Source: Alphaproteobacteria bacterium (GTDB lineage Bacteria; Pseudomonadota; Alphaproteobacteria; CBDDJK01). From it: 64,000 bases of DNA. The DNA is taken from positions 72,102-136,101 of the forward strand of contig OZ245892.1 in assembly GCA_965229605.1 (NCBI GenBank), read 5' to 3'. Position 1 is the first letter of the stretch. Every line of letters begins with the position of its first letter. Shown one piece after another: positions 1-64,000 of this stretch. The notes beneath the pieces were generated by a model. It did not search any database, had not been told where the DNA came from, and saw only the letters and a program-made list of their open reading frames with translations. The translations under genes and the position numbers were made by a program.

Positions 1-428
1 ACCGGTTGGGGAGAAGGCCCCGCTTCAACCGGATGCCCGGCCTGTTTCCAGCCGGGAAAGCCGCCATTTAAAAGATGAACCTGATCATGCCCGTAGAGTT
101 TGAAAAGCCAGAAAGCCCGCCCGGCAGAAAATAACCCATGCGTGTCATAGACAATAATCGTTGAGTCATTTGAAATCCCGAAAGAAGCTGCCATGGATTC
201 AAATTGGGCGGGAGTTGGGGCCATATGCGGCAGCGTATTTTGATCGGGATCGGCGATTTCATCGATATCAAAAAACTGTGCGCCTGGAATATGGGACGTT
301 TCAAATTCTTCGCGGGCATTGCGGCCAGAGCCGGGCAAGTGAAAACTTGCATCAAGCACAACGAGGTCATCCCGCGTAAGGTTTTTCTGCAACCAGTCAG
401 CATCAACAAGAGGCGATTTTTCAGTCAT
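1..428 (-). CDS. sseA: 3-mercaptopyruvate/thiosulfate sulfurtransferase (rhodanese family), N-terminal part; the gene continues past the window start
   Basis: Reverse-complement translation from the ATG at 428..426 reads MTEKSPLVDADWLQKNLTRDDLVVLDASFHLPGSGRNAREEFETSHIPGAQFFDIDEIADPDQNTLPHM..., a typical SseA N-terminal rhodanese domain. There is no in-window stop, so it is absent from the ORF track. Its start codon abuts the GNAT stop codon. Confidence 0.7.
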   Translation of the reverse strand, partial: MTEKSPLVDADWLQKNLTRDDLVVLDASFHLPGSGRNAREEFETSHIPGAQFFDIDEIADPDQNTLPHMAPTPAQFESMAASFGISNDSTIIVYDTHGLFSAGRAFWLFKLYGHDQVHLLNGGFPGWKQAGHPVEAGPSPQP

Positions 429-921
429 ATTCCGGTTTCTTTCCTGTTCTTAAGCGTTTTTGCAGAACCGGGCCGGCTGGAAGAAAGCCTGTCCTGCGGT
501 AAAAGGCTTGCGTGCGCTGTCCCATCTTTTTGCCGGGTGCGGTCACGCGTAAAAAAGTCCAGCCGCGTTCTTCGCCAAGCGTATAGGCGGCTTCCAGAAG
601 CTGTTCTCCAATACCAAGAGACCGGGCTTCGGGAATAACATAATGCTCAAGGATCACGCCAACCAGCCCATGGGCGGAGAGCGACAGAACTTCTGTCATG
701 GTCATAACACTGACGGGAAGTTTTGTCTCGTCCAGAGCGATGAAAGCAAAATAGCCACTGTCTTCATCCAGCATATCCTGGCTGACCCGATGCAGGCGGG
801 CTTCGTCTATCGGGGCTTTTGGATGCAGCTCTTTAAGCAGGCGATAAACCAGCAATGTGGTCAAATCGGCATCAAGCGAGGTCGCCCGATGGATGGTGAC
901 GCCTTGTGGGAGAATATCCAT
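421..921 (-). CDS. GNAT family N-acetyltransferase
   Basis: 166-aa ORF with an acetyl-CoA-binding-like segment (VGVILEHYVIPEARSLGIGEQLLEAAYTLGEERGWTFLRV) typical of the GNAT fold. Confidence 0.7.
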   Translation of the reverse strand: MDILPQGVTIHRATSLDADLTTLLVYRLLKELHPKAPIDEARLHRVSQDMLDEDSGYFAFIALDETKLPVSVMTMTEVLSLSAHGLVGVILEHYVIPEARSLGIGEQLLEAAYTLGEERGWTFLRVTAPGKKMGQRTQAFYRRTGFLPAGPVLQKRLRTGKKPEYD

Positions 922-964
922 GGTTTCGCTTTTTTGACCGGATTGTTTTCACCAAGCAAAAAGA

Positions 965-1498
965 TCAAGAGGGAAGAGACCATTTTTGCTTTTCTTTTTC
1001 ATCGCTGGCCCGGGCTTCAACCCACCAGCTGGTGCCGTCGCTGGAAATTTCTTCTTTCCAGAAGGGGGCATCGGTTTTCAGCCAGTCAATCAGAAATTGG
1101 CAGCCGGAAAAGGCCATTTGCCGGTGACGGCTGGCGGTGGCGACAAAGACAATATGTTCCCCCGGATAGATCATTCCCACGCGGTGGATAATCCGGGCGG
1201 CTTGAAGCTGAAATCGCTCAACGGCCTGGATACGCATGTCGCTTAATATGCGCTCGGTCATGCCGGGGTAATGTTCCAGCCGCAGGGCCTTTAAGGGAGA
1301 TGCGGCCTGTTTTTGTGCCTGAAACTGGCCTGTTGGTCGCATAATCCCGATAAAGCTGGCGATAGCACCGATTTCTGAATCCGGCGATGCACCTTCAGGG
1401 AGGTTGAAGCGTGCAAGCTCGGCCCCCGGATCAAAGTCATGCTCACTGACCGTGATAAAAGGATCAACCGCCGAGTCCTGCTGACTTGTCATGCTCAC
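965..1498 (-). CDS. moaE: molybdopterin synthase catalytic subunit MoaE
   Basis: 177-aa ORF that overlaps the moaD stop by 4 bp. MoaE-like core (FIGIMR..., LEHYPGMTE, HRVG...IVFVA). Confidence 0.75.
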   Translation of the reverse strand: MSMTSQQDSAVDPFITVSEHDFDPGAELARFNLPEGASPDSEIGAIASFIGIMRPTGQFQAQKQAASPLKALRLEHYPGMTERILSDMRIQAVERFQLQAARIIHRVGMIYPGEHIVFVATASRHRQMAFSGCQFLIDWLKTDAPFWKEEISSDGTSWWVEARASDEKEKQKWSLPS

Positions 1499-1773
1499 CC
1501 CCCGGTAACCGGTGGAAAAAAGGCAATTTCCTTGATGCCTTGCAAGGGTTCGTCATGGCTTGCATAGACCTGATCAAGGGCCACGCGCACGGTGTCGGGA
1601 TTGGCAAAGGCTTTTGCAAAATTGTCATCGCGAGTTTGCAGCCAGCTAATCAGGTCAGCCGTGGTTTCAAGACCGCCGGGAAGCTGAATATTTTCTTCTG
1701 ACATTCCGATCATCTGGCGCAGCCAGGCGAAATAGCGCAGCCGCACGGTTGTTGTATTTTGATTATCGGACAT
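1495..1773 (-). CDS. moaD: molybdopterin synthase sulfur-carrier subunit MoaD
   Basis: 92-aa ubiquitin-like protein ending in the diagnostic C-terminal Gly-Gly (FFPPVTGG). It is translationally coupled to moaE. Confidence 0.8.
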   Translation of the reverse strand: MSDNQNTTTVRLRYFAWLRQMIGMSEENIQLPGGLETTADLISWLQTRDDNFAKAFANPDTVRVALDQVYASHDEPLQGIKEIAFFPPVTGG

Positions 1774-1788
1774 AGCGGAACATAGGGT

Positions 1789-2472
1789 TTAATCTTGGTT
1801 TAATCTTGCGGCAACATAGCGGGCAATCATATCGGCTTCCAGATTGACCGGGTCTCCGGCAGCCAGCTGTCCTAATGTGGTATGTTGCAGCGTATAGGGA
1901 ATAAGGGTCACTGAAAAGAGGCTTCCGGCAGAGGCTGGTTTTTCGACCTCATTGACGGGTGCTTGATTTTCGACCGTGTTCACGGGTGCTTGATTTTCGA
2001 CCGTGTTCACGGTCAGGGAGACTCCGTCAATGGTGATGGAGCCTTTAACCGCCAGAAGCCCGGAAAGTGTATCTGGCGCAAGGAAAGAGATCACGGCACC
2101 TTCGTTATCCGGGTTGCTGACGACGTTGTGGACCGAGCCAACCGCATCAACATGGCCAAAAACAAGATGCCCGCCCAACTCATCACCAACCTTCAAGGCC
2201 GGTTCAAGATTTAAGCGATCCCCGGTTTTCCAGCGTTCCAAGGTTGTCCGCTTGCGGGTTTCCTCGCTGGCTTCAACCCTGAACCAGGGTTTTTGTGTTT
2301 TGCTGTCAACACCGGCTTCGCAAACGGTCAGGCAAATGCCGGAGCAGGCGATAGAGGCCCCAAGGGCCGGAACCGAAGAACCGGCGGGGCGTTCAAGGGT
2401 GAGACTGCGGACGGACGCCTGATCCTGACAATCAAGGATCTGTCCGATCTCGGTCACAATCCCCGTGAACAT
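1789..2472 (-). CDS. ribE: riboflavin synthase alpha subunit, carrying an in-frame 9-aa tandem duplication
   Basis: Starts MFTGIVTEIGQI..., the canonical riboflavin synthase N-terminus, and has two pseudo-symmetric halves. A 27-bp unit (ttttcgaccgtgttcacgggtgcttga) repeats about 2.7 times at 1941..2010, giving NQAPVNTVENQAPVNTVE. Confidence 0.85.
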   Translation of the reverse strand: MFTGIVTEIGQILDCQDQASVRSLTLERPAGSSVPALGASIACSGICLTVCEAGVDSKTQKPWFRVEASEETRKRTTLERWKTGDRLNLEPALKVGDELGGHLVFGHVDAVGSVHNVVSNPDNEGAVISFLAPDTLSGLLAVKGSITIDGVSLTVNTVENQAPVNTVENQAPVNEVEKPASAGSLFSVTLIPYTLQHTTLGQLAAGDPVNLEADMIARYVAARLNQD

Positions 2473-2505
2473 ACCCCGCTCAAGGTCTTGATGGTGCGCA
2501 GAGGG

Positions 2506-3258
2506 TTATTCGCTGCGCATGATCCCGATCAGGTTCAGGATATGGATGAACAGCACGACGAAGCTGCCGTAAAGCTGCAAGGCCCCGAAGACGGCGAAGC
2601 GTTCGATCATCTGGCCATTTCCTGAATTTTGCAGATACATTGATTTGATCATCTGCGTTTCATAGGCGGTCATTGCGGCGAACAGCAGCACGGCCCCGAT
2701 TGAGAACAGCATCCCGAACTGGCTGGAGGGTTCAAAGAAGATGATATTGACCAGTCCAGCGATGAGCAGGCCGATGATTGCCATGGATGCGAAGGCGGCG
2801 ATGGGGCCGAGGTTTCGTTTGGTGACATAGCCATAGATGCTGACGCCAGCGAAGGTTCCTGCGGTGATGAAGAAGGCGCGGGCGATATCATAGACTCCGC
2901 CGGGCGACTGGAGGAAGGCGAGGATCATGGGTGCGATCATGATGCCCCATAGCACGCAATAGGCCCAGTAGAATCCGTGCGCCATGGTTGAGGAGCGCAT
3001 GGTTATGATTTTGCTGGAGAAGAATCCCATTCCGATGAGGGCGAAGAAGAGCACCCATTTCATGGGTCCGACGGCCAGCGCGATGGTGAGTTCTGGCGAG
3101 TTAGCCATGACCAGCGTGACCAGTCCGGTGAGTCCGACGCCCATGGCCATGAGGTTATAGACTTTGAGCATATAGGCGCGCAGTCCGGCATCGATGGCGG
3201 CCTGGTCTGCGGTGCCTCTGAAGCTGGCTGAGCCGAATTGTTGAGGATTGAGTGCCAT
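2506..3258 (-). CDS. Bax-inhibitor-1/YccA family membrane protein
   Basis: 250-aa protein with seven predicted hydrophobic helices, a BI-1-like N-terminus (MALNPQQFG...RAYMLKVYNLMA) and a C-terminal charged motif. Confidence 0.75.
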   Translation of the reverse strand: MALNPQQFGSASFRGTADQAAIDAGLRAYMLKVYNLMAMGVGLTGLVTLVMANSPELTIALAVGPMKWVLFFALIGMGFFSSKIITMRSSTMAHGFYWAYCVLWGIMIAPMILAFLQSPGGVYDIARAFFITAGTFAGVSIYGYVTKRNLGPIAAFASMAIIGLLIAGLVNIIFFEPSSQFGMLFSIGAVLLFAAMTAYETQMIKSMYLQNSGNGQMIERFAVFGALQLYGSFVVLFIHILNLIGIMRSE

Positions 3259-3369
3259 TTTGAGGAGTCTCCCTTAGAGAATGATAAAAAACCGAGTGAT
3301 AAAAGTATCTATTATCCGAAATATAGGCGAATTACCATCAAGAATCAATATTGAAGCGGTAGAAAGGCT

Positions 3370-4152
3370 TTAATCGCTTTTTGTCTTTTGTTCTTTGGCG
3401 GGTTTAGCTGATTTTGCGGGTTTTACGGCCAGGACTTCGTCAAAATTTCCGCCTTTTGGGCGGTTTTCGGTCAGAACCTCTCCCGTGATATAGTAATAGG
3501 CGATTTCAGCCAGATTGGTTGCATGATCGCCGGTGCGCTCCAGATTTTTGGCGATAAAAAGAAAATGCGTGCAGGGCGAGATATTGCGCGGGTCTTCCAT
3601 CATATAGGTTAAAAGCGTGCGCGTGACCGCTGTGTAAAGCGCATCCACATCCGGGTCGGATTGCCAGACAGCAAGGATTTTTTCCTCATCCTGATCAAAA
3701 AACCCGTCCACCACGTCGCTCAGCATAGTCTGGGTCTTGCGCGACATCTGATAAAGAGTCTTTTCAATCTTCCCGTCGTCAACCGGGCGCAAGGCCGGAA
3801 GCCTTTTAGAAATATTCTTGGCAAAATCGCCGACCCGCTCCAGCAAGGCCGCACCCTTTAAAATCGCAATGATAAAGCGCAAGTCAATCGCCATCGGCTG
3901 ACGCAACGCCAGAATCCGCATGACCTTGGCCTCCATGTCATGCTCCATCGCATCAAGCTTCTGGTCGTTGGCCCGCACCCACTCCGCAAGCTCGCTGTCT
4001 CTGGACTCAACCGCCTGCATGGCTTGCTCCAGCGCAAGAAAGGCATGGTCTGCCATCTCCCGGAACAGGTGGTTGAGGTCCTCCAGCTCCTGACCATAGG
4101 CCGTTACAATGTGATTATCGCTTGTCATGTCTGTTCCTGTCTTTTTAGCCAA
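3370..4152 (-). CDS. phoU: phosphate signalling complex protein PhoU
   Basis: Two PhoU repeats and synteny immediately downstream of pstB, with an 8-bp overlap. It has an unusual Lys/Pro-rich C-terminal tail ([17 protein letters not shown]). Confidence 0.85.
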
Positions 4153-4912
4153 AACGCCCCGTCAAATAATCCTGTGTGCGCTGGTCCTGCGGATTGGTGA
4201 AAATCTGATCAGTCTCGCCGCGCTCAACCAACTCGCCAATATGGAAAAACGCCGTTTGCTGCGAAACCCGCGCCGCTTGCTGCATAGAGTGAGTCACAAT
4301 CACTATCGAATAATTTTCCTTGAGTTCGCCGATTAAATCCTCAATCCGGGCGGTCGCAATCGGATCAAGGGCTGAACAGGGCTCATCCATCAAAATCACC
4401 TCCGGGCGCACAGCAATCGCCCGGGCAATACAAAGTCGCTGCTGCTGCCCGCCGGAAAGGCTGGTGCCAGGTTCCTGCAGCCGGTCCTTCACTTCCTCCC
4501 ACAAGCTGGCACGAGTCAGCGATTGCTGAACCAGCAAATCAAGCTGCGCACGGGTATCAACAAGCCCGTGAATACGCGCCCCATAGGCCACATTGTCATA
4601 AATAGATTTTGGAAAAGGATTGGGCTTTTGAAAAACCATCCCGACCCGGGCGCGCAAATGGACCGGATCAACGCCGGGGGCATAGATATCTTCGCCGTCC
4701 AGTGTGATCTGTCCTTTAACCCGGCAAATCGGCACCACATCATTCATCCGGTTTAAACAGCGCAGAAAGGTTGACTTGCCACAGCCAGAAGGCCCGATCA
4801 GGGCCGTCACCTGGCGATCAAAAATATCAATCCCGACCTTGAACAAGGCTTGTTTTTCGCCATAGAAAACATCGACATTTTCAGCTTTAAACTTAATGTA
4901 TGTATCTGTCAT
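4145..4912 (-). CDS. pstB: phosphate ABC transporter ATP-binding protein PstB
   Basis: Walker [10 protein letters not shown], signature LSGGQQQRL and Walker B ILMDEP. PstB-type C-terminus. Lies in the pst operon. Confidence 0.9.
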
Positions 4913-4961
4913 ATATTGTCTCTTTTGTATGCTCTATTATACATGGTCGATTGCACATGAT

Positions 4962-6314
4962 CTATTGCCAGCGTTTTGAAAATTTTTGTCGCAAAAGAAC
5001 GGCTGTCAGATTCATCAAAACCAGAAAAACCAGTAAAACCAATATTGCCGCCGCCGTGCGTTCTTCAAAAGCCCGTTCGGGGCTGTCTGCCCATAAATAA
5101 ATCTGAACCGGCAAGGCGGTTGCGGCGTCGGTGATATGACCCGGCACATCGACAATAAAGGCAACCATGCCGATCATCAAGAGCGGGGCGGTTTCGCCCA
5201 GAGCCCCGGCCATACCGATGATCGCCCCGGTTAACATGCCCGGCAGGGCGAGGGGGACAACATGATGAAAGACGGTTTGCATCCGGCTGGCCCCGATGCC
5301 AAGGGCGGCTTCGCGGATGGAGGGCGGGATAGAGGCCAGCGCAGCGCGTGAGGCAATGATGATCGTCGGCAGAGTCAAAAGCGACAGAACCATCCCGCCG
5401 ACCAGCGGGGCGGAGCGCGGCAGGCCAAAGACATTTAAAAAGACGGCCAGTCCCAGCAGGCCAAAGACAATCGACGGTACGGCAGCCAGATTATTGATAT
5501 TGACTTCGATAAGGTCGGTCCAGCGATTTTTGGGGGCAAATTCCTGGAGATAAATTGCGGCGGCGACGCCCAGCGGAAAGGACAGGGCCAGAGTCACCAG
5601 CAGCATCAGGAAGGACCCGGTCAATGCCCCCAGAATCCCGGCGGCTTCGGGTTCGCGGCTGTCAGCATTGGTGAAAAGTTCTGAATTAAAGCGCATCCGC
5701 ACCGCATTATCCTGATCAAGCGTTTCAAGCCAGGCAATCTGGTCATCCTTGATCGGGCGGTCTTCTTCTGGCCCTTCGTCAGATAGTCTTCCTTTCAGGA
5801 AAATATCAATCAAGCCCGATGTCGGCAGCCAGATATTGCGGGTTGTCCCGATCAGGTCCGGATTCTCCAGCACCCTGTCGCGCAACTGATAGGCCGAATC
5901 GGCACTCACCAATTCATAGAGCCGCTTTTTTGCCCGTCGGTTTTTAACATCCGGGAAAGTATCGCGCAGCGTTTTTTTGATCAACCCGGCATAATCGGCT
6001 TGTTTAAGCGTGTCTGTGTCACGGGTGCCTTGCGGGTCCAGAAACTCTTCATCAAAACTGATCGCAAGTTGCAGGTCATGGGTGACAAAAGCCGAATAGC
6101 CCTTGCTCAGCACCGCCAGAGCCAGAACAACCAGAAAGCCCAGCGACAGGACAATCGCCATCACGCCGGTAAAGCGAAAGCGTCGCTCGATTTTATGACG
6201 CTTGACCAGCTGGCGGGCCAGATTCGCCTTGCGTTCTGCCACCAGCTTATTCAGGCTTTCGCTATCAGTCATATTGTTCCTTAAAGCGGCGTTGAATGAC
6301 CAAGGCGGCGACAT
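4962..6314 (-). CDS. pstA: phosphate ABC transporter permease PstA (long form)
   Basis: 450-aa permease with a large periplasmic loop and an EAA-like motif, following pstC. The real start may be the internal Met at about 6272, giving a short overlap with pstC. Confidence 0.85.
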   Translation of the reverse strand: MSPPWSFNAALRNNMTDSESLNKLVAERKANLARQLVKRHKIERRFRFTGVMAIVLSLGFLVVLALAVLSKGYSAFVTHDLQLAISFDEEFLDPQGTRDTDTLKQADYAGLIKKTLRDTFPDVKNRRAKKRLYELVSADSAYQLRDRVLENPDLIGTTRNIWLPTSGLIDIFLKGRLSDEGPEEDRPIKDDQIAWLETLDQDNAVRMRFNSELFTNADSREPEAAGILGALTGSFLMLLVTLALSFPLGVAAAIYLQEFAPKNRWTDLIEVNINNLAAVPSIVFGLLGLAVFLNVFGLPRSAPLVGGMVLSLLTLPTIIIASRAALASIPPSIREAALGIGASRMQTVFHHVVPLALPGMLTGAIIGMAGALGETAPLLMIGMVAFIVDVPGHITDAATALPVQIYLWADSPERAFEERTAAAILVLLVFLVLMNLTAVLLRQKFSKRWQ

Positions 6315-7677
6315 TCATCCCCAGAGTCACCAGAAACAGGGTCAGGCCAAGGGCAAAGGCCGCCAGGGTCTTGGCACTGTCAAATTCCTGATCGCCGATT
6401 AACAGCGTAACGATCTGGACGGTGACGGTTGTGACGGCTTCAAACGGGTTGGCGGTCAGATTGGCGGCCAGCCCGGCGGCCATAACGACGATCATGGTTT
6501 CGCCGATGGCCCGACTTATGGCGAGAAGGAAGGCCCCGACAATGCCGGGCAAGGCGGCAGGCAAGACGACCAGACGGATCATTTCTGATCGTGTCGCCCC
6601 AAGGCCCAGCGCGCCTTCGCGCAAGGAGCCGGGGACAGCAGCGATCACATCATCGGACAGGGAGGAAATAAAGGGGATAATCATCACCCCCATGACCATC
6701 CCGGCAGCCAATGCGCTTTCGGAGGCAACATCAAGGCCGATTTTCTCGCCAAGCCCGCGCAGGAGGGGTGAAATAGACAAGGCGGCAAACACGCCATAGA
6801 CCACGGTTGGCACCCCGGCCAGGATTTCAAGCCCGGGTTTGACACGGGCGCGAAAGCGCGGGCTTGCATATTCGGCGAGATAGATGGCTGAAAATAACCC
6901 GATAGGCCCGGCGATCAGCATGGCGATCAGGGTAATCAGCAGGGTTCCGGCAAAAATCGGAATAGCCCCGAAGGACCCGCTGGAGGCGACCTGATCGGCG
7001 CGTAAAGAGATTTGCGGACTCCAGTTGATACCAAAGAAGAACTCGATTGGCGAGACCAGAGAGAAAAACCGCCAAGCTTCAAATGTCAGGGAGAGGATAA
7101 TACCGATGGTTGTGAGAATAGCCAGCGTTGAGGCCAGCATCAAAAAGCCGCGCACCAGCCGTTCGACGGCCTGTCTGGCGCGGAAAGCCGGGACGATTCG
7201 GCGCAGACCATAAAGAAGGCCAAGGGCGGCAACCGCAAGCGTCAAACCGATGCGATAGATATCGGCGCGGTTTTGCAGCCCTTCAAAATAGGTCTGCGCG
7301 GTTACGATGATAGTATAATAGGGCGAATCTTCTGTGCCTGTATTATTCTTGATCTGGCTGATCAAAAGGGTGCGTTCATCGGCAGACAGGTTCTGGACAG
7401 CAGGCGGAAAGCTGGCTTCGATCATGCTGTCAATGACCGGGCCTTGAAAGATCACCCAGAAGAAAAGCAGGGCCAGTGCCGGAATGCCGCACCAGAGCGC
7501 GGCAAAATAGCCATAATAGGACGGAATCGATTGCGAGGTGAATTTCGCCCCAAATTCAGAAGCAGGAGAGGATAGCTGTTGATCCTCTCCTGCTTTCTGG
7601 ATCAGATGATGCAGCCGACGCTTGCCCAGCCAATAGCCGATCACCGCAAGAACAAAAATAGCCAAAAGAAGCATCAA
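6265..7677 (-). CDS. pstC: phosphate ABC transporter permease PstC (long form)
   Basis: 470-aa polytopic membrane protein with the ABC permease signature region (SRAIGETMIV). Downstream of pstS. Confidence 0.85.
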   Translation of the reverse strand: MMLLLAIFVLAVIGYWLGKRRLHHLIQKAGEDQQLSSPASEFGAKFTSQSIPSYYGYFAALWCGIPALALLFFWVIFQGPVIDSMIEASFPPAVQNLSADERTLLISQIKNNTGTEDSPYYTIIVTAQTYFEGLQNRADIYRIGLTLAVAALGLLYGLRRIVPAFRARQAVERLVRGFLMLASTLAILTTIGIILSLTFEAWRFFSLVSPIEFFFGINWSPQISLRADQVASSGSFGAIPIFAGTLLITLIAMLIAGPIGLFSAIYLAEYASPRFRARVKPGLEILAGVPTVVYGVFAALSISPLLRGLGEKIGLDVASESALAAGMVMGVMIIPFISSLSDDVIAAVPGSLREGALGLGATRSEMIRLVVLPAALPGIVGAFLLAISRAIGETMIVVMAAGLAANLTANPFEAVTTVTVQIVTLLIGDQEFDSAKTLAAFALGLTLFLVTLGMNVAALVIQRRFKEQYD

Positions 7678-7757
7678 GACAGAACCTTTTGCTGTTGCTT
7701 CACAAAGCTCTTAACTCCACGCTCCCCCAAGGTCAGAACCCTATCTATTCTGAACAC

Positions 7758-8888
7758 TTATTGCAAGACCTCTTGATTGCTGGCCCGTTTGGCAAACATC
7801 GCCCGTTCCTCATCTGCCATCGGAATAAGGGCTTTATCGGTCAAATAACCTTCCTCCCCCCAGGCCTTTTCGCTGGTAAACTCCGCCAGAAATTCCTCCA
7901 GCCCCGGAATAACCCCGATATGCGCCTTCTTCACATAAAAGAACAACGGACGCGATACCCCGTAGTCTCCAGCCGAAATGCTCTCAAAAGTCGGCTCAAC
8001 CCCCGCAACCGGCGCACCTTTGACCTTGTCTATATTCTCCTCCAGAAAAGAATAGCCGAAAATCCCGAAAGCATCAGGATTGGCCTCCAGCTTCTGGATG
8101 ATCAGATTGTCATTCTCCCCAGCCTCGATATAGCCGCCGTCTTCGCGCAGCCCATGCGAAACCGCTTTAAATTCAGCTTTGCCAAGGGCCTTGATGGTTG
8201 AAAATTCCTCGGCCCCTTCCTCCATCACCAGCTCCAGAAAAGCATCGCGGGTGCCAGAGGTCGGCGGTGGACCCAGCACCTCGATCCGCACATTCGGCAA
8301 AGACCCGTCAATATCCGACCAGTTCTGATAGGGATTATCAATCAGCTTGCCATCTTTTCCTTCAACGGTCTTGGCCAAGGCCTGAAACAGCTGCTGCTTG
8401 GTCAGCTCAACCGTCGGCGCAGATTTGGCGTTGGCAATCACAATCCCGTCATAGCCAATTTTAATTTCAATAATATCCGTGACTCCATTTTCGGCGCAGG
8501 TGTCAATTTCACTCTGTTTGATGGCGCGGGAGGCATTGGTGATATCCGGCGTGCCCTCGCCAAGTCCTTGACAAAAAAGCTTAAAGCCGCCGCCCGATCC
8601 GGTCGATTCAACCACCGGGGCCTTGAAATCGGTGGTTTTGGCAAAGGTTTCGGCAACCGTGGTTGAAAAGGGAAAAACCGTTGACGAGCCAACAACCTGA
8701 ATTTGATCGCGGGCCAGAGCCGGGTCTGGCTGCAACGCGATGAAGGCCCCCAAAAGGGCAGATACCCCGATGATGCCACCCCCAAACAGAGTCGCAAGCC
8801 GGGGTGCTTTTTCATCATGGGACATTTTAACCTTTACCTGATCTTTAATCATTCTGTTGATCACAGGCTTCATTTTGATCTCCTTCAA
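7758..8888 (-). CDS. pstS: phosphate ABC transporter substrate-binding protein PstS
   Basis: Signal or anchor segment, then a PstS-family PBP fold (QVVGSSTVFPF...TGSGGG). First gene of pstSCAB-phoU. Confidence 0.85.
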   Translation of the reverse strand: MKEIKMKPVINRMIKDQVKVKMSHDEKAPRLATLFGGGIIGVSALLGAFIALQPDPALARDQIQVVGSSTVFPFSTTVAETFAKTTDFKAPVVESTGSGGGFKLFCQGLGEGTPDITNASRAIKQSEIDTCAENGVTDIIEIKIGYDGIVIANAKSAPTVELTKQQLFQALAKTVEGKDGKLIDNPYQNWSDIDGSLPNVRIEVLGPPPTSGTRDAFLELVMEEGAEEFSTIKALGKAEFKAVSHGLREDGGYIEAGENDNLIIQKLEANPDAFGIFGYSFLEENIDKVKGAPVAGVEPTFESISAGDYGVSRPLFFYVKKAHIGVIPGLEEFLAEFTSEKAWGEEGYLTDKALIPMADEERAMFAKRASNQEVLQ

Positions 8889-8961
8889 AGACAGCCATAA
8901 AATTAAACCCTTTCGGTGAGGCCTCTTTGACAGGTGCCGCCGGTTAAAGAAAACGCATTTT

Positions 8962-8982
8962 TTGAAAGGCCAGCATCTATAT
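8962..8982. promoter_or_regulatory. perfect 21-bp palindrome (AGCATCTATA-T-TATAGATGCT) in the pstS upstream region; candidate operator
   Basis: Read directly from the sequence. Arms are 10 bp with no mismatch and AT-rich, so it is not a typical terminator. It lies 74-94 bp upstream of the pstS start and about 45 bp past the DUF192 stop. Confidence 0.5.
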
Positions 8983-9025
8983 TATAGATGCTACGCTATA
9001 CAAGCTATGGGCTGGCCTTGACATG

Positions 9026-9517
9026 TTACTGCCTGTAAGGGGGCGGCAAAAGAACCGGATCCCCCACTTTAAGCCCCAGACGGCGGGCGGTGCCTGCTCG
9101 CACCTCCAGCACATATTTTGCAGGTTCCTGAGAAGAAATAACTTTTCGGCTTAAAGGCCGGGCATTTTCGCTGATAGATACAATCTGCCCCCGGTCGAGG
9201 AACAGCATATCAAGCGCAATATAGGTATTCTCCATCCACATGGTGATGACCTGCGGGTGGCTATAGACAAAAAGCATCCCGGCATTTTCAGCCAGTTCGG
9301 TGCGATACATCAGGCCTTTTTTGCGCTTTGCCTGCGTGTCAGCTATTTCAAGGTCAAAGGCAATCGCTTCCCCTTTAATGCCGGGGAAGATGGCTTGATC
9401 ATTTGCTGACGCAGAAGATGCAAGCGTTAAGGCCAGAAGAACCCCAACCAGCAGAATAGGGTGGAGATAATTTCTGGCCCTAGTCAGCAAAGGGATCGCG
9501 CAGTAAAATCGTGTCAT
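9026..9517 (-). CDS. DUF192 domain-containing protein
   Basis: Signal-peptide-like [17 protein letters not shown], then the conserved DUF192 core ([16 protein letters not shown]...YVLEV). The ORF track extends to 9559 but would overlap purA by 80 nt, so the internal Met at 9517 was chosen. Confidence 0.6.
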
Positions 9518-10772
9518 CTCGTTCAGGGCTGGTTGACAGCAAGGCCACCGGGGTTTCAATCAATTCCTCAATCCGGCGGATATATTTGACCGCATTGGCG
9601 GGGAGATCGGCAAAGGACCGCGCCCCGGCGGTTGATTCATCCCAGCCCGGCAAGGTTTCATAGATCGGTTCCACTCGTTCCTGCTGGTCAGAGGCTGCGG
9701 GTAAATGCGACAGTTGCTTGCCATCCAGCTTATAGCCGGTGCAGATTTTCAACTGGTCAAACCCGTCCAACACATCCAGCTTGGTCAGCGCAATTCCATC
9801 CACCCCGGCAATCATCAAGGACTGGCGGGTTAAACAGGCATCAAACCAGCCGCAGCGTCGTTTGCGTCCGGTGACAGTGCCAAACTCCCGCCCGCGGGTT
9901 CCCAGCCGTTCGCCAATCTCATTCGCACATTCGGTTGGAAAAGGCCCGGAACCCACCCGGGTGGTATAGGCCTTGGCAATTCCCAGCACATAGCCAATCC
10001 GGTGCGGGCCAACGCCGCTGCCGGTTGCCGCCTGACTTGATATGGTGTTGGAGGACGTAACATAAGGATAGGTGCCATAATCGACATCCAGAAGCACACC
10101 CTGTGCGCCTTCAAATAAAATGCGCTTGCCCCGGCGGGCCGCTTGATTGAGGTGCAACCAGGCTGGCCCCTTATAGGGCAAAAGCCGCTCGCGAACCTGC
10201 AAAAGTCCTTCCAGCAAGTTCTCAGGAGTCAGAATATCCTCCCCCATGCTGGCAAGCCAGCTGTTATGATGCGCCGTCAGATTATCCAATAATGACTTCA
10301 AATGCGCCTTATTCTCCAGATCACACAAACGAATCGCCCGCCTGGCCACCTTGTCCTCGTAAGCCGGGCCAATCCCGCGCCCGGTGGTCCCGATCTTGCC
10401 CTTGCCTCTGGCTTTCTCCCGCGCCCGGTCCACCGCCGTATGAATCGGCAAAATCAGACAGGCAGTTTCTGCCACCAGCAGATTATCCGGTGTCACCACA
10501 ACCCCTTGATCGCAAAGCCGGTCAATCTCGTCCAACAGCGCAACCGGGTCAATCACCACCCCGCTGCCAATAATCGATTGTTTGCCACGCCGAACCACCC
10601 CGGAAGGCAGCAGACTCAATTTATAGGTTGTCCCGTCAATAACCAGCGTATGTCCGGCATTATGCCCGCCTTGAAAACGGACAATGATGTCTGCGCGCTC
10701 GGACAGCCAATCGACAATTTTGCCTTTGCCCTCGTCCCCCCACTGGGCCCCGATTACCGCAACATTGGCCAT
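9480..10772 (-). CDS. purA: adenylosuccinate synthetase
   Basis: [24 protein letters not shown]-loop N-terminus and full-length 430-aa PurA. Confidence 0.95.
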
Positions 10773-10805
10773 TTTTCGTTCCTTATAATGGTTGGGAGAT
10801 CAGGG

Positions 10806-11804
10806 TCAGGACGCGCTGGTCGCCGGGGTGCCAAAAATCGGCGGGATAATCAAGGATTCCAGATAAAGGCTGAACCCCATGGCTGGCTGTTTTAAAATCG
10901 GGGTCGCATAGCGTCCACCGCGCCCGGCCTCGCCACGCAATCCATCAGCAAACAACGCAAAAGCCGGCCCGATATGATAGTCAAAGCCACGCCGCTCACA
11001 TAGATCAAGGCTGAGCGTAAACCCCGCCCGGCTGGTTTCTTTCTGTAAATGATCAGCCAGATTCATAAAGGCTTGAAAACTGTCGCGCATAACCGGCAAT
11101 TTGATTTTTTGAAGTCGCTCTTTGACCCGCTTGATATCGCCCCCTGCATCCAGCAAGGAAAGAACAAGACCAGCTGCGGGCTCTGGTAGAACCTCCCGGA
11201 CAGCCGCCTGATCCTTTTGCGCAATCACACCAAGGGCTTTAGCCGCTTGATCCCCGGACAGACCATAATGCTCAAGCAAGGATGGCACCAGCGGCGGCAG
11301 CAAAAGATCAAGCGTCAGACCTTTCAATCCAAGCGCACTCAAAGAGCGCAAGGCCAGCAAAACCAACTCGCAATCGGTCTCGATAGTCGGGGGGGCTATC
11401 AACTCGCACCCCAGCTGAGTCATCTGCCGGTCCGGCTGTAACTGACTCCCCCGCACCCGCAGCACCTGACCAGTATAGGTCAGACGCAACGGAACTGGAT
11501 GATCCGCCATCCGACTGTCCGCCAAACGCGCTACCTGCCCCGTCATATCCGCCCGAATCGCCATCATCTTCTGACTGATCGGATCCATCAGACGAAAACT
11601 CTGCAAGGACAACTCCCGCGCATCCTCGGCAAACAAACTGGACTCATACTCAACCAGCGGCGGGTCTACACGGCGATAACCGGCCTTGGCAAAACAATCC
11701 TCCAGAATACGGGCAGCTTGATGACGCCGCTCGGCCTCATCAGGCAAATAATCAATTAATCCCTGCGGCAACAGAGCTTGCGAAGAACCAAAAGACCCCC
11801 CCAT
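10806..11804 (-). CDS. hisZ: ATP phosphoribosyltransferase regulatory subunit HisZ
   Basis: HisS-like class II aaRS core without an anticodon-binding domain. N-terminus LPQGLIDYLPDEAERRH is typical of HisZ. Confidence 0.75.
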   Translation of the reverse strand: MGGSFGSSQALLPQGLIDYLPDEAERRHQAARILEDCFAKAGYRRVDPPLVEYESSLFAEDARELSLQSFRLMDPISQKMMAIRADMTGQVARLADSRMADHPVPLRLTYTGQVLRVRGSQLQPDRQMTQLGCELIAPPTIETDCELVLLALRSLSALGLKGLTLDLLLPPLVPSLLEHYGLSGDQAAKALGVIAQKDQAAVREVLPEPAAGLVLSLLDAGGDIKRVKERLQKIKLPVMRDSFQAFMNLADHLQKETSRAGFTLSLDLCERRGFDYHIGPAFALFADGLRGEAGRGGRYATPILKQPAMGFSLYLESLIIPPIFGTPATSAS

Positions 11805-12124
11805 CAGAAAGGCAGCTTAAAACCAGGCGGTAACCCTAACCCGCCCATCAAATTACCCATCTGCTCCTGCGTTGCCCGCAAAACCCGCGCCCGTGCATCC
11901 TGAAAAGCCGCAACGATCAAATCCTCCAGCACATCCCCCTCAGCCGGATTTAACAACTCCGGGTCAATCTTTACCGATATCACCTCGCCCTGACCGTTGA
12001 GCGTAACCTTCACAGCCCCAGCCCCCGACTCGCCTTGAACCTGCAAAGCCGTCAGGCTCTCCTGCATGTCCCCCATCTTGTCCTGAAGACTCTGCGCCTG
12101 CTTCAATAAATCACCAAATTCCAT
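11804..12124 (-). CDS. ybaB: YbaB/EbfC family nucleoid-associated protein
   Basis: 106 aa with KQAQSLQDKMGDMQESL...VKVTLNGQGEVISVKIDPEL, typical of YbaB. Confidence 0.85.
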   Translation of the reverse strand: MEFGDLLKQAQSLQDKMGDMQESLTALQVQGESGAGAVKVTLNGQGEVISVKIDPELLNPAEGDVLEDLIVAAFQDARARVLRATQEQMGNLMGGLGLPPGFKLPF

Positions 12125-12241
12125 TGCTGTCTCTCTTAATCAAAGGAACGCCACCTGTCCTTATAGTAAAAACCAACCCCGCTTTGCAATAACCGTATAA
12201 ATATGCCGGGAATTGACAGTTTCATGTAAATCATATAGATT

Positions 12242-12526
12242 TTGAATATGAACGCGATTACTTTCGATACCCTTAAATTCACGCGCAAGCTCGAATCAAA
12301 AGGCTTCACCAAAGAGCAGGCTGAAGGCGTTGCGGAAGCCTTTGCCGAAGCAGCCAGTGATGAACTGGCAACAAAGGCTGACTTAGCCAACCTTGAACGA
12401 AATATCGATGTTAAACTTGCCGAACTTAGAGCCGAACTCAGGGCTGAAATCAAATTAAACCGCTGGATGCTTGGTATTGTCATTGCGGCGGTTGCCCTGC
12501 CTTTAATCCGCGACTTTCTGCTTTAG
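12242..12526 (+). CDS. DUF1640 coiled-coil protein
   Basis: 94 aa with FDTLKFTRKLESKGFTKEQAEGVAEA...DLANLERNIDVKLAELRAELRAE and a C-terminal TM helix, the hallmark of DUF1640. Confidence 0.7.
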   Translation: MNMNAITFDTLKFTRKLESKGFTKEQAEGVAEAFAEAASDELATKADLANLERNIDVKLAELRAELRAEIKLNRWMLGIVIAAVALPLIRDFLL

Positions 12527-12872
12527 GGCAACTATCTTTATCTTTTGATTTTAAAAGTTATTGACTCAGCTTTTTTAGGCCCCCGTTTTCTATTTTTCCA
12601 TTTCATTCATTTTTGACTTGAATTTTTTGTGTGGATGGTCTATATTGTAAAGTAACTGGAAGAATCCAGGAGGTAAATACTGCAAGATAAAAGTGATTGC
12701 ACGATCTACCTGCGCAGAAACACGCGTGAATTATCCACAAATGTTAGCTGTGAAATAGATGTGAAGATTTATTTCTTGCTTGTATGAAATAATCAACCGA
12801 CTTTAGCCAGAATGGCATGATGTTTGCTTATAATTACTTGTCCTAGAGCAAATATCTGAAACATTAGGAGAT

Positions 12873-13439
12873 ATGGACATGGAAATCTCAGCAATTCAAA
12901 ACCAGTTTTATGGTTCATTTGGTGGTGCCGGTTCTGTTGGCCGCCCCTTTGGCGATGGCCCACCGGAATTCATCAACAAGATGCTCAGCGACTTCAGCGT
13001 TGATCCTGCGAGCCTGTTTGATGAACAAGGAAATTTTAGCTCAAGTGCGCTGATTGAAGCCCTTGAAGGAAATGGACAGGCCTTTCAGGACCAGGCTGCT
13101 GCGGCTGGCATTGAAGGTGGCCGCCCGCCTTTCCCGCCTCCCAATTTTGATCCAGAGCAATTTCAAGATCAGATTGCTGCCCTTCTTGAGGAGCAAGGAC
13201 TGGATTCAATCTTCAACGAAGATGGCAGCATTGACACCGAAGCCCTTGGTCAGCTTCTGCAAAGCGTCCAGGAATCGATTGGCGGCGCGTTTAGCGGTGT
13301 TGCGTTGGGAGGTCCTCCGCAAGGTGGAGGCTATGGAGGCCAGCTGGGTTCTGACACGCTGACCTCGCTTCTGGAAATGCTGTCAACTGACAATAATAGT
13401 GAAGAAGAAGACAGCGGCTTGACGCAGGTGTTGGGCTAA
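12873..13439 (+). CDS. acidic, Gly/Gln/Pro-rich hypothetical protein, probably disordered
   Basis: 188-aa ORF with a strong RBS (taggagatATGgac), preceded by a 345-bp AT-rich leader. No recognisable domain. Confidence 0.5.
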   Translation: MDMEISAIQNQFYGSFGGAGSVGRPFGDGPPEFINKMLSDFSVDPASLFDEQGNFSSSALIEALEGNGQAFQDQAAAAGIEGGRPPFPPPNFDPEQFQDQIAALLEEQGLDSIFNEDGSIDTEALGQLLQSVQESIGGAFSGVALGGPPQGGGYGGQLGSDTLTSLLEMLSTDNNSEEEDSGLTQVLG

Positions 13440-13496
13440 TCCCTGAAAAAGTGACCTCTGAGGGGAGGGAGAGGTTTTTCCGCACGGGAGTAGGCC

Positions 13497-14660
13497 GTGC
13501 TTGATAGTCCGCCTGATAGCAATAGTGGTCGCTGGTGGAATCAAGAGCGGTTAGCCCTTGACCGCCCCTTCCTTGAATGGCGGGCAAAAGGACGGCGCAG
13601 CCTTGGGTCTTATTTTGATCAGCAAGGATTTGTGCCGGTTGAAACGCCAGCGATCCAGTATTCTCCCGGGTTAGACCCCCATATTGCGGCTTTTCAAACC
13701 CGTTTGGCACCTGCCGGGCGGGGATTTGAACGTTCTGGCCCGGTTCGCTATTTGCATACCAGCCCGGAGTTTTCGATGAAAAAGCTTCTGGCTGGCGGGA
13801 TGAAAAGGATCTGGCAGCTGGCCCCGGTTTATCGCAATGGCGATCAGACTCGCTTTCATCATCCTGAATTTACTTTGCTGGAATGGTATCGCGCTGCGCA
13901 GCCTATAGCGGGCGTTTATGATGCCGATCAGCCGGTGCGCGATGTGATTCAGGATATTGAAAATATTACCTGCCGGTTTGCTGATATGGCGGGAGGTGTC
14001 TTGCGCCGCTGCTTTCCTCCAGATGACGGGCGCAGCGATATACTATGTGACCCATCAAAAGGGCTGGAGGTTTTAACGGTTGCCGAGGCCTTTCAGAGCT
14101 TCTGCGAAATTGATCTTGACGCAGCGATGGGCGATCAGCCCTTGGCCCCGGATCCCAGGCTTTTGCGCGATGAAGCCCGTCGGCTTTCCATTCATTGCGC
14201 GCCGGATGATCAGTTTGATGATCTGTTCTTCCGGATTTTTCTGGAAAAAATAGAACCACATCTTGGCCATCCAAAACCTTTGCTTTTGCGCGATTATCCG
14301 ATTTCTATGGCGGCCCTGGCCAGAAAAAAAACTATCAGAGCAAAAACCACATATCCAAAAAGCGCGCGCAATAGAGAACCACGCTGGGCCGAGCGGTTTG
14401 AACTCTATGTTGCCGGGGTTGAGCTGGCCAACGGATTTGGTGAACTGACCGATCCGGTTGAGCAAAAACGCCGCTTTATAGCGGATCGTCAGGCGATGAA
14501 AACCCGCTATGGACGTTGCTATCCGATTGACCCGGATTTTCTGGCAGCCCTTTCCGATATGCCCCCCGCCGCCGGGGTTGCGCTGGGGTTTGACCGATTG
14601 CTGATGCTGACAGCTGGCACCTTTGACATCAAGCAGGTCTTATGGGCCTGGGTTGAATGA
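13497..14660 (+). CDS. epmA: EF-P beta-lysylation enzyme EpmA (truncated class II LysRS paralogue); the start is uncertain
   Basis: Class II aaRS motifs with EpmA-like segments (VETPAIQ..., YLHTSPEFSMKKLLAGG...IWQLAPVYRNGD, FELYVAGVELANGFGELTD). No anticodon-binding domain. It has a 30-50-aa N-terminal extension relative to typical EpmA. Confidence 0.75.
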   Translation: MLDSPPDSNSGRWWNQERLALDRPFLEWRAKGRRSLGSYFDQQGFVPVETPAIQYSPGLDPHIAAFQTRLAPAGRGFERSGPVRYLHTSPEFSMKKLLAGGMKRIWQLAPVYRNGDQTRFHHPEFTLLEWYRAAQPIAGVYDADQPVRDVIQDIENITCRFADMAGGVLRRCFPPDDGRSDILCDPSKGLEVLTVAEAFQSFCEIDLDAAMGDQPLAPDPRLLRDEARRLSIHCAPDDQFDDLFFRIFLEKIEPHLGHPKPLLLRDYPISMAALARKKTIRAKTTYPKSARNREPRWAERFELYVAGVELANGFGELTDPVEQKRRFIADRQAMKTRYGRCYPIDPDFLAALSDMPPAAGVALGFDRLLMLTAGTFDIKQVLWAWVE

Positions 14661-14799
14661 TAAACTTTCATATATTCCCTTAAGATATAATTTGGGGACA
14701 TATATTATTATCAGGTCATCTTTCTTGCCAAGAGAATCCTGTTAGAAAAACAGAATAATTGCATTTCAAAAGTCTTTTAGGTTCGGTCTGTTATGCAAC

Positions 14800-15624
14800 T
14801 TACTTCTTAAAAGCAATACAACACCAAAAGGGCGTTTGGGGAGAAAATTCGATATTCTCACAACCAGCATTTAAAAGCATTTTTGATATATCTGCTTTAC
14901 TAAATCTCTGTTCCAGCCTTGTTCCAAATCTATCTAATGCATCATTCTTGCATTGATAAAATGGTTTCCTTCGGTAATCAGAAAGAGGTATGCTTTCCAC
15001 ATTAAACCCTAATTTTTCTAGCATATATGCTGTTTTTGCTAATGGAAAATAAACCACATAAGCAATTAAAATTGAAAGCAGATGTTTGATTGGCCTGGGC
15101 GATATAGAAACAAACCTGCGGACATAATCACTTAGCTTCCAAATGGCTCTAAACCAAGCTGGCTTGTTTTCAAAATTATAGTACAAATAAAGTAGTATTG
15201 GAGCACCGCTTTTAAGCAGCCGTGTGCAGTCGTTTAATGCCTTTTGTGTGTCGGGAATGTGGTGCAAAACACCGAGACAATACCCAAAATCTTGAGAATT
15301 AGGGCTTAGGCTGCAATTTTCAGTGGTCTCTTTTAAAAAATTTACATTTCCGTATCTGAGTAAATTTTTCTTTGCAACGTTTATTGCATCACTTGGTTCA
15401 ATGCAATTTAAGGTCTGCACTTTTGGAGCGACATACTGCGCCCATCTACCAGTTCCACACCCCATATCAAAACCAATCGCCTCATCTGGCAGCATTTTCC
15501 AGGGGAAAATACTAAAATATTGATCAAAGCTTTCTTTTAATTTTGTATTGTCAATATTTGAGTAGTCAAACTTTGTCCATTCGTCCCCAAAGTCTTCGAT
15601 AACCTTTTTATCCTGATTGTTCAT
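14800..15624 (-). CDS. class I SAM-dependent methyltransferase on an AT-rich islet
   Basis: Motif I FDMGCGTGRW, post-I LNCIEPS and motif II-like LKSGAPILLYLYY. Its base composition is much lower in GC than the flanking genes. Confidence 0.75.
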   Translation of the reverse strand: MNNQDKKVIEDFGDEWTKFDYSNIDNTKLKESFDQYFSIFPWKMLPDEAIGFDMGCGTGRWAQYVAPKVQTLNCIEPSDAINVAKKNLLRYGNVNFLKETTENCSLSPNSQDFGYCLGVLHHIPDTQKALNDCTRLLKSGAPILLYLYYNFENKPAWFRAIWKLSDYVRRFVSISPRPIKHLLSILIAYVVYFPLAKTAYMLEKLGFNVESIPLSDYRRKPFYQCKNDALDRFGTRLEQRFSKADISKMLLNAGCENIEFSPQTPFWCCIAFKK

Positions 15625-15671
15625 TTCTTCTTTTGCCTTAACCGATTTGCTGTTGGCTTGCTTGTATTCTA

Positions 15672-15683
15672 GGGTCAGGACTC
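15672..15683. repeat. copy 1 of the 12-bp palindrome GGGTCAGGACCC (here GGGTCAGGACtC)
   Basis: Direct read. It lies 48 bp upstream of the methyltransferase start codon. Confidence 0.6.
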
Positions 15684-15862
15684 ATAAGATTCATCCATTC
15701 TGTTGGTCAAGAAAGGTAAAGATACAATGAAAACAAGCGAAAGCATAGCCTTAGCTACGGTGAGCTTGTTTGAAGCTGTAGATTTGCCTTTATTGACCAA
15801 CCTTGTAAAGGCGCGGCAAATTTTTGTATCTGAGCTTTCAAACCACTTGCGATTAGCTATGG

Positions 15863-16029
15863 CTAGTGCACCGTTTCACTGATTTTCCGTCTCTTGCGGC
15901 TAGTCCGTTTGAAAATCAGTGAAACATAAGGTGCACTAGCAAACTAACTTGCTAGTACTGCTTAATTTCAATAATTTGCTTATCGTAACTTGCGGACAGA
16001 TTCGGCAAATTATTGAAATGCAGTACTAG
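15863..16029. repeat. two adjacent long imperfect hairpins (stems of about 22 and 25 bp); MITE-like or structured-RNA candidate
   Basis: 15863..15939 pairs ctagTGCACCGtTTCACTGATTTTC with GAAAATCAGTGAAAcataaGGTGCActag. 15952..16029 pairs ctagTACTGCttaATTTCAATAATTTGC with GCAAATTATTGAAATGCAGTActag. Both loops contain CTTGCGG. A weaker third inverted repeat (CTGCGCG/CGCGCAG) lies at 16031..16075. Confidence 0.55.
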
Positions 16030-16089
16030 TCGCTGCGCGCTTTTCAAGCCCATCTATCACAAATTTGACACGCGCAGAATGAATTTTAT

Positions 16090-16101
16090 GGGTCCTGACC
16101 C
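16090..16101. repeat. copy 2 of the 12-bp palindrome (GGGTCCTGACCC, perfect)
   Basis: Direct read. It lies about 170 bp upstream of the ftsK start and is inverted relative to copy 1, so the two bracket the hairpin block. Confidence 0.6.
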
Positions 16102-16272
16102 TAGCTTTTAACTTACAAAACGTGCTGGATAGAGCAATGGTTTTCTTTCTTCGCTGCAAAAACCTTTTGAAATGTAAGTCGCCTGTTTTTTGGGTGGATT
16201 TGCTTTACGCCGATAGCGAATCGCGGCAGATAATCTGTTTATAGATCATTAGCGGCCCTTTATCGGGCTTTA

Positions 16273-18864
16273 TTGCCAAAAACAATGCCAACAGACTATT
16301 CTTCAGCCATAGAACCGTCGCCAAAAATTGGCCTAAATACGCGCGACCTGAATACACACGAATTACCCGGGCGTGGTCCGCAAAACGGAGAAGGCGCTTT
16401 GCTTCCGGCCGGAAGCCTTGCTTTTTTGCGCCGCTTTGCCATTCGACTGACGGCTGGAGCAGTCAGTCTGCTCGGGTTTCTTGTTCTTTTATCCCTCTGG
16501 AGCTACCATCCCGCCGATCCCTCCTTTAACACAGTGGGCCAGGTTGATGCGGCGGTGGGTAACTGGCTTGGATTACCCGGAAGCTATACCGCAGATATCT
16601 TCTTTCAGCTTTTTGGCTTTGGCAGCTTTGCTCCGGCACTGATCCTGTTTCTCTGGGGCGGGAAAATCGCTTTCGGGCTTTCGGTCTCGTACCCGCGCAC
16701 CCGGCTTTTATGCTTGCTGTTTGCTCTGGCGGTTCTTTGTGCAGTATTAAGCCTGATATCGGCATTTCTGGTCGATTCAACCCACTTTTATGTCAGTGCT
16801 GGCGGTGGTGTCGGGCGGGCCGGGGTCACCAACCTTGCAACGCTCCTGGCCCTTTTTCCGGGTCCGCCCCTGTTGCTCGACAATTACTGGCAAATGGGTT
16901 TCATGTCACTGCTGATGCTGCTGGCGGGGCTCTGTTTTTTGACGGCCGTCGGCCTCAGTTTTTCAGAATGGCGATTTATCCTGTCAAAATCGCGCCATGG
17001 GTTCAGTGCTCTTCTTTTATGGCGGCATAAATTGCGGCGGCTGCCTGGCCCTGATTTTCGCGCCCCAAACATAGTGACACCGGGGCATGATGATTTTTCT
17101 CTGGAAGAGACAGACGATCCCTTGTTCCCGGAATCCAGTGACCTTGAGCAACCAGATGCGCCAGATACATCACCAGATACATCAGAAGACTCTATTTTCT
17201 CAAGGCCCGCTCTAAAACCGTCCAAACGAAAAGTGAAAAAACCCCCGCCAGTCACAAAAGTGCAAGCCGATCAGGCTTCCTTGCCGTTGGACAGTGGCTA
17301 TAATTCGCCGGGCCTTGATCTTCTGACCCCGGCACCAGCTCAGGACGTGCCGCCAGCTGATCATGCTGTGATGCTGGAACAAAATGCCCGACAGCTGGAA
17401 GCTGTCTTGTCCGACTTCGGGGTGCGCGGTGAAATCGTTGAAATCAAGCCCGGCCCGGTGGTTACCCTTTATGCACTGGAACCCGCACCCGGGATTAAAT
17501 CCAGCCGGGTCATCGGGCTGGCAGATGATATTGCCCGGTCCATGGCGGCCCTTTCCGTGCGGATTGCGACTATTCCCGGCGTGAATGCCATCGGGATCGA
17601 ACTTCCAAACGCAACCCGCGAAACCGTGGTGCTGCGCGCCTTGATGGGATCAGGGGCCTATACAAAATCACGCGCCAGGCTGCCGCTTATTCTGGGAAAA
17701 GATATCGCAGGCGAACCCGAAATCGTCGATCTGGCAATTATGCCCCACCTCTTGATTGCAGGGACCACGGGCTCTGGTAAATCAGTTGGACTCAATGCCA
17801 TGATTCTTTCCTTGCTCTATCGGCTCACCCCCGACCAATGCCGCTTTATCATGGTCGATCCGAAAATGCTGGAACTCTCCGTCTATAACGATATTCCGCA
17901 TCTTCTCTCTCCGGTGGTGACCGATCCTAAAAAGGCGGTTGTTGCTCTCAAATGGGTGGTCCGCGAAATGGAAGACCGCTACCGCGCTATTTCACGCCTT
18001 GGCGGGGTGCGCAATATCGACGGCTATAACAAACGCCTCGCCGATGCACTGCAAAATGGCGAAACACTCACCCGCAAGATTGCCATCGGAATTGATGCCG
18101 AAACCGGCCAGCCAATCACTGAAGAACAGGAACTGCCGCTGGAGCCTATGCCCTATATCGTTGTTGTCGTCGATGAAATGGCCGACTTGATGCTGGTTGC
18201 TGGCAAGGATATCGAAGCCTCTATTCAACGGCTGGCCCAGATGGCGCGGGCCGCCGGGATTCATATCATCATGGCCACGCAAAGGCCCTCGGTCGATGTC
18301 ATTACCGGAACCATCAAGGCGAATTTCCCGACCCGGATCAGTTTCTCTGTTACCTCCAAATTCGACAGCCGAACCGTGCTTGGCGAACAGGGGGCCGAGC
18401 AACTGCTTGGCAAAGGCGATATGCTTTATATGGCAGGGGGCGGGCGGATTTCCCGCATCCACGGGCCTTTTGTCGATGATGCAGAAGTCGAAGCCGTCTG
18501 TGATTTCCTGCGCAGCCAAGGCACCCCGACCTATGTCAGTGCGGTAACCGATGCCGAAGAAATGTCCGGCGGGTTTGACACCGATGTTTCTGGCGCGGGC
18601 AACCTTGCCTTTCTTGAAGGAGGGGGCGGGGACGGGAATGGTGAAGCCTCTCTCTATGATCAGGCGGTTGCCATTGTCGCGCGTGAGGGCAAATGCTCGA
18701 CCTCTTTCCTGCAACGGCAGATGAAAATAGGCTATAACCGGGCGGCTGACCTAGTTGATCGTATGGAGAAAGAAGGCGTGGTCTCGGCTGCCAATCACGC
18801 CGGAAAACGCGAAGTGATGGTCGGCGATCATTCCACCGATTCGCTTGCCCGGAAATCTGCCTGA
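16273..18864 (+). CDS. ftsK: DNA translocase FtsK
   Basis: 863 aa with N-terminal TM helices, a Pro/acidic linker, a motor domain with Walker A GTTGSGKS and Walker B VVVDEMADLM, and a C-terminal gamma winged-helix (SLYDQAVAIVAREGKCSTSFLQRQMKIGYNRAADLVDRME). Confidence 0.95.
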   Translation: MPKTMPTDYSSAIEPSPKIGLNTRDLNTHELPGRGPQNGEGALLPAGSLAFLRRFAIRLTAGAVSLLGFLVLLSLWSYHPADPSFNTVGQVDAAVGNWLGLPGSYTADIFFQLFGFGSFAPALILFLWGGKIAFGLSVSYPRTRLLCLLFALAVLCAVLSLISAFLVDSTHFYVSAGGGVGRAGVTNLATLLALFPGPPLLLDNYWQMGFMSLLMLLAGLCFLTAVGLSFSEWRFILSKSRHGFSALLLWRHKLRRLPGPDFRAPNIVTPGHDDFSLEETDDPLFPESSDLEQPDAPDTSPDTSEDSIFSRPALKPSKRKVKKPPPVTKVQADQASLPLDSGYNSPGLDLLTPAPAQDVPPADHAVMLEQNARQLEAVLSDFGVRGEIVEIKPGPVVTLYALEPAPGIKSSRVIGLADDIARSMAALSVRIATIPGVNAIGIELPNATRETVVLRALMGSGAYTKSRARLPLILGKDIAGEPEIVDLAIMPHLLIAGTTGSGKSVGLNAMILSLLYRLTPDQCRFIMVDPKMLELSVYNDIPHLLSPVVTDPKKAVVALKWVVREMEDRYRAISRLGGVRNIDGYNKRLADALQNGETLTRKIAIGIDAETGQPITEEQELPLEPMPYIVVVVDEMADLMLVAGKDIEASIQRLAQMARAAGIHIIMATQRPSVDVITGTIKANFPTRISFSVTSKFDSRTVLGEQGAEQLLGKGDMLYMAGGGRISRIHGPFVDDAEVEAVCDFLRSQGTPTYVSAVTDAEEMSGGFDTDVSGAGNLAFLEGGGGDGNGEASLYDQAVAIVAREGKCSTSFLQRQMKIGYNRAADLVDRMEKEGVVSAANHAGKREVMVGDHSTDSLARKSA

Positions 18865-18888
18865 TCGCTCTTTCGGCATAAAAGCGGC

Positions 18889-19512
18889 GTGATGTCCAAA
18901 ATTGTTATTGCCACCCATAATGCGGGCAAGCGGCTTGAAATCGCCGCGCTGCTGGAGCCTTTAGGTATTGCTGTGATCGGCGCCGGAGACCTCAATTTAC
19001 CGGAACCGGAAGAGAACGGCGCAACCTTTATTGAAAATGCCCGGATAAAAGCACAATCCGCCACTGAACTTACCGGGCTTGCGGCCTTGTCCGATGATTC
19101 CGGGCTGGTGGTGCCGGGGCTGGATGGACAGCCGGGCATTTATTCAGCCAGATGGGCGGGCCCGGATCGGGACTTCAATCTGGCCATGACGAAAGTCAAT
19201 GAAGCCCTGATGGAACGTCATGCGGACCGCGCGGCATATATGATCTGTGTGCTTTGTTTAAGTGTGCCGGGGGAACAGGGCAGCTCGGCCCTTCGCTATC
19301 ATGATTTTGAAGGACGCATTGATGGCACCTTGGTATGGCCCCCGCGTGGAAACAAAGGCTTTGGCTATGATCCTATATTCAAGCCGGACAGCTATTCACT
19401 CACCTTTGGCGAAATGGACCCGGATGAAAAAGAGAAAATCAGCCATCGCAGCCGGGCTTTTGAACAATTACTGGCCGCTAAAGTTCTGTCTAATAGGCGC
19501 GGAGCTGGATAA
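18889..19512 (+). CDS. rdgB: non-canonical purine NTP pyrophosphatase (RdgB/HAM1 family)
   Basis: KIVIATHNAGKRLEIAALL...FIENARIKA...GFGYDPIF motifs. Confidence 0.85.
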   Translation: MMSKIVIATHNAGKRLEIAALLEPLGIAVIGAGDLNLPEPEENGATFIENARIKAQSATELTGLAALSDDSGLVVPGLDGQPGIYSARWAGPDRDFNLAMTKVNEALMERHADRAAYMICVLCLSVPGEQGSSALRYHDFEGRIDGTLVWPPRGNKGFGYDPIFKPDSYSLTFGEMDPDEKEKISHRSRAFEQLLAAKVLSNRRGAG

Positions 19513-20335
19513 TATCGGGTCCGCTCAGGTGGGCGAGAGGCAGAACGCGCCATTCAGAAGAAGCGGGGTCCTGATGAAGGTGACCAATCGGAATACCGGG
19601 CGGGAGTTGTCCTCCGTCGCCTGATGTGACCACCAGTTCGCCATTCTCCAAGGGATCATCGGGGTTAAAATAGCTGATTTTCGGGTGGGGCCGATTATCG
19701 CCTGCCACAATAAAGCGGACCCGCGAATAGGGGCTGTTCAATCCCTGCGTGCGGGCAGGAATACGGCTGTTTAAATCGGTGATGGAGAGCAATTTTGAGT
19801 GATTGGGCTCTACCTGGATTATCCGCCCGATCATCGCGTTGCCATCGACAGCAATCATCCCGGGGATAACGCCCTCGGACGTGCCTTTATCCAGCAAGAA
19901 CGAGCGCACAAACACCCCGCCAGAGCCAATAACACGGGCGGTGACAAAATGTTTTTCCTGAAAGCGCGGGAAGGCAAGTAACTCCCGCAGTTGTTTATTT
20001 TCTGCGCTTAGTTCCTTATTAACGTGATCAAGGCCGGACAATGTCGCCAGCTGGTTGCGCAGTTTTGCATTTTCGGCCCGAAGATCGACCAGGCTCTGGG
20101 CATTAGACCAGAGGTTTTCTCCTGCCACGAGGGGGCTGCGCAAGGTTTCCCACACCGGCGTGAGATAATAGGCCAAAGGCGCAATCGCCCGATCATGCCA
20201 GCCGGGACTGAATCGCGCAGCCAGAATCAAGGTGAGGCCCACGCCAAGCAACAGGGCAGCCCCTGCGCCATTGGATAGCTGGCGTCGGCTTCTGGCGCGC
20301 CCTTGCGGGGCTGGAGAGGTCAGGACGGTTGACAT
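19490..20335 (-). CDS. mreC: rod shape-determining protein MreC homologue (solitary)
   Basis: N-terminal TM helix, a coiled-coil (LRAENAKLRNQLATL...ENKQLRELL) and two beta-barrel repeats with VIGRIIQV...SKLLSITD and GELVVTSGDGGQLPPGIPIG. Confidence 0.7.
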   Translation of the reverse strand: MSTVLTSPAPQGRARSRRQLSNGAGAALLLGVGLTLILAARFSPGWHDRAIAPLAYYLTPVWETLRSPLVAGENLWSNAQSLVDLRAENAKLRNQLATLSGLDHVNKELSAENKQLRELLAFPRFQEKHFVTARVIGSGGVFVRSFLLDKGTSEGVIPGMIAVDGNAMIGRIIQVEPNHSKLLSITDLNSRIPARTQGLNSPYSRVRFIVAGDNRPHPKISYFNPDDPLENGELVVTSGDGGQLPPGIPIGHLHQDPASSEWRVLPLAHLSGPDIIQLRAY

Positions 20336-20389
20336 CTTTCTATCAATGGAGTCTTTGTATCAATGGGGTTGAGTCGATTCTTTACGCCT

Positions 20390-20875
20390 TTATAGTTGCG
20401 CCAGAATAGCCTCGGCTGAAGAGACTTTAAACCCGCCGCCTTCTTCAATAGCCAAGTGGCTCACGGTTCCATCTTCAACAATCATGCCAAAGCGCTGGCT
20501 GCGCATTCCAAGCCCGGCTGCCCGCAAGTCAAGCTCCAGACCAAGCGCATGCGTGAAAGCCCCGCTGCCATCAGCCAGCATATCGACAGAATCTCCAGCA
20601 CTCTGATCCTTTCCCCATGCATCCATCACAAAAACATCGTTCACCGCCAGACAGGCGATGGCATCAACCCCTTTTTCACGGATTTTCCCGGCCAGTCCTA
20701 TAAAACCCGGCAGATGCTTGACCGAACAGGTTGGCGTAAAGGCCCCGGGGACCGCAAAAAGCACAACCTTTCTTCCCTTGAAATAATCGTCCAGATTGAC
20801 ATCTTCAGGGCCATTGACTCCCATTTTCTTAAGCATATGTCCGGCAGGAATTTTCTCGCCTGTTGAAATTGTCAT
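20390..20875 (-). CDS. peroxiredoxin (Prx5-like subfamily)
   Basis: 161 aa with FAVPGAFTPTCS, where the peroxidatic Cys sits in the PGAFTPTC context. Confidence 0.85.
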   Translation of the reverse strand: MTISTGEKIPAGHMLKKMGVNGPEDVNLDDYFKGRKVVLFAVPGAFTPTCSVKHLPGFIGLAGKIREKGVDAIACLAVNDVFVMDAWGKDQSAGDSVDMLADGSGAFTHALGLELDLRAAGLGMRSQRFGMIVEDGTVSHLAIEEGGGFKVSSAEAILAQL

Positions 20876-21052
20876 CGCAACCTCTCTTTGGGTGTGTGCA
20901 AAATGGATGATGGATTAGATTCAATCCGGAAAGAGAAACATGTACTGAACCAACTATACTTTTCACTCTCTACACTTTTTATGGCCTGAATTATAGTGAA
21001 AAATCTCAGTTGAAAGATTTCTCTGAAATTTTATGATAGCTTTGGAGGAAAA

Positions 21053-21862
21053 TCAGGCCTTTAACTTGTAACCAGAGGCAATAAGCCGATAGCAGAGGAG
21101 AAGCAAAACCACATTAACTGCGACAAGCACGCTCATCCCGGTTAGCGGGTTGGCATCTGTGTAGCCCAGAAAGCCACCACGAAATCCGTCGATCATATAG
21201 AAGAACGGGTTGAAAAAGGCCATGGACAGGAAGGGTTCAGGCAGGCGGTCGATGGAATAAAACGTGCCGGACAGGAAGGCAAAAGGCGTAATGACAAAAT
21301 TGGTGATTGCGGCCATTTGGTCGAATTTGTCGGACCATATTCCGCCGAGGAGGCCAAAAAGCGCAAGCATTAACGAGCCGAGAAAGCCAAAAGCCAGGAT
21401 CATGGGGATATTTACGATGGGCAGGTCGATAAAGACCATGATTCCGACCAGGCTGGCTGCGCCGACCAGAATTCCGCGAATAACGCCGCCAAGGGCATAG
21501 GCGGCGACAAATTCGGCGGCACTGATTGGGGGCATGAGCACATCGACGATATTTCCCTGGACTTTGGAGATCACCAGCGAGCTTGAGGTATTGGCGAAGG
21601 CATTTTGCGCCATGGACATGATGATTAGTCCGGGGGCAACGAAGCTGACAAAAGGGACGCCTTTGATGGTTTCGACGGCCCGCCCGAGGGCCAGCGAGAA
21701 AATAGCGAGGAATAGCAAGGAGGTGACCATAGGCGCGCCGACGGTCTGAACATAGATGGACAGGAAACGCTGGACTTCCTTGCGCAGCAGGCTGGCGAAG
21801 CCGATCCAGTTTACAGCCCCAAGCTGGCGCGGCATAATAACAGGCGGAGTCGGATGTGTCAT
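21053..21862 (-). CDS. ABC-2 family transporter permease
   Basis: Six predicted TM helices downstream of an ABC ATPase. The start was moved to the internal Met (MTHPTPP) to avoid a 38-bp overlap. Confidence 0.7.
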   Translation of the reverse strand: MTHPTPPVIMPRQLGAVNWIGFASLLRKEVQRFLSIYVQTVGAPMVTSLLFLAIFSLALGRAVETIKGVPFVSFVAPGLIIMSMAQNAFANTSSSLVISKVQGNIVDVLMPPISAAEFVAAYALGGVIRGILVGAASLVGIMVFIDLPIVNIPMILAFGFLGSLMLALFGLLGGIWSDKFDQMAAITNFVITPFAFLSGTFYSIDRLPEPFLSMAFFNPFFYMIDGFRGGFLGYTDANPLTGMSVLVAVNVVLLLLCYRLIASGYKLKA

Positions 21863-21869
21863 GGTCTGG

Positions 21870-22880
21870 TCAGGAGTCCCGGGTGATTTGCAGGAAAATA
21901 TCCTCAAGGTCGGTTTCGACTGTGCTCAAGTCGCGAATAGGCAGGTCGCTGGCTCCCAGCGCGCCGACAATTTCTCCGGCCCGGGTTGTGCTTGGTTTAT
22001 AGGTGATCACCAGACGAGAGTTCCCGGTTTCGTCATCCTGCTCCAGCTGGGTGTTAAATTTGCGCAGAGCCTCCGGCACCTCTTCAAGGCGAGTTGACAG
22101 TTCAACCATCATACATTTTGCATCAAGCTGCGCCAGCAAGGTCCGTTTTGATTCATTTGCAACCAGATTTCCATGGTTGATAATGGCAATCCGGTCGCAA
22201 AGCTGCTCGGCCTCTTCCAGATAATGAGTGGTCAGCAGAACCGTTGTGCCTTGTGCATTCAACATGCGCACATTGTCCCAAAGCTGGCGGCGCAATTCAA
22301 TATCCACTCCCGCCGTTGGCTCATCCAGCACCAGCACCGGCGGGTTATGGACAAGTGCCTTGGCAATCAGCAAACGCCGCCGCATTCCGCCTGAAAGGGC
22401 GCGGGCATAGGCCTTGCGCTTGTCATGAAGCCCGACCAGCTTTAAAATTTCATCACTGCGGCGTTCAGACTTCGGGACTCCGTAAAGCCCGGCCTGCACT
22501 TCAAGCAATTCATAGGGCGTGAAAAAAGGATCAATATTCAATTCCTGCGGCACAACCCCGATGGCAGCACGGGCCTGACGCGGGTTGTCAATAATATCAT
22601 AGCCCCAGATTCTGGCCTGCCCCGATGATTTGACAACCAGCCCGGCCAGAATATTGATAAAGGTTGATTTCCCGGCTCCATTTGGTCCCAGCAGACCGAA
22701 AAGACTGCCGCGCGGGATTTTAAGGTCAATGGAATCAAGGGCTTTTACCGGCTTCTTTTCATCCGCCGCTTTGCCACGCGGCTTATAGGTTTTGGTCAGG
22801 CCTTCAACTTCAATCGCATAATCAGGGATATCCTGTTGTGAGGCTGTCTCTTTAGAAATAGAAGTGCCAAACATGATCAA
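21870..22880 (-). CDS. ABC transporter ATP-binding protein (ABC-2 exporter type)
   Basis: Walker A GPNGAGKST, signature LSGGMRRRL and Walker B LVLDEPTAG, with a C-terminal extension. Confidence 0.85.
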   Translation of the reverse strand: MIMFGTSISKETASQQDIPDYAIEVEGLTKTYKPRGKAADEKKPVKALDSIDLKIPRGSLFGLLGPNGAGKSTFINILAGLVVKSSGQARIWGYDIIDNPRQARAAIGVVPQELNIDPFFTPYELLEVQAGLYGVPKSERRSDEILKLVGLHDKRKAYARALSGGMRRRLLIAKALVHNPPVLVLDEPTAGVDIELRRQLWDNVRMLNAQGTTVLLTTHYLEEAEQLCDRIAIINHGNLVANESKRTLLAQLDAKCMMVELSTRLEEVPEALRKFNTQLEQDDETGNSRLVITYKPSTTRAGEIVGALGASDLPIRDLSTVETDLEDIFLQITRDS

Positions 22881-23410
22881 TTCTCTTTAAGGCGGGGCAG
22901 AAGCTCGGCAAAATTGCAGGGCCGATGGCGGCTGTCCAGCTGGTCTTTTAAAATATGTTCCCACCCATCGCGGCAAGCACTGGGTGATCCCGGCAGGCAA
23001 AAAATATAGGTGCCTGTGCAGACCCCAGCTGTTGCCCGGCTCTGGACCGTGGAACTGCCAATCTTTTGTGCGCTGATCACCCGAAAATATTCCCCAAACC
23101 CGGGGATTTCCTTTTCGGCAACCTGTTGCAGGGCCTCTGGTGTGACATCACGACCCGTAAGACCCGTGCCCCCGGTGCTTACAATGACATCAATATCTTC
23201 TTGTGCGCTCCAGCTTGCAAACAGATCAGCAATCTGGTCCCTGTCATCTTTGATCACGGCTCTTTTGGCAAGATGATGGCCTGCGGCTTCAAGATTGTCC
23301 TGCAAAACCTGCCCGGAAGTATCCTCAGCCAGAGAGCGGCTGTCTGAAACCGTCAGGACGGCAATATTTAACGGTTTGAAGACGCGCGTTGTATCAATCG
23401 GCATCAGCAC
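22877..23410 (-). CDS. moaB: molybdenum cofactor biosynthesis protein MoaB/MogA family
   Basis: IAVLTVSDSRS...DVIVSTGGTGLTGRDVTPEA...GSPSA motifs. Confidence 0.8.
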   Translation of the reverse strand: MLMPIDTTRVFKPLNIAVLTVSDSRSLAEDTSGQVLQDNLEAAGHHLAKRAVIKDDRDQIADLFASWSAQEDIDVIVSTGGTGLTGRDVTPEALQQVAEKEIPGFGEYFRVISAQKIGSSTVQSRATAGVCTGTYIFCLPGSPSACRDGWEHILKDQLDSRHRPCNFAELLPRLKEN

Positions 23411-23419
23411 ATGCAGAGG

Positions 23420-23644
23420 TTATTTCTGAAGCCCGAAATTGGCAAAACGCTTGTTAAAGCGGGCAAGCCGTCCGCCTTCAAGCACGCGACCATGACCGCC
23501 AACCCAGGCCGGGTGGCCGGATGGGTCAATATCCAGGCGCAGGACATCGCCAGCTTTCCCCCAGGTCGAGCGGGTTTTATAGCTTGATCCGTCTGTCAGA
23601 AGGACCGTAATTTCATGATAGTCGGGGTGGATATCAGCTTTCAT
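23420..23644 (-). CDS. rpmE: 50S ribosomal protein L31 (Cys-less form)
   Basis: [12 protein letters not shown]... is the canonical L31 N-terminus. It has no CxxC pairs, so it is not a zinc-ribbon form. Confidence 0.9.
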
Positions 23645-23770
23645 CAGTCTATTCCATCATAGAGTTTTATGCGCACAGAGTTTATTCAGCAGCGTTTTAT
23701 TTTGTCTGGCTACGCTATTTTATTTTTGTTTGGCTACGCCATATAGGATGATTGGGTAGCTTGCAAGCCG

Positions 23771-24988
23771 TTAAGTCACCTGCTGGCTGGCTGCAAAGAA
23801 ATTTTTAATGGACAGAGCATAGATTTCCGCCAGTTTATGGTAATTTTCAACGGCGACAGCTTCGTCAATCTGGTGCATGGTGCGCCCGACCAGGCCAAAG
23901 TCAATGACCGGACAATAGGCCTTGATAAAGCGTGAATCAGAGGTCCCGCCTGATGTGCTAAGCTCCGGGGTTTTGCCGATGATAGTGTGGCAGGCATCGC
24001 CAATGGCTTGGGAGAGCAGGCCGGGTTCGGTCAAGAAACTTTCGCCAGAGACACGAATAGACAGGCTTATGCGTCCATCCTGCATGGCCTGCGGGTCTGC
24101 GGATTCGTCTATGGATTTAAGGGTTTTGCGCAGCAAGTCTTCCAGTGTTTTTCCGCTGTGCAGATCATTGAAGCGGATATTGAAACAGGCTTTGGCCATG
24201 GCCGGGATGATATTGGTGACCGGGTTGCCAATATCGATGGAGCTTATTGCCAGGGTTGAGGGGTCAAAAAATGCGCTGCCATCATCAAGATGTAAATCAA
24301 GCAGGGCCTGGCAGGCGCGGACAAGGCGATGAGCCGCATTGTCAGCCAGATGCGGATAGCCGGTATGGCCCTGGGTTCCACGAACAGTGATCTCGCCATT
24401 CAAACTGCCGCGCCGTCCAATTTTCATGGCATCGCCAAGATGGTGCGGGTTGGTAGGCTCCCCGGTGATACAGGCATCCAGCTTTTCCCCTTGTGCTGCC
24501 AGGGCCTCCAGAACCGGCTTTGTCCCGTTATGGGCCGGACCTTCTTCATCGCCGGTAATCAACAAGCTGAGGCAGCCGGGAGCCGTCCAGCCTTCCTGAT
24601 CCAGCTGGGCGATAGCCGCGATATAACAGGCGATCCCGCCTTTCATATCGGCAGACCCCCGGCCATAGAGATAGCCATCCCGGATTTCCCCGGCAAAAGG
24701 CGGCAACGACCAGGCGTTCTCGTCTCCGGGCGGGACAACATCGCTATGGCCTGCAAAACACAGATTAGGCGCGCTTTTGCCTTTTCTAACCCCGCGCGAT
24801 GCATAAAGATTGGCAACCCGGTCCTCGCCGCTGCCAAAATCCAGCCGCTGGCAGGAAAACCCCAGCGTGTTTAGCCAGTTTTCAATAGATTCAATGCCCT
24901 TCCCCTGATCGGGGGTGACGGTTTCAATCCCGATTAAAGCCTGAGCCAGCGCGACCGGATCGGCAAGATCAGTCACGCAGGAGGTCAT
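23771..24988 (-). CDS. dapE: succinyl-diaminopimelate desuccinylase
   Basis: M20 peptidase family with [17 protein letters not shown] and a dimerisation-domain insert. Adjacent to dapD. Confidence 0.85.
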
Positions 24989-25808
24989 TTATGGAGGTCT
25001 TGGCCCGGGTTTTCGCATCGACGCGTTTGACGATCACCGCGCAGTAAAGATTGGGGCCGGGCTGTCCATTCGCCAAAGGCTTGCCGGGCAGGGTCCCCGG
25101 CACAACAACCGAATAGGCCGGGACCCGTCCTTGCAGAATATCCCCGCTTTCCCGGTCGACAATCTTGGTCGAAGCCCCGATATAAACCCCCATGGAGAGA
25201 ACCGCGCCTTCTTCAACCACCACGCCTTCGGCAACTTCGGCCCGCGCGCCAATAAAGCAATTATCCTCAATCACCACCGGCCCGGCCTGCAAAGGCTCCA
25301 GCACGCCGCCAATGCCAGCCCCGCCAGAAATATGAACATTTTTACCAATTTGTGCGCAAGAGCCAACCGTTGCCCAGGTATCAACCATGGTGCCGCTGTC
25401 CACATAGGCCCCCAGATTGACAAAACTTGGCATCAAAATAACACCCGGCGCAATATAGGCCGAATGGCGGACAATACAGTTTGGCACCGCCCGCAGCCCG
25501 GCTTCGGCAAAACGGTCTGTATCCCATCCGGCAAATTTATTCTCGACCTTGTCCCACCAGAAGGCCCCGCCCGGCCCGCCGTCAATCCGGCGCATGGGAT
25601 TAAGCCTGAACGACAGAAGCACTGCCATTTTCAGCCATTGATTGACCTGCCAGCCGGAAGCGGTTTTTTCAGCCACCCGCAATTTACCAGAATCAAGCGC
25701 ATCCAGCGCGGCCTCAACCGCCCGGCGTATGTCCTGATTATCTTCGGTGAGTTTATCGCGCTCGGCAAAAGCTGTTTCGATGGTGGCCTGCATCTGGTCA
25801 GTCTGCAT
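24969..25808 (-). CDS. dapD: 2,3,4,5-tetrahydropyridine-2,6-dicarboxylate N-succinyltransferase
   Basis: Left-handed beta-helix hexapeptide repeats and a DapD-type N-terminal helical domain. Confidence 0.9.
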
Positions 25809-25840
25809 TTTGTCCTCTCTGGTTGGTCCTTTGAAAAATG

Positions 25841-26305
25841 TTAGTTTGCATCCTCGGCAATCAAAAAGATGGCGCGGCCAAACAGGTCTTCCAGCGAAAT
25901 GGCGTCTTGCGTCTGGACAATCATATCGCCGGGGGCAAGCAGGTTTTCTGCCGGAGCATTTATTTGACCCCGCACCAGATCAAGATATTGCCCGCCCAGG
26001 ATTCCATCATTGAGAATTGCAAGCCGGGAGTCATCAGGAATAGAAATCTTTTCATCAATCGTCAGGGTTACAACCGCCTGATACAGTTCCGGGTCCAGCG
26101 CAATCGCGGTGACGGTGCCAACCGGGACTCCGCCAATCCGCACGTCCGCCCCGCGCCGCAAGCCATCGGCAGCATTAAAGCGGGCCTGATACTGGACGCC
26201 CGTGTCAGTGGATTGTTTGCCAGCCAGCAAGGCCCCTGCCAGAAAAAACCCGGCAACCACCAGCACGACCATGCCCATGACGGCTTCAATGGCATTGCGT
26301 TTCAT
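25841..26305 (-). CDS. MCE-domain protein (MlaD-like), paralogue 1
   Basis: N-terminal TM anchor plus a single MCE domain ([18 protein letters not shown]...AVVTLTID). Confidence 0.75.
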
Positions 26306-26325
26306 CGCGTTTGATCCTTTTACTC

Positions 26326-26802
26326 TTATTGAGAGTTTGGAGACTGGCGGGCGGCTTCGGCCCGCTCCAGCACCAGAGTCAGCAGATTATCCAGCACGAT
26401 GGCAGGCTGGGTAAATTCAAAGTGATCGCCGTCTTCAAGAACTTCAAAGTCGCCGCCGGGAATGATTGAAAGATATTTGCCGCCAAAAAGCCCGGCCGAG
26501 ATAATTTTAATCGAGCTGTCATAGGGGATATCGATTGCCTTGTCTATTTGAAGGACAGCTTCCGGTCGTTCAGTTTCGGGGGAAAGGCGAACAGATTGCA
26601 CGGTGCCGACGTCAATACCGGCCAGCATGACCGGGCTGCCAGCCGCAATCCCGTCAAGGCGCAGAAACTGGGCAAGCAGCTGATAGCTGTTTTGATTGCC
26701 GCCTTTATTGGCGGAGAACTGCCCGCTGAAAAAGACCAGCCCGATCAGCCCAAGGGTCAGGCACAGTCCGATCAGAAGGTGCCGTTTTTCTTCCAGACGC
26801 AT
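26326..26802 (-). CDS. MCE-domain protein (MlaD-like), paralogue 2
   Basis: Same architecture as the adjacent gene (VMLAGIDVGTVQSVRLSPE...AVLQIDK). Confidence 0.75.
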   Translation of the reverse strand: MRLEEKRHLLIGLCLTLGLIGLVFFSGQFSANKGGNQNSYQLLAQFLRLDGIAAGSPVMLAGIDVGTVQSVRLSPETERPEAVLQIDKAIDIPYDSSIKIISAGLFGGKYLSIIPGGDFEVLEDGDHFEFTQPAIVLDNLLTLVLERAEAARQSPNSQ

Positions 26803-26831
26803 CAGGCTTTAGCCTTTAAATGGAAGGCCGC

Positions 26832-27209
26832 TCATTTGGCTTTTGCGGGATTTGTTGGCTTCCAGGCTTGATAATCGCCAGTCGCCTTGGGACGCTGTGA
26901 CTCTTGATAAAGATGGCCAGAAGGCCGCCAGGCGCGGGCATCGCCGGTATAATTAGGCTCCCGCTTTTTTTGCCATCTATGCGAAAAATCCTCATTTGCC
27001 GGAAAATCCTCAGCCGTATAATGCAGCCAGTTATAATGGCTTGTCGGGATCAGGCTGGGCTCGGCATCCTTTCCGGCATAGACAATCCACCGCCGCCGCC
27101 GTCCTGTGGCCGGAGCCCGTTTGTGCTGGTAATAACGATTGCCGTGCGAATCTACGCCAACCAGTTGCCCGCTTAAAAATGTGATGAGCCGCGTTATTGC
27201 GTTCGCCAT
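26832..27209 (-). CDS. NDUFA12-family (NADH:ubiquinone oxidoreductase 17.2-kDa subunit-like) protein
   Basis: MANAITRLITFLSGQLVGVDSHGNRYYQ...W.Y matches the bacterial NDUFA12-like family. Confidence 0.7.
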   Translation of the reverse strand: MANAITRLITFLSGQLVGVDSHGNRYYQHKRAPATGRRRRWIVYAGKDAEPSLIPTSHYNWLHYTAEDFPANEDFSHRWQKKREPNYTGDARAWRPSGHLYQESQRPKATGDYQAWKPTNPAKAK

Positions 27210-27232
27210 TTTATCCTCGTTTACTTATTCTA

Positions 27233-28549
27233 TTACTTGCGTAAAAAATTTGGTACCTGATTGGTACTGCCAAAGGGAATATTCTCGGCGGGGATCAGGT
27301 CTGTGGTTTCTTTGGTCGCTCTTCTCGCTGGGTTTTCAGATTTAGGCTGTTTTTCTTGAGGTTTTTTTCGTTCAGGATGGACTGTTCCCGCTTTTGAAAC
27401 AGGCCCCGCTTTTGAAACAGGAATAGACCGGCCTGTCAATTCTTCTATCGCCCCGATAAATTTATCATCAAGCGGGGTGGCAAATGTAATGGCGGTGCCG
27501 GTGCGCCCGGCCCGTCCGGTGCGGCCAATGCGATGGACATAATCTTCAGGATGAGTCGGCACATCATAATTGATGACATGGCTGACGGACGGGATATCAA
27601 GACCCCGCGCCGCAACATCGGAACAGACCAGAATACGCACCCGCCCGGCCTTAAAATCCTCAAGACAAGCCAGACGGCGGTATTGATCCATATCGCCATG
27701 CAAAGCCCCGGCAGCCACCCCCTGTTTGCTCAAGGCGGTGGCCAGATTGGCAGTCTCGCGCTTGCGGTTACAAAAAATCAGGGCATTATCAATATCTGAA
27801 TCATCCAGGATCGCATCCAGGGCCCCGCGCTTCTTGCGGCTATCCTGCAAATGAACAAGCGATTGCGTGATCCGGTCAACCGGAGTCGCTGGCGGAGCCA
27901 CCGTGATTTCCCGCGGGCTGTTCAGGAATTTTTCCGCCAGCTTGCGAATTTCAGGCGGCATGGTGGCAGAAAACATCAAGGTTTGGCGTTGCGGCGGCAC
28001 CATGCCTAAAATACGCTCGACATCCGGGATAAAGCCCATGTCCAGCATCCGGTCGGCTTCATCAATAATGAAAATCTGAACATCGCCGAGCAGGACTTTT
28101 CCGCGTGAAATATGGTCAAGCAACCGTCCCGGCGTAGCAATCAGGACATCGACCCCGCGATTGAGTTTTGCATCCTGTTCGCCAAAAGCAACCCCGCCGA
28201 TCAAAAGCGCCATGGTCAGGTTTTGATATTTGCCATAGCGTTCAAAATTATCCGCAATCTGTGCGGCCAGCTCCCGGGTTGGCGTGATAATGACCGAACG
28301 TGGCATCCGTGCCTTTGCCCGTCCCCCGGCCAGGATATCCAGCATTGGCAGCGTGAAAGAGGCAGTCTTTCCAGTCCCGGTTTGCGCACAGCCCAGAATA
28401 TCGCGCTGCATCAAAATCGCCGGAATCGCCTTGGTCTGAATCGGGGTTGGCTCTTGATAGCCGGATTCTTGAAGGGCCTGTAAAAGCGGCTCACTTAACC
28501 CTAAATCGTAAAACCCGCCCTGTTGAATGCTGCTGTCGTTCATCCGCAA
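27233..28549 (-). CDS. rhlE: DEAD-box ATP-dependent RNA helicase
   Basis: Q motif, AQTGTGKT, PTRELA, DEAD, SAT and HRIGRTGRAG, plus a basic C-terminal tail. Confidence 0.9.
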   Translation of the reverse strand: MRMNDSSIQQGGFYDLGLSEPLLQALQESGYQEPTPIQTKAIPAILMQRDILGCAQTGTGKTASFTLPMLDILAGGRAKARMPRSVIITPTRELAAQIADNFERYGKYQNLTMALLIGGVAFGEQDAKLNRGVDVLIATPGRLLDHISRGKVLLGDVQIFIIDEADRMLDMGFIPDVERILGMVPPQRQTLMFSATMPPEIRKLAEKFLNSPREITVAPPATPVDRITQSLVHLQDSRKKRGALDAILDDSDIDNALIFCNRKRETANLATALSKQGVAAGALHGDMDQYRRLACLEDFKAGRVRILVCSDVAARGLDIPSVSHVINYDVPTHPEDYVHRIGRTGRAGRTGTAITFATPLDDKFIGAIEELTGRSIPVSKAGPVSKAGTVHPERKKPQEKQPKSENPARRATKETTDLIPAENIPFGSTNQVPNFLRK

Positions 28550-28557
28550 ATCCAGGC

Positions 28558-29793
28558 TTAAGCAGCGGTTTTTGTATTGCTGGAATCCTGATCACAAATA
28601 ACTTTCATGGCCAGCAATTCATCCAGAATATGGTCACAGTCACTGCCCGGCAAATGGGCAAACTGATCCATAAAATCGGCACGGGAGAAATTCTTTTTCT
28701 GAACCACCCAGCGGGTTGTATCCACCCGGTTGGGGGGAATGGCGATGGTGCCGCCGGGTCCTGTCAGCCGGACCTGGCCTTTATCCTCGGAAATTGTAAA
28801 ACCACCGGTCAGAGCAAATTTTCTGTCAGCAATTTGCACGGGAAGCGAAATCCCGCCGCGTGGATAGCGCCAGTTTTGCTGCCAGGCCGTAATATCCTGT
28901 GCAAATTCGGGGCTTTCTGCCAGCGAAAGAAAAGTCTGTCCAAGGGTGCGCAGGTGGTTTTGCAAGGCTTTCACCCCGTCTTGCGTGCGCGGCAGGTTTT
29001 GGCGGAAGAGGCTTTGATCAACCAGTCGATCAGCGGCAAGCTCCAGTATATCAAGGCCAATCACCGAGGTCACCCCGAAAGCGATATGGACAGTCCCGTC
29101 GGAGGAAGCGAGCGCATCATGATATTGCCCGCGCGGGATATAAAGCAAATCGCCGGGCTGCAAGGTGACATCAAGTGCGATATCGCCGCGCCGTTGTTCG
29201 TGGGCTTTATCGCTATGAATATTGGGGGTATAGCGGCGGTGGCGGATGGGCCAGTCATCGCGCTGATGATAGACTTTCCAGCGTTTTTGCCCCAGAACAT
29301 GCAGGGCAAAGACATCATGGGTATCATAATGGCTGTTGAAGGCTTGCCGTTGCCGCCAGGAACAATAGAGGTTAGCCTGTGCCTTGCCATCAAGAGCATC
29401 TTCAAGGATTCCTGAAACCCGGCGCAGGCCGGGGGTTAAACAATCAATATCATTGGCAATCAGGGAGGCTCCGCGCTCCAGCCAGCCCATAACCCGCTGT
29501 GCAACGGGCTGCATCTGGGTCTGTTTGTTGCGATCAGGGGTTGGCTGGCAATATTCTGCGGGCGGCAGGAGTTGGCGGTCAAGGACCAGTTGCAAGCTGC
29601 TGCCGGACCAGATGACATTCTGGTTCAGCATATCGCTTAGTCCCTGCCAGTCGGGGAGTTCGGCTATTTTATCGATTTTTTTAGCAGAGTCTTTTGCCGG
29701 GATATAAAGCGGCTTTTTGCCATAATAGTCTGCAAAGAATGTTGCGGGGTCGATTGGCGCGATAAGGTCTGCAAAAGTGGCTGGTATTTTCAT
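28558..29793 (-). CDS. cupin-4/JmjC-domain 2-oxoglutarate oxygenase (ribosomal oxygenase RoxA/YcfD-like)
   Basis: HYDTHDVFALHVLGQKRWKV and PGDLLYIPRGQYHDA align to the HxD...H facial triad region of YcfD-type ribosomal hydroxylases. Confidence 0.7.
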   Translation of the reverse strand: MKIPATFADLIAPIDPATFFADYYGKKPLYIPAKDSAKKIDKIAELPDWQGLSDMLNQNVIWSGSSLQLVLDRQLLPPAEYCQPTPDRNKQTQMQPVAQRVMGWLERGASLIANDIDCLTPGLRRVSGILEDALDGKAQANLYCSWRQRQAFNSHYDTHDVFALHVLGQKRWKVYHQRDDWPIRHRRYTPNIHSDKAHEQRRGDIALDVTLQPGDLLYIPRGQYHDALASSDGTVHIAFGVTSVIGLDILELAADRLVDQSLFRQNLPRTQDGVKALQNHLRTLGQTFLSLAESPEFAQDITAWQQNWRYPRGGISLPVQIADRKFALTGGFTISEDKGQVRLTGPGGTIAIPPNRVDTTRWVVQKKNFSRADFMDQFAHLPGSDCDHILDELLAMKVICDQDSSNTKTAA

Positions 29794-29841
29794 ATGCTTG
29801 TCTATAGCGGAGTTTTAACGCCGATAAAAGGATAATTCCGA

Positions 29842-29853
29842 GGGTCAGGACCC
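29842..29853. repeat. copy 3 of the 12-bp palindrome GGGTCAGGACCC (perfect)
   Basis: Direct read. It lies in the divergent promoter region between the cupin-4 gene and gltX. Confidence 0.6.
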
Positions 29854-29919
29854 TAATGATAGACATTTTGCCTCAAGTATCATAAAGCAGAGCCTGTTTT
29901 ATTTTGCCGAAGAGGTTTT

Positions 29920-31356
29920 TTGATGACTGTAACGGTTCGCTTTGCGCCTTCTCCGACTGGATTTCTGCATATAGGCGGGGCGCGCACGGCTTTGTTTAAC
30001 TTTCTTTTTGCCCGTCATCATGGGGGGCGTTATGTCTTGCGGATTGAGGACACGGACCGGGCGCGTTCAACGCCAGAGGCGGTGAGGGCTATTCTTGACG
30101 GGTTGGCCTGGCTGGGGCTTGAAGGCGATGAGGCCCCGGTTTATCAGTCGCATGGTCTGAGCCGTCATCAGGAAATTGCGCATCAGCTGTTAAAGAACGG
30201 GCAAGCCTACCGCTGTTATTGCACCCCTGAAGAGCTGGAGGACATGCGCAGCACCGCTTTGGCCGAGGGAAGACGCCCTGGCTATGACCGGCGGTGGCGA
30301 GACCGTGATTCGGCAGACCAACCGGATAACCAGCCCTTTACCATTCGCATTAAAATGCCGCTTGCCGGCGAAAGCACGCTGGAGGATCTGGTGCAAGGAC
30401 CGGTTACCATTGCCCATGACCAGCTGGATGATTTTGTTCTTCTACGGGCAGATGGCACCCCGACCTATATGCTGTCGGTTGTTGTTGATGACCATGATAT
30501 GGGGATCACCCATATTATAAGGGGAGACGATCATTTAACCAATGCGCACCGCCAGTTTCATTTAACCCGTGCGGCGGGCTGGGAACCTCCGCAATTTGCC
30601 CATATTCCCCTGATACATGGGCCGGACGGGGCCAAATTGTCAAAACGGCACGGTGCGCTTGGCGTTGAAAGCTATCGGGAGATGGGTTATCTGCCCGAAG
30701 CCTTAAAGAATTATCTTTTGCGTCTGGGCTGGTCCTATGGTGATGAGGAAATTATTTCCGAGAAAGATGCCATCGCCTGGTTTTCGCTTGAGCGGGTTGG
30801 CCGCGCCCCGGCCCGTTTTGACTTTGACAAGCTGGAAAATCTCAATGGCCATTATCTGCGCCTTTCTGATGAAGGGCGGCTGGTTGATCTTGTGCGCCAG
30901 CACTTGCACGATACGCCCGATATCAAGGATGCGCTTGATGATCCGGTGGTTATGGATCGCCTGACCCGTGGCATGGAAGGCTTAAAGCCGCGTGCGGCAA
31001 CGGTGACAGAGTTGGCTGATAATGCACTGATCTATATCGTCCGCCCGGACTATGGCAAGGTATCGGACAAAACTTTAAAACTTCTGCACCAGCTTGCCGG
31101 GGATGAGAATATAAAATCGCTTTGCGCTGAACTGGAAGCCCTTGACCCGTGGAATACAGACAGGATAGAAGATTTTCTGCGCGAGACAGCCAAGGCGCAA
31201 GATATCGGGCTTGGGAAGCTGGCCCAGCCTTTGCGGGCGGCTGTGACAGGGCGTGATCAGTCCCCCGGTCTTTTTGAGGTCATGAGCGTGCTTGGAAAAA
31301 GCGAATGTTTGGCACGAATTGAAATGGCCCTGACGTGGGTTAACAATCATGGCTAA
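29920..31356 (+). CDS. gltX: glutamyl-tRNA synthetase
   Basis: RFAPSPTGFLHIGGARTALFN (HIGH) and KLSKR (KMSKS) motifs, 478 aa. Confidence 0.95.
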   Translation: MMTVTVRFAPSPTGFLHIGGARTALFNFLFARHHGGRYVLRIEDTDRARSTPEAVRAILDGLAWLGLEGDEAPVYQSHGLSRHQEIAHQLLKNGQAYRCYCTPEELEDMRSTALAEGRRPGYDRRWRDRDSADQPDNQPFTIRIKMPLAGESTLEDLVQGPVTIAHDQLDDFVLLRADGTPTYMLSVVVDDHDMGITHIIRGDDHLTNAHRQFHLTRAAGWEPPQFAHIPLIHGPDGAKLSKRHGALGVESYREMGYLPEALKNYLLRLGWSYGDEEIISEKDAIAWFSLERVGRAPARFDFDKLENLNGHYLRLSDEGRLVDLVRQHLHDTPDIKDALDDPVVMDRLTRGMEGLKPRAATVTELADNALIYIVRPDYGKVSDKTLKLLHQLAGDENIKSLCAELEALDPWNTDRIEDFLRETAKAQDIGLGKLAQPLRAAVTGRDQSPGLFEVMSVLGKSECLARIEMALTWVNNHG

Positions 31357-32233
31357 ACCGACCAGGCTGGAGGCGTTGCGGGAGCATATTGATCAGCTGG
31401 ATGATCAAATCCATGATTTGATTATGCAACGCTGGACGATTGTATCGGACATCAACCGCCAGAAGTCGCAACAAAAGTCACAAGCTGAAACAACCACCCT
31501 TTTGCCGATTCGTCCGGAGCGCGAAGCCAGCATGTATCGCCGCCTGGCTGCGCGGCATAAAGGCCCGTTTGAGCTTTCTGCTCTATTTCGCATGTGGCAA
31601 GAGATGATTGCCTGTTATACCCAGCTTCAATCGCCCTTTGAGGTGGCGGTTGTGGTCAACGAGAACCGCCATGCTTTATGGGACCTGGCCCGGGACCGTT
31701 TTGGTCATACGACTCCGCTGACTCGCTGTGCAACGGCCCGCGAGTGTTTGAATCTGGTGAGTGAAGCTCCGAATATGCTGGCGGTTCTGCCTTTCCCGGT
31801 CTGGAGTCATGAAGACGACCCATGGTGGACACATCTGACAACCAACCCCGACATGCAGGTGGTGATGCATCTGCCGTTTTTTGAAAGCGGCAGTATTCGT
31901 ATGGGGGTGGATGATGCTGAAAGCCCGCGCGCCCTGGTGGTGGCAAGGTCAAAGGCTGCCCGCAGCGGTTATGACCGCAGTTTGCTTATTGTTGAAAGTG
32001 ACCCGGATATAAGCCGCAGCGGATTGGTTGAAGCGGTTAATGGGCTTAAACCCTCGGCACAGGTTCTTGCTATCGGGCCAGACAATGAAGTGCTGGTTGA
32101 AGTCACCGGTTTTGTGACCTCAACCCATCTGACGGTGATGGAGAAAAATCTGGCGCCTTTCTGCCGCAATCTTCATTTTGTTGGGTCCTATCAGACTGGC
32201 TTGTCGCTTGAAGAGGATTTATCTGGCGCATGA
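31349..32233 (+). CDS. chorismate mutase (AroQ class) with a roughly 200-aa C-terminal domain of uncertain nature
   Basis: The N-terminal 90 aa read LREHIDQLDDQIHDLIMQRWTIVSDI...PEREASMYRRL, the AroQ helical CM signature. The C-terminal part is only weakly prephenate-dehydratase-like. Synteny CM-hisC-tyrC. Confidence 0.65.
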   Translation: MAKPTRLEALREHIDQLDDQIHDLIMQRWTIVSDINRQKSQQKSQAETTTLLPIRPEREASMYRRLAARHKGPFELSALFRMWQEMIACYTQLQSPFEVAVVVNENRHALWDLARDRFGHTTPLTRCATARECLNLVSEAPNMLAVLPFPVWSHEDDPWWTHLTTNPDMQVVMHLPFFESGSIRMGVDDAESPRALVVARSKAARSGYDRSLLIVESDPDISRSGLVEAVNGLKPSAQVLAIGPDNEVLVEVTGFVTSTHLTVMEKNLAPFCRNLHFVGSYQTGLSLEEDLSGA

Positions 32234-33381
32234 CAAGCTCTGAACAGAAAATGACGCCTTTATCTGCCCCTTTATCTGATAAGCCGCAGCCTTTGCCCTG
32301 GGTCAGCCGGGCCCCGGTTTATATCCCCGGTCGTCATGCGGTTGAAGGGAATGAAGGACTTGAACCGGCTATCCTTTCAGCCAATGAAAACCCGCTGGGG
32401 TCCGGGCCAAAAGCCCGTGCAGCCTTGCGCAAAACCGGCGCACAGCTGCACCGCTATCCAGACGGAAGCACCTATGGTTTGCGTGCCACTCTGGCGCAGG
32501 AATTTTCACTCAATCCCGATCATATCGTCTGCGGAGCCGGGTCGGATGAACTGATCTCCATGCTGGTGCGCGGATTTGTCGGGCAAGGCGATGACGTGCT
32601 GATGTCCAGACATGGATTCCTGATGTATGAAATTTCAGCCATGCTGGTTGGGGCACATTGTATCAAGGTGCCTGAACGCGATGTGCGGGCTGATCCCGAT
32701 GCCTTGCTTGCGGCGGTCACCCCCAAAACCCGTATTCTGTTCCTGGCCAATCCCAATAACCCGACGGGAAGCTATCTTTCGGGACAAGAACTGTCCTATC
32801 TGCGGCAAAACCTGCCCGAATCAATAATCTTGGCAGTCGATGCCGCCTATAGCGAATATGCAGAACCGCTTGTTGACTATGATAATGGCCTCAATCTGGC
32901 CCGCAATAGCGAAAATACCGTGATGCTGCGCACCTTTTCCAAATTGCATGGGCTGGCTGCCTTGCGGGTCGGATGGGCCTTTGGTGGGCCTTTGATCAGT
33001 GACACTTTAAACCGGATACGCGGACCCTTTAACCTTTCTGCCCCGGCCGAAACTGCCGCTGTTGCCGCCTTGCAAGACAAAGATTTCATAACCAAAAGCC
33101 GCTTGCATAATCAGCAAGAGTGCCAACGCCTCTCTCGCCAGCTTACACGCATCGGGCATAACCGCGGCTGGTCAATCCCCCCCTCGGCCGGGAATTTTAT
33201 CCTGTGCCGGTTCTCGTCTCCACAAGAAGCCACCGCAGCCAACCAGGCTCTTGAAAAAGCCCGGATTATCGTCCGCCAGATGGGAGCCTACGGATTGCCC
33301 GAATCCTTGCGAATCACCATCGGGCGTAAGCGCGAAAATGACCGCGTGATCTCTGCGCTGTCTGACTTCTTGTTGCAATAG
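32230..33381 (+). CDS. hisC: histidinol-phosphate aminotransferase
   Basis: Class II aminotransferase with LSANENPLG, a YPD motif, NPNNPTG and the PLP-Lys region TFSKLHGLAALRVGW. Confidence 0.9.
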   Translation: MTSSEQKMTPLSAPLSDKPQPLPWVSRAPVYIPGRHAVEGNEGLEPAILSANENPLGSGPKARAALRKTGAQLHRYPDGSTYGLRATLAQEFSLNPDHIVCGAGSDELISMLVRGFVGQGDDVLMSRHGFLMYEISAMLVGAHCIKVPERDVRADPDALLAAVTPKTRILFLANPNNPTGSYLSGQELSYLRQNLPESIILAVDAAYSEYAEPLVDYDNGLNLARNSENTVMLRTFSKLHGLAALRVGWAFGGPLISDTLNRIRGPFNLSAPAETAAVAALQDKDFITKSRLHNQQECQRLSRQLTRIGHNRGWSIPPSAGNFILCRFSSPQEATAANQALEKARIIVRQMGAYGLPESLRITIGRKRENDRVISALSDFLLQ

Positions 33382-33392
33382 GATATAATATC

Positions 33393-34370
33393 ATGGCGTC
33401 CCCGGATTCTCCCAAACCTGTTTTTGACCATATCGCGCTGATTGGTATCGGCCATATCGGGGCCTCGCTGGCCATGGCTGTACGCAAACACGGGGTCGCC
33501 AAACAAATCAGCGGCTATGTGCCAAGTGCATCCTCCCGCGCCAGTGTTGAAAAACTCGGGCTTGTCGATCACTTGCACGAATCGCCAGGCGATGCTGTCA
33601 AAACCGCCGATCTTGTCGTCATTGCCGCCCCGGTCGGGGCCTATAAAACGATTGGCGAACAGATTGCTCCCTTTATTAAAAAGGATGCTATCGTCAGCGA
33701 TGTCGGGTCTTGCAAAGAAATCGTGGTCGAAGCTTTAACCCCTTTTCTGCCCGATCACTGCCATTTTATCCCGGGCCACCCGATTGCCGGAACCGAACAT
33801 TCAGGCCCGGAAGCTGGCATTGAAGGGCTTTTTGAAAATCGCTATTGCATTTTAACCCCACCTCCCGGCACCAGCCCGGATGCGATTGCCCGGCTCTCAC
33901 GCTTCTGGCAAGGAATCGGCACCACAGTCGATGTCATGGAGCCACATCGGCATGACCGGGTGCTGGCAATCACCTCTCATCTGCCACATGTTCTGGCCTA
34001 TGCCATTGTCCGCACGGCAGCTGATCTTGAAGCCCAGCTGATGGCTGAAAATCGCCTCGATCCCGAAATCATCCACTCTGGCGAGGTCATGCGCTATTCA
34101 GCAGGCGGCTTTCGCGACTTCACCCGGATTGCGGGCTCCAACCCGGTGATGTGGCGCGATATCTTTCTGGCCAATAAAGCCCCTATTCTGGAAATGATTG
34201 ACCGCTTTGAAGAAGACTTGCTGCAACTGCGCCGGGCCATCCGCACCGGCGATGGTGATCATTTGCATAAATGGTTTACCGATACACGGATTGTCCGCCG
34301 GGGTATTGTCGAACAAAAACAAGCCGGAACCTTTATTCCTACAGAGCTTGAAACCAGCTCAAAAGATTAA
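33393..34370 (+). CDS. tyrC: prephenate/arogenate (cyclohexadienyl) dehydrogenase
   Basis: Rossmann IALIGIGHIGASLA and a TyrA catalytic-domain signature (HPIAGTEHSGP). Follows hisC as in many alphaproteobacteria. Confidence 0.85.
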   Translation: MASPDSPKPVFDHIALIGIGHIGASLAMAVRKHGVAKQISGYVPSASSRASVEKLGLVDHLHESPGDAVKTADLVVIAAPVGAYKTIGEQIAPFIKKDAIVSDVGSCKEIVVEALTPFLPDHCHFIPGHPIAGTEHSGPEAGIEGLFENRYCILTPPPGTSPDAIARLSRFWQGIGTTVDVMEPHRHDRVLAITSHLPHVLAYAIVRTAADLEAQLMAENRLDPEIIHSGEVMRYSAGGFRDFTRIAGSNPVMWRDIFLANKAPILEMIDRFEEDLLQLRRAIRTGDGDHLHKWFTDTRIVRRGIVEQKQAGTFIPTELETSSKD

Positions 34371-36622
34371 GAAAAGCGGTTTGTCCGGGCAAAGCCGGAA
34401 GGTGGCAGGCGGCCGGTTTGACCGCGCTTGCCATACCAAGCCTCAAGCGCAGTTTCCGTGCGGGTGCGCTCTCCACTGCGCCAGCTTAATCCCTGCGCTT
34501 TTTGAAAGCCCCTGATATCGCTGACCCGGTCGCCTTTATATTTTTGCAAAAGCACCCCGCGCCCTCGCCCCAGCACCGGGACCTCACTTCTGGCAAAACA
34601 TAAAAGCTTGCGATTGCTGCCAATAACCGCGATGCTGTCGTCTTCCGGCTCTATCGTGGCAGTCGCACATAGACGGCTGGTTGCCGGAAGCGACATAATC
34701 TGCTTGCCGTTCTTGGTTTGGGCAACCAAATCGGCCTGATCGCTTAAAAACCCGCGCCCGTCATCAGAGGCCAGCAATAACTGCTTCTTTTCATCAAAAA
34801 CATTCAGCGCAACAATGCTGTCCTGGCTGTCCAGTGTGATCATCAGCCGGACAGGTTCGCCCATCCCGCGCCCGCCCGGCAGCTTATCAGCCCCCAGCGT
34901 ATAGACCCGGCCATTGCTGGCAACGATCAATAGTTTGTCAGTGGTATGGGCATGAAGGCAAAAGCGGGCTTCATCGCCATCTTTATATTTAATCTGGGCG
35001 CATTGCTCGGCATCCAGATGACCGCGCACAGAGCGAATCCAGTCTTTCTTTGACAGAAAAATTGTCACCGGTTCGCGCTCGATCATCGTGTCAGGCACAA
35101 ATTCAACCATATTGTCAGGCGCAACAACCTGCGTGCGCCGTTCCGATAAAGCCGGATGTTTTTCATAATCCGCTTTCAGGCTTTTGACCTCCCCGGCCAG
35201 AGCTTTCCAGCGTGAAGCTTCATTGGTCAGCAACCCATCAATCTCTTGGCGTTCCTTGGTCAGGGTCTCTTTTTCCTGTTTAAGGGCCATTTCCTCCAGC
35301 CGCCGCAAGGCCCGCAGCCGTAAATTCAAAATCGCCTCGGCCTGAATATCACTTAATGAAAAACGCTGCATCAGCGCGGCTTTTGGCGAGTCCTCATCGC
35401 GGATAATCCGGATCACCTGATCAAGATCAAGAAAAGCAATCAAATAGCCGTCCAGCAGATGCAACCGCTGCTCAATGGCGGCTTTGCGGTGATTGAGCCT
35501 GCGGATCAGAACCTGATGGCGGTGATCCAGCCATTGCTGCAAGGCCGCTTTCAGCCCCAGCAAGCGCGGGATACGGCCGTCATCGGTCAGCATATTCATA
35601 TTCAAACTATAGCGGGTTTCCAGCTCGGTCTGCCGGAACAGGCTGGCCATCAGCATATCAGGATCAACCGTGCGGGCCCGGGGAACCAGCACCAGGCGCA
35701 AATCCTCAGCCGATTCATCGCGGACATCGCCAAGCAAAGGATTGCTTTTGCCCAGAGCCAGATCAGCCAGCCGTTCAACCAGACGGCTTTTGGTGACCTG
35801 ATAGGGAATCTGGTCAATAATAATTTCAAACCCGCCGCCTTTTTGCCGGTCAATCTGATAATTGGCCCGCAGGCGGAAGCTGCCGCGCCCGCTTTCATAG
35901 GCCGCCGCAATCGTTTCCTGATCCTCTGCCAGAATGCCACCTGTCGGGAAGTCGGGGCCTTGAATATGGTCCATAAGCTCCAGGGTTGTGCAGCCCGGCT
36001 TCTTGATCAAAAGCAATAAGGCATCACAGAGTTCCAGAATATTATGCGGCGGAATATTGGTTGCCAGCCCGACCGCAATACCGCTGGCACCGTTGGCTAA
36101 CAGCTGCGGAAAGGCAGCTGGAAGCACCGTTGGCTCATCGCTTTCATTGTCATAGGTCGGGCGAAAATCAACTGAATCATCATCCAGACCCTGCAAAAGA
36201 TAATCGGCACTAAATGTCATCCGGGCTTCGGTATAGCGCATGGCGGCAGCATTATCGCCATCAATCGTGCCGAAATTCCCTTGCCCGTCAATCAAGGGAT
36301 AGCGCGATGAAAAATCCTGCGCCAGCCGCACCAGCGCATCATAAATGGCCTGATCACCGTGCGGGTGCAGCTTTCCCATAACATCGCCAACGATGCGGGC
36401 GCATTTCTTAAAGCCGCTTTTCGGGTCCAGCTTCAACTCCCGCATCGCCACCAACAATCGGCGATGGACGGGCTTTAATCCATCGCGGGCATCCGGCAAC
36501 GAGCGCGAAGTGATGGTTGACAAGGCATAGGCCAGATAGCGTTCGCCCAGAGCCTTTGCCAGGTCCTGTTCCCGAATATTATTTTCATCGGCATTGTCTA
36601 TTGCATCAAATCTATCAGACAT
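34367..36622 (-). CDS. parC: DNA topoisomerase IV subunit A
   Basis: GyrA/ParC N-terminal breakage-reunion domain (DGLKPVHRR...IVGDVMGKLHPHGD...AAMRYTE). At 751 aa with a short C-terminal domain and no GyrA box, it is ParC rather than GyrA. Confidence 0.85.
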   Translation of the reverse strand: MSDRFDAIDNADENNIREQDLAKALGERYLAYALSTITSRSLPDARDGLKPVHRRLLVAMRELKLDPKSGFKKCARIVGDVMGKLHPHGDQAIYDALVRLAQDFSSRYPLIDGQGNFGTIDGDNAAAMRYTEARMTFSADYLLQGLDDDSVDFRPTYDNESDEPTVLPAAFPQLLANGASGIAVGLATNIPPHNILELCDALLLLIKKPGCTTLELMDHIQGPDFPTGGILAEDQETIAAAYESGRGSFRLRANYQIDRQKGGGFEIIIDQIPYQVTKSRLVERLADLALGKSNPLLGDVRDESAEDLRLVLVPRARTVDPDMLMASLFRQTELETRYSLNMNMLTDDGRIPRLLGLKAALQQWLDHRHQVLIRRLNHRKAAIEQRLHLLDGYLIAFLDLDQVIRIIRDEDSPKAALMQRFSLSDIQAEAILNLRLRALRRLEEMALKQEKETLTKERQEIDGLLTNEASRWKALAGEVKSLKADYEKHPALSERRTQVVAPDNMVEFVPDTMIEREPVTIFLSKKDWIRSVRGHLDAEQCAQIKYKDGDEARFCLHAHTTDKLLIVASNGRVYTLGADKLPGGRGMGEPVRLMITLDSQDSIVALNVFDEKKQLLLASDDGRGFLSDQADLVAQTKNGKQIMSLPATSRLCATATIEPEDDSIAVIGSNRKLLCFARSEVPVLGRGRGVLLQKYKGDRVSDIRGFQKAQGLSWRSGERTRTETALEAWYGKRGQTGRLPPSGFARTNRFS

Positions 36623-36690
36623 AAAAGAGAGCTAGGGCGATTCGGCTTTAGACGGCAAGTCCTTCGCCGGATAACGCATTTAACGCTGAC

Positions 36691-36750
36691 CCCATTTGAT
36701 TGTTGCCCATTTGATTGTTGCCCATTTGATTGTTGCCCATTTGATTGTTG
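36691..36750. repeat. perfect tandem array of 4 x 15 bp (CCCATTTGATTGTTG) in the parC / kinase divergent intergenic region
   Basis: Direct read, with no mismatches between copies. It ends in ttgacagg, which is -35-like. Confidence 0.9.
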
Positions 36751-36858
36751 ACAGGAAAGCACTGCCTTTGATAGCGGCTTATGGTGGCCCTTATGACCGG
36801 GGTAAAAAGTGAAAGGGCGAAAGAGCCACCTTCAGAATAAGGTCCGGGCAGGATTTAT

Positions 36859-37533
36859 ATGTCTTCATCTCGATTGCAGAATAATCAGCGGCAAAACCTG
36901 CACCTGCAAAATATAAAATTAGCTATTGAGTCGGCTATTGAAAAGACTCCGCGGGTTTTGCTGGCTATCTCTGGCCCGCCAGCAGCTGGCAAATCGACGC
37001 TGGCAGAAGAACTGGCTCTTTCCTATGGAGAAAAAGCGGCTTTCGTGCCGATGGACGGATTTCATCTGGATAATGATATTTTAACCGCCAGAGGAATGTT
37101 GGCCCGAAAAGGATCACCTGAAACCTTTGACGGGAAAGGGTTTGTCCATCTGGTTGAGCGGATTGCCGCTGGAGAATCAGTCTATGCGCCGCGCTTTGAC
37201 CGGGCAGCTGATCTGTCTCGGGCAGGTGCCATAGAGATTGACCATCACTCTTTGATTATTTTTGAAGGGAATTATCTCTTTTCTGCCCTTGCGCCGTGGG
37301 ACAGGCTGATCGCTTACTGGACGCTTTCAATCTGGCTTGATGTGTCTTTGGAGACGATTGAGAAGCGATGCATAGACCGCTGGCTGGCGCAGGGCCTCTC
37401 GCTTGCTGCTGCGCGTACGCGGGCCAGAGAGAATGATCTTGCTAATGCCCGCCTGGTGATAGAAAGCCAACAGGCTGCGACGGGCCCTTTCTTCCGTCTT
37501 TCCTCTGAAGATTCATCCCCTGTAGAAAAGTAG
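36859..37533 (+). CDS. P-loop nucleoside/nucleotide kinase family protein (uridine kinase/PRK-like)
   Basis: Walker A ISGPPAAGKST and a kinase-like DGFH motif, 224 aa. Confidence 0.65.
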   Translation: MSSSRLQNNQRQNLHLQNIKLAIESAIEKTPRVLLAISGPPAAGKSTLAEELALSYGEKAAFVPMDGFHLDNDILTARGMLARKGSPETFDGKGFVHLVERIAAGESVYAPRFDRAADLSRAGAIEIDHHSLIIFEGNYLFSALAPWDRLIAYWTLSIWLDVSLETIEKRCIDRWLAQGLSLAAARTRARENDLANARLVIESQQAATGPFFRLSSEDSSPVEK

Positions 37534-37860
37534 AAAAAACGCCTTTATTATTCTTTGGCACGGAAATTGCTTTTAATATTCCATAAATCTTATGTCTCTG
37601 GAAGAATTCAGAGATCAGGACAACGCAAGAAGCAAACCGGGGAACGGAATGGACTATCAGGCAGGTGGCTGAGCGGGTCATAAGTATCGTTATATGACCC
37701 AATCAGCTTTTTACAGACAGCTATGACGTAAAGCACTTATATATGGTTTTAAATGTTATGCATAAGCATTTAAGCCTGTATATGACGCTGAAACGACATA
37801 TGCCGGGGTGAATCCTGAGAATGGATTTATGCTGGCGTAACCAGACGAATTGAGGAAGAA

Positions 37861-39093
37861 ATGGTTGACCGCGTTAGCACGGCCGGCGTCAATTTGACGA
37901 ATTTGCTTTCGATGCAGGAAGCGAAGTCTTTGATGGATACGGTCACTAATCGTTTGACGACTGGCCGCCAGTGGCAGCGTTACCAGGACTATGGGACGGA
38001 TGCCAAGAGGATTGTTGATTATCAGAATATGATCAACGAGCACACGGGCTATATTCGTTCGATTCAGCTGGTTGAGCCGATTACGTCATCTTATGATGAG
38101 GTGTTAAGTCGTTTGGCGGATGTTGCGACGAATTTGATGCGTGCGGCTGATCCGATGACGGTTGAGCGCGAGGATTTTCCCGGAGAGACCGCTGGTTTAG
38201 CGGAATCCTGGATGGTTGAGATTGAGTCCAATTTGAATGTCGAGATTGGCGGGCGTTATATTTTTGCAGGCTCCAATTTCACGGAGGCTCCGGTCAAGGA
38301 CTTGCGCACGCTGGCTGATTATTCGGTCTATGATATAGACGATGCGCAGGGTTTGATTGATTCTGGTCTGGCACCTACGGGATTTTACACGGTGCCGGAG
38401 CTGGATGAAAACGGCAATCTGCAATATGATTCCTTTGGCGATATCATTGTTGGAGACCCGATTGAGCTTGGCACGCCGGATGCCCTGGAAAGCGCAGATA
38501 TTGTTCCGCAAAGCACCTATAAACGGCCATTGATTGATTCAAATACGGGTGATCCGGTCTATGACGCCAGTGGAAATATCGTGCTTCAGGAAACTGTCCA
38601 GTCTTACCATGAGAAATTTGCGGGCGATCAGACCGAAGACAGCCGGGCCTGGGATCAAATGAGCCTGACCGCAAGCGAGGGCAGTGCCTATTTTTACGGG
38701 ATTACGGCAGTCGAAGAAGGCTTTCAAAATCTGATTGAAGCGGCTTTACGCTTGCGCTCGGCCACGCAGGAAGACCTGGACCCCAATAATGAAAATAATA
38801 ACTGGGACCGGCAGCGCAACTTGCTACGCGAAGCCTATAATCTGGCAGATGCCGCCAGAGACCAGATCAGACAGCTGGAAGTCCGCAACGCCACCACCAT
38901 AAATTTCTTTTCTGAATCCGTGGATTTCCATGACCGCTTTATTTCCTTAAGCCAGGTCGCGCAGGACGACTTGCGCAATGCCGATCAAAATGAATCGGCT
39001 ATTCTGCTTTCGGCCCTGAATGGCCAGATGGAAGCCTCCTATAATGCGATTGCCAAACGCAATCAGCTGTCACTGACCAACTTCCTGAATTGA
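37861..39093 (+). CDS. flagellin-superfamily protein, FlgL (hook-associated protein 3)-like, orphan
   Basis: N-terminal helical segment MVDRVSTAGVNLTNLLSMQEAKSLMDTVTNRLTTGRQ, an internal GGRYIFAG motif as in FlgL, and a C-terminal helical segment NAIAKRNQLSLTNFLN resembling the FlgL/flagellin C-terminus. The upstream region is AT-rich and the RBS is a good gaggaag. No other flagellar genes lie in the window. Confidence 0.55.
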   Translation: MVDRVSTAGVNLTNLLSMQEAKSLMDTVTNRLTTGRQWQRYQDYGTDAKRIVDYQNMINEHTGYIRSIQLVEPITSSYDEVLSRLADVATNLMRAADPMTVEREDFPGETAGLAESWMVEIESNLNVEIGGRYIFAGSNFTEAPVKDLRTLADYSVYDIDDAQGLIDSGLAPTGFYTVPELDENGNLQYDSFGDIIVGDPIELGTPDALESADIVPQSTYKRPLIDSNTGDPVYDASGNIVLQETVQSYHEKFAGDQTEDSRAWDQMSLTASEGSAYFYGITAVEEGFQNLIEAALRLRSATQEDLDPNNENNNWDRQRNLLREAYNLADAARDQIRQLEVRNATTINFFSESVDFHDRFISLSQVAQDDLRNADQNESAILLSALNGQMEASYNAIAKRNQLSLTNFLN

Positions 39094-39096
39094 TTG

Positions 39097-39112
39097 ATTT
39101 TGTGCGTTTATA
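39097..39112. terminator. short GC hairpin (GTGCGT-TTAT-ACGCAC) between convergent genes; candidate bidirectional terminator
   Basis: 6-bp perfect stem with a 4-nt loop and T/A-rich flanks, exactly between the FlgL-like stop (39093) and the hicB stop (39131). Confidence 0.45.
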
Positions 39113-39130
39113 CGCACTTGCTGGGAACCT

Positions 39131-39409
39131 TCACACCTTAATCCGTAAAGCCTGTTGAATAGCCGCTTTAAGCGATATGTAAACATAAGGAGAAACAGTG
39201 GCTTGCCCGGGCTTTGGACGGCTTGGCACTGGCAGAGGCATTCCGCTTTCCAAATAGCTTTCAAGAGCGGCTGAAAGCGCATCTCGGGCCCCGGCAACCG
39301 TTTTAAAACGATCAGGATCGCCAGTGATCGCTTCTGGCACATCCGGAAACCTGATCATCCAGCTTCCGTCCTCTTCAAATTGTTCAAGCTCATAGGGGTA
39401 ATTATGCAT
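39131..39409 (-). CDS. hicB: HicB-family antitoxin (UPF0150), with no HicA partner detected
   Basis: 92 aa reading YELEQFEEDGSWMIRFPDVPEAITGDPDRFKTVAGARDALSAALESYLESGMPLP, the typical HicB N-terminal RNase-H-like fold. No HicA-like ORF is within 100 bp on either side. Confidence 0.65.
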   Translation of the reverse strand: MHNYPYELEQFEEDGSWMIRFPDVPEAITGDPDRFKTVAGARDALSAALESYLESGMPLPVPSRPKPGQATVSPYVYISLKAAIQQALRIKV

Positions 39410-39487
39410 GGTTTACGCCTTCAAATTAAGCTGTTTGAGGATCACTTTGAACAACGGATTCCCTTTTTATAATTTTTTGATCTGCGT

Positions 39488-40876
39488 TTAGGTGCCAACA
39501 ATCATCTGTTCATCGCCATAGGGAAATAGCGTCAGGTCCTCCGCCCCGTCCGGCGTAATAATGACAAGGTCCCCTTCCCGGTAAAGTCCGGCCCCTGGCT
39601 GGTCGGCAGGGACAAGAAGAGTCGGTGAAAAGAAGATCACCATCCCTTCTTCAAGCTGGCCTGGATTGGTTGCTGTCAGACGAAAACGCTTGTCGGGGGC
39701 ATTTTGATCAAAATAATAGGGCGGGTCAATCCCGCCTCCGGCACCCCCAAGCCCGAAGCCGCCACCATAATCGGGCAAGGCAAGATGCTGCATTCCGTGT
39801 TTATCCAGAAAATCATCAAGTTTTTTGACCAGAGTCTTGATCGGGAGTCCGGGCTTCAGCAGCGTCAATCCATAGGCCAGCACATCGCAGGTTGTGCGCC
39901 AGTAAGGCAGGTTTTCGGGCTGCTGCCAGGTGCAAAAAAGGGTGCGGTTGAGCGGGACTTCATAGCCGCCCTGGCGCACGATCACACTTAGCGAGATTAA
40001 ATCTCCGGCCTGAATATCCTGATTGGTGGCAGGGCCGGAGGCTGTGTCACAATCAATCCCTGAAAGCACGCGCACTTGTGATTCGCCGTGTTCAGCAAAG
40101 GGGAAATGGGCGTAAAGTTCCTCAGAAAGTTTGGCTTCTCCGGTCACGCAAAGCTGCTGACCGGTGCAGCCGGGATGAGTGGCCTGCATGATTGTGCGGG
40201 CCACGGTGCGCCCGATCAGGGCAAGTTTGCGCAGGTGGGCTTGTTCCTCGGGGCTTTTGATCAGGGTGAGTGCCGTGACTGGTGCGGTGATATTTGTCCA
40301 TAACATTTGCGGGGCAGGGGGTGTAAACAGGGCTTGCAAACGGGCAAAGTCAGCAAGATTCCATTCTTCCTCTATCAGGCCAAGGTGGACAGGAGACTCT
40401 GCGGGTTTGTCCATGCTGGCGCAAAGATGAGAAATAGCCTGATAAATGGTCTGGATCAGGGCGTGCGGTTCGCTGGTTTTGAACGCCTGTGGCTCGTTGG
40501 TTTTGAACGCCTGTGGCTCGCTGGTTTTGAACGACAGGATATTTCCGGCACTGCGCCGCCAGGGCTGATTTCCCTCGCTTTCAGGAACCAGGAGCAGGCT
40601 GCTGGTTGCGGTTGCCACCAGCGCCATGCGTGGAGAGCCACAAGCTCCCGGATAGCCCGCATAATAGGCAATCAGCGGTTTTGATAAAAAGACAACGGCA
40701 TCAAGCGGCTGGTTCTTTTTGCCTTTCGCAGGTTCGGGCGCGTTCAAGCGTGAGAACAGGGCGGATAATCTGGCAAATACCAGATCGGCTGAAAAGATTT
40801 GCCAGTCCTTTTCACCGTCTCCTGTTGCGTGTGGGCCTATTTCGCGATCAAATATACTTTCGGTCGGATCGGTCAT
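39488..40876 (-). CDS. M24-family (pita-bread fold) peptidase homologue, probably non-catalytic
   Basis: C-terminal half aligns to the Xaa-Pro peptidase/creatinase fold (GDLISLSVIV...GGYEVPLNRT, LEEGMVIFFSP, GLYREGDLVII). The canonical metal ligands appear substituted: GY-VP instead of GY-SD, and no HxxGH motif. It has an in-frame 24-bp x 3 tandem repeat at 40478..40549. Confidence 0.55.
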   Translation of the reverse strand: MTDPTESIFDREIGPHATGDGEKDWQIFSADLVFARLSALFSRLNAPEPAKGKKNQPLDAVVFLSKPLIAYYAGYPGACGSPRMALVATATSSLLLVPESEGNQPWRRSAGNILSFKTSEPQAFKTNEPQAFKTSEPHALIQTIYQAISHLCASMDKPAESPVHLGLIEEEWNLADFARLQALFTPPAPQMLWTNITAPVTALTLIKSPEEQAHLRKLALIGRTVARTIMQATHPGCTGQQLCVTGEAKLSEELYAHFPFAEHGESQVRVLSGIDCDTASGPATNQDIQAGDLISLSVIVRQGGYEVPLNRTLFCTWQQPENLPYWRTTCDVLAYGLTLLKPGLPIKTLVKKLDDFLDKHGMQHLALPDYGGGFGLGGAGGGIDPPYYFDQNAPDKRFRLTATNPGQLEEGMVIFFSPTLLVPADQPGAGLYREGDLVIITPDGAEDLTLFPYGDEQMIVGT

Positions 40877-40877
40877 G

Positions 40878-42212
40878 TTATTTTACGCGTTTATAGAGGC
40901 ATTCTCCGGCACGCACGGTCCGCAAAGCCCGCCCTTGCAGCATCAATCCGCCAAAAGCGGTGTTTTTTGACTTTCCGGTCAGTTCGTCTTCCTTGACGAC
41001 AAAGGCATGATCAAGGTCAATCAGGACAAGGTCGGCGGGTGCGCCGGGGGCAAGCTGTCCGGCTGGCAGACGAAAGCGTCGGGCCGGGTTGCAGGTCACC
41101 AGAGCCAGAGCTTCCAACAGTGAAAGTGCTTCGGACTGATAGAGGTTCAACACCCCGGCGAGCAGGGTTTCAAGCCCGGTCACGCCAAATTCGGCCTGGG
41201 CAAAAGGCAGCCGCTTTGAATCCTGGTCTTGCGGGCTATGATCGCTGACAACCATATCAATCACCCCGTTTTTCAAGGCCTCAACCACGGCCAGCCGGTC
41301 ATTTTCGTGACGCAGAGGCGGCATGACCTTGGCAAAGGTCCGGTAATCAAGAACCGACAGTTCATTAAGCAGGAAATAATGGGGGGCGGTGTCGGCGGTC
41401 ACCTTCAGCCCGCTGGCTTTGGCGGTTGCCAGGGCTTCAATCGCCCCGCTGGTTGAAACAAGGCTGAAATGCAGCCCGCGCCCGTTCGCGGCGATGGCAG
41501 GCCCCATTGAGTCCAAAAGTCGGCAATCACGCTCAATCGCCAAGGTTTCAGCAACGCCGGGGCTTCCTGAAAGACCAAGTCGGGTGGCCAGTTCGCCACT
41601 ATTCATCACCCCGCCCCAGCCAAGTTCAGGCTCAAGGGCTGGCTGCACGATCAAGGCCTCATGCGCGCTACCATAGGATAAAAGGCGGCGCATCAGTTTG
41701 GGGGAGGAAATGGCCCGCTTTGAATCGCCAAAAGCCACCGCCCCGGCTTCGCCTAACAAGCCAATTTCTGTGATTTCTTCGCCTTGCAGCCCACGGGTTG
41801 CGGCGGCGATCACATAAAGGGCGGGGCCCTTGACCGACTGGCGATGCCGCCAGAGCGAGTCAACAATGGTCGGGGAATCGGTCACCGGATCGGTGTCGGG
41901 CAGCTGGATGATAGAGGTAATCCCGCCACTCAGGGCCGCATGGCCAATGCTGGTCACGCCGTCCTTTTGTCCTGCCGTATTGTCCTGTTCAAGGTTCGGG
42001 CAATGAACCCGCGCATCAATCAGGCCGGGGGCCAGGACATGGCCCTGACAATCAACGCGCTGGTCAACCGATGGTGCGCCTTTCTTGAACAGATTGGGTC
42101 CCAGATCAACAATCTGGTCGCCTTCGGTTAAAAGGGCACCCATCTCGTCCAGGCCGCTGGCCGGGTCAACCAGCCGCGCATTTAAATAGGCAATACGATC
42201 CTGTCTTTGCAT
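40878..42212 (-). CDS. pyrC: dihydroorotase-like amidohydrolase (PyrC/PyrC-prime), probably inactive
   Basis: Type I DHOase-length protein immediately downstream of pyrB. It reads DARVH where active enzymes have DxHxH, and DHSPQ where they have DHAPH, suggesting a non-catalytic PyrC-prime-like paralogue. Confidence 0.65.
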   Translation of the reverse strand: MQRQDRIAYLNARLVDPASGLDEMGALLTEGDQIVDLGPNLFKKGAPSVDQRVDCQGHVLAPGLIDARVHCPNLEQDNTAGQKDGVTSIGHAALSGGITSIIQLPDTDPVTDSPTIVDSLWRHRQSVKGPALYVIAAATRGLQGEEITEIGLLGEAGAVAFGDSKRAISSPKLMRRLLSYGSAHEALIVQPALEPELGWGGVMNSGELATRLGLSGSPGVAETLAIERDCRLLDSMGPAIAANGRGLHFSLVSTSGAIEALATAKASGLKVTADTAPHYFLLNELSVLDYRTFAKVMPPLRHENDRLAVVEALKNGVIDMVVSDHSPQDQDSKRLPFAQAEFGVTGLETLLAGVLNLYQSEALSLLEALALVTCNPARRFRLPAGQLAPGAPADLVLIDLDHAFVVKEDELTGKSKNTAFGGLMLQGRALRTVRAGECLYKRVK

Positions 42213-42215
42213 AGA

Positions 42216-43199
42216 TCAGTTCTTCTTTAACGCCTTTTTAGATGATTTTTGACGTTGCGGGCGAGTCAATAAATCCAGCAGCGCCATGCGCACCGCCACC
42301 CCCATCAGCACCTGTTCCAGAATTAGGGAGCGGTCAATATCATCGGCAAGTTCTGAATCAATCTCGATCCCGCGGTTGATCGGGCCGGGGTGCATGACAA
42401 GTGCATCCGGTTTGGCATGTTGAAGTTTTGCCCGGTCAAGCCCGTAATAGCGGAAATATTCACGAATGGAGGGGACATAATTGCCTTGCATCCGTTCAAC
42501 CTGCAAGCGCAGCATCATCACGATATCACAGCCGCGCAAACCTTCGATCATATCATGGGTGCAGGTGACGCCCAGGGCCTCGATCCCCGAAGGCATCAGG
42601 GTTGGCGGGGCAATCAGGCGGACATCTGCCCCCATGGTGCGCAGCAAATGAATGTTGGAGCGTGCGACCCGGCTATGGGCAATATCGCCAGCAATCGCGA
42701 CGGTCAGATCATGCAGCCGTCCAAGTCGTCTGCGAATAGACAAGGCATCCAGCAAGGCCTGGGTCGGATGTTCATGGCTGCCATCGCCAGCATTGATGAC
42801 CGGGGCGGTGACTTTTTCAGCCAGCAGCTGGACGGCCCCGGCATCTGAATGGCGCACGACCAGCGCATCTGGCTGCATGGCATTCAAGGTCATGGCGGTA
42901 TCAATCAGGGTTTCCCCTTTTTTGATGGAGGAGCCATCGGTGGTGATATTGATAACCGATCCGCCAAGCCGCATTCCGGCGGTTTCAAAACTGACGCGGG
43001 TGCGGGTTGAATTTTCAAAAAAGAGGTTGATCACCGTCATGCCCTGCAAGGGAAGAGGCAAGGGTATGTTATGATCGATCATCCGGGCATAGTCATCGGC
43101 CAGATCAAGGATAGTCTTGATTTGATCGGGCTGCATTCCGGCGATTTGCAACAGATTTTGGATGGGCGTTGAATCCTCTTTTATAGAGCCATCACCCAT
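42216..43199 (-). CDS. pyrB: aspartate carbamoyltransferase catalytic subunit
   Basis: STRTR, HPTQ and HPGP motifs. The ORF is open to 43292, but ATCase homology begins near [22 protein letters not shown], so the internal Met at 43199 was chosen. This also removes the overlap with dctM. Confidence 0.8.
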
Positions 43200-43249
43200 A
43201 GAGGCATCACTCTGGCCTTTAATTTTTTCGTCTGGAGGAACGGGTGCGC

Positions 43250-45058
43250 TCAATTTGAAAAACTGGTCCCGAACAGAATATTTGGCAGCCATTCGGAGAG
43301 GGCCGGGAAGAAGGCGACGATAAGGATTGTGATGAGTTGCAGTCCGATAAAGGGGAGGACTCCTTTATAGATTTGCATGGTTGTGATGGAGGGGGGGGCG
43401 ACTCCGCGCAGATAGAAGAGTGAAAATCCGAAAGGCGGGGTCAGGAAGGAGGTTTGCAGGTTAAGGGCGATAAGGATACCGAGCCAGAGCGGGCTGATGA
43501 AGTCGTTGGAGAGCAGGACGGGGGCGACCATTGGCACGACGACGAAGGTGATTTCGATAAAATCGAGGAAGAATCCGAGCAGGAACATGACGAGCATGAC
43601 GACGGCGAGGGCGCCCCAGATCCCGCCTGGCAGGCCGGTTAGGGCGGCATGGACCATTTCTTCGCCGCCTAGTCCGCGAAAGACCAGGCTAAAGAGGGCG
43701 GCGCCGATCAGGATGACAAAGACCATGGAGGAGATTTCCATGGTCTGGCGGTTGACTTCTGGCAGAATACCTGTGGCCCAGACCCGGGTGAGGGCGACCA
43801 GAATACCATAGACCAGAACCAGGGTTGCGCCGATAGCCAGCAGAATACCGATCATATCGATGGGGGGGATGGAATCGCGGGTGACGCGTAAATCGAGTAT
43901 TTCGTTGAGCAGCAGCATCACGGCAAGCGACAAGGCGGCCATATAGATTGGTGTTTTCGCGCCCGAGCGGGCTTCGAGTGATAAAAGGCTTATTTTTAAA
44001 AGTCCGGTGCGTGCGGCGACCAGTCCGATGGCAGCCCCGAACAGCAAGCCTGCAATCGCCTGTTCAAACAGCGTTGCGCCCAGAATAGCCCCCAGGAGCA
44101 GCCCGCCCATGGAGGCCCCCATCAGGCGTGAAAGCCGGTCGGTTGCGTTTGAGGGGTCAATTTCTTTATAGGGAAAATTAAGTTCCTTCACCCGAATCCC
44201 GGCCAGAAGAATAGAGCCAATGCCGCCAACGGCTGCGGCTTCGGTGGGGGTGGCGACTCCGGCAAGAATGGAGCCCAGCACGGCAATAATCAGCAGCAGG
44301 GCGGGCAGCAGCGCATGCATGACCTGACTGCCAAGATTGCTGCTTTCGCTTTCATCGATTTCAATCGGCGGGCTTGAGTCGGGTTTGATCAGGGCCACGA
44401 TCATTTGATAGGCGATATAAAGCCCGACCAGAATAAGCCCGGGCAGCAAGGCCCCGGCGAACAGATCGCCGACGGACAGAGGTTCAGGCGACCAGTTTCC
44501 GATTTTTCGCTGGGCATTGATATAGGCATTGGCGAGCTGATCGCCGAGGATGACCAGCACGATGGAGGGCGGGATAATCTGGCCCAAGGTTCCGGCGGCA
44601 CAGATCATCCCGCAGCTCAGGGAAGGGTCATAGCCGCGTTTAAGCATGGTTGGCAGGCTTAAAAGTCCCATGGTGACGACGGTTGCCCCGACGATGCCGG
44701 TTGTTGCGGCGAGCAGCATACCGACAACGGCGACTGAAATGCCGAGTCCGCCGGGCAACCGTCCGAACAATCGGCCCATGGTTTCCAGCAGTTCTTCGGA
44801 GACTTTGGAGCGTTCCATCATCACCCCCATGAAGACGAACAGGGGGACAGCGATCAGGACTTCGTTCCACATGGCGGTTCCGAAGATTCGGTTGGTGAGG
44901 GCATTGACGAATTGCCAGTCGAAGATTCCGGCAGCTTCACCGATCAGGGCAAAGATCAGGGCGGTTCCTGACAGGGTAAAAGCGACGGGGAAGCCCATCA
45001 GCAGCAAGCCGCAGACCGAGGCGAACATCAGCACCACGAGGATTTCGGATAGAATCAT
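43250..45058 (-). CDS. dctM: TRAP transporter large permease (DctM family, extended 602-aa form)
   Basis: A polytopic membrane protein of about 16 helices with DctM-like repeats. It overlaps dctQ by 4 bp. Confidence 0.75.
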
Positions 45059-45576
45059 GAGGTCTCCTCTGGTTCGCGCAGCACCAGGATGGCATTTGCA
45101 GCCATCGCGAGTCCTTGCAGGAACATCAACAGGCCAAAGACCATGATCAGGCTTTTCAGCAGAAATACGGCCTGGATGCCGCTGGTTTCCTTTGATCCTT
45201 CAAAGACCTGCCAGGCATTGGCGACATAGGCAATGCTGCTTTCAAAGATCACGGCAGAGACGGGCAGCAGGAAAATAATGGAGCCGATAAGGTCAACGCG
45301 GGCTTTAGTGCGGGGTTTGGCTTCGCGGTAGAAGACATCGACCCGGACATGCCCGTCGCGCAACAAGGTATAGGCTGCACCGATCATAAACAGCAGGGAA
45401 TGCATATAGATAATTGATTCCTGCATGAAGATAGAGCCGACTCCGAACACATAGCGCATGACGACAACGGTGAACTGGACCAGAATCATGAACAGGGCCA
45501 GCCAGGCGATACTTTGCCCGACCGCCCGGTTAAAGCTGGAAATAAAGCTGGAGCTATGGGCGACCGCTGATTTCAA
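45055..45576 (-). CDS. dctQ: TRAP transporter small permease (DctQ family)
   Basis: 173 aa with four TM helices, immediately upstream of and coupled to dctM. Confidence 0.7.
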   Translation of the reverse strand: MKSAVAHSSSFISSFNRAVGQSIAWLALFMILVQFTVVVMRYVFGVGSIFMQESIIYMHSLLFMIGAAYTLLRDGHVRVDVFYREAKPRTKARVDLIGSIIFLLPVSAVIFESSIAYVANAWQVFEGSKETSGIQAVFLLKSLIMVFGLLMFLQGLAMAANAILVLREPEETS

Positions 45577-45611
45577 TAATCTCTCCTTAATTTGGCTGGA
45601 CCTTAGGTGAT

Positions 45612-47072
45612 GTGAGCTTTTGCGTCAACTTATCTTGCAAGCTGCCTGAAAAGTCTTATGATCGGGTTATGCCTGCAAACGCCCCTAAAGCAAACGCGTC
45701 TCAATCAGACCTTTCTTTAAATACGCAGCCTCTGACTCTGGTTGTGGTGCCGGATATTAAAGCTTCTGTTAACGCCCCGTATATAAATGTCAGGCACATT
45801 AGAGACAGGCGGGCCGAGGCAATAAGACTCTGCGAAAGCATCGCACTGGAGGTGATTGAAACCAGCACCCCGCGCCTTGAGCGAATCCGCCCGGCCAGCT
45901 ATCTTGGCTCCGGGTCGTTAAGCGATCTCCATGATCTGGTTGAAGATAAAGACATCGGGCTTGTTGTCTTTGATTGCAGCTTGACTCCAACCCAGCAGCG
46001 CAACCTTGAACGCGCCCTTGAGTGCAAGGTGATTGACCGCACCGGGCTGATTCTTGAAATTTTTGGGGCGCGGGCGCGCAGCCACGAAGGACGTTTGCAG
46101 GTTGAACTGGCCTCTTTAACCTTTCAACGCTCGCGTCTGGTGCGCAGCTGGACTCACCTTGAACGCCAGCGCGGCGGCTTTGGCTTTACCGGCGGGCCGG
46201 GCGAACGCCAGATTGAAATTGACCGCCGCCTGATTGACCAGCGCATTGGTCGCCTCAACCGCGAACTGGAGCGGGTCAAGCGCACCCGCGCCTTGCACCG
46301 CAAAGCCCGGGCGCGGGTTCCCTATCCGGTGATTGCGCTGGTCGGCTATACCAACGCCGGAAAATCAACACTTTTTAACCAGATGACCGAATCACGGGTT
46401 CTGGCGAAAAATATGCTCTTCTCAACCCTTGACCCCACCATGCGCCGGGTTGATTTGCCCAATGGCCAACCGGTCATTCTGTCCGATACCGTCGGTTTTA
46501 TTTCCGATCTGCCGCACGAGTTGGTCGCCGCTTTCCATGCCACACTGGAAGATGTTGAAGATGCCGATATTATCTTGCATGTGGTGGATGCCGCCGCGCC
46601 GGATCATCGCCTGGAAATGGAGGATGTCCGGCAAGTGCTGGCAACCCTTGACCTTAAAAAGGAAGCCCCGGTTGTGACAGTCTTCAATAAAACCGACCTG
46701 CTACCGCCTGTTGGCGAGCCCGATTCTTTTGATAAAAAAGATTCTTTTGATAAAACAGATTCTTCTGGCAACAGACAATGCCGGGTGTCCGCCTTGACCG
46801 GACAAGGCATGGACCAGCTTCTCGCCATGATTGAAGCGGCCTTGCGCGATTCTCCGGCACAGGGCTTTGTCACCCATCAATATCAACTCAATGTCTTTCA
46901 GGATCGCCACTTCGGAAAGGCCTACGCTTTCTTGCATCAGCACGGCCACCAGCTGCGAGTCATCAAAGATGATCCCGAAAAGGGACAACAGGTCTTTGAA
47001 GTCACCTGGTCCAGGCAGGATGATCGTCGCTATCGCCAGCAATTTGGCCGCACCTCACCAGTTTCAGCCTGA
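45612..47072 (+). CDS. hflX: GTPase HflX
   Basis: HflX N-terminal domain (LVVFDCSLTPTQQRNLERALECKVIDRTGLILEIF), coiled coil, and G domain with GYTNAGKSTLFN and DTVGF. Contains an in-frame 15/18-bp tandem repeat (PDSFDKKDSFDKTDS) at 46717..46760. The true start is possibly the internal Met at about 45669. Confidence 0.85.
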   Translation: MSFCVNLSCKLPEKSYDRVMPANAPKANASQSDLSLNTQPLTLVVVPDIKASVNAPYINVRHIRDRRAEAIRLCESIALEVIETSTPRLERIRPASYLGSGSLSDLHDLVEDKDIGLVVFDCSLTPTQQRNLERALECKVIDRTGLILEIFGARARSHEGRLQVELASLTFQRSRLVRSWTHLERQRGGFGFTGGPGERQIEIDRRLIDQRIGRLNRELERVKRTRALHRKARARVPYPVIALVGYTNAGKSTLFNQMTESRVLAKNMLFSTLDPTMRRVDLPNGQPVILSDTVGFISDLPHELVAAFHATLEDVEDADIILHVVDAAAPDHRLEMEDVRQVLATLDLKKEAPVVTVFNKTDLLPPVGEPDSFDKKDSFDKTDSSGNRQCRVSALTGQGMDQLLAMIEAALRDSPAQGFVTHQYQLNVFQDRHFGKAYAFLHQHGHQLRVIKDDPEKGQQVFEVTWSRQDDRRYRQQFGRTSPVSA

Positions 47073-47098
47073 CTAAAAATAACGAAACAGCAAAAACC

Positions 47099-47731
47099 AT
47101 GAATATATCCCTTATCCTCAGTTTTCTTGGCGGCTATCTGATCGGCTCTATCCCCTGGGGGCTGGTCCTCACCCGGCTGGGTGGACTCGGCGATATCCGC
47201 AAAATCGGCTCCGGAAATATCGGCGCCACCAACGTCTTGCGCACCGGTCATAAATCTATCGCCCTCGCCGTCCTGCTGCTTGACGGACTCAAAGGCGCCG
47301 CCGCCGTATGGGCCGCCGGATATTTTATCGGACGCGAAAACTTCGTCTTTGAACTCTATATCTATAGCGGCAGCCTGCCCGCACTGGCCGCTGGCCTCGG
47401 TGCCGTGCTCGGCCATAACTTCCCGCTCTGGCTGCGCTTTAAAGGCGGGAAAGGAGTCGCAACAACCCTTGGAGTCATCACCGCGCTCAGCTGGCCAACC
47501 GGCCTGGTCTGCGCCCTGGTCTGGCTCGTAACCGCCCTCGTCCTGCGCTATTCATCGCTCGCCGCCCTCGTCAGCCTCAGCCTGTCGCCCGGCGTGATCT
47601 ACCTGTTTGAAGGGGACCGGCGAATGGGCTACCTCGCCGCCCTGCTCGCCCTCATGTCCTGGCTGCGACACCGCGAAAATATCCACCGCCTGCGAACCGG
47701 AACCGAAGGAAAAATCAAACTTAAAAAATAA
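47099..47731 (+). CDS. plsY: glycerol-3-phosphate acyltransferase PlsY
   Basis: GYLIGSIPWGL...GSGNIGATNVLR...HNFPLWLRFKGGKGVAT motifs. Confidence 0.9.
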   Translation: MNISLILSFLGGYLIGSIPWGLVLTRLGGLGDIRKIGSGNIGATNVLRTGHKSIALAVLLLDGLKGAAAVWAAGYFIGRENFVFELYIYSGSLPALAAGLGAVLGHNFPLWLRFKGGKGVATTLGVITALSWPTGLVCALVWLVTALVLRYSSLAALVSLSLSPGVIYLFEGDRRMGYLAALLALMSWLRHRENIHRLRTGTEGKIKLKK

Positions 47732-47909
47732 CCCCGATTCTTCCCGCGCAAATATTCTATATTTGCCGATATTTAACTATGTTACATTTTGTCATATGTC
47801 TTGATTTGATCGACAGTTCTTTTTTTCCTATCTACCCTTGAAAGGCCTAGCCTTCTGGCTACATGATGCAGGTCTCGTAACAAAAAGACGGTAATAATAA
47901 ATTAAAATA

Positions 47910-48992
47910 ATGGAGTATTTGATGTTTGACCGGTTGCATGCAGAGCTCAACAATACCAGCGATTTTATAGCCGGTGATCTTGTTTCTGGTGATCTTGGGA
48001 CTTTACCAATTTCCCCTAATCCGCGAAAGCTGCTCAATATTGAAGCCAGCCTTGAGCGTCTGTCCCCTTCTTCCCAAAATATTGATGATATCCTCTCGGC
48101 AATTTTTCACAGCGACCATCAGGCCACCATCGCCCAACCAGCTACATTGCACGGCAACGGACTGCACACCAACGTGCAGACAGAAGTCATCCTCAATCCG
48201 GCAAAACCCGGAACCGGCATTGTCTTCCGGCGCAGCGATCTCGAAACAGATAACCTGATTCCAGCCCGCTATGACCGCGTGACCTCAACCCATCTTTCAA
48301 CAAAAATCGAAAATGACGCAGGCGTATCTGTCGATACCATCGAACATTTGATGGCTGCCCTCTATGCATTCGGCCTCAGCAATCTGATCATTGATGTCTC
48401 GGGGCCTGAAATTCCGATCCTTGATGGCTCCTCTGCCCCGTTCGTGGAGGCTGTCTTCCGCGCCGGACTGCAACAGCAAGCGGCCTTGCGCGCCCGACTC
48501 TATGTCCGGCGACCGGTTGAAGCCCGCCTGGAAGATGGAAGCTATGCCCGCTTGCTGCCAGCCGATAATCAAGATAATCCTGCCCTGCAGCTTTCAATGG
48601 ATATCGAATATCCAGCCGAAGCGATTGGACAACAGACCTTCTCAACCGTGCTTGGCCCGCAGACTTTTGCCGGGCTGCTGGCTGATTCGCGAACCTTTTG
48701 CCTGCGCAAGGATGTTGAAACCATGCGCGCACACGGTTTGATCAAAGGCGGCAGTTTGAAAAATGCTGTCGTTGTCGATGGGCCCACCGTCCTTAACCCG
48801 GAAGGGCTGCGCCATAAAGACGAATTCGTCCGCCATAAATTACTGGATGCCGTCGGCGACTTGGCACTTACCGAGATGCCGATTATTGGCGCATTTGAAG
48901 GATGGCGCGCCGGACATGGGCTGAATAATCAGCTTTTACGCACCCTGTTCGAAGACCCCGACAATTATCAAATCATCCCCCCCGCAGCTTAG
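47910..48992 (+). CDS. lpxC: UDP-3-O-acyl-N-acetylglucosamine deacetylase, with a roughly 70-aa N-terminal extension
   Basis: Core LpxC alignment begins at ATLHGNGLHTNVQTEVILNPAKPGTGIVFRR and continues through IEHLMAALYAFGLSNLIIDVSGPEIPILDGSSAPF. There is no in-frame ATG between the ORF start and the homology start. Confidence 0.85.
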   Translation: MEYLMFDRLHAELNNTSDFIAGDLVSGDLGTLPISPNPRKLLNIEASLERLSPSSQNIDDILSAIFHSDHQATIAQPATLHGNGLHTNVQTEVILNPAKPGTGIVFRRSDLETDNLIPARYDRVTSTHLSTKIENDAGVSVDTIEHLMAALYAFGLSNLIIDVSGPEIPILDGSSAPFVEAVFRAGLQQQAALRARLYVRRPVEARLEDGSYARLLPADNQDNPALQLSMDIEYPAEAIGQQTFSTVLGPQTFAGLLADSRTFCLRKDVETMRAHGLIKGGSLKNAVVVDGPTVLNPEGLRHKDEFVRHKLLDAVGDLALTEMPIIGAFEGWRAGHGLNNQLLRTLFEDPDNYQIIPPAA

Positions 48993-49029
48993 GGGTCCTG
49001 AGCCTGTTATATAACGCGGGAATTTTCCG

Positions 49030-50067
49030 CTAGAGACTTGAACTGTCCGTGTGGAGTATTCCGTCGGGATTGAAGGCACGAAAGGCAAAGGCAAAAGGCG
49101 TATCGTGGACGACTGGCTGATCGGGATTGTCCTTGCGCACCACCTCAATCGCCGCAATCAAGCGGCCTTGCGCAATATCACTCTGGTCGAGAGCTGAATT
49201 CATCTGTCCTGCCGTGCGGATGATAAATTCATCTGTCTCAATCTCTCCGACGGTTTCAAGCAGCGGGAAAGACCAGGCTTCGCCCTCAATCGCCACCACC
49301 CGTGCCATGGGCGAAATTCCTTCGGCTCCTTCATCAAAATGCCCGGCAAATAAAAACGGGCGGGCACTGGTGTCATAGCCGCCATAGGGATTGCGCCCGT
49401 AAGGCCGCAAGAAATTCATCGGCTCCGACAAGATTTCTCCCTCAGGATAGCGGGCTTTGAACAGTTCAAAGGGCAGGGTGGTGCTTGGCAGCATCGTCAG
49501 CCGGGTTCCGGCATAATGCCCGACAATGGCCTCCCCGCTATATTGCTGCCACCAACTTTCACTGGTGCGGTCATACATGACCAGGTCGGAATTGCGCAAA
49601 AGCCCGGTTGTGCCGAACATCAGTTCCTTGCCGTCAATGCGGCGGTCAAAAACCAGGGCCGAATTACACAGCGGGCAAAAAGTGATGGCAACAGGAACCT
49701 CGTCAAACTGGTCATTGACGATTTCATGATACATCAGATAGCGGATGGGATAAGCCCGGGCCTTGCCGTCAATTTTGACCGCAATAACCGGCTCCCGGTC
49801 ACTCAGGCCGGGATCAGAATCGGCAATCGGGGTAAATTGTGGGCGATCAATCGACGGAATACCGTCTTTGGGCGGGCCGCCTGATTGAATTTCCGAAAGA
49901 TCAACCAGCGTCTGTGAAAAGTCGGTATCCGGCCAGGCCGCTTTGAAATGTTGGGCTGAAGCCGAAGATATTGCCAGCCCGGTGAAAAGCACAAAGCCTG
50001 TCACAGCCGTGAAAACACGCCCCCACCATTCATTATATTTGGCTTTATAGTTGGGTTGATGTGCCAT
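49030..50067 (-). CDS. DUF3179 domain-containing protein
   Basis: N-terminal TM or signal segment, then the conserved DUF3179 core including FCPLCNSALVFDRR. Confidence 0.65.
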   Translation of the reverse strand: MAHQPNYKAKYNEWWGRVFTAVTGFVLFTGLAISSASAQHFKAAWPDTDFSQTLVDLSEIQSGGPPKDGIPSIDRPQFTPIADSDPGLSDREPVIAVKIDGKARAYPIRYLMYHEIVNDQFDEVPVAITFCPLCNSALVFDRRIDGKELMFGTTGLLRNSDLVMYDRTSESWWQQYSGEAIVGHYAGTRLTMLPSTTLPFELFKARYPEGEILSEPMNFLRPYGRNPYGGYDTSARPFLFAGHFDEGAEGISPMARVVAIEGEAWSFPLLETVGEIETDEFIIRTAGQMNSALDQSDIAQGRLIAAIEVVRKDNPDQPVVHDTPFAFAFRAFNPDGILHTDSSSL

Positions 50068-59342: not shown

Positions 59343-59666
59343 TTAAGCCGCTTTGGAGGGGCCAAGAGCCTCCTGCAATTCGCCGGATTCAAACATCTCG
59401 CGGATAATATCACAGCCGCCAACAAATTTTCCGTCAATATAAAGCTGCGGAATCGTCGGCCAGTCGGAATATTCCTTGATGCCCTGGCGAATATCCTCGT
59501 CTGCCAGCACGTCTACCCCTTTGAAAGGCTGGTCAAGATGATTGAGAATCTGCACAACAGTCGAAGAAAAACCACATTGAGGAAAGACTGGCGTGCCTTT
59601 CATAAAAAGCGTCACCGGGTTTTCTTTAATAATTTCATCAATCTGGGCTTTGGTCTCGGGGGTCAT
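59343..59666 (-). CDS. grxD: Grx4-family monothiol glutaredoxin
   Basis: [18 protein letters not shown] carries the CGFS active site. Also [19 protein letters not shown]. Confidence 0.9.
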
Positions 59667-59727
59667 ATCAATCTCCTTAAATATAGAATGTTCTTAACTG
59701 CAGAATGTTCTTAACTACAGGCGCTGG

Positions 59728-60639
59728 TCAACCAAGAATCGGGGAAGTCTGATTGGCCGGAATAGCCTCCAAAATGAAACCATGCAGCTTTTCAAGGGCG
59801 CGGGCCTCAATCTGGCGAACGCGCTCCCGGCTGACCCGTAGCTCCTCACTCAGGTTCTCAAGGGTGCGGCCCGGCTCAACAAGACGACGCTGCTCCACAA
59901 CATAGCGCTCCCGGTCATTCAGCCGATCAAGGGCACCAGCCAATAAAGTATGATGCATCTCAATCTCTTGCTTCTCAGCCGCTTGCTGCTCAGGTGTGGC
60001 CTGATCATCTTCAAGATTGTCGATCCATTCGCTGACATCGCCGCCATCCTGCCCGCTGATTGGCGCGTTCAACGATACATCCCCACCAGACAACCGTCCG
60101 TTCATCGAGGCCACATCTTTCTCATCAACCTGCAAGTCAGAAGCAATGCGCTTCAGGTTTTCCGGCGACAGCTCTCCGTCCTCATAGGCCGCAAGACGGG
60201 CTTTGGCACGCCGCAAGTTGAAAAATAATTTCTTTTGGGCCGAGGTGGTTCCAATCTTGACCAGCGACCAACTGCGCAGGATAAACTCCTGAATCGAGGC
60301 GCGGATCCACCACATCGCATAGGTTGCAAGACGAAAGCCCCGTTCGGGTTCAAATTTCTTGACGGCCTGCATCATGCCGATATTGCCTTCTGCAATCAGT
60401 TCGGAAACCGGCAACCCATAGCCCCGGTAGCCCATGGCAATTTTGGCCACCAGCCGCAGGTGAGAGGTGACAAGCGCATGGGCTGCATTGGTGTCGTTAT
60501 GTTCTTGCCAGCGTTTTGCCAGCATATATTCTTCCTCGGCGGTGAGCATCGGGAACTTGCGAATATCCGCAAGATAGCGGCTTAGCCCTGCATCATCTTG
60601 TAAGGCTGGCACCGGAGGCGTTGAACGAGCAGACATCAA
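59728..60639 (-). CDS. rpoH: RNA polymerase sigma-32 factor RpoH
   Basis: Sigma-70 regions 2 and 4 plus the RpoH box (QKKLFFNLRRAKARL). Confidence 0.9.
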   Translation of the reverse strand: MMSARSTPPVPALQDDAGLSRYLADIRKFPMLTAEEEYMLAKRWQEHNDTNAAHALVTSHLRLVAKIAMGYRGYGLPVSELIAEGNIGMMQAVKKFEPERGFRLATYAMWWIRASIQEFILRSWSLVKIGTTSAQKKLFFNLRRAKARLAAYEDGELSPENLKRIASDLQVDEKDVASMNGRLSGGDVSLNAPISGQDGGDVSEWIDNLEDDQATPEQQAAEKQEIEMHHTLLAGALDRLNDRERYVVEQRRLVEPGRTLENLSEELRVSRERVRQIEARALEKLHGFILEAIPANQTSPILG

Positions 60640-60711
60640 ATATTGTCCTTTTTTTGCGGTATAGTTTTTTATTTTCTCGGAATGGTTTTTAGACCTGTCA
60701 GGATCATTTTT

Positions 60712-60740
60712 ATATAGGACTATTTTAGTCCTCTTTCAAG
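60712..60740 (-). promoter_or_regulatory. putative sigma-32-type promoter of rpoH (CTTGAAA-N14-TCCTATAT) with a 15-bp palindrome in the spacer
   Basis: On the minus strand, cttgaaa at 60740..60734 matches the sigma-32 -35 consensus. tcctatat, 14 nt downstream, partly matches CCCCATNT. The palindrome GGACTATTTTAGTCC (60717..60731) overlaps the spacer and the -10 element. Confidence 0.4.
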
Positions 60741-60789
60741 CGCTTTCTTTTTTTCTTGTGGAATTATCTTGTAAAATTATAGGCGCAAA

Positions 60790-61977
60790 TCATATCGGGC
60801 GCACAAGATTGGGGATCAGAGGCGCATCCCCGGACTCAGGGAAAAGCGTTGCCAGATCAGAGGGCGAAAATTTCCATATATATTGGGCGATTGTTTTATA
60901 AAGGCTGCGGCTGTCAACAGAAGGCGGCAGCACGGCCCGGCCTTCAAGTCCTGGCCATTGTCCGATGGTTTGCCTGCCCTGGACCTGTCCACCAGCAAGA
61001 AAGGCCAGTCCCCCCAGCCCATGGTCGGTGCCGCCGGTTTGATTGATCGGGATAGAGCGGCCAAATTCACTTGTTGCGACGATAAGCGTATCGTCCCAGA
61101 TTGAGGAAAGATTTTTGCGGACAATGGCAAAAGCATGAGCCACGGCAGCCATGCGCCTGGCCAGAATCCCGCTTTCAGCCCCTTGCCTGAAATGGGTGTC
61201 AAAGCCGCGTGTCGCCAGAACCGCGACGCGTAAAGACCGCTGCAAGGCGAATTGACGGGTGACCTCTTCCATCATGACCGGCAAGGCCTGTGCATCCAGA
61301 TCAAATCTTGAATCGGTATCGTGCTGAGGGGTCAGCCGATAAAATTCATCATTTTCGATGATTCTCAATTCCTCCAGAGCAGCGGCAAGAGCCTGGTCAG
61401 TTGCAAAACTGTTGCCCGCGATATGATCAAGCGAAATAAAACGTTGCGCAGCCTGTCCACTGTCGGTTTGCCGAACCTGCTCCAGCTGGCGCAGATCAGG
61501 CTGAAGCGGGGTAAAGCCGCCAGCAGCACTCAGGCAGCGGCCAAGCCAGCCGGAGGGGTTGATCGCCATCTGTTGGGCCGAGGCCTGACCACTGTTCATC
61601 ATACGGCGGGCTTCTTCATGGTCGCTTCCACGATAGGGGCTGGCGATGCTGGGGATAAAGGCCAGGTCCCCTTGTTCCCATAAGGGCCAAAAAACCTTCT
61701 CGACAGCCGGGTGCAGCGCAAATAAATTATCCAATGGCACCCCTGCAGGATGTCCACTTGAGTCAACCATGGCCAGGTCGCGCCGGGCGTTGCGATAGGC
61801 GGGGTCTCCCCACGGAATAAGCATCGAAAGCCCGTCAAGCCCGCCTTGCAAAAGGATCAGGATTAAATATTTTGACGGTCTGATATCTTGCGCGCGCGCG
61901 TCAGACGATAGCGGTGGCGGCAGCCCGCTTGCTAACGCGAACGCCCCGCCTCCGGCCAGGAAAAGGCGGCGATTCAT
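60790..61977 (-). CDS. DUF1501 domain-containing protein (Tat-signal, sulfatase-like fold)
   Basis: Twin-arginine signal MNRRLFLAGGGAFALA, used as the start (the ORF is open to 62022). Conserved DUF1501 motifs include GGTDHG near the C-terminus. Confidence 0.7.
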   Translation of the reverse strand: MNRRLFLAGGGAFALASGLPPPLSSDARAQDIRPSKYLILILLQGGLDGLSMLIPWGDPAYRNARRDLAMVDSSGHPAGVPLDNLFALHPAVEKVFWPLWEQGDLAFIPSIASPYRGSDHEEARRMMNSGQASAQQMAINPSGWLGRCLSAAGGFTPLQPDLRQLEQVRQTDSGQAAQRFISLDHIAGNSFATDQALAAALEELRIIENDEFYRLTPQHDTDSRFDLDAQALPVMMEEVTRQFALQRSLRVAVLATRGFDTHFRQGAESGILARRMAAVAHAFAIVRKNLSSIWDDTLIVATSEFGRSIPINQTGGTDHGLGGLAFLAGGQVQGRQTIGQWPGLEGRAVLPPSVDSRSLYKTIAQYIWKFSPSDLATLFPESGDAPLIPNLVRPI

Positions 61978-61990
61978 CTGATAATTTTTA

Positions 61991-62002
61991 GGGTCAGGAC
62001 CT
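61991..62002. repeat. copy 4 of the 12-bp palindrome (GGGTCAGGACCt)
   Basis: Direct read. It lies about 15 bp upstream of the proposed DUF1501 start codon. Confidence 0.55.
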
Positions 62003-62035
62003 ATAAACAGCTTTGAAGCCATAGCACAGGGCAGC

Positions 62036-63019
62036 TTATCGCGATTTCAAGCGATCAGCAAATTGATTAAGCGCACGGCCTGCGCCCATATCATGTTTGG
62101 CAAGAACCCGTTGAACGGCGACCAGACATTCATCGCGGATGGCCTCCAGCTCCCGCACAGACTTTCCGTCAGCTTGTTGCGCTGTTCCGTCAACAAACCG
62201 GTCGATGATATCCTGGCTGAGCTCCGGGGCCTTGAGGTGTGTCCAGGGCAATTTCAGGGCCGGGCCAAATTGTTCCATAAAATGGCGGGCGCCGCCTTTG
62301 CCGCCAGCCATCATATAAAGCTGGTTCATGCCCATGATTGACCAGCGCAACCCCGGCCCATAGACAATGCTTTCATCCAGTTCGGCAGTTGTGGCCAGAT
62401 CATCATTCAGCATGTGAAGGATTTCTCGCCACATGGCTTCTTGTAAACGGTCACTTAAATGGCCCGGCACTTCCCGGCGGACAATCAAAGGATGCATTGC
62501 CAGCGACTGATAAAAGGCGACCGCATGGGTGACGGCTTGCGGATCAGTCTTTTTTCCTGCCACGACTTCAACCAGCGGGCATAGATAAACCGGGTTGAAC
62601 GGATGGCCCACCAACAGGCGTGCCGGATGATCAAGACCGGCTTGCAAGTCGGAGGGCATAAACCCGGATGTGGAGGAGGCTATAATCACATCTTCAGGGG
62701 CGACTCCCGCCACAGTCTTTAAGGCGGCGCACTTGATATCCATGGATTCTGGAACATTTTCCTGAATGAAGTCGCAGGATTCGGCCATGTGACGTATATC
62801 CGTGGTAAAATTCAGGCTTCCGGACGGCGGCATCGGAAGTCCTTCCGTCAAGGCCTGTAAACTCTGTGCGGCTATATGCACCGTTTCACGCAGCCAGCTT
62901 TCCATTTCCGGGTCTTTATCGGCGGCGATGACATCAAACCCGCAATGAAGTGCGCGTGCCGCCCATCCAGCCCCGATCACGCCAGTTCCCAGCAGCCCCA
63001 ATGTTTTGATGGCGCGCAT
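62036..63019 (-). CDS. lcdH: L-carnitine dehydrogenase (3-hydroxyacyl-CoA dehydrogenase family)
   Basis: Rossmann IKTLGLLGTGVIGAGWA, then SSTSGFMPSDLQ...HPFNPVYLCPLVEVVAGKKTD, closely matching the LcdH family. The start was set at the internal Met. Confidence 0.75.
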   Translation of the reverse strand: MRAIKTLGLLGTGVIGAGWAARALHCGFDVIAADKDPEMESWLRETVHIAAQSLQALTEGLPMPPSGSLNFTTDIRHMAESCDFIQENVPESMDIKCAALKTVAGVAPEDVIIASSTSGFMPSDLQAGLDHPARLLVGHPFNPVYLCPLVEVVAGKKTDPQAVTHAVAFYQSLAMHPLIVRREVPGHLSDRLQEAMWREILHMLNDDLATTAELDESIVYGPGLRWSIMGMNQLYMMAGGKGGARHFMEQFGPALKLPWTHLKAPELSQDIIDRFVDGTAQQADGKSVRELEAIRDECLVAVQRVLAKHDMGAGRALNQFADRLKSR

Positions 63020-63020
63020 T

Positions 63021-63518
63021 TTATCCTCCCTTTCCGATATCGGGTGCTTTGCGGCGAATGCCAATAAATCCGGCCCGCGGATTCAAGGTGGCGATATGGT
63101 CTTCGGCAAGCTGGCTATTTTCTATGCGGGCCTGGACAGCGTCCGGGAAGGGGGCGGCACGCGGGGTTTCTTCGGCCTGGCTGATATGCAGGCAAAGCGA
63201 TTCGCACACAGACACCGTGACCTCCCCGCTTTTCAAGACCTGATAAAAATGCAGGGCTTTTGTATTGTAATCCAGCACAAAAGTCTCAACCTGCAATGTG
63301 GCTCCGACCTTGATCTCATTCAGGTAAAAGCGGTGATCCTCGACCGCATAAAGGGTGCCTTTCTCGCGCGCCCGATAGGCCGCATCAAGCCCGATCTCGT
63401 CCATCAGATCATCAATCGCCGCACTGAACACAACGCCGTAATAGGCATCGCGCATATGACCGTTATAATCAATCCAGTCCGGCGAAACAGCCGAATCGTG
63501 CAAGAAAACAGGCTTCAT
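63021..63518 (-). CDS. thioesterase-superfamily (hotdog fold) protein of the carnitine-catabolism cluster
   Basis: 165-aa 4HBT-like protein positioned between the BKACE and lcdH genes, as in carnitine-degradation operons. Confidence 0.6.
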   Translation of the reverse strand: MKPVFLHDSAVSPDWIDYNGHMRDAYYGVVFSAAIDDLMDEIGLDAAYRAREKGTLYAVEDHRFYLNEIKVGATLQVETFVLDYNTKALHFYQVLKSGEVTVSVCESLCLHISQAEETPRAAPFPDAVQARIENSQLAEDHIATLNPRAGFIGIRRKAPDIGKGG

Positions 63519-64000
63519 TTCAGGCCCAGCTGCTCGCGGGCATACCCGGCATCGCGGACGGTGGCCCCCATGGCTTCGATAATTCCACGGGCTTTTTCAA
63601 CAAGCTGCGCATTGCTGGCATAGACGCCGCGTGAAAGATAAAGATTGTCTTCAAGGCCAACCCGCACATGCCCACCCAGCAGAACCGCCCCGGCCACCAT
63701 CGGCATTTGCATCCGGCTGATGGCAAAGCAGGACCAGAAAGAATGATCCGGAATCATCCCGACCAGGGCAGAAATCATGCCCATATCCATCGGCATGCCC
63801 CAGGGGATATTGGTGCAAAGCTGAAGCATCGGCGGGTCCTCGACCAGCCCTTCCTTGATCATTTGCAGGGAAAAAGCCAGATTGCCGGTGTCAAAGATTT
63901 CAAGCTCCGGCTTGACGCCAAGATCACGGACAATTTCAGCCCCTTTGCGCAGATAGGGCGTTGGCGAGACATAGGCGCGATTGACATCTCCGAAATTAAC
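63515..64000 (-). CDS. BKACE-family (3-keto-5-aminohexanoate cleavage enzyme-like / 3-dehydrocarnitine cleavage) protein, C-terminal part; the gene continues past the window end
   Basis: The C-terminus matches the DUF849/BKACE TIM-barrel tail (HVRVGLEDNLYLSRGVYASNAQLVEKA). The ORF runs off the window. Confidence 0.6.
   Translation of the reverse strand, partial: VNFGDVNRAYVSPTPYLRKGAEIVRDLGVKPELEIFDTGNLAFSLQMIKEGLVEDPPMLQLCTNIPWGMPMDMGMISALVGMIPDHSFWSCFAISRMQMPMVAGAVLLGGHVRVGLEDNLYLSRGVYASNAQLVEKARGIIEAMGATVRDAGYAREQLGLK

Follow-up and report, generated by a model that had tools for sequence, protein, structure and literature searches.

What is the AT-rich stretch that separates epmA from ftsK, and what is the hairpin-forming block that it carries? 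The locus lies in the window, the whole 64,000-nt stretch of DNA that was analyzed and to whose first letter all positions refer (Table 1). A GC profile gave 0.33-0.43 over positions 14600-16300 and 0.51-0.60 in the flanks, in line with an earlier note on this DNA that had described a sharp drop relative to the neighboring genes. In lineage L128 the islet is lacking, and 120 bp separate epmA from ftsK. The L128 sequence aligned to window positions 12183-14658 and 16187-16995, with 21 unrelated bp between, which identified the intervening stretch of the window as an AT-rich insertion (33-43% GC versus ~54%). The AT-rich islet described in the earlier note for 14661-16270 was thus confirmed, but its right end lies at about 16186. 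Comparison of the epmA-ftsK junction in related strains revealed the absence of the islet from L128 and indel polymorphism exactly at the boundaries of the hairpin-bearing element, and not a conserved synteny free of indels, part of the outcome that the earlier note had named as counting against its reading. Deviant composition, an empty locus with conserved flanks in L128 and homologues in unrelated taxa all mark the islet as horizontally acquired. The nearest relative of EpmA beyond the species group was about 50% identical and labelled Alphaproteobacteria.

The sole convincing gene of the islet encodes a class I SAM-dependent methyltransferase. Its homologues (72-80% identical) are located in polysaccharide biosynthesis clusters, and those at 74-76% identity neighbor genes for AsnB, a glycosyltransferase and a carbamoyltransferase. 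The closest non-self homologue, 80% identical, lies on a contig of 32% GC. The Pfam matches, the low-GC contigs of the homologues and the absence from L128 agree with the previous description of the only gene as a foreign-looking methyltransferase. Judged by its homologues, it probably came from a low-GC donor as a stray gene for polysaccharide modification.

Table 1 Features of the islet and related sites in the 64-kb window.
Feature	Position	Strand	Basis or remark
AT-rich islet	14659..16186	none	insertion relative to lineage L128
Class I SAM-dependent methyltransferase gene, 274 aa	14800..15624	-	Pfam Methyltransf_11/25/12/23
Very probable MITE (non-autonomous, IS5 family/IS427 group), 430 bp	15672..16101	none	TIRs, no transposase ORF, allele boundaries
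Left TA, putative target duplication, inside CTAG 15669-15672	15670..15671	none	family pattern
Left TIR, GGGTCAGGACTCATAAGATTCAT	15672..15694	+	
Hairpin H1, 25-nt arms 84% complementary, inner hairpin in 50-nt loop	15702..15801	none	z = -6.6
Hairpin H2, 26 pairs + 4-nt bulge	15862..15940	none	loop with CGTCTCTTGCGG and a CTAG
Inner module, 161 bp: H2, 12-nt spacer, H3	15866..16026	none	comparison with L139
Hairpin H3, 26 pairs + 3-nt bulge	15952..16029	none	loop with CGTAACTTGCGG
Right TIR, reverse complement GGGTCAGGACCCATAAAATTCAT	16079..16101	-	
Promoter-like TTAAAA-17-TAAAAT, reads into element towards methyltransferase gene	16083..16111	-	consensus match only
Right TA, putative target duplication, inside CTAG 16101-16104	16102..16103	none	family pattern
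Solo 12-mer GGGTCAGGACCC followed by TA, intergenic	29842..29853	+	read as excision footprint, same family
Solo 11-mer GGGTCAGGACC, TA on both sides, 57-bp intergenic spacer	61991..62001	+	read as footprint

Upstream of the methyltransferase gene, within the 1.5-kb islet, lies a 430-bp block of 42% GC that is very likely a MITE of the IS5 family, IS427 group, with a double-hairpin module inside, because its TIR ends TA-flanked IS5-family elements elsewhere. The two TIRs span 23 nt with 2 mismatches, and the inverted repeat extends to 26 nt that are 92% complementary (15669-15694 and 16079-16104). The sequence GGGTCAGGAC stands at 15672-15681 and in inverted copy at 16092-16101; the block is therefore delimited by inverted copies, as claimed previously, but GGGTCAGGAC itself is not the palindrome that had been claimed. 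The 12-mer GGGTCAGGACCC is a near-palindrome. The ORFs of the element reach only 41-59 aa, a Pfam scan of the 59-aa ORF gave no match, and tblastn with the transposase of the family found no match in the window or in loci of the same species (~190 kb).

The assignment to the IS427 group rests on relatives in other genomes. More than 116 contigs contain the TIR GGGTCAGGACYCATAA; most are alphaproteobacterial, several come from Paracoccus genomes, and the repeat often lies ~60-120 bp from a contig end. It terminates ~840-bp insertion sequences in many Alphaproteobacteria. Ten full elements with the TIR at both ends were recovered, all TA-flanked: eight measure 829-842 bp, a ninth 1,403 bp, and the tenth, a 769-bp copy, has no transposase ORF. 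The first 16 nt of the window TIRs are common to the ends of the 829-842-bp transposase-encoding elements. Across family ends in other genomes TA precedes the repeat in 98 of 122 cases (80%) and CTA in 67 of the 122. In two representative copies (L053, L022) the ORFs gave matches to DUF4096 and DDE_Tnp_1, and those of L053 also match NF033580, IS5 family, the transposase being split into two reading frames. Two such frames, a size of ~0.8-0.9 kb and a 2-bp repeat place the autonomous relatives in the IS427 group, whose published size, 2-bp direct repeat and two frames agree with what was seen here (PMC3281130). That group, which includes IS1248, ISPpa2, ISPaes2 and ISPha1 of Paracoccus (PMC3281130), is the closest known system. 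With the 829-842-bp relatives the window element shares the terminal repeat and the TA flank; it differs in lacking their two overlapping transposase frames, and in an interior unrelated to theirs, only ~20 nt of the ends being common. By the family pattern, the TA on either side would be a target duplication, the alleles seen at the locus being footprints and not an empty pre-insertion TA site. Taken alone, a 2-bp duplication is weak evidence.

The element resembles bacterial MITEs, by criteria such as those applied to MITEPye1 (PMC11578231), in its small size, its TIRs matching those of an autonomous IS, its direct repeats (here TA, as in the parent type), the lack of a transposase gene, its intergenic position and its long stem-loop. 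Eight other transposase-less elements of 80-287 bp with the same TIRs were found in other genomes. Compared to these, the window element is the largest, has an AT- and CTAG-rich interior with 7 CTAGs (0-1 in each of the eight), and carries a double-hairpin module that can be separated from it. Among better-known elements, the Correia elements of Neisseria and MITEs derived from IS630 also have TA duplications, a CTAG preference inherent to IS630, inverted repeats of ~26 bp and possible promoter effects upstream of genes. They share no sequence relationship with the window element, and the transposases on its repeat are of the IS5/IS427 type. An origin from IS630 or Tc1-mariner was accordingly rejected: TA and CTAG are present, but all transposases found between these TIRs are of IS5 type. 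The suggestion in the earlier note of a MITE or other non-autonomous element beside an acquired gene is borne out by the IS-type TIRs, the TA flanks, the absence of a transposase and the polymorphism of the alleles.

No second copy of the 430-bp element was found in the 64-kb window, ~130 loci, two JGI metagenome scans, plasmids and phages, and none of the inner module in the same collections or in a viral-contig scan for the inner-module pattern only. The JGI metagenome scans, with the H2/H3-family pattern and with the extended TIR, gave 0 matches each; blastn of the block in distant mode against PLSDB plasmids and INPHARED phages gave no match, and against 116 TIR-bearing loci the matches were limited to ~20 nt of the ends. 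No relative of the element interior was found in these searches, and a literature search for the TIR string returned unrelated papers only.

Related strains carry different alleles of the site. One community assembly held four states of the locus: no islet (L128), excision footprint (L131 and L140), core element (L139) and element with inner module (the window and L001-L007). In L131 and L140 the islet is kept and the element site consists only of TA-GGGTCCTGATCC-TA, a 12-nt remnant, and the presence/absence polymorphism ends exactly at the TIR boundaries. Solo copies also occur away from the islet: in addition to the two sites in the window (Table 1), one with TA on both sides lies at 9566 of L007, and two with less regular flanks lie at 9887 and 9906 of L003. 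The window contains 3 copies of the 11-mer versus 0.02 expected. Footprint positions vary between orthologous spacers of close strains.

These alleles suggest insertion and nearly precise excision. With a cognate IS427-group transposase acting in trans and bound to the repeats, the element, whose interior would be palindromic DNA without a gene, would be inserted into a YTAR site with duplication of TA. The 12 terminal nt of each TIR form the palindrome GGGTC-NN-GACCC, and because each terminus is palindromic, identical 5-nt direct repeats are present at both ends. The folded element could then be deleted by slippage, which would leave TA, the 12-mer and TA, as in L131 and L140. A deletion between the direct repeats GACCC, or between GGGTC, would produce exactly the two footprint variants seen, GGGTCAGGACCC and GGGTCCTGACCC. 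Tn10 and Tn5, in work of Foster and colleagues from 1981, reportedly undergo precise and nearly precise excision by deletion between short direct repeats in or beside long inverted repeats. The outcome here is alike, with either a restored target (CTAG in L139) or a short palindromic remnant (the 12-mer in L131 and L140). In contrast to Tn10 and Tn5, excision is here deduced from natural metagenome alleles, and what is left behind measures just 12 nt, since the end of the transposon forms a mini-palindrome of its own.

Alternatively, the TA-flanked GGGTC-NN-GACCC could be an independent host motif, a protein-binding palindrome or REP-like sequence, in which case the ancestral state would be that of the element-less alleles, and the motif would be where the 430 bp arose or inserted. 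Solo 12-mers are frequent in the intergenic DNA of the species (at least five sites in ~190 kb), and tblastn found no autonomous IS427-type transposase in those ~190 kb. The two solo sites of the window share GATAATT 4 nt upstream, which the footprint model leaves unexplained, and in L131 the motif sets the spacing of a TTAAAA-16-TATAAT promoter-like site. However, a transposon family that occurs across Alphaproteobacteria has exactly this 12-mer as its terminus, and an insertion inside the motif would have to bring at least 11 more matching inverted-repeat nt per end. The occurrence of precisely the two variants predicted by deletion between direct repeats of the TIR, and the differing footprint positions in orthologous spacers, likewise argue against a host motif, which we regard as quite improbable. 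Footprints of excised elements of this family are the preferred reading of the solo sites.

The block as a whole folds strongly on both strands (z = -11.5 and -12.3 versus shuffles). H2 and H3, which are longer than any other local inverted repeat in the 64-kb window, reached DNA-fold z scores of -8.3 and -7.6, and CTTGCGG is present in both loops (at 15893 and 15989), as the earlier note had observed. A weaker third hairpin that it had listed (16034-16076) folded no better than shuffles (z = -1.45), and it had overlooked the strong hairpin H1. Every pair in the stems of H2 and H3 is of the Watson-Crick type, with no G-U pairs, and both strands fold equally well. Direct reading of the arms showed that 7 stem positions of H3 differ from H2 on both sides and that none is broken; H2 and H3 are, on this comparison of their arms, diverged copies of one palindromic unit. 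The covariation between these paralogues, the only one seen, would be shown equally by DNA palindromes. All 9 copies of the element are 99-100% identical, and in 0.92 Mb that were scanned the element alone gave long hairpins whose loops read CTTGCG[GA].

Such folding could also point to a structured RNA: the methyltransferase mRNA might begin with it as a long 5' leader, or it might be a small RNA with factor-binding CGTNNCTTGCGG loops, and the repeats would merely close the structure. The very strong predicted folding (z ~ -12), a loop motif common to H2 and H3 despite 7 stem pairs altered on both sides, and the promoter-like site at 16111-16083 that reads into the block towards the gene would all fit. 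Against this, cmscan of 14000-17000 on both strands gave no Rfam match at E <= 1, and DNA palindromes would be expected to fold equally on both strands without G-U pairs, as H2 and H3 do. A leader of this kind is lacking at the methyltransferase homologues elsewhere, and the gene is intact in L131 and L140, which have no block, and in L139, which has neither H2 nor H3. The bracketing repeats are demonstrably transposon ends. A homologue for a covariation test was not found in the JGI metagenome, viral-contig and 0.92-Mb hairpin scans. ARAGORN identified no tRNA or tmRNA. The small RNA or leader offered in the earlier note as an alternative thus gained no support, and we consider it very improbable; a mobile element is the far likelier account of the block.

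A composite transposon, in which the methyltransferase gene and the hairpin block would move together on the same inverted repeats, is extremely unlikely: gene and block are jointly absent from L128 and the islet is ~10-fold less diverse than its flanks in eight strains, but neither a third copy of the repeat nor terminal repeats were found at the islet borders, the right border lies 85 bp past the element, L131 and L140 have the gene without the element, and the mosaic alleles L139 and L140 show that the islet spreads between strains by homologous recombination.

Within the MITE, H2 and H3 form an inner module that is bordered by TA (15864-65 and 16027-28) inside CTAG. The L139 element lacks exactly 163 bp, its junction is a single CTAG, and its remaining 263 nt are all identical to the window (263/263); by this alignment, the module is gained or lost as one unit. 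Its ends (GTGCACC... and ...GCAGTAC) are unlike the IS427 TIR, and no parent IS of any family was found for it. The module may be a nested insertion or a deletion-prone palindrome, the two possibilities being about evenly matched. It could have been lost precisely between its CTAGT repeats, as in L139, a loss equally explained by slippage between the 5-nt repeats without earlier transposition. The one informative SNP (14716) puts L139 inside the full-element allele group and so favors loss of the module in L139.

CTAG is depleted about 7-fold in the window (15 in 64 kb versus ~102 expected), and 7 of the 15 lie in the 436-bp element block. The CTAGs that the earlier note had seen at the stem ends are present, but, since CTAG reads the same on both strands, its presence at the two ends of a stem counts as one event. 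In a CTAG-starved genome, the CTAGs of the element itself would be among the few targets on offer.

The methyltransferase promoter may be affected by these changes. In the element-less alleles the same TTAAAA that belongs to the promoter-like site of Table 1 is paired with TATAAT (TTAAAA-16-TATAAT in L131; a consensus match only). The presence or absence of the element would thereby alter promoter geometry upstream of the methyltransferase gene, insofar as these consensus matches are promoters. An outward promoter from the TIR remained below the scan threshold. Effects on expression are speculative, because an IS427-group member tested in Paracoccus had no outward promoter (PMC3281130). It is unlikely, if conceivable, that the inner module is an undescribed CTAG-targeting palindromic mobile element or cargo and that, jointly, the excision scars act as a reversible promoter-spacing switch. 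The module combines compensated variable stems, conserved CGTNNCTTGCGG loops, TA/CTAG borders and ends unlike those of any IS seen here. If the joint proposal is true, abundant 12-nt scars would reset promoter spacing for the methyltransferase and other genes in a CTAG-depleted genome.

The feature is real and, very probably, another MITE of a familiar kind: ordinary selfish DNA, unusually well documented. Its value is that of a worked natural example, in which recombinant alleles document the spread of the islet between strains. The concentration of half the CTAGs of the window in one element points to a possible link between host avoidance of CTAG and transposons that target TA or CTAG. If transposon ends that are mini-palindromes leave 12-nt scars, these scars would trace past IS activity in genomes that are now free of the IS, and they could account for some of the short palindromes found in intergenic DNA.

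The sharp composition drop described in the earlier note was borne out by the GC content, which was 0.33-0.43 across 14600-16300 compared to 0.51-0.60 on both flanks. The single gene claimed for this AT-rich islet is likewise its sole substantial open reading frame and carries class I SAM methyltransferase domains. The nearest non-self homologue was 80% identical and lay on a contig of 32% GC, with similarity confined to the coding region, and homologues of 74-76% identity sit in clusters with asparagine synthase, glycosyltransferases, carbamoyltransferase and GtrA-like genes. These gene neighbours and the low-GC homologue contig indicated that the gene most likely encodes a sugar or small-molecule methyltransferase from the surface-polysaccharide cluster of a low-GC donor. 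The gene does not code for a DNA methyltransferase. In one ENA metagenome assembly, the exact protein is encoded by seven contigs, with ftsK adjoining in all seven. The methyltransferase-ftsK spacer is 98-100% identical across these contigs, and their nucleotide diversity is 0-0.3% over 14800-16100 compared to 2-6% in ftsK.

Features of the islet and its neighbours (window positions)
Feature	Coordinates	Strand	Description
Left neighbour gene	13497..14660		class II tRNA-synthetase-like family; homologues named EF-P lysine aminoacylase EpmA in sources
Methyltransferase ORF	14800..15624	-	274 aa; Methyltransf_11/25/12/23 match (generic class I SAM)
TA flanks of element	15670-71 and 16102-03
Hairpin H1	15702-15801		ssDNA fold z = -6.6
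Hairpin H2	15862-15940		26 pairs, one small bulge; ssDNA fold z = -8.3
Hairpin H3	15952-16029		26 pairs, one small bulge; ssDNA fold z = -7.6
Right neighbour of islet			FtsK gene

Upstream of this gene, the earlier note had described a block bracketed by inverted copies of a palindrome and resembling a MITE or other non-autonomous element; the inverted copies and the MITE reading both held. The bracketing copies form a 26-nt inverted repeat that is 92% complementary (15669-15694/16079-16104), inside which a repeat search identified three long internal inverted repeats. When one genome per species was scanned for exact matches, GGGTCAGGACYCATAA was found in at least 116 contigs. Most of the matches listed were alphaproteobacterial (taxa among them being Rhodobacterales, Hyphomicrobiales, Sphingomonadales, Magnetospirillum and Paracoccus), and many of those listed are placed 60-120 bp from the end of a contig, which is usual for repeated elements. 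Full elements with the motif at both ends were found at ten loci, eight of them 829-842 bp long; they are TA-flanked, with the usual form cTA/GGGTC...GACCC/TAg. TA precedes 98 of 122 family ends and CTA precedes 67 of 122. The ORFs of two representative copies (L053 and L022) match DUF4096 and DDE_Tnp_1 in two frames, and those of L053 match NCBIfam NF033580 'IS5 family transposase'. Size, a 2-bp direct repeat and two overlapping frames all agree with the IS427 group of the IS5 family as described in Paracoccus (PMC3281130). The block has these IS5/IS427-type ends and TA flanks but no transposase, which makes 15672-16101 a non-autonomous member (MITE) of this group; it carries an internal double-hairpin module and lies in a small horizontally acquired islet. 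Sequence in common with the autonomous elements is limited to about 20 nt per end, and eight more transposase-less elements of 80-287 bp with the same ends were identified in other genomes. A composite transposon carrying the methyltransferase gene was rejected: no repeat and no third transposon end was found at the islet borders (14659/16186), and the gene occurs without the element in the related-strain allele L131.

The insertion proved polymorphic among related strains, in which no-islet, footprint, module-less and full alleles were found. In L128 (State A; 88-91% DNA identity), ftsK follows epmA after 120 bp and 21 unrelated bases stand in place of window 14659-16186, with no islet. L131 and L140 (State B) have the islet with an intact methyltransferase gene and, at the element site, just TA-GGGTCCTGATCC-TA, in which GGGTCCTGATCC is the left repeat's first 5 nt joined to the right repeat's last 7 nt with one substitution. 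From the element of L139 (State C), exactly 163 bp are missing (H2, the 12-nt spacer, H3 and one TA), with a single CTAG left at the junction and the other 263 nt identical to the window. The window and L001-L007 (State D) have the full element. Among these natural alleles, indels coincide exactly with the boundaries of the element and with those of the inner module. Both L140 and L139 are mosaics: L140 turns from a window-like to an L131-like sequence midway through the methyltransferase gene, and L139 from an L131-like to a window-like one at the islet's left border. Islet alleles therefore pass between strains by homologous recombination, which accounts for the full-element allele having so little diversity. 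By a single informative SNP (14716), L139 falls with L004 and L006, which have the full element; this thin evidence favours loss, not gain, of the inner module in L139.

Left of the islet (window about 12190-14660; loci L001, L003, L005, L007 and L129), strains are strongly rearranged. On four contigs just the last 59 bp of epmA adjoin the methyltransferase gene, with other genes there (LamB_YcsF, a second methyltransferase, an IS3 fragment), and in L129 synteny breaks directly after the epmA stop. epmA may lie elsewhere on the L005 contig, because the listing for EpmA variant P0241 names a contig of equal size (649,603 bp). On ENA ERZ25074195 ctg52652 (1.94 Mb), the ligA-epmA-methyltransferase-ftsK-mreC region occurs twice, inverted and 93-96% identical (L004/L135 and L131, at 1.27 Mb and 1.45 Mb); either two strains were joined by a fold-back in the assembly, or the large duplication is genuine. 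In the excised-allele lineage (L131 65-3399), a McrBC-like restriction pair (AAA_5/McrB_lid and McrBC) lies between mreC and a Ham1-like gene beside ftsK; it is missing at that position in other strains. One strain (L004 4280-5475) has an IS about 40 bp right of the element, at window 16140-16150, with a 366-aa DDE_Tnp_1 and DDE_Tnp_1_assoc transposase, ends CAGGGGAATCGCATT... and an 11-bp duplication, AGAAAGAAAAC. Short tandem repeats unrelated to the element lie elsewhere in the window at 36691-36750, 40461-40533 and 1934-2014 (15-nt units with an exact run over 60 nt, 24-nt x3, 27-nt x3).

An IS427-group transposase acting in trans probably pasted the element into a YTAR site, with duplication of TA. 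The last 12 nt of each repeat read as a small palindrome, GGGTC-NN-GACCC, so that GGGTC and GACCC stand as direct repeats at both ends, at the foot of what could be a very long hairpin. Deletion from GGGTC to GGGTC would leave TA-GGGTCCTGACCC-TA, the form carried by L131 and L140, and by L003 at two places. Deletion from GACCC to GACCC would leave TA-GGGTCAGGACCC-TA, and the GGGTCAGGACCC form was seen at L007 9566, window 29842 (GA, not TA, on the left) and window 61991 (one base shorter). Three copies of the 11-mer lie in the window versus 0.02 expected, and the solo copies are intergenic. GATAATT lies exactly 4 nt upstream of both solo GGGTCAGGACC(C) sites (window 29831-29855 and 61980-62006), which the footprint reading leaves unexplained. 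Element loss that leaves a scar resembles the 'nearly precise excision' described for Tn10, and loss of the inner module between CTAGT repeats resembles 'precise excision' in the Tn10 literature. The 12-mer could instead be an independent host motif, yet this would leave unexplained both its identity with the transposon terminus and the fact that the two variants seen are those that deletion predicts. The orthologous AT-rich spacers that separate an AA_kinase/PUA gene from a 376-aa gene (L003 9870-9920, L007 9555-9600) have one TA-flanked GGGTCAGGACCC in L007 and two GGGTCCTGACCC, 7 nt apart and shifted in position, in L003. This different arrangement in close strains suggests repeated insertion and excision.

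The two long hairpins of the earlier note, H2 and H3, were recovered in the ssDNA fold; its 'weaker third' (16034-16076) did not outperform shuffles (z = -1.45). Taken as a whole, the block folds better than shuffles by 11-12 standard deviations, equally on both strands, and its inverted repeats are the longest local ones in the 64-kb window. One unit is present in two diverged copies, H2 and H3 (arm consensus CTAGTRCWSC...RTTTCAMTRATTTKC), whose loops have CGTNNCTTGCGG in common. Between their stems, with arms read directly, 7 of 25 aligned positions differ; each of the seven differs in both arms, and every pair is kept. DNA palindromes, in which the arms of a transposon-like unit co-evolve or are corrected against each other, should show compensation of this kind, and by itself it is no evidence for RNA. 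A structured RNA is an unlikely reading that nothing supports: the block has no Rfam match, both strands fold symmetrically, natural alleles do without the element, and the methyltransferase family has no comparable leader.

The host strongly avoids CTAG, which was found 15 times in the 64-kb window compared to about 102 expected from dinucleotide-preserving shuffles (about 7-fold under-represented), and 7 of the 15 fall in the 436-bp block. The inner module is bordered by TA within CTAG. It had been predicted, before L139 was found, that excising each hairpin separately at its CTAG borders would restore a single CTAG; L139 has the single-CTAG junction, but both hairpins and the 12-nt spacer are missing as one 163-bp unit. 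The module's ends are unlike the IS427 repeat, and no relatives of it were found in any collection searched. It may have arrived by transposition (nesting), or may merely be a deletion-prone part of the element.

The left element junction offers only a weak ATGAAT-17-TAGAAT, and an IS427-group member tested in Paracoccus had no outward promoter (PMC3281130). In the excised allele, the footprint and TA set a 16-nt spacing between TTAAAA and TATAAT, a pair that lies 42 nt before the start codon and has 10 of 12 consensus matches. In occupied alleles that TTAAAA pairs with TAAAAT in the right repeat (a consensus match), and this promoter-like site would transcribe across the whole palindromic element. 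Judged from this arrangement of motifs, it is possible that the presence or absence of the element affects expression of the methyltransferase.

Follow-up and report, generated by a model that had tools for sequence, protein, structure and literature searches.

The Correia elements of Neisseria are bacterial MITEs that duplicate TA. In the nearly precise excision of Tn10/IS10, a deletion arises between short direct repeats inside the inverted ends and is independent of the transposase, while REPs, to our knowledge, are neither bounded by target duplications nor the ends of DDE insertion sequences. Elements of the IS427 group within the IS5 family, including those of Paracoccus, are 830-865 bp long and mostly have 2-bp direct repeats (PMC3281130, Table 2). 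The stretch of alphaproteobacterial DNA analysed here (the window, 64,000 nucleotides) carries several copies of the 12-mer GGGTCAGGACCC, which is very probably the outermost part of the IS427-group terminal inverted repeat, and the window would accordingly hold one MITE together with solitary remnants of collapsed elements. This kind of element, IS427-group insertion sequence and MITE debris, is already known, and the present set of copies is a further example of it.

Compared with these systems, the window shows both shared and distinguishing features. Its copies resemble REP/BIME elements as short, imperfect, intergenic palindromes in many copies, but they carry target duplications and match the ends of a DDE insertion sequence, and no RAYT association was seen in a non-exhaustive look. 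Similarly, the solitary copies recall the remnants of Tn10/IS10 in being short palindromic leftovers of element termini with the target duplication at the old site; however, they measure 12-13 bp rather than about 50 bp, and here the event is deduced from population polymorphism. The MITE has in common with the Correia elements its small size, terminal inverted repeats, TA duplication, intergenic position, multiple copies, long hairpin and lack of a transposase, yet it belongs to a different sequence family, its parent insertion-sequence family can be identified, and it is a nest into which two further hairpin units have been inserted at CTAG. The closest likeness is to the IS427 group (ISPam4, ISRhsp4 and the Paracoccus elements of PMC3281130), which has the same TA/GGGTCAGGACCC...GAGTCCTGACCC/TA termini and 2-bp TA duplication; in contrast to these elements of about 840 bp with two transposase frames, the window has only a 430-bp non-autonomous derivative and remnants of 12-13 bp.

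A first-pass annotation had listed four copies of the 12-mer, at 15672 (plus strand, one mismatch), 16090 (minus strand, exact), 29842 (plus strand, exact) and 61991 (plus strand, one mismatch), and all of them were found. Its list was incomplete, as two further one-mismatch matches lie at 10803 and 48993. The claim that the copies are far above chance was borne out: six matches with at most one mismatch occur in the window against 0.21 expected, none of 100 shuffles reached six, and the extended motif TAGGGTCAGGACCCATAA has four matches against 0.02 expected. On the other hand, the supposed palindrome is only a near-palindrome, in which arms of 5 bp each, GGGTC and GACCC, enclose an asymmetric AG centre; owing to this asymmetry, the orientation of each copy is defined. 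The described TA flanks hold for three of the four copies but not for 29842, which has GA on one side. Moreover, the four copies are not four separate sites, since a single element, bounded by a 26-nt inverted repeat, has 15672 and 16090 at its tips. The features are as follows.

9466-9485, minus strand: another decayed remnant, TAGGGCCAG, at the stop codon of purA
10803-10814, plus strand: one-mismatch match at the HisZ C-terminus (QRVLTL, then stop), no TA flanks
15670-15671, no strand: left copy of the TA target-site duplication (from the sequence)
15672-16101, plus strand: composite MITE of 430 bp with no transposase (from the inverted repeat, the TA duplication and related MITEs elsewhere)
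15672-15694, plus strand: left terminal inverted repeat GGGTCAGGACTCATAAGATTCAT, copy 1 of the first list (from the motif match and inverted repeat)
15859-15934, no strand: nested hairpin unit B in the MITE, bounded by CTAG
15949-16034, no strand: nested hairpin unit C in the MITE, bounded by CTAG (from the inverted repeat)
16079-16101, minus strand: right terminal inverted repeat GGGTCAGGACCCATAAAATTCAT, copy 2 of the first list
16102-16103, no strand: right copy of the TA target-site duplication (from the sequence)
29842-29853, plus strand: solitary 12-bp remnant with GA/TA flanks between the divergent JmjC-cupin gene and gltX, copy 3
48993-49004, minus strand: decayed remnant directly next to the TAG stop of lpxC, where the lpxC and DUF3179 genes converge with their 3' ends
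61991-62003, plus strand: solitary 13-bp remnant GGGTCAGGACCTA between the 3HCDH stop and the DUF1501 start, copy 4

The assignment to the IS427 group is carried by a scan of a genome collection, in which the 12-mer was found at more than 114 loci, nearly all of them in Alphaproteobacteria, including full elements of about 840 bp with a transposase, MITEs of 48-290 bp and solitary ends. Among 116 scan matches, an IS427-type transposase lies just inside the repeat in 37, whereas 15 are MITEs and 29 are solitary; the base preceding TA is a pyrimidine in 104 of the 116, with 75 C and 29 T. The full elements, L034 and L045 among them, are 780-852 bp long, flanked by TA, and encode OrfA (DUF4096) and OrfB (DDE_Tnp_1); they contain a slippery site, A AAA GGG. 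Their terminal inverted repeats match those of the window, as do the ends of annotated ISPam4-family and ISRhsp4-family copies. In addition, a 2-bp TA target-site duplication, in a target of the YTAR type, was found at the window MITE and at the remnants, and the empty alleles described below have a single TA. Within the same genus, no autonomous element with an identical repeat turned up; locus L200 carries an IS427-group element with the diverged end GGGCGTAGACC. Matches in Clostridia, Persephonella and similar organisms were rejected as family members, being a coding coincidence (GSGPI inside a gene that we read as carB). A literature search for the 12-mer itself found no paper.

The MITE is bounded by an inverted repeat of 26 nt with 92% complementarity (15669-15694 and 16079-16104), and its reconstructed target, TTC-TA-GCT, contains CTAG. 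Thus it combines the inverted repeats of a known insertion sequence with a target duplication and a small size, and it shows neither the two-frame DUF4096 and DDE_Tnp_1 coding region nor the length of about 800-870 bp of an autonomous IS427-group element. A tblastn search of the window with the L034 transposase found no similarity (best E = 0.038), and the sole ORF inside the MITE, of 51 aa, had no Pfam match. The element folds as a single strand with a z-score of -12.7. In L198, a MITE (5241-5511) located with an AraC-type gene on one side and a hydrolase gene on the other is 97% identical to it over 196 bp, and it also aligns to MITEs in other genomes (L080, L103 and L015); at all four loci, the gene context is different or there is no other nucleotide similarity to the window, i.e., the related copies are at non-orthologous loci. 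Judged from these alignments, the 430-bp MITE is an IS427-group-type MITE of about 273 bp with a nested insert of 157 bp. Unit B, which folds into a long hairpin, is missing from the otherwise 97%-identical MITE of L198, and no copy of it was found elsewhere in the compared sequences apart from L199. This is also the only compared locus that covers the region upstream of ftsK, where its arrangement is identical to that of the window, and an empty site for the window MITE was not found.

The solitary copies vary from strain to strain. The 29842 remnant is also present in L204 and L206, and at the equivalent position L205 has TA GGTTCCTGACCC TA, in which the centre is inverted and both flanks are TA. 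At the 48993 site, L224 has GGGTCTTGACCC with TA flanks, which is nearer to the consensus than the window copy; the site is missing in four strains (L219, L220, L223 and L225, three of which are also represented as L209, L210 and L213), and the remaining related strains show various deletions. The flanks in the window are imperfect at 29842 (GA) and at 48993. At the purA stop codon, L198 has TA GGGTCAGGACCC and L200-L202 have GGGTCAGGACCA, while the internal TCAGGA of this copy is missing in the window and in L001. In total, there are about 10 distinct sites of the 12-mer in about 75 kb of the genome of this genus, and other copies lie at stop codons or between convergent genes.

Pairs of filled and empty alleles were obtained for three sites, and in each the filled allele holds element termini together with both copies of the target duplication. 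The 61991 remnant has TA at 61989-61990 and again at 62004-62005, and it differs from the empty allele by a clean insertion of 15 bp, namely 13 bp plus the duplicated TA; across 13 syntenic genomes of the same genus, seven are filled and six are empty with a single TA, and linked SNPs point to a single origin of this insertion. At pstB/phoU, some related strains have a TA+12+TA remnant and others, including the window, an empty TA. Similarly, upstream of ybaB, a TA+13+TA remnant occurs in some related strains and an empty TA in others. No full-length progenitor was found at the 61991 site in the 13 genomes compared, nor a longer element at the other remnant sites in the strains compared there. 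SNPs lie directly beside the pstB/phoU insertion. Being frequent and polymorphic among co-occurring strains, the remnants are good strain markers, and they may also bear on the way in which elements of the IS427 group exit a site.

As for the origin of the remnants, IS427-group elements take TA as their target, mostly inside YTAR or CTAG, and duplicate it. Each site may first have received a complete insertion sequence or MITE, which would later have collapsed through a deletion between short direct repeats located in its ends. The near-palindromic tip places GGGTC and GACCC in direct orientation at either end of the element; a deletion between these would leave exactly TA+12 bp+TA, whereas one with the inner TAA of the repeat and the TA duplication plus a flanking A as its endpoints would leave TA+13 bp+TA. 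Such a collapse would amount to "nearly precise excision", favoured by the hairpin of the inverted ends, and the logic of the end sequences and the two remnant sizes make it the likeliest route. A different and rather unlikely account, which departs from the preferred one solely in how the remnant arose, is that the transposase made the 12-13-bp copies as excision footprints: staggered cut-and-paste cuts would leave the donor with about 12 nt from each end, and the near-self-complementary overhangs would anneal at 10 of 12 positions and be repaired to TA+12 bp+TA with the centre either way. This would account for the retention of both TA copies, for a product that is exactly the self-complementary tip, and for a centre that reads AG in the window but CT at the same site in L205, the outcome expected when a 2-nt mismatch in the middle is repaired. 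However, the 13-bp class with its extra A is more simply explained by microhomology deletion, no report of such footprints was found for bacterial IS5-family elements, and the literature on solitary ends or nearly precise excision in the IS5 family yielded nothing directly relevant. If true, a footprint origin would give bacteria an equivalent of the transposon footprints of eukaryotes and display the cleavage geometry of the IS427 group. The density of TA-flanked 12-13-bp palindromes, about one site in every 7 kb of the sampled region, could also be taken to mean that they form a distinct and abundant ultra-short class derived from insertion sequences, produced by transposase-dependent excision and end annealing and perhaps co-opted in part, in which case some copies may bind the transposase DNA-binding domain or act as expression-altering hairpins; we consider this broader proposal improbable. 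It is very unlikely that the units are still-mobile "nano-MITEs" inserted directly by the transposase. Although the insertions are clean (TA+12/13 bp+TA) and no longer intermediate occurs in the 13 genomes, 12-13 bp would be too short for two transposase-binding ends or for synaptic bending, judging from DDE transpososomes, and the single origin suggested for the 61991 insertion by its linked SNPs gives no sign of recurrent activity of this type.

The first-pass annotation had offered two readings of another kind, a dimeric regulator site defining a small regulon and a REP-like repeat. That the 12-mer is a transcription-factor operator, with a regulon of the methyltransferase, ftsK, gltX/cupin and DUF1501 genes, is highly improbable. 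The motif is indeed near-palindromic and intergenic, its four listed copies lie 14-185 bp from start codons, and a transposase DNA-binding domain presumably recognises it, which would make it a protein-binding sequence of some kind. Nevertheless, close strains differ in having or lacking the copies, which come with a TA duplication, the same sequence forms insertion-sequence ends in many unrelated contexts, a single MITE supplies two of the four "sites" with its ends, and the neighbouring genes are functionally unrelated. Conservation in related genomes, which the annotation had suggested checking, was not seen at orthologous promoters: the 12-mer was not found upstream of gltX in 80 relatives, which came from a metagenome scan with GltX and are distant only (55-63% identity). 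Nor are the copies always promoter-proximal, as had been stated, since 10803 overlaps the hisZ end and its stop codon, and 48993 and others lie at stop codons or between convergent genes; "intergenic" holds. [quoted passage not shown] The copies would look promoter-proximal solely because insertions survive in intergenic DNA, where TA-containing stop codons and AT-rich spacers may be preferred or tolerated targets; TA plus the first G of the element would rebuild a TAG stop, and the remnants often lie on stop codons rebuilt in this way. The second reading was right about a short genomic repeat but not about its type. Spread of a REP-like extragenic palindrome by a RAYT (Y1-type) transposase is extremely improbable: it would fit a short, intergenic, palindromic repeat with this number of sites, but the sequence is the tip of the IS427-group repeat flanked by duplicated TA, and no clustered REP-pair (BIME-like) arrangement was seen. 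With the preferred reading as insertion-sequence ends, a false regulon is removed, as a statistically overwhelming palindromic motif near start codons proves to be mobile-element debris; for motif-based regulon prediction this is a warning that solitary insertion-sequence ends of 12 bp can pass for operators.

Other functions were also considered. An intrinsic terminator was rejected, as the 5-pair stem has a 2-nt centre and no T-run and a terminator scan found none at the copies. An outward promoter from the repeat was likewise rejected: the sole promoter-like match overlapping a copy is directed inwards, into the MITE, the number of such matches is no higher than expected by chance, and a promoter scan at the copies gave nothing specific. 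An Rfam search of the whole window returned no family, a tRNA and tmRNA scan of the window found none, and exact-protein look-ups of the DUF1501 395-aa form, the JmjC protein and the 161-aa ORF near ftsK gave no match.

Whether all four listed copies lie outside coding regions, as originally described, depends at 61991 on the start codon. With the ATG at 61977, the protein begins MNRRLFLAGGG, in our reading a Tat-like start; the remnant then lies 14 nt upstream of this codon, and the description stands. Gene calls in related genomes start DUF1501 at the equivalent of the upstream ATG at 62022 (410-aa calls), and with that start the remnant is inside the ORF. The match at 10803 is doubtful as a family member, being coding, without TA flanks and kept in six of seven related loci compared, with L198 lacking the 12 bp there; with 0.21 matches expected, one chance match at this stringency is plausible.

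The 12-mer GGGTCAGGACCC occurs in the window as exact copies starting at 29842 and 16090 and as single-mismatch copies at 15672 and 61991, in agreement with the first-pass annotation, and two additional one-mismatch copies are found at 10803 and 48993.

Copies of the 12-mer in the window (start coordinate, strand, location)
10803, plus strand, overlaps the hisZ stop codon
15672, plus strand, 48 bp upstream of a minus-strand methyltransferase gene
16090, minus strand, ftsK start about 184 bp downstream
29842, plus strand, between the divergent JmjC-cupin gene and gltX
48993, minus strand, between the 3' ends of the convergent lpxC and DUF3179 genes
61991, plus strand, between a 3-hydroxyacyl-CoA dehydrogenase stop codon and the DUF1501 gene

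When one mismatch is tolerated, GGGTCAGGACCC has six matches in the window against 0.21 expected, a number reached in 0 of 100 shuffles, and the longer form TAGGGTCAGGACCCATAA has four against 0.02 expected; since these counts are far above expectation and shuffles, the repeat is real. It was described as a palindrome, which is imperfect: the arms GGGTC and GACCC flank an asymmetric AG, so that every copy has an orientation. The 10803 copy codes for the HisZ C-terminus, has no TA flanks and is kept in 6 of 7 related loci compared; it is probably a chance match.

Of the four copies first noted, 15672 and 16090 belong together as the two termini of a single element, as inverted-repeat arms reveal. 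The repeat finder places these arms (inverted repeat I14) at 15669-15694 and 16079-16104, 26 nt each, 92% complementary and 384 nt apart; from outside to inside, both read TAGGGTCAGGAC(T/C)CATAA(G/A)ATTCAT, and TA stands at either boundary (tTC-TA/GGG...CCC/TA-Gct, slashes marking the element ends). No transposase similarity was found within the window, and the sole internal ORF of the element (51 aa) has no Pfam match. Relatives of 270-290 bp at other loci have identical ends and internal sequence in common with it, and in the comparison locus L199 an identical element stands at the corresponding position.

Related miniature elements (MITEs) at other loci
L198, 97% identity over 196 bp, flanked by an AraC-type gene and a hydrolase gene
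L080, from a Rhodospirillales metagenome-assembled genome
L103 and L015, related MITEs

Compared to the L198 copy, the window MITE has an extra 157-bp insert at CTAG, which is made up of two hairpin units.

Hairpin units in the 157-bp insert
15859-15934, CTAG-bounded, long perfect stem, missing from the L198 MITE
15949-16034, CTAG-bounded, long perfect stem, missing from the L198 MITE

Across the sequence examined, no further copies of these units were found save in L199, and they may be further tiny MITEs nested in the first.

The low-GC island at 12130-16270 between ybaB and ftsK (42-48% versus about 54%) is a strain-variable hotspot with the MITE at its ftsK edge. Its content is wholly different among six related strains, some of which have fragments annotated rve_3, DDE_Tnp_1, DUF4096 or IS1595 at this position. 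Another inverted repeat, I7 (14746-14778 and 16158-16190, 33 nt, 79% complementary), encloses the methyltransferase gene and the MITE.

An exact scan for TAGGGTCAGGACCYATAA, with one genome per species, matched at least 114 DNA stretches, nearly all from Alphaproteobacteria; Rhodobacterales, Hyphomicrobiales, Sphingomonadales, Rhodospirillales and Caulobacterales are among the orders of the matches listed. For many listed matches, a true contig end is no more than about 150 bp away, a trait of mobile repeats, and in many matched loci an ORF starts about 75 nt after the motif.

Classes of the 116 matches listed
IS427-type transposase just inside, 37
MITE of 48-290 bp without transposase, 15
Partner end more than 750 bp away, no IS427-type transposase hit, 2
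Solitary, 29
Too near the end of the sequence examined, 33

Several solitary matches are a coding coincidence in a Firmicutes gene taken to be carB. In the comparison locus L034, an element of about 840 bp (929-1771) is bounded as cTA/GGGTCAGGACCC...GAGTCCTGACTC/TAg and encodes OrfA with DUF4096 and OrfB with DDE_Tnp_1, which overlap at the slippery run A AAA GGG GGG. Similar plasmid DNA carries the annotations 'IS5-like element ISPam4 family transposase' and 'ISRhsp4 family transposase', and these copies share the ends and TA flanks. The IS5/IS427-group elements listed by Dziewit et al. 2012 (PMC3281130, Table 2) measure 830-865 bp, have inverted repeats of 13-21 bp and mostly show 2-bp direct repeats. 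Among the 116 matches listed, TA is preceded by C in 75 and by T in 29, which fits insertion at TA inside YTAR. The window holds a new IS5/IS427-group MITE plus several solitary-end remnants, which is ordinary biology. A related strain (L200) has IS427-group insertion sequences at 8300-9000 and 5016-5384 with the diverged end TA/GGGCGTAGACCTATAAAG; the genus thus does contain this group, though with ends that do not match the MITE and remnant repeat exactly.

The solitary copies were compared among many same-genus syntenic contigs found via exact window proteins, all from two ENA assemblies. Site 61991 is filled in seven genomes including the window (...TTTT-TA-GGGTCAGGACC(C/T)A-TA-AACAG...) and empty in six (...TTTT-TA-AACAA...), a clean 15-bp difference of 13 bp plus the second TA, and linked SNPs point to a single origin of the filled allele. 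The pstB/phoU junction is empty in the window (4136-4154), L199 and L203 (GGC-TA-AAAAG) and filled in L198, L200-L202 and L001 (GGT-TA-GGGTCAGGACCC-TA-GAAAG); L001 and the window are 96% identical overall. Between the window and L001 (8140-8170), the bases adjoining TA also differ on both sides (C/T, A/G). Upstream of ybaB, L202 has TA, 13 bp and TA, and L201 has one TA. Site 29842 is common to the window, L204 and L206, and L205 has TA-GGTTCCTGACCC-TA at this position, with the centre flipped. Site 48993 is missing in four strains (L219, L220, L223 and L225, three also represented by L209, L210 and L213); in the remaining strains it is closer to consensus in some and variously deleted. At the purA stop, the 12-mer is complete in L198, while the window retains only TAGGGCCAG (9466-9485), and an additional polymorphic site lies at about 58050-58071 in the window, between convergent methyltransferase and permease genes.

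In total, about 10 distinct sites were found over roughly 75 kb of genus genome, several of them on stop codons or gene 3' ends. The regulon-operator reading of the first-pass annotation, in which every copy was promoter-proximal, is contradicted by these 3'-end locations and by the empty alleles, and also by the functionally unrelated neighbour genes and by the motif's absence ahead of gltX in 80 relatives. Judged from the gene table, intergenic DNA accounts for about 9% of L196, so the restriction of sites to intergenic DNA is strong, and we infer that it reflects tolerance plus target choice, not promoter function. The REP/RAYT reading does not fit the target duplication and the match to DDE insertion-sequence ends, and nothing came of Rfam, tRNA and terminator readings.

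The remnants are composed solely of the repeat tip and are accompanied by TA duplication, as transposition would leave. Most likely, a full insertion sequence or MITE first inserted at the site and collapsed later. Because the tip is near-palindromic, GGGTC and GACCC stand in direct orientation at both element ends; deletion between either pair would give TA, 12 bp and TA with the centre in either orientation, and deletion between the repeat-internal TAA (CCC-A-TAA) and the TA duplication plus the next A would give TA, 13 bp and TA. At both 13-bp sites the flank starts with A. Nearly precise excision is known for Tn10, and the proposed collapse is similar. Alternatively, the transposase itself may have left a footprint by cutting in a staggered fashion, after which the self-complementary tips would anneal; this would yield the same 12-bp product and account for the flipped orientation of the centre in L205. 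At remnant sites, full elements were found in none of the genomes compared. The residual interest is small and lies in the regular 12-13-bp form and the abundance of the remnants; their strain-level polymorphism could serve for strain markers and give a handle on how IS427-group elements leave a site.

The DUF1501 start beside site 61991 is ambiguous (61977-62022). Relatives' gene calls take the upstream ATG (410 aa), with the remnant in frame as IGPDP, and in empty alleles the protein has 405 aa. The true start seems to be the downstream ATG at 61977, from which the protein begins with the Tat-like signal MNRRLFLAGGG. In the JmjC-cupin/gltX intergenic region, immediately next to the remnant at 29842, the palindrome ATGATA-N16-TATCAT (29856-29883) has a promoter-like score on both strands, is conserved in L204-L206 and may represent a true promoter or operator. 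Four perfect tandem 15-bp units of CCCATTTGATTGTTG (family D3, 36691-36750) lie in the gap between a minus-strand gene starting at 36622 and an ORF starting at 36859. The tandem repeats D9 and D10 (40461-40533, three 24-bp units; 1934-2014, three 27-bp units) each lie within a long ORF and are probably coding repeats.

Follow-up and report, generated by a model that had tools for sequence, protein, structure and literature searches.

FlgL (HAP3) is an axial protein that, together with FlgK, makes the short junction between hook and filament, and the terminal helices of axial proteins carry determinants of export and assembly. In flagellar clusters of Rhizobiales, flgL is known to be arranged with flaF and flbT. 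FlbT and FlaF also control the flagellin mRNA in Caulobacter. In Caulobacter crescentus, sigma-54 RNA polymerase transcribes the late flagellar genes (class III/IV) together with FlbD, FliX and IHF (regulatory logic in PMC3096577).

We analysed a 64 kb stretch of DNA from an alphaproteobacterium (hereafter, the window) that contains a flgL-family gene outside any such cluster. The gene is intact and is probably an ordinary FlgL gene that, in one clade, left the flagellar cluster and kept its sigma-54 promoter. The features of the locus, in order along the window, are:

36859–37533, + strand: nucleoside/nucleotide kinase family protein (FrcK-like, PRK09270 type), 224 codons; NCBIfam NF006746, E = 9e-61; not part of the system
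37556–37571, + strand: sigma-54 (RpoN) -24/-12 promoter element TGGCACGGAAATTGCT, exact consensus, 305 bp upstream of the flgL ATG and 23 bp past the kinase stop
37582–37860, + strand: putative 5' leader, some 280 nt long and probably folded into a structured RNA; its start was placed from the promoter, some 12 nt downstream of the -12 element
About 37596–37613, 37663–37712, 37740–37782 and 37800–37838, + strand: main hairpins of the leader, from folding and strain comparison
37852–37856, + strand: Shine-Dalgarno-like GAGGA, 4 nt before the flgL ATG, read directly from the sequence
37861–39093, + strand: flgL-family gene (hook-filament junction protein, HAP3), 410 aa, ATG start
39131–39409, - strand: HicB-like protein of 92 aa with the HicB N-terminal domain only, convergent with flgL and 37 bp from its stop; not part of the system

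Protein family and predicted fold

The first-pass annotation of this DNA had described a FlgL/flagellin-family gene with a GRYIFAG motif and with the terminal helical segments of axial proteins, and this description was borne out by the reading frame, the FlgL models and the fold comparison. The motif occupies residues 130–137 of the product (GGRYIFAG) and is conserved throughout the family. The proposed searches with flagellin_N/_C and FlgL profiles did return matches, all of them below curated cut-offs. Pfam Flagellin_N (residues 5–138; E = 0.004) and Flagellin_C (residues 367–409; E = 0.007) matched weakly, under their gathering scores. Three NCBIfam models aligned over the full length of the protein: PRK08913 (NF006489, named 'flagellin'; E = 4e-26, score 92 versus a cut-off of 217), PRK06008 (E = 5e-15, 56 versus 230) and TIGR02550 FlgL (E = 1.9e-10, 40.6 bits versus 127). 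The sequence comparisons thus indicate a clear homology to the FlgL family, at scores that fall short of the curated cut-off of every FlgL model.

An exhaustive HMMER search with a profile of the family found 2185 representative proteins at E ≤ 1e-3, including 57 at E ≤ 1e-30. When 54 of the best matches and the window protein were scanned against the models, all 55 matched PRK08913 and PRK06008, and 53 matched TIGR02550; a FliC-type flagellin model was matched by one. A profile search of PDB sequences gave a single relevant chain, the FlgL 5yti, at weak significance (E = 0.022).

The AlphaFold2 model of the protein (pLDDT 77, pTM 0.66) has long terminal helices at residues 7–125 and 286–409, with a beta-rich middle domain between them. 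It thereby shows the architecture of axial proteins, in which terminal D0/D1 helical segments surround a middle domain, and its closest fold is FlgL. The top 16 matches in a Foldseek search against the PDB were all FlgL/HAP3 (probability 0.98–1.0), from Legionella, Salmonella junction complexes, Xanthomonas and Vibrio, and flagellins ranked lower. TM-scores were low (0.26–0.46), which we attribute to a different placement of the long helices. The solved FlgL/HAP3 proteins of Salmonella, Legionella and Xanthomonas (TIGR02550; e.g. 2d4x, 9go6, 7c7z, 5zj0) have the same long terminal helices and beta-rich middle, and the G-x-Y/F-x-F-x-G motif after the first helical block is likewise common to them and the window protein, whereas sequence identity is only 12–15%. 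Since the FlgL-type models, the PDB chain and the fold matches all point to the same family, we conclude that the 410-aa protein is a divergent FlgL and not a filament flagellin.

Across the family, the N- and C-terminal helices are the best-conserved parts of the protein. The middle domain is larger in the clade of the window than in the nearest orthologs from flagellar clusters, as about 70 additional residues are inserted there. Because its members are divergent and score below the curated FlgL cut-offs, the family is called 'hypothetical protein' or has no name in most of the source records listed.

Isolation of flgL from flagellar clusters

We searched the window by tblastn, taking as queries all ORFs of 100 aa or longer at eight flagellar-cluster loci, and only flgL was matched. 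Hence, flgL is the sole flagellar gene of the window, as the first-pass annotation had stated, and it does not adjoin flgK, unlike flgL in described FlgL/HAP3 systems. According to a Pfam/NCBIfam inventory, the remaining ORFs of the window are housekeeping genes, among them pst/phoU, purA, a hisS-like gene, ftsK, mreC, dapD/dapE, gltX, tyrA, parC, pyrB/pyrC, a TRAP transporter, hflX, lpxC, ilvD, rpoH and carD. The same inventory found neither rpoN nor a gene for a FlbD-type activator among the window genes, and RpoH is the only sigma-70-family factor within the window.

Close relatives of the protein make up only nine clusters in a collection of 5.8 billion proteins. A scan of GTDB genomes added relatives from Marivibrio halodurans, Pacificispira spongiicola, Hwanghaeella species, a Curvivirga MAG and other alphaproteobacterial MAGs; the scanned genomes do not include the window species, and their closest FlgL was 54–55% identical to the window protein. 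The relatives fall into two groups with different genomic surroundings. Orthologs at 33–40% identity (Marivibrio, Pacificispira, Hwanghaeella and related MAGs) sit in flagellar clusters with one fixed arrangement: a flagellin in divergent orientation, then flgL, flaF, a formyltransferase, flbT (on the opposite strand), a small gene, fliK, flgD, flgE, fliF and fliG. The flagellins, of which there are one or two, and genes for flagellin glycosylation occupy the strand opposite to flgL. The flagellins adjoining flgL are separate proteins of 303–304 aa with clear Flagellin_N/C matches. Here, then, the alphaproteobacterial arrangement of flgL, flaF and flbT occurs in marine Rhodospirillales-like genomes, with flgL directly upstream of flaF and with flbT close by.

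In contrast, relatives at 52–57% identity group with the window protein in one clade, and in each of the four species of this clade flgL is isolated and has different neighbours. In the window it lies between the kinase gene and the HicB-like ORF, and in L004/L010 next to genes for a pterin-4a dehydratase and a MaoC protein. In L006/L009 a sugar ABC transporter lies on one side and dksA on the other, and in L078 sarcosine-oxidase genes are located upstream. The tblastn search with the ORFs of the eight clusters found no flagellar gene within 10 kb on either side of flgL in three sister loci, and the gene table of L078 lists none. Accordingly, flaF, flbT and flagellin genes, which surround the orthologs at 33–40% identity, are absent around flgL in the window and in the three sister species.

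Hook genes of the same organism were sought with a FlgE profile. None of the best 120 of 3774 matches lay on contigs of this organism, and none of the 20 listed FlgE clusters that we checked had a member there; this result carries little weight because the match list was saturated, at about 47% identity. A flagellar cluster without flgL beside flbT (P0226, L076/L077) was considered as that of a possible relative of the window organism and was set aside. Its GC content of 0.35, compared with 0.53 in the window and 0.42–0.46 in the sister species, argues for a different organism. An FlbD-like activator gene lies inside the flagellar cluster of this unrelated organism (L076).

Sigma-54 element and leader upstream of flgL

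The element TGGCACGGAAATTGCT, which the earlier annotation had overlooked, matches TGGCAC-N5-TTGC exactly, and neither strand of the 64 kb window has a second exact match. It is unchanged in L005, a second strain of the same species whose DNA is about 95% identical to the window, and the exact consensus also precedes flgL in L001/L002/L003 and L006. We surveyed the 700 bp upstream of flgL in 19 loci. They amount to 17 distinct places, since L015 and L064 are one contig and L005 comes from a strain of the window species. A coding-strand -24/-12 element with the invariant GG and GC at the correct spacing was present in all 17; it followed the consensus exactly in 10 loci, with one mismatch (TGGCAT) in four and with two mismatches in three. 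As such an element occurs at every family locus surveyed, the relocated flgL retains, by its sequence, a promoter of the kind that late flagellar genes have.

The exact, family-conserved -24/-12 element upstream of flgL resembles the promoters of Caulobacter class III/IV genes. The window locus differs from the Caulobacter hierarchy in that neither a FlbD site nor an IHF site was identified there, nor rpoN or flbD. A count of 7-mers upstream of the sigma-54 elements at the 17 loci likewise yielded no convincing shared activator-binding motif. The distance from promoter to ATG is unusually large in the window, at 305 bp versus 61–154 bp in the orthologs from flagellar clusters, and the putative leader of about 280 nt is correspondingly much longer than theirs.

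This leader folds more stably than expected from its composition, with a minimum free energy of -91.3 kcal/mol compared with -68.2 ± 4.7 kcal/mol for shuffled sequences (z = -4.9). The opposite strand folds less stably (-73.8 kcal/mol, z = -3.6), as expected if G-U pairs matter. RNAalifold recovered the same hairpins from 12 strain sequences, among which 11 stem positions are polymorphic. Every one of these positions remained paired through switches between G-U and Watson-Crick pairs, one pair having changed on both sides, in a structure that was fitted to these same, closely related sequences; a shuffle control of the pairing was uninformative because nearly all changes were one-sided. Insertions, deletions and clustered substitutions were confined to the loops, and the final 56 nt before the ATG were the same in all 12 sequences. 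A sister species with a promoter-to-start distance of 499 bp showed a modest folding signal (z = -2.1). Rfam contained no known RNA family with a match anywhere in the 64 kb window. Taken together, the folding and strain comparisons suggest that the leader is likely a structured regulatory RNA, and hence a candidate element for post-transcriptional control of a junction-protein gene. By analogy with FlbT and FlaF of Caulobacter, it could couple translation to assembly.

The first-pass annotation had also pointed to an AT-rich upstream region with a palindrome. The palindrome TTATGCATAA is indeed present, at 37756–37765, where it forms the apex of the probable 17-pair hairpin at 37740–37782; the region is not unusual in composition, and the palindrome is consistent with chance. 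A 10-bp palindrome turned up in 31% of shuffles of the upstream region, and TTATGCATAA is imperfect in seven of the 11 other strain sequences. We therefore rejected a role as DNA operator. The gap of 327 bp between kinase and flgL has a GC content of 0.40, within the range of other intergenic gaps (0.31–0.56), and the GC content of flgL itself (0.505) is near the window mean (0.531). Hence, there is no compositional anomaly, and AT-richness as a sign of foreign DNA was rejected as well.

These observations fit a scenario in which flgL moved from a flagellar cluster into housekeeping surroundings, in a lineage of small-genome marine alphaproteobacteria, and its own sigma-54 promoter travelled along. 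Because this promoter was kept, flgL would most likely still be a late flagellar gene, transcribed by RpoN-RNA polymerase with a FlbD-type enhancer-binding protein as in the case of the Caulobacter class III/IV genes, and the genome would presumably still encode the remaining flagellar apparatus. With its length and structure, the leader that separates the promoter from the start codon probably contributes a further, post-transcriptional level of control. If so, the conserved promoter implies that a relocated flagellar gene can bring along its place in the regulatory hierarchy.

Selection, alternative explanations and neighbouring genes

Comparison with strain L005 revealed 39 nucleotide differences and two amino-acid differences in flgL. 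The Nei-Gojobori method counted 36 synonymous and 2 non-synonymous differences (dS 0.143, dN 0.0021), giving a dN/dS of 0.015. This is the lowest value of six local genes; the same comparison gave 0.047 for parC, 0.076 for dihydroorotase, 0.107 for the HicB-like ORF, 0.158 for tyrA and 0.248 for the kinase. Ten further contigs from one metagenome encode an identical FlgL protein with 17–33 silent differences each, a count that is biased because these contigs were found by exact-protein look-up. The 90% protein cluster contains eight FlgL variants that differ at 1–18 positions. The reading frame is intact in all four species (398–410 aa), and full length in at least 12 strain sequences. Thus, flgL is under very strong purifying selection.

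The isolated position of flgL invites the conclusion that it is a relic, and the first-pass annotation had indeed suggested a remnant of a lost flagellar locus. Its separation from other flagellar genes and its scores under the curated family cut-offs would agree with that suggestion. The intact frame in four species, the excess of synonymous over non-synonymous differences between strains and the conserved promoter and ribosome-binding region contradict it. With a dN/dS of 0.015, below even that of parC, flgL is not a pseudogene; a decaying gene is ruled out, and we give the remnant explanation next to no credence. We consider it very unlikely that the protein builds the filament, as a flagellin, instead of the junction, even though the best NCBIfam model bears the name 'flagellin' and the matched Pfam families are Flagellin_N and Flagellin_C. 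The relatives have their separate, shorter flagellins directly adjoining flgL, and 53–55 of the 55 relatives matched FlgL-type models, compared with one that matched a FliC-type model. Moreover, flagellins ranked below the 16 FlgL structures among the fold matches, and the sole relevant PDB sequence match was a FlgL.

Another explanation is that, after a loss of motility, a FlgL derivative was kept alone or with a partial export apparatus and took on a new role, for example as a secreted or surface protein, through its enlarged middle domain. The first-pass annotation had likewise suggested a secreted effector or a structural protein recruited elsewhere. The isolation of flgL amid different neighbours in all four species and the clade-specific insertion of about 70 residues favour this explanation, as do the small genomes (2.5–2.7 Mb) and the occurrence of the organism as a multi-strain population at high coverage within one metagenome, a sign that it may live in association with a host. 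The failure to find a FlgE of this organism among the best 120 of 3774 matches points the same way, but that list was saturated and the result is uninformative. Furthermore, such a protein would have no known exit route from the cell without the flagellar type III export gate, the terminal helices for export and assembly are the most conserved parts, the low dN/dS extends over the whole length of the gene, and the late-flagellar promoter type was retained. We therefore regard a new role as unlikely. Its more specific form, a clade without flagellum that maintains a single sigma-54-regulated and highly constrained FlgL derivative, with enlarged surface domain and structured leader, for a use other than motility (it might be exported to a host, for example, or interact with one), is in our view rather improbable. 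If the genome did lack a flagellum, flgL would be an axial protein put to new use. We favour the reading of flgL as an ordinary junction-protein gene that was displaced from its cluster together with its sigma-54 promoter.

The neighbours of flgL in the window are a kinase and a HicB without toxin, as had been annotated before. Residues 4–64 of the HicB-like protein align to residues 3–62 of E. coli HicB (6hpb; E = 1.3e-5), and Pfam HicB_lk_antitox matched below its cut-off (E = 0.0015). Hence, it shares the N-terminal, partial RNase H-like HicB domain with HicB of the HicAB system. In contrast to HicB proteins of 138–148 aa, it comprises only 92 aa and lacks the C-terminal DNA-binding domain; Pfam, NCBIfam and the HicB alignment, which ends at residue 64, gave no DNA-binding domain. 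The 37-bp and 78-bp gaps that flank the ORF hold no HicA-sized ORF, and any other ORF of at least 20 aa around these gaps either has fewer than 40 aa or overlaps an adjacent gene. The missing toxin may reflect decay or a change of partner, as the first-pass annotation had suggested. The HicB-like ORF is unbroken in 12 strain sequences, its dN/dS indicates moderate constraint, and it adjoins flgL solely in strains of the window species. We conclude that its product is a HicB-domain protein that stands alone, and we see no link between it and flgL. On the other side of flgL, the kinase is preceded in strain L005 by a three-gene transporter of the sugar-type ABC family that the window lacks.

Leader RNA and a second sigma-54-like element

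The probable leader of the isolated flgL (window 37582-37860, forward strand) shows significant RNA structure (z = -4.9), and all pairs of its stems were kept despite the polymorphisms among the strains. It matched no family in Rfam. In one sister species (L006/L007/L008), a direct repeat of 27 bp, with two copies of gcatccgcataatgcgtaaagtaatat, lies within the long leader. Three further features lie elsewhere in the window:

12813-12827, forward strand: sigma-54-like element TGGCATGATGTTTGC, one mismatch to the consensus
12873-13439, forward strand: ORF of 188 aa, acidic and Gly/Pro-rich, downstream of this element
59728-60636, reverse strand: RpoH, scoring above the TIGR02392 cut-off

The variant of the sigma-54-like element (TGGCAT...TTGCTT) is the same as that upstream of the Hwanghaeella flgL. 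The 188-aa ORF starts 46 bp further downstream, is located in an AT-rich gap and has no match in Pfam or NCBIfam. The element and this ORF could represent another member of the flgL regulon. The RpoH gene, which is the sole sigma-70-family gene in the window, does not encode a flagellar sigma factor.

The flgL locus in other genomes

In one of the sister species (L006/L007/L008), a DksA/TraR-type zinc-finger gene (7080-7529) is located directly 3' of the isolated flgL. A flagellar cluster of an unrelated organism with a GC content of 0.35 (L076/L077; ENA ERZ26052494 and ERZ25074787) comprises flbT, a flaG-like gene, fliK, flgD, flgE, fliF, fliG, fliN, motA, a flbD-like activator, flhA and flhF, with no flgL, flaF or flagellin gene adjoining flbT. 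In one copy, a transposase lies about 1.2 kb from flbT, with one unnamed gene in between. The absence of the flgL-flaF-flagellin segment beside flbT in this cluster suggests that loss or relocation of the segment occurs more than once.

Strain variation around the locus

The locus of kinase, flgL and HicB-like gene occurs twice on a single 1.94 Mb contig (ctg52652) of metagenome ENA ERZ25074195, at about 1.49 Mb (L072) and about 1.25 Mb (L073), in opposite orientations and with diverged flanks. This metagenome contains at least 10 strain variants, with coverage up to 169x. Either the contig is chimeric, combining co-existing strains, or the locus is truly duplicated.

Strains also differ upstream of the kinase. 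In a strain about 95% identical to the window (L005), three genes between parC and the kinase encode the binding protein, permease and ATPase of a sugar-type ABC transporter, and some co-occurring strains have this transporter too. The window lacks this transporter and has a 236-bp gap instead. Tandem repeats were found in this gap and in a nearby M24 peptidase gene:

36623-36858: gap of 236 bp upstream of the kinase
36691-36750: perfect tandem repeat (15 bp x 4) inside this gap
39488-40876, reverse strand: M24 peptidase gene
40470-40533: tandem repeat (24 bp x 2.7) inside the peptidase gene

The 24-bp repeat is translated into FKTSEPQA-like repeats, and the length of the peptidase ranges from 446 to 462 aa across strains.
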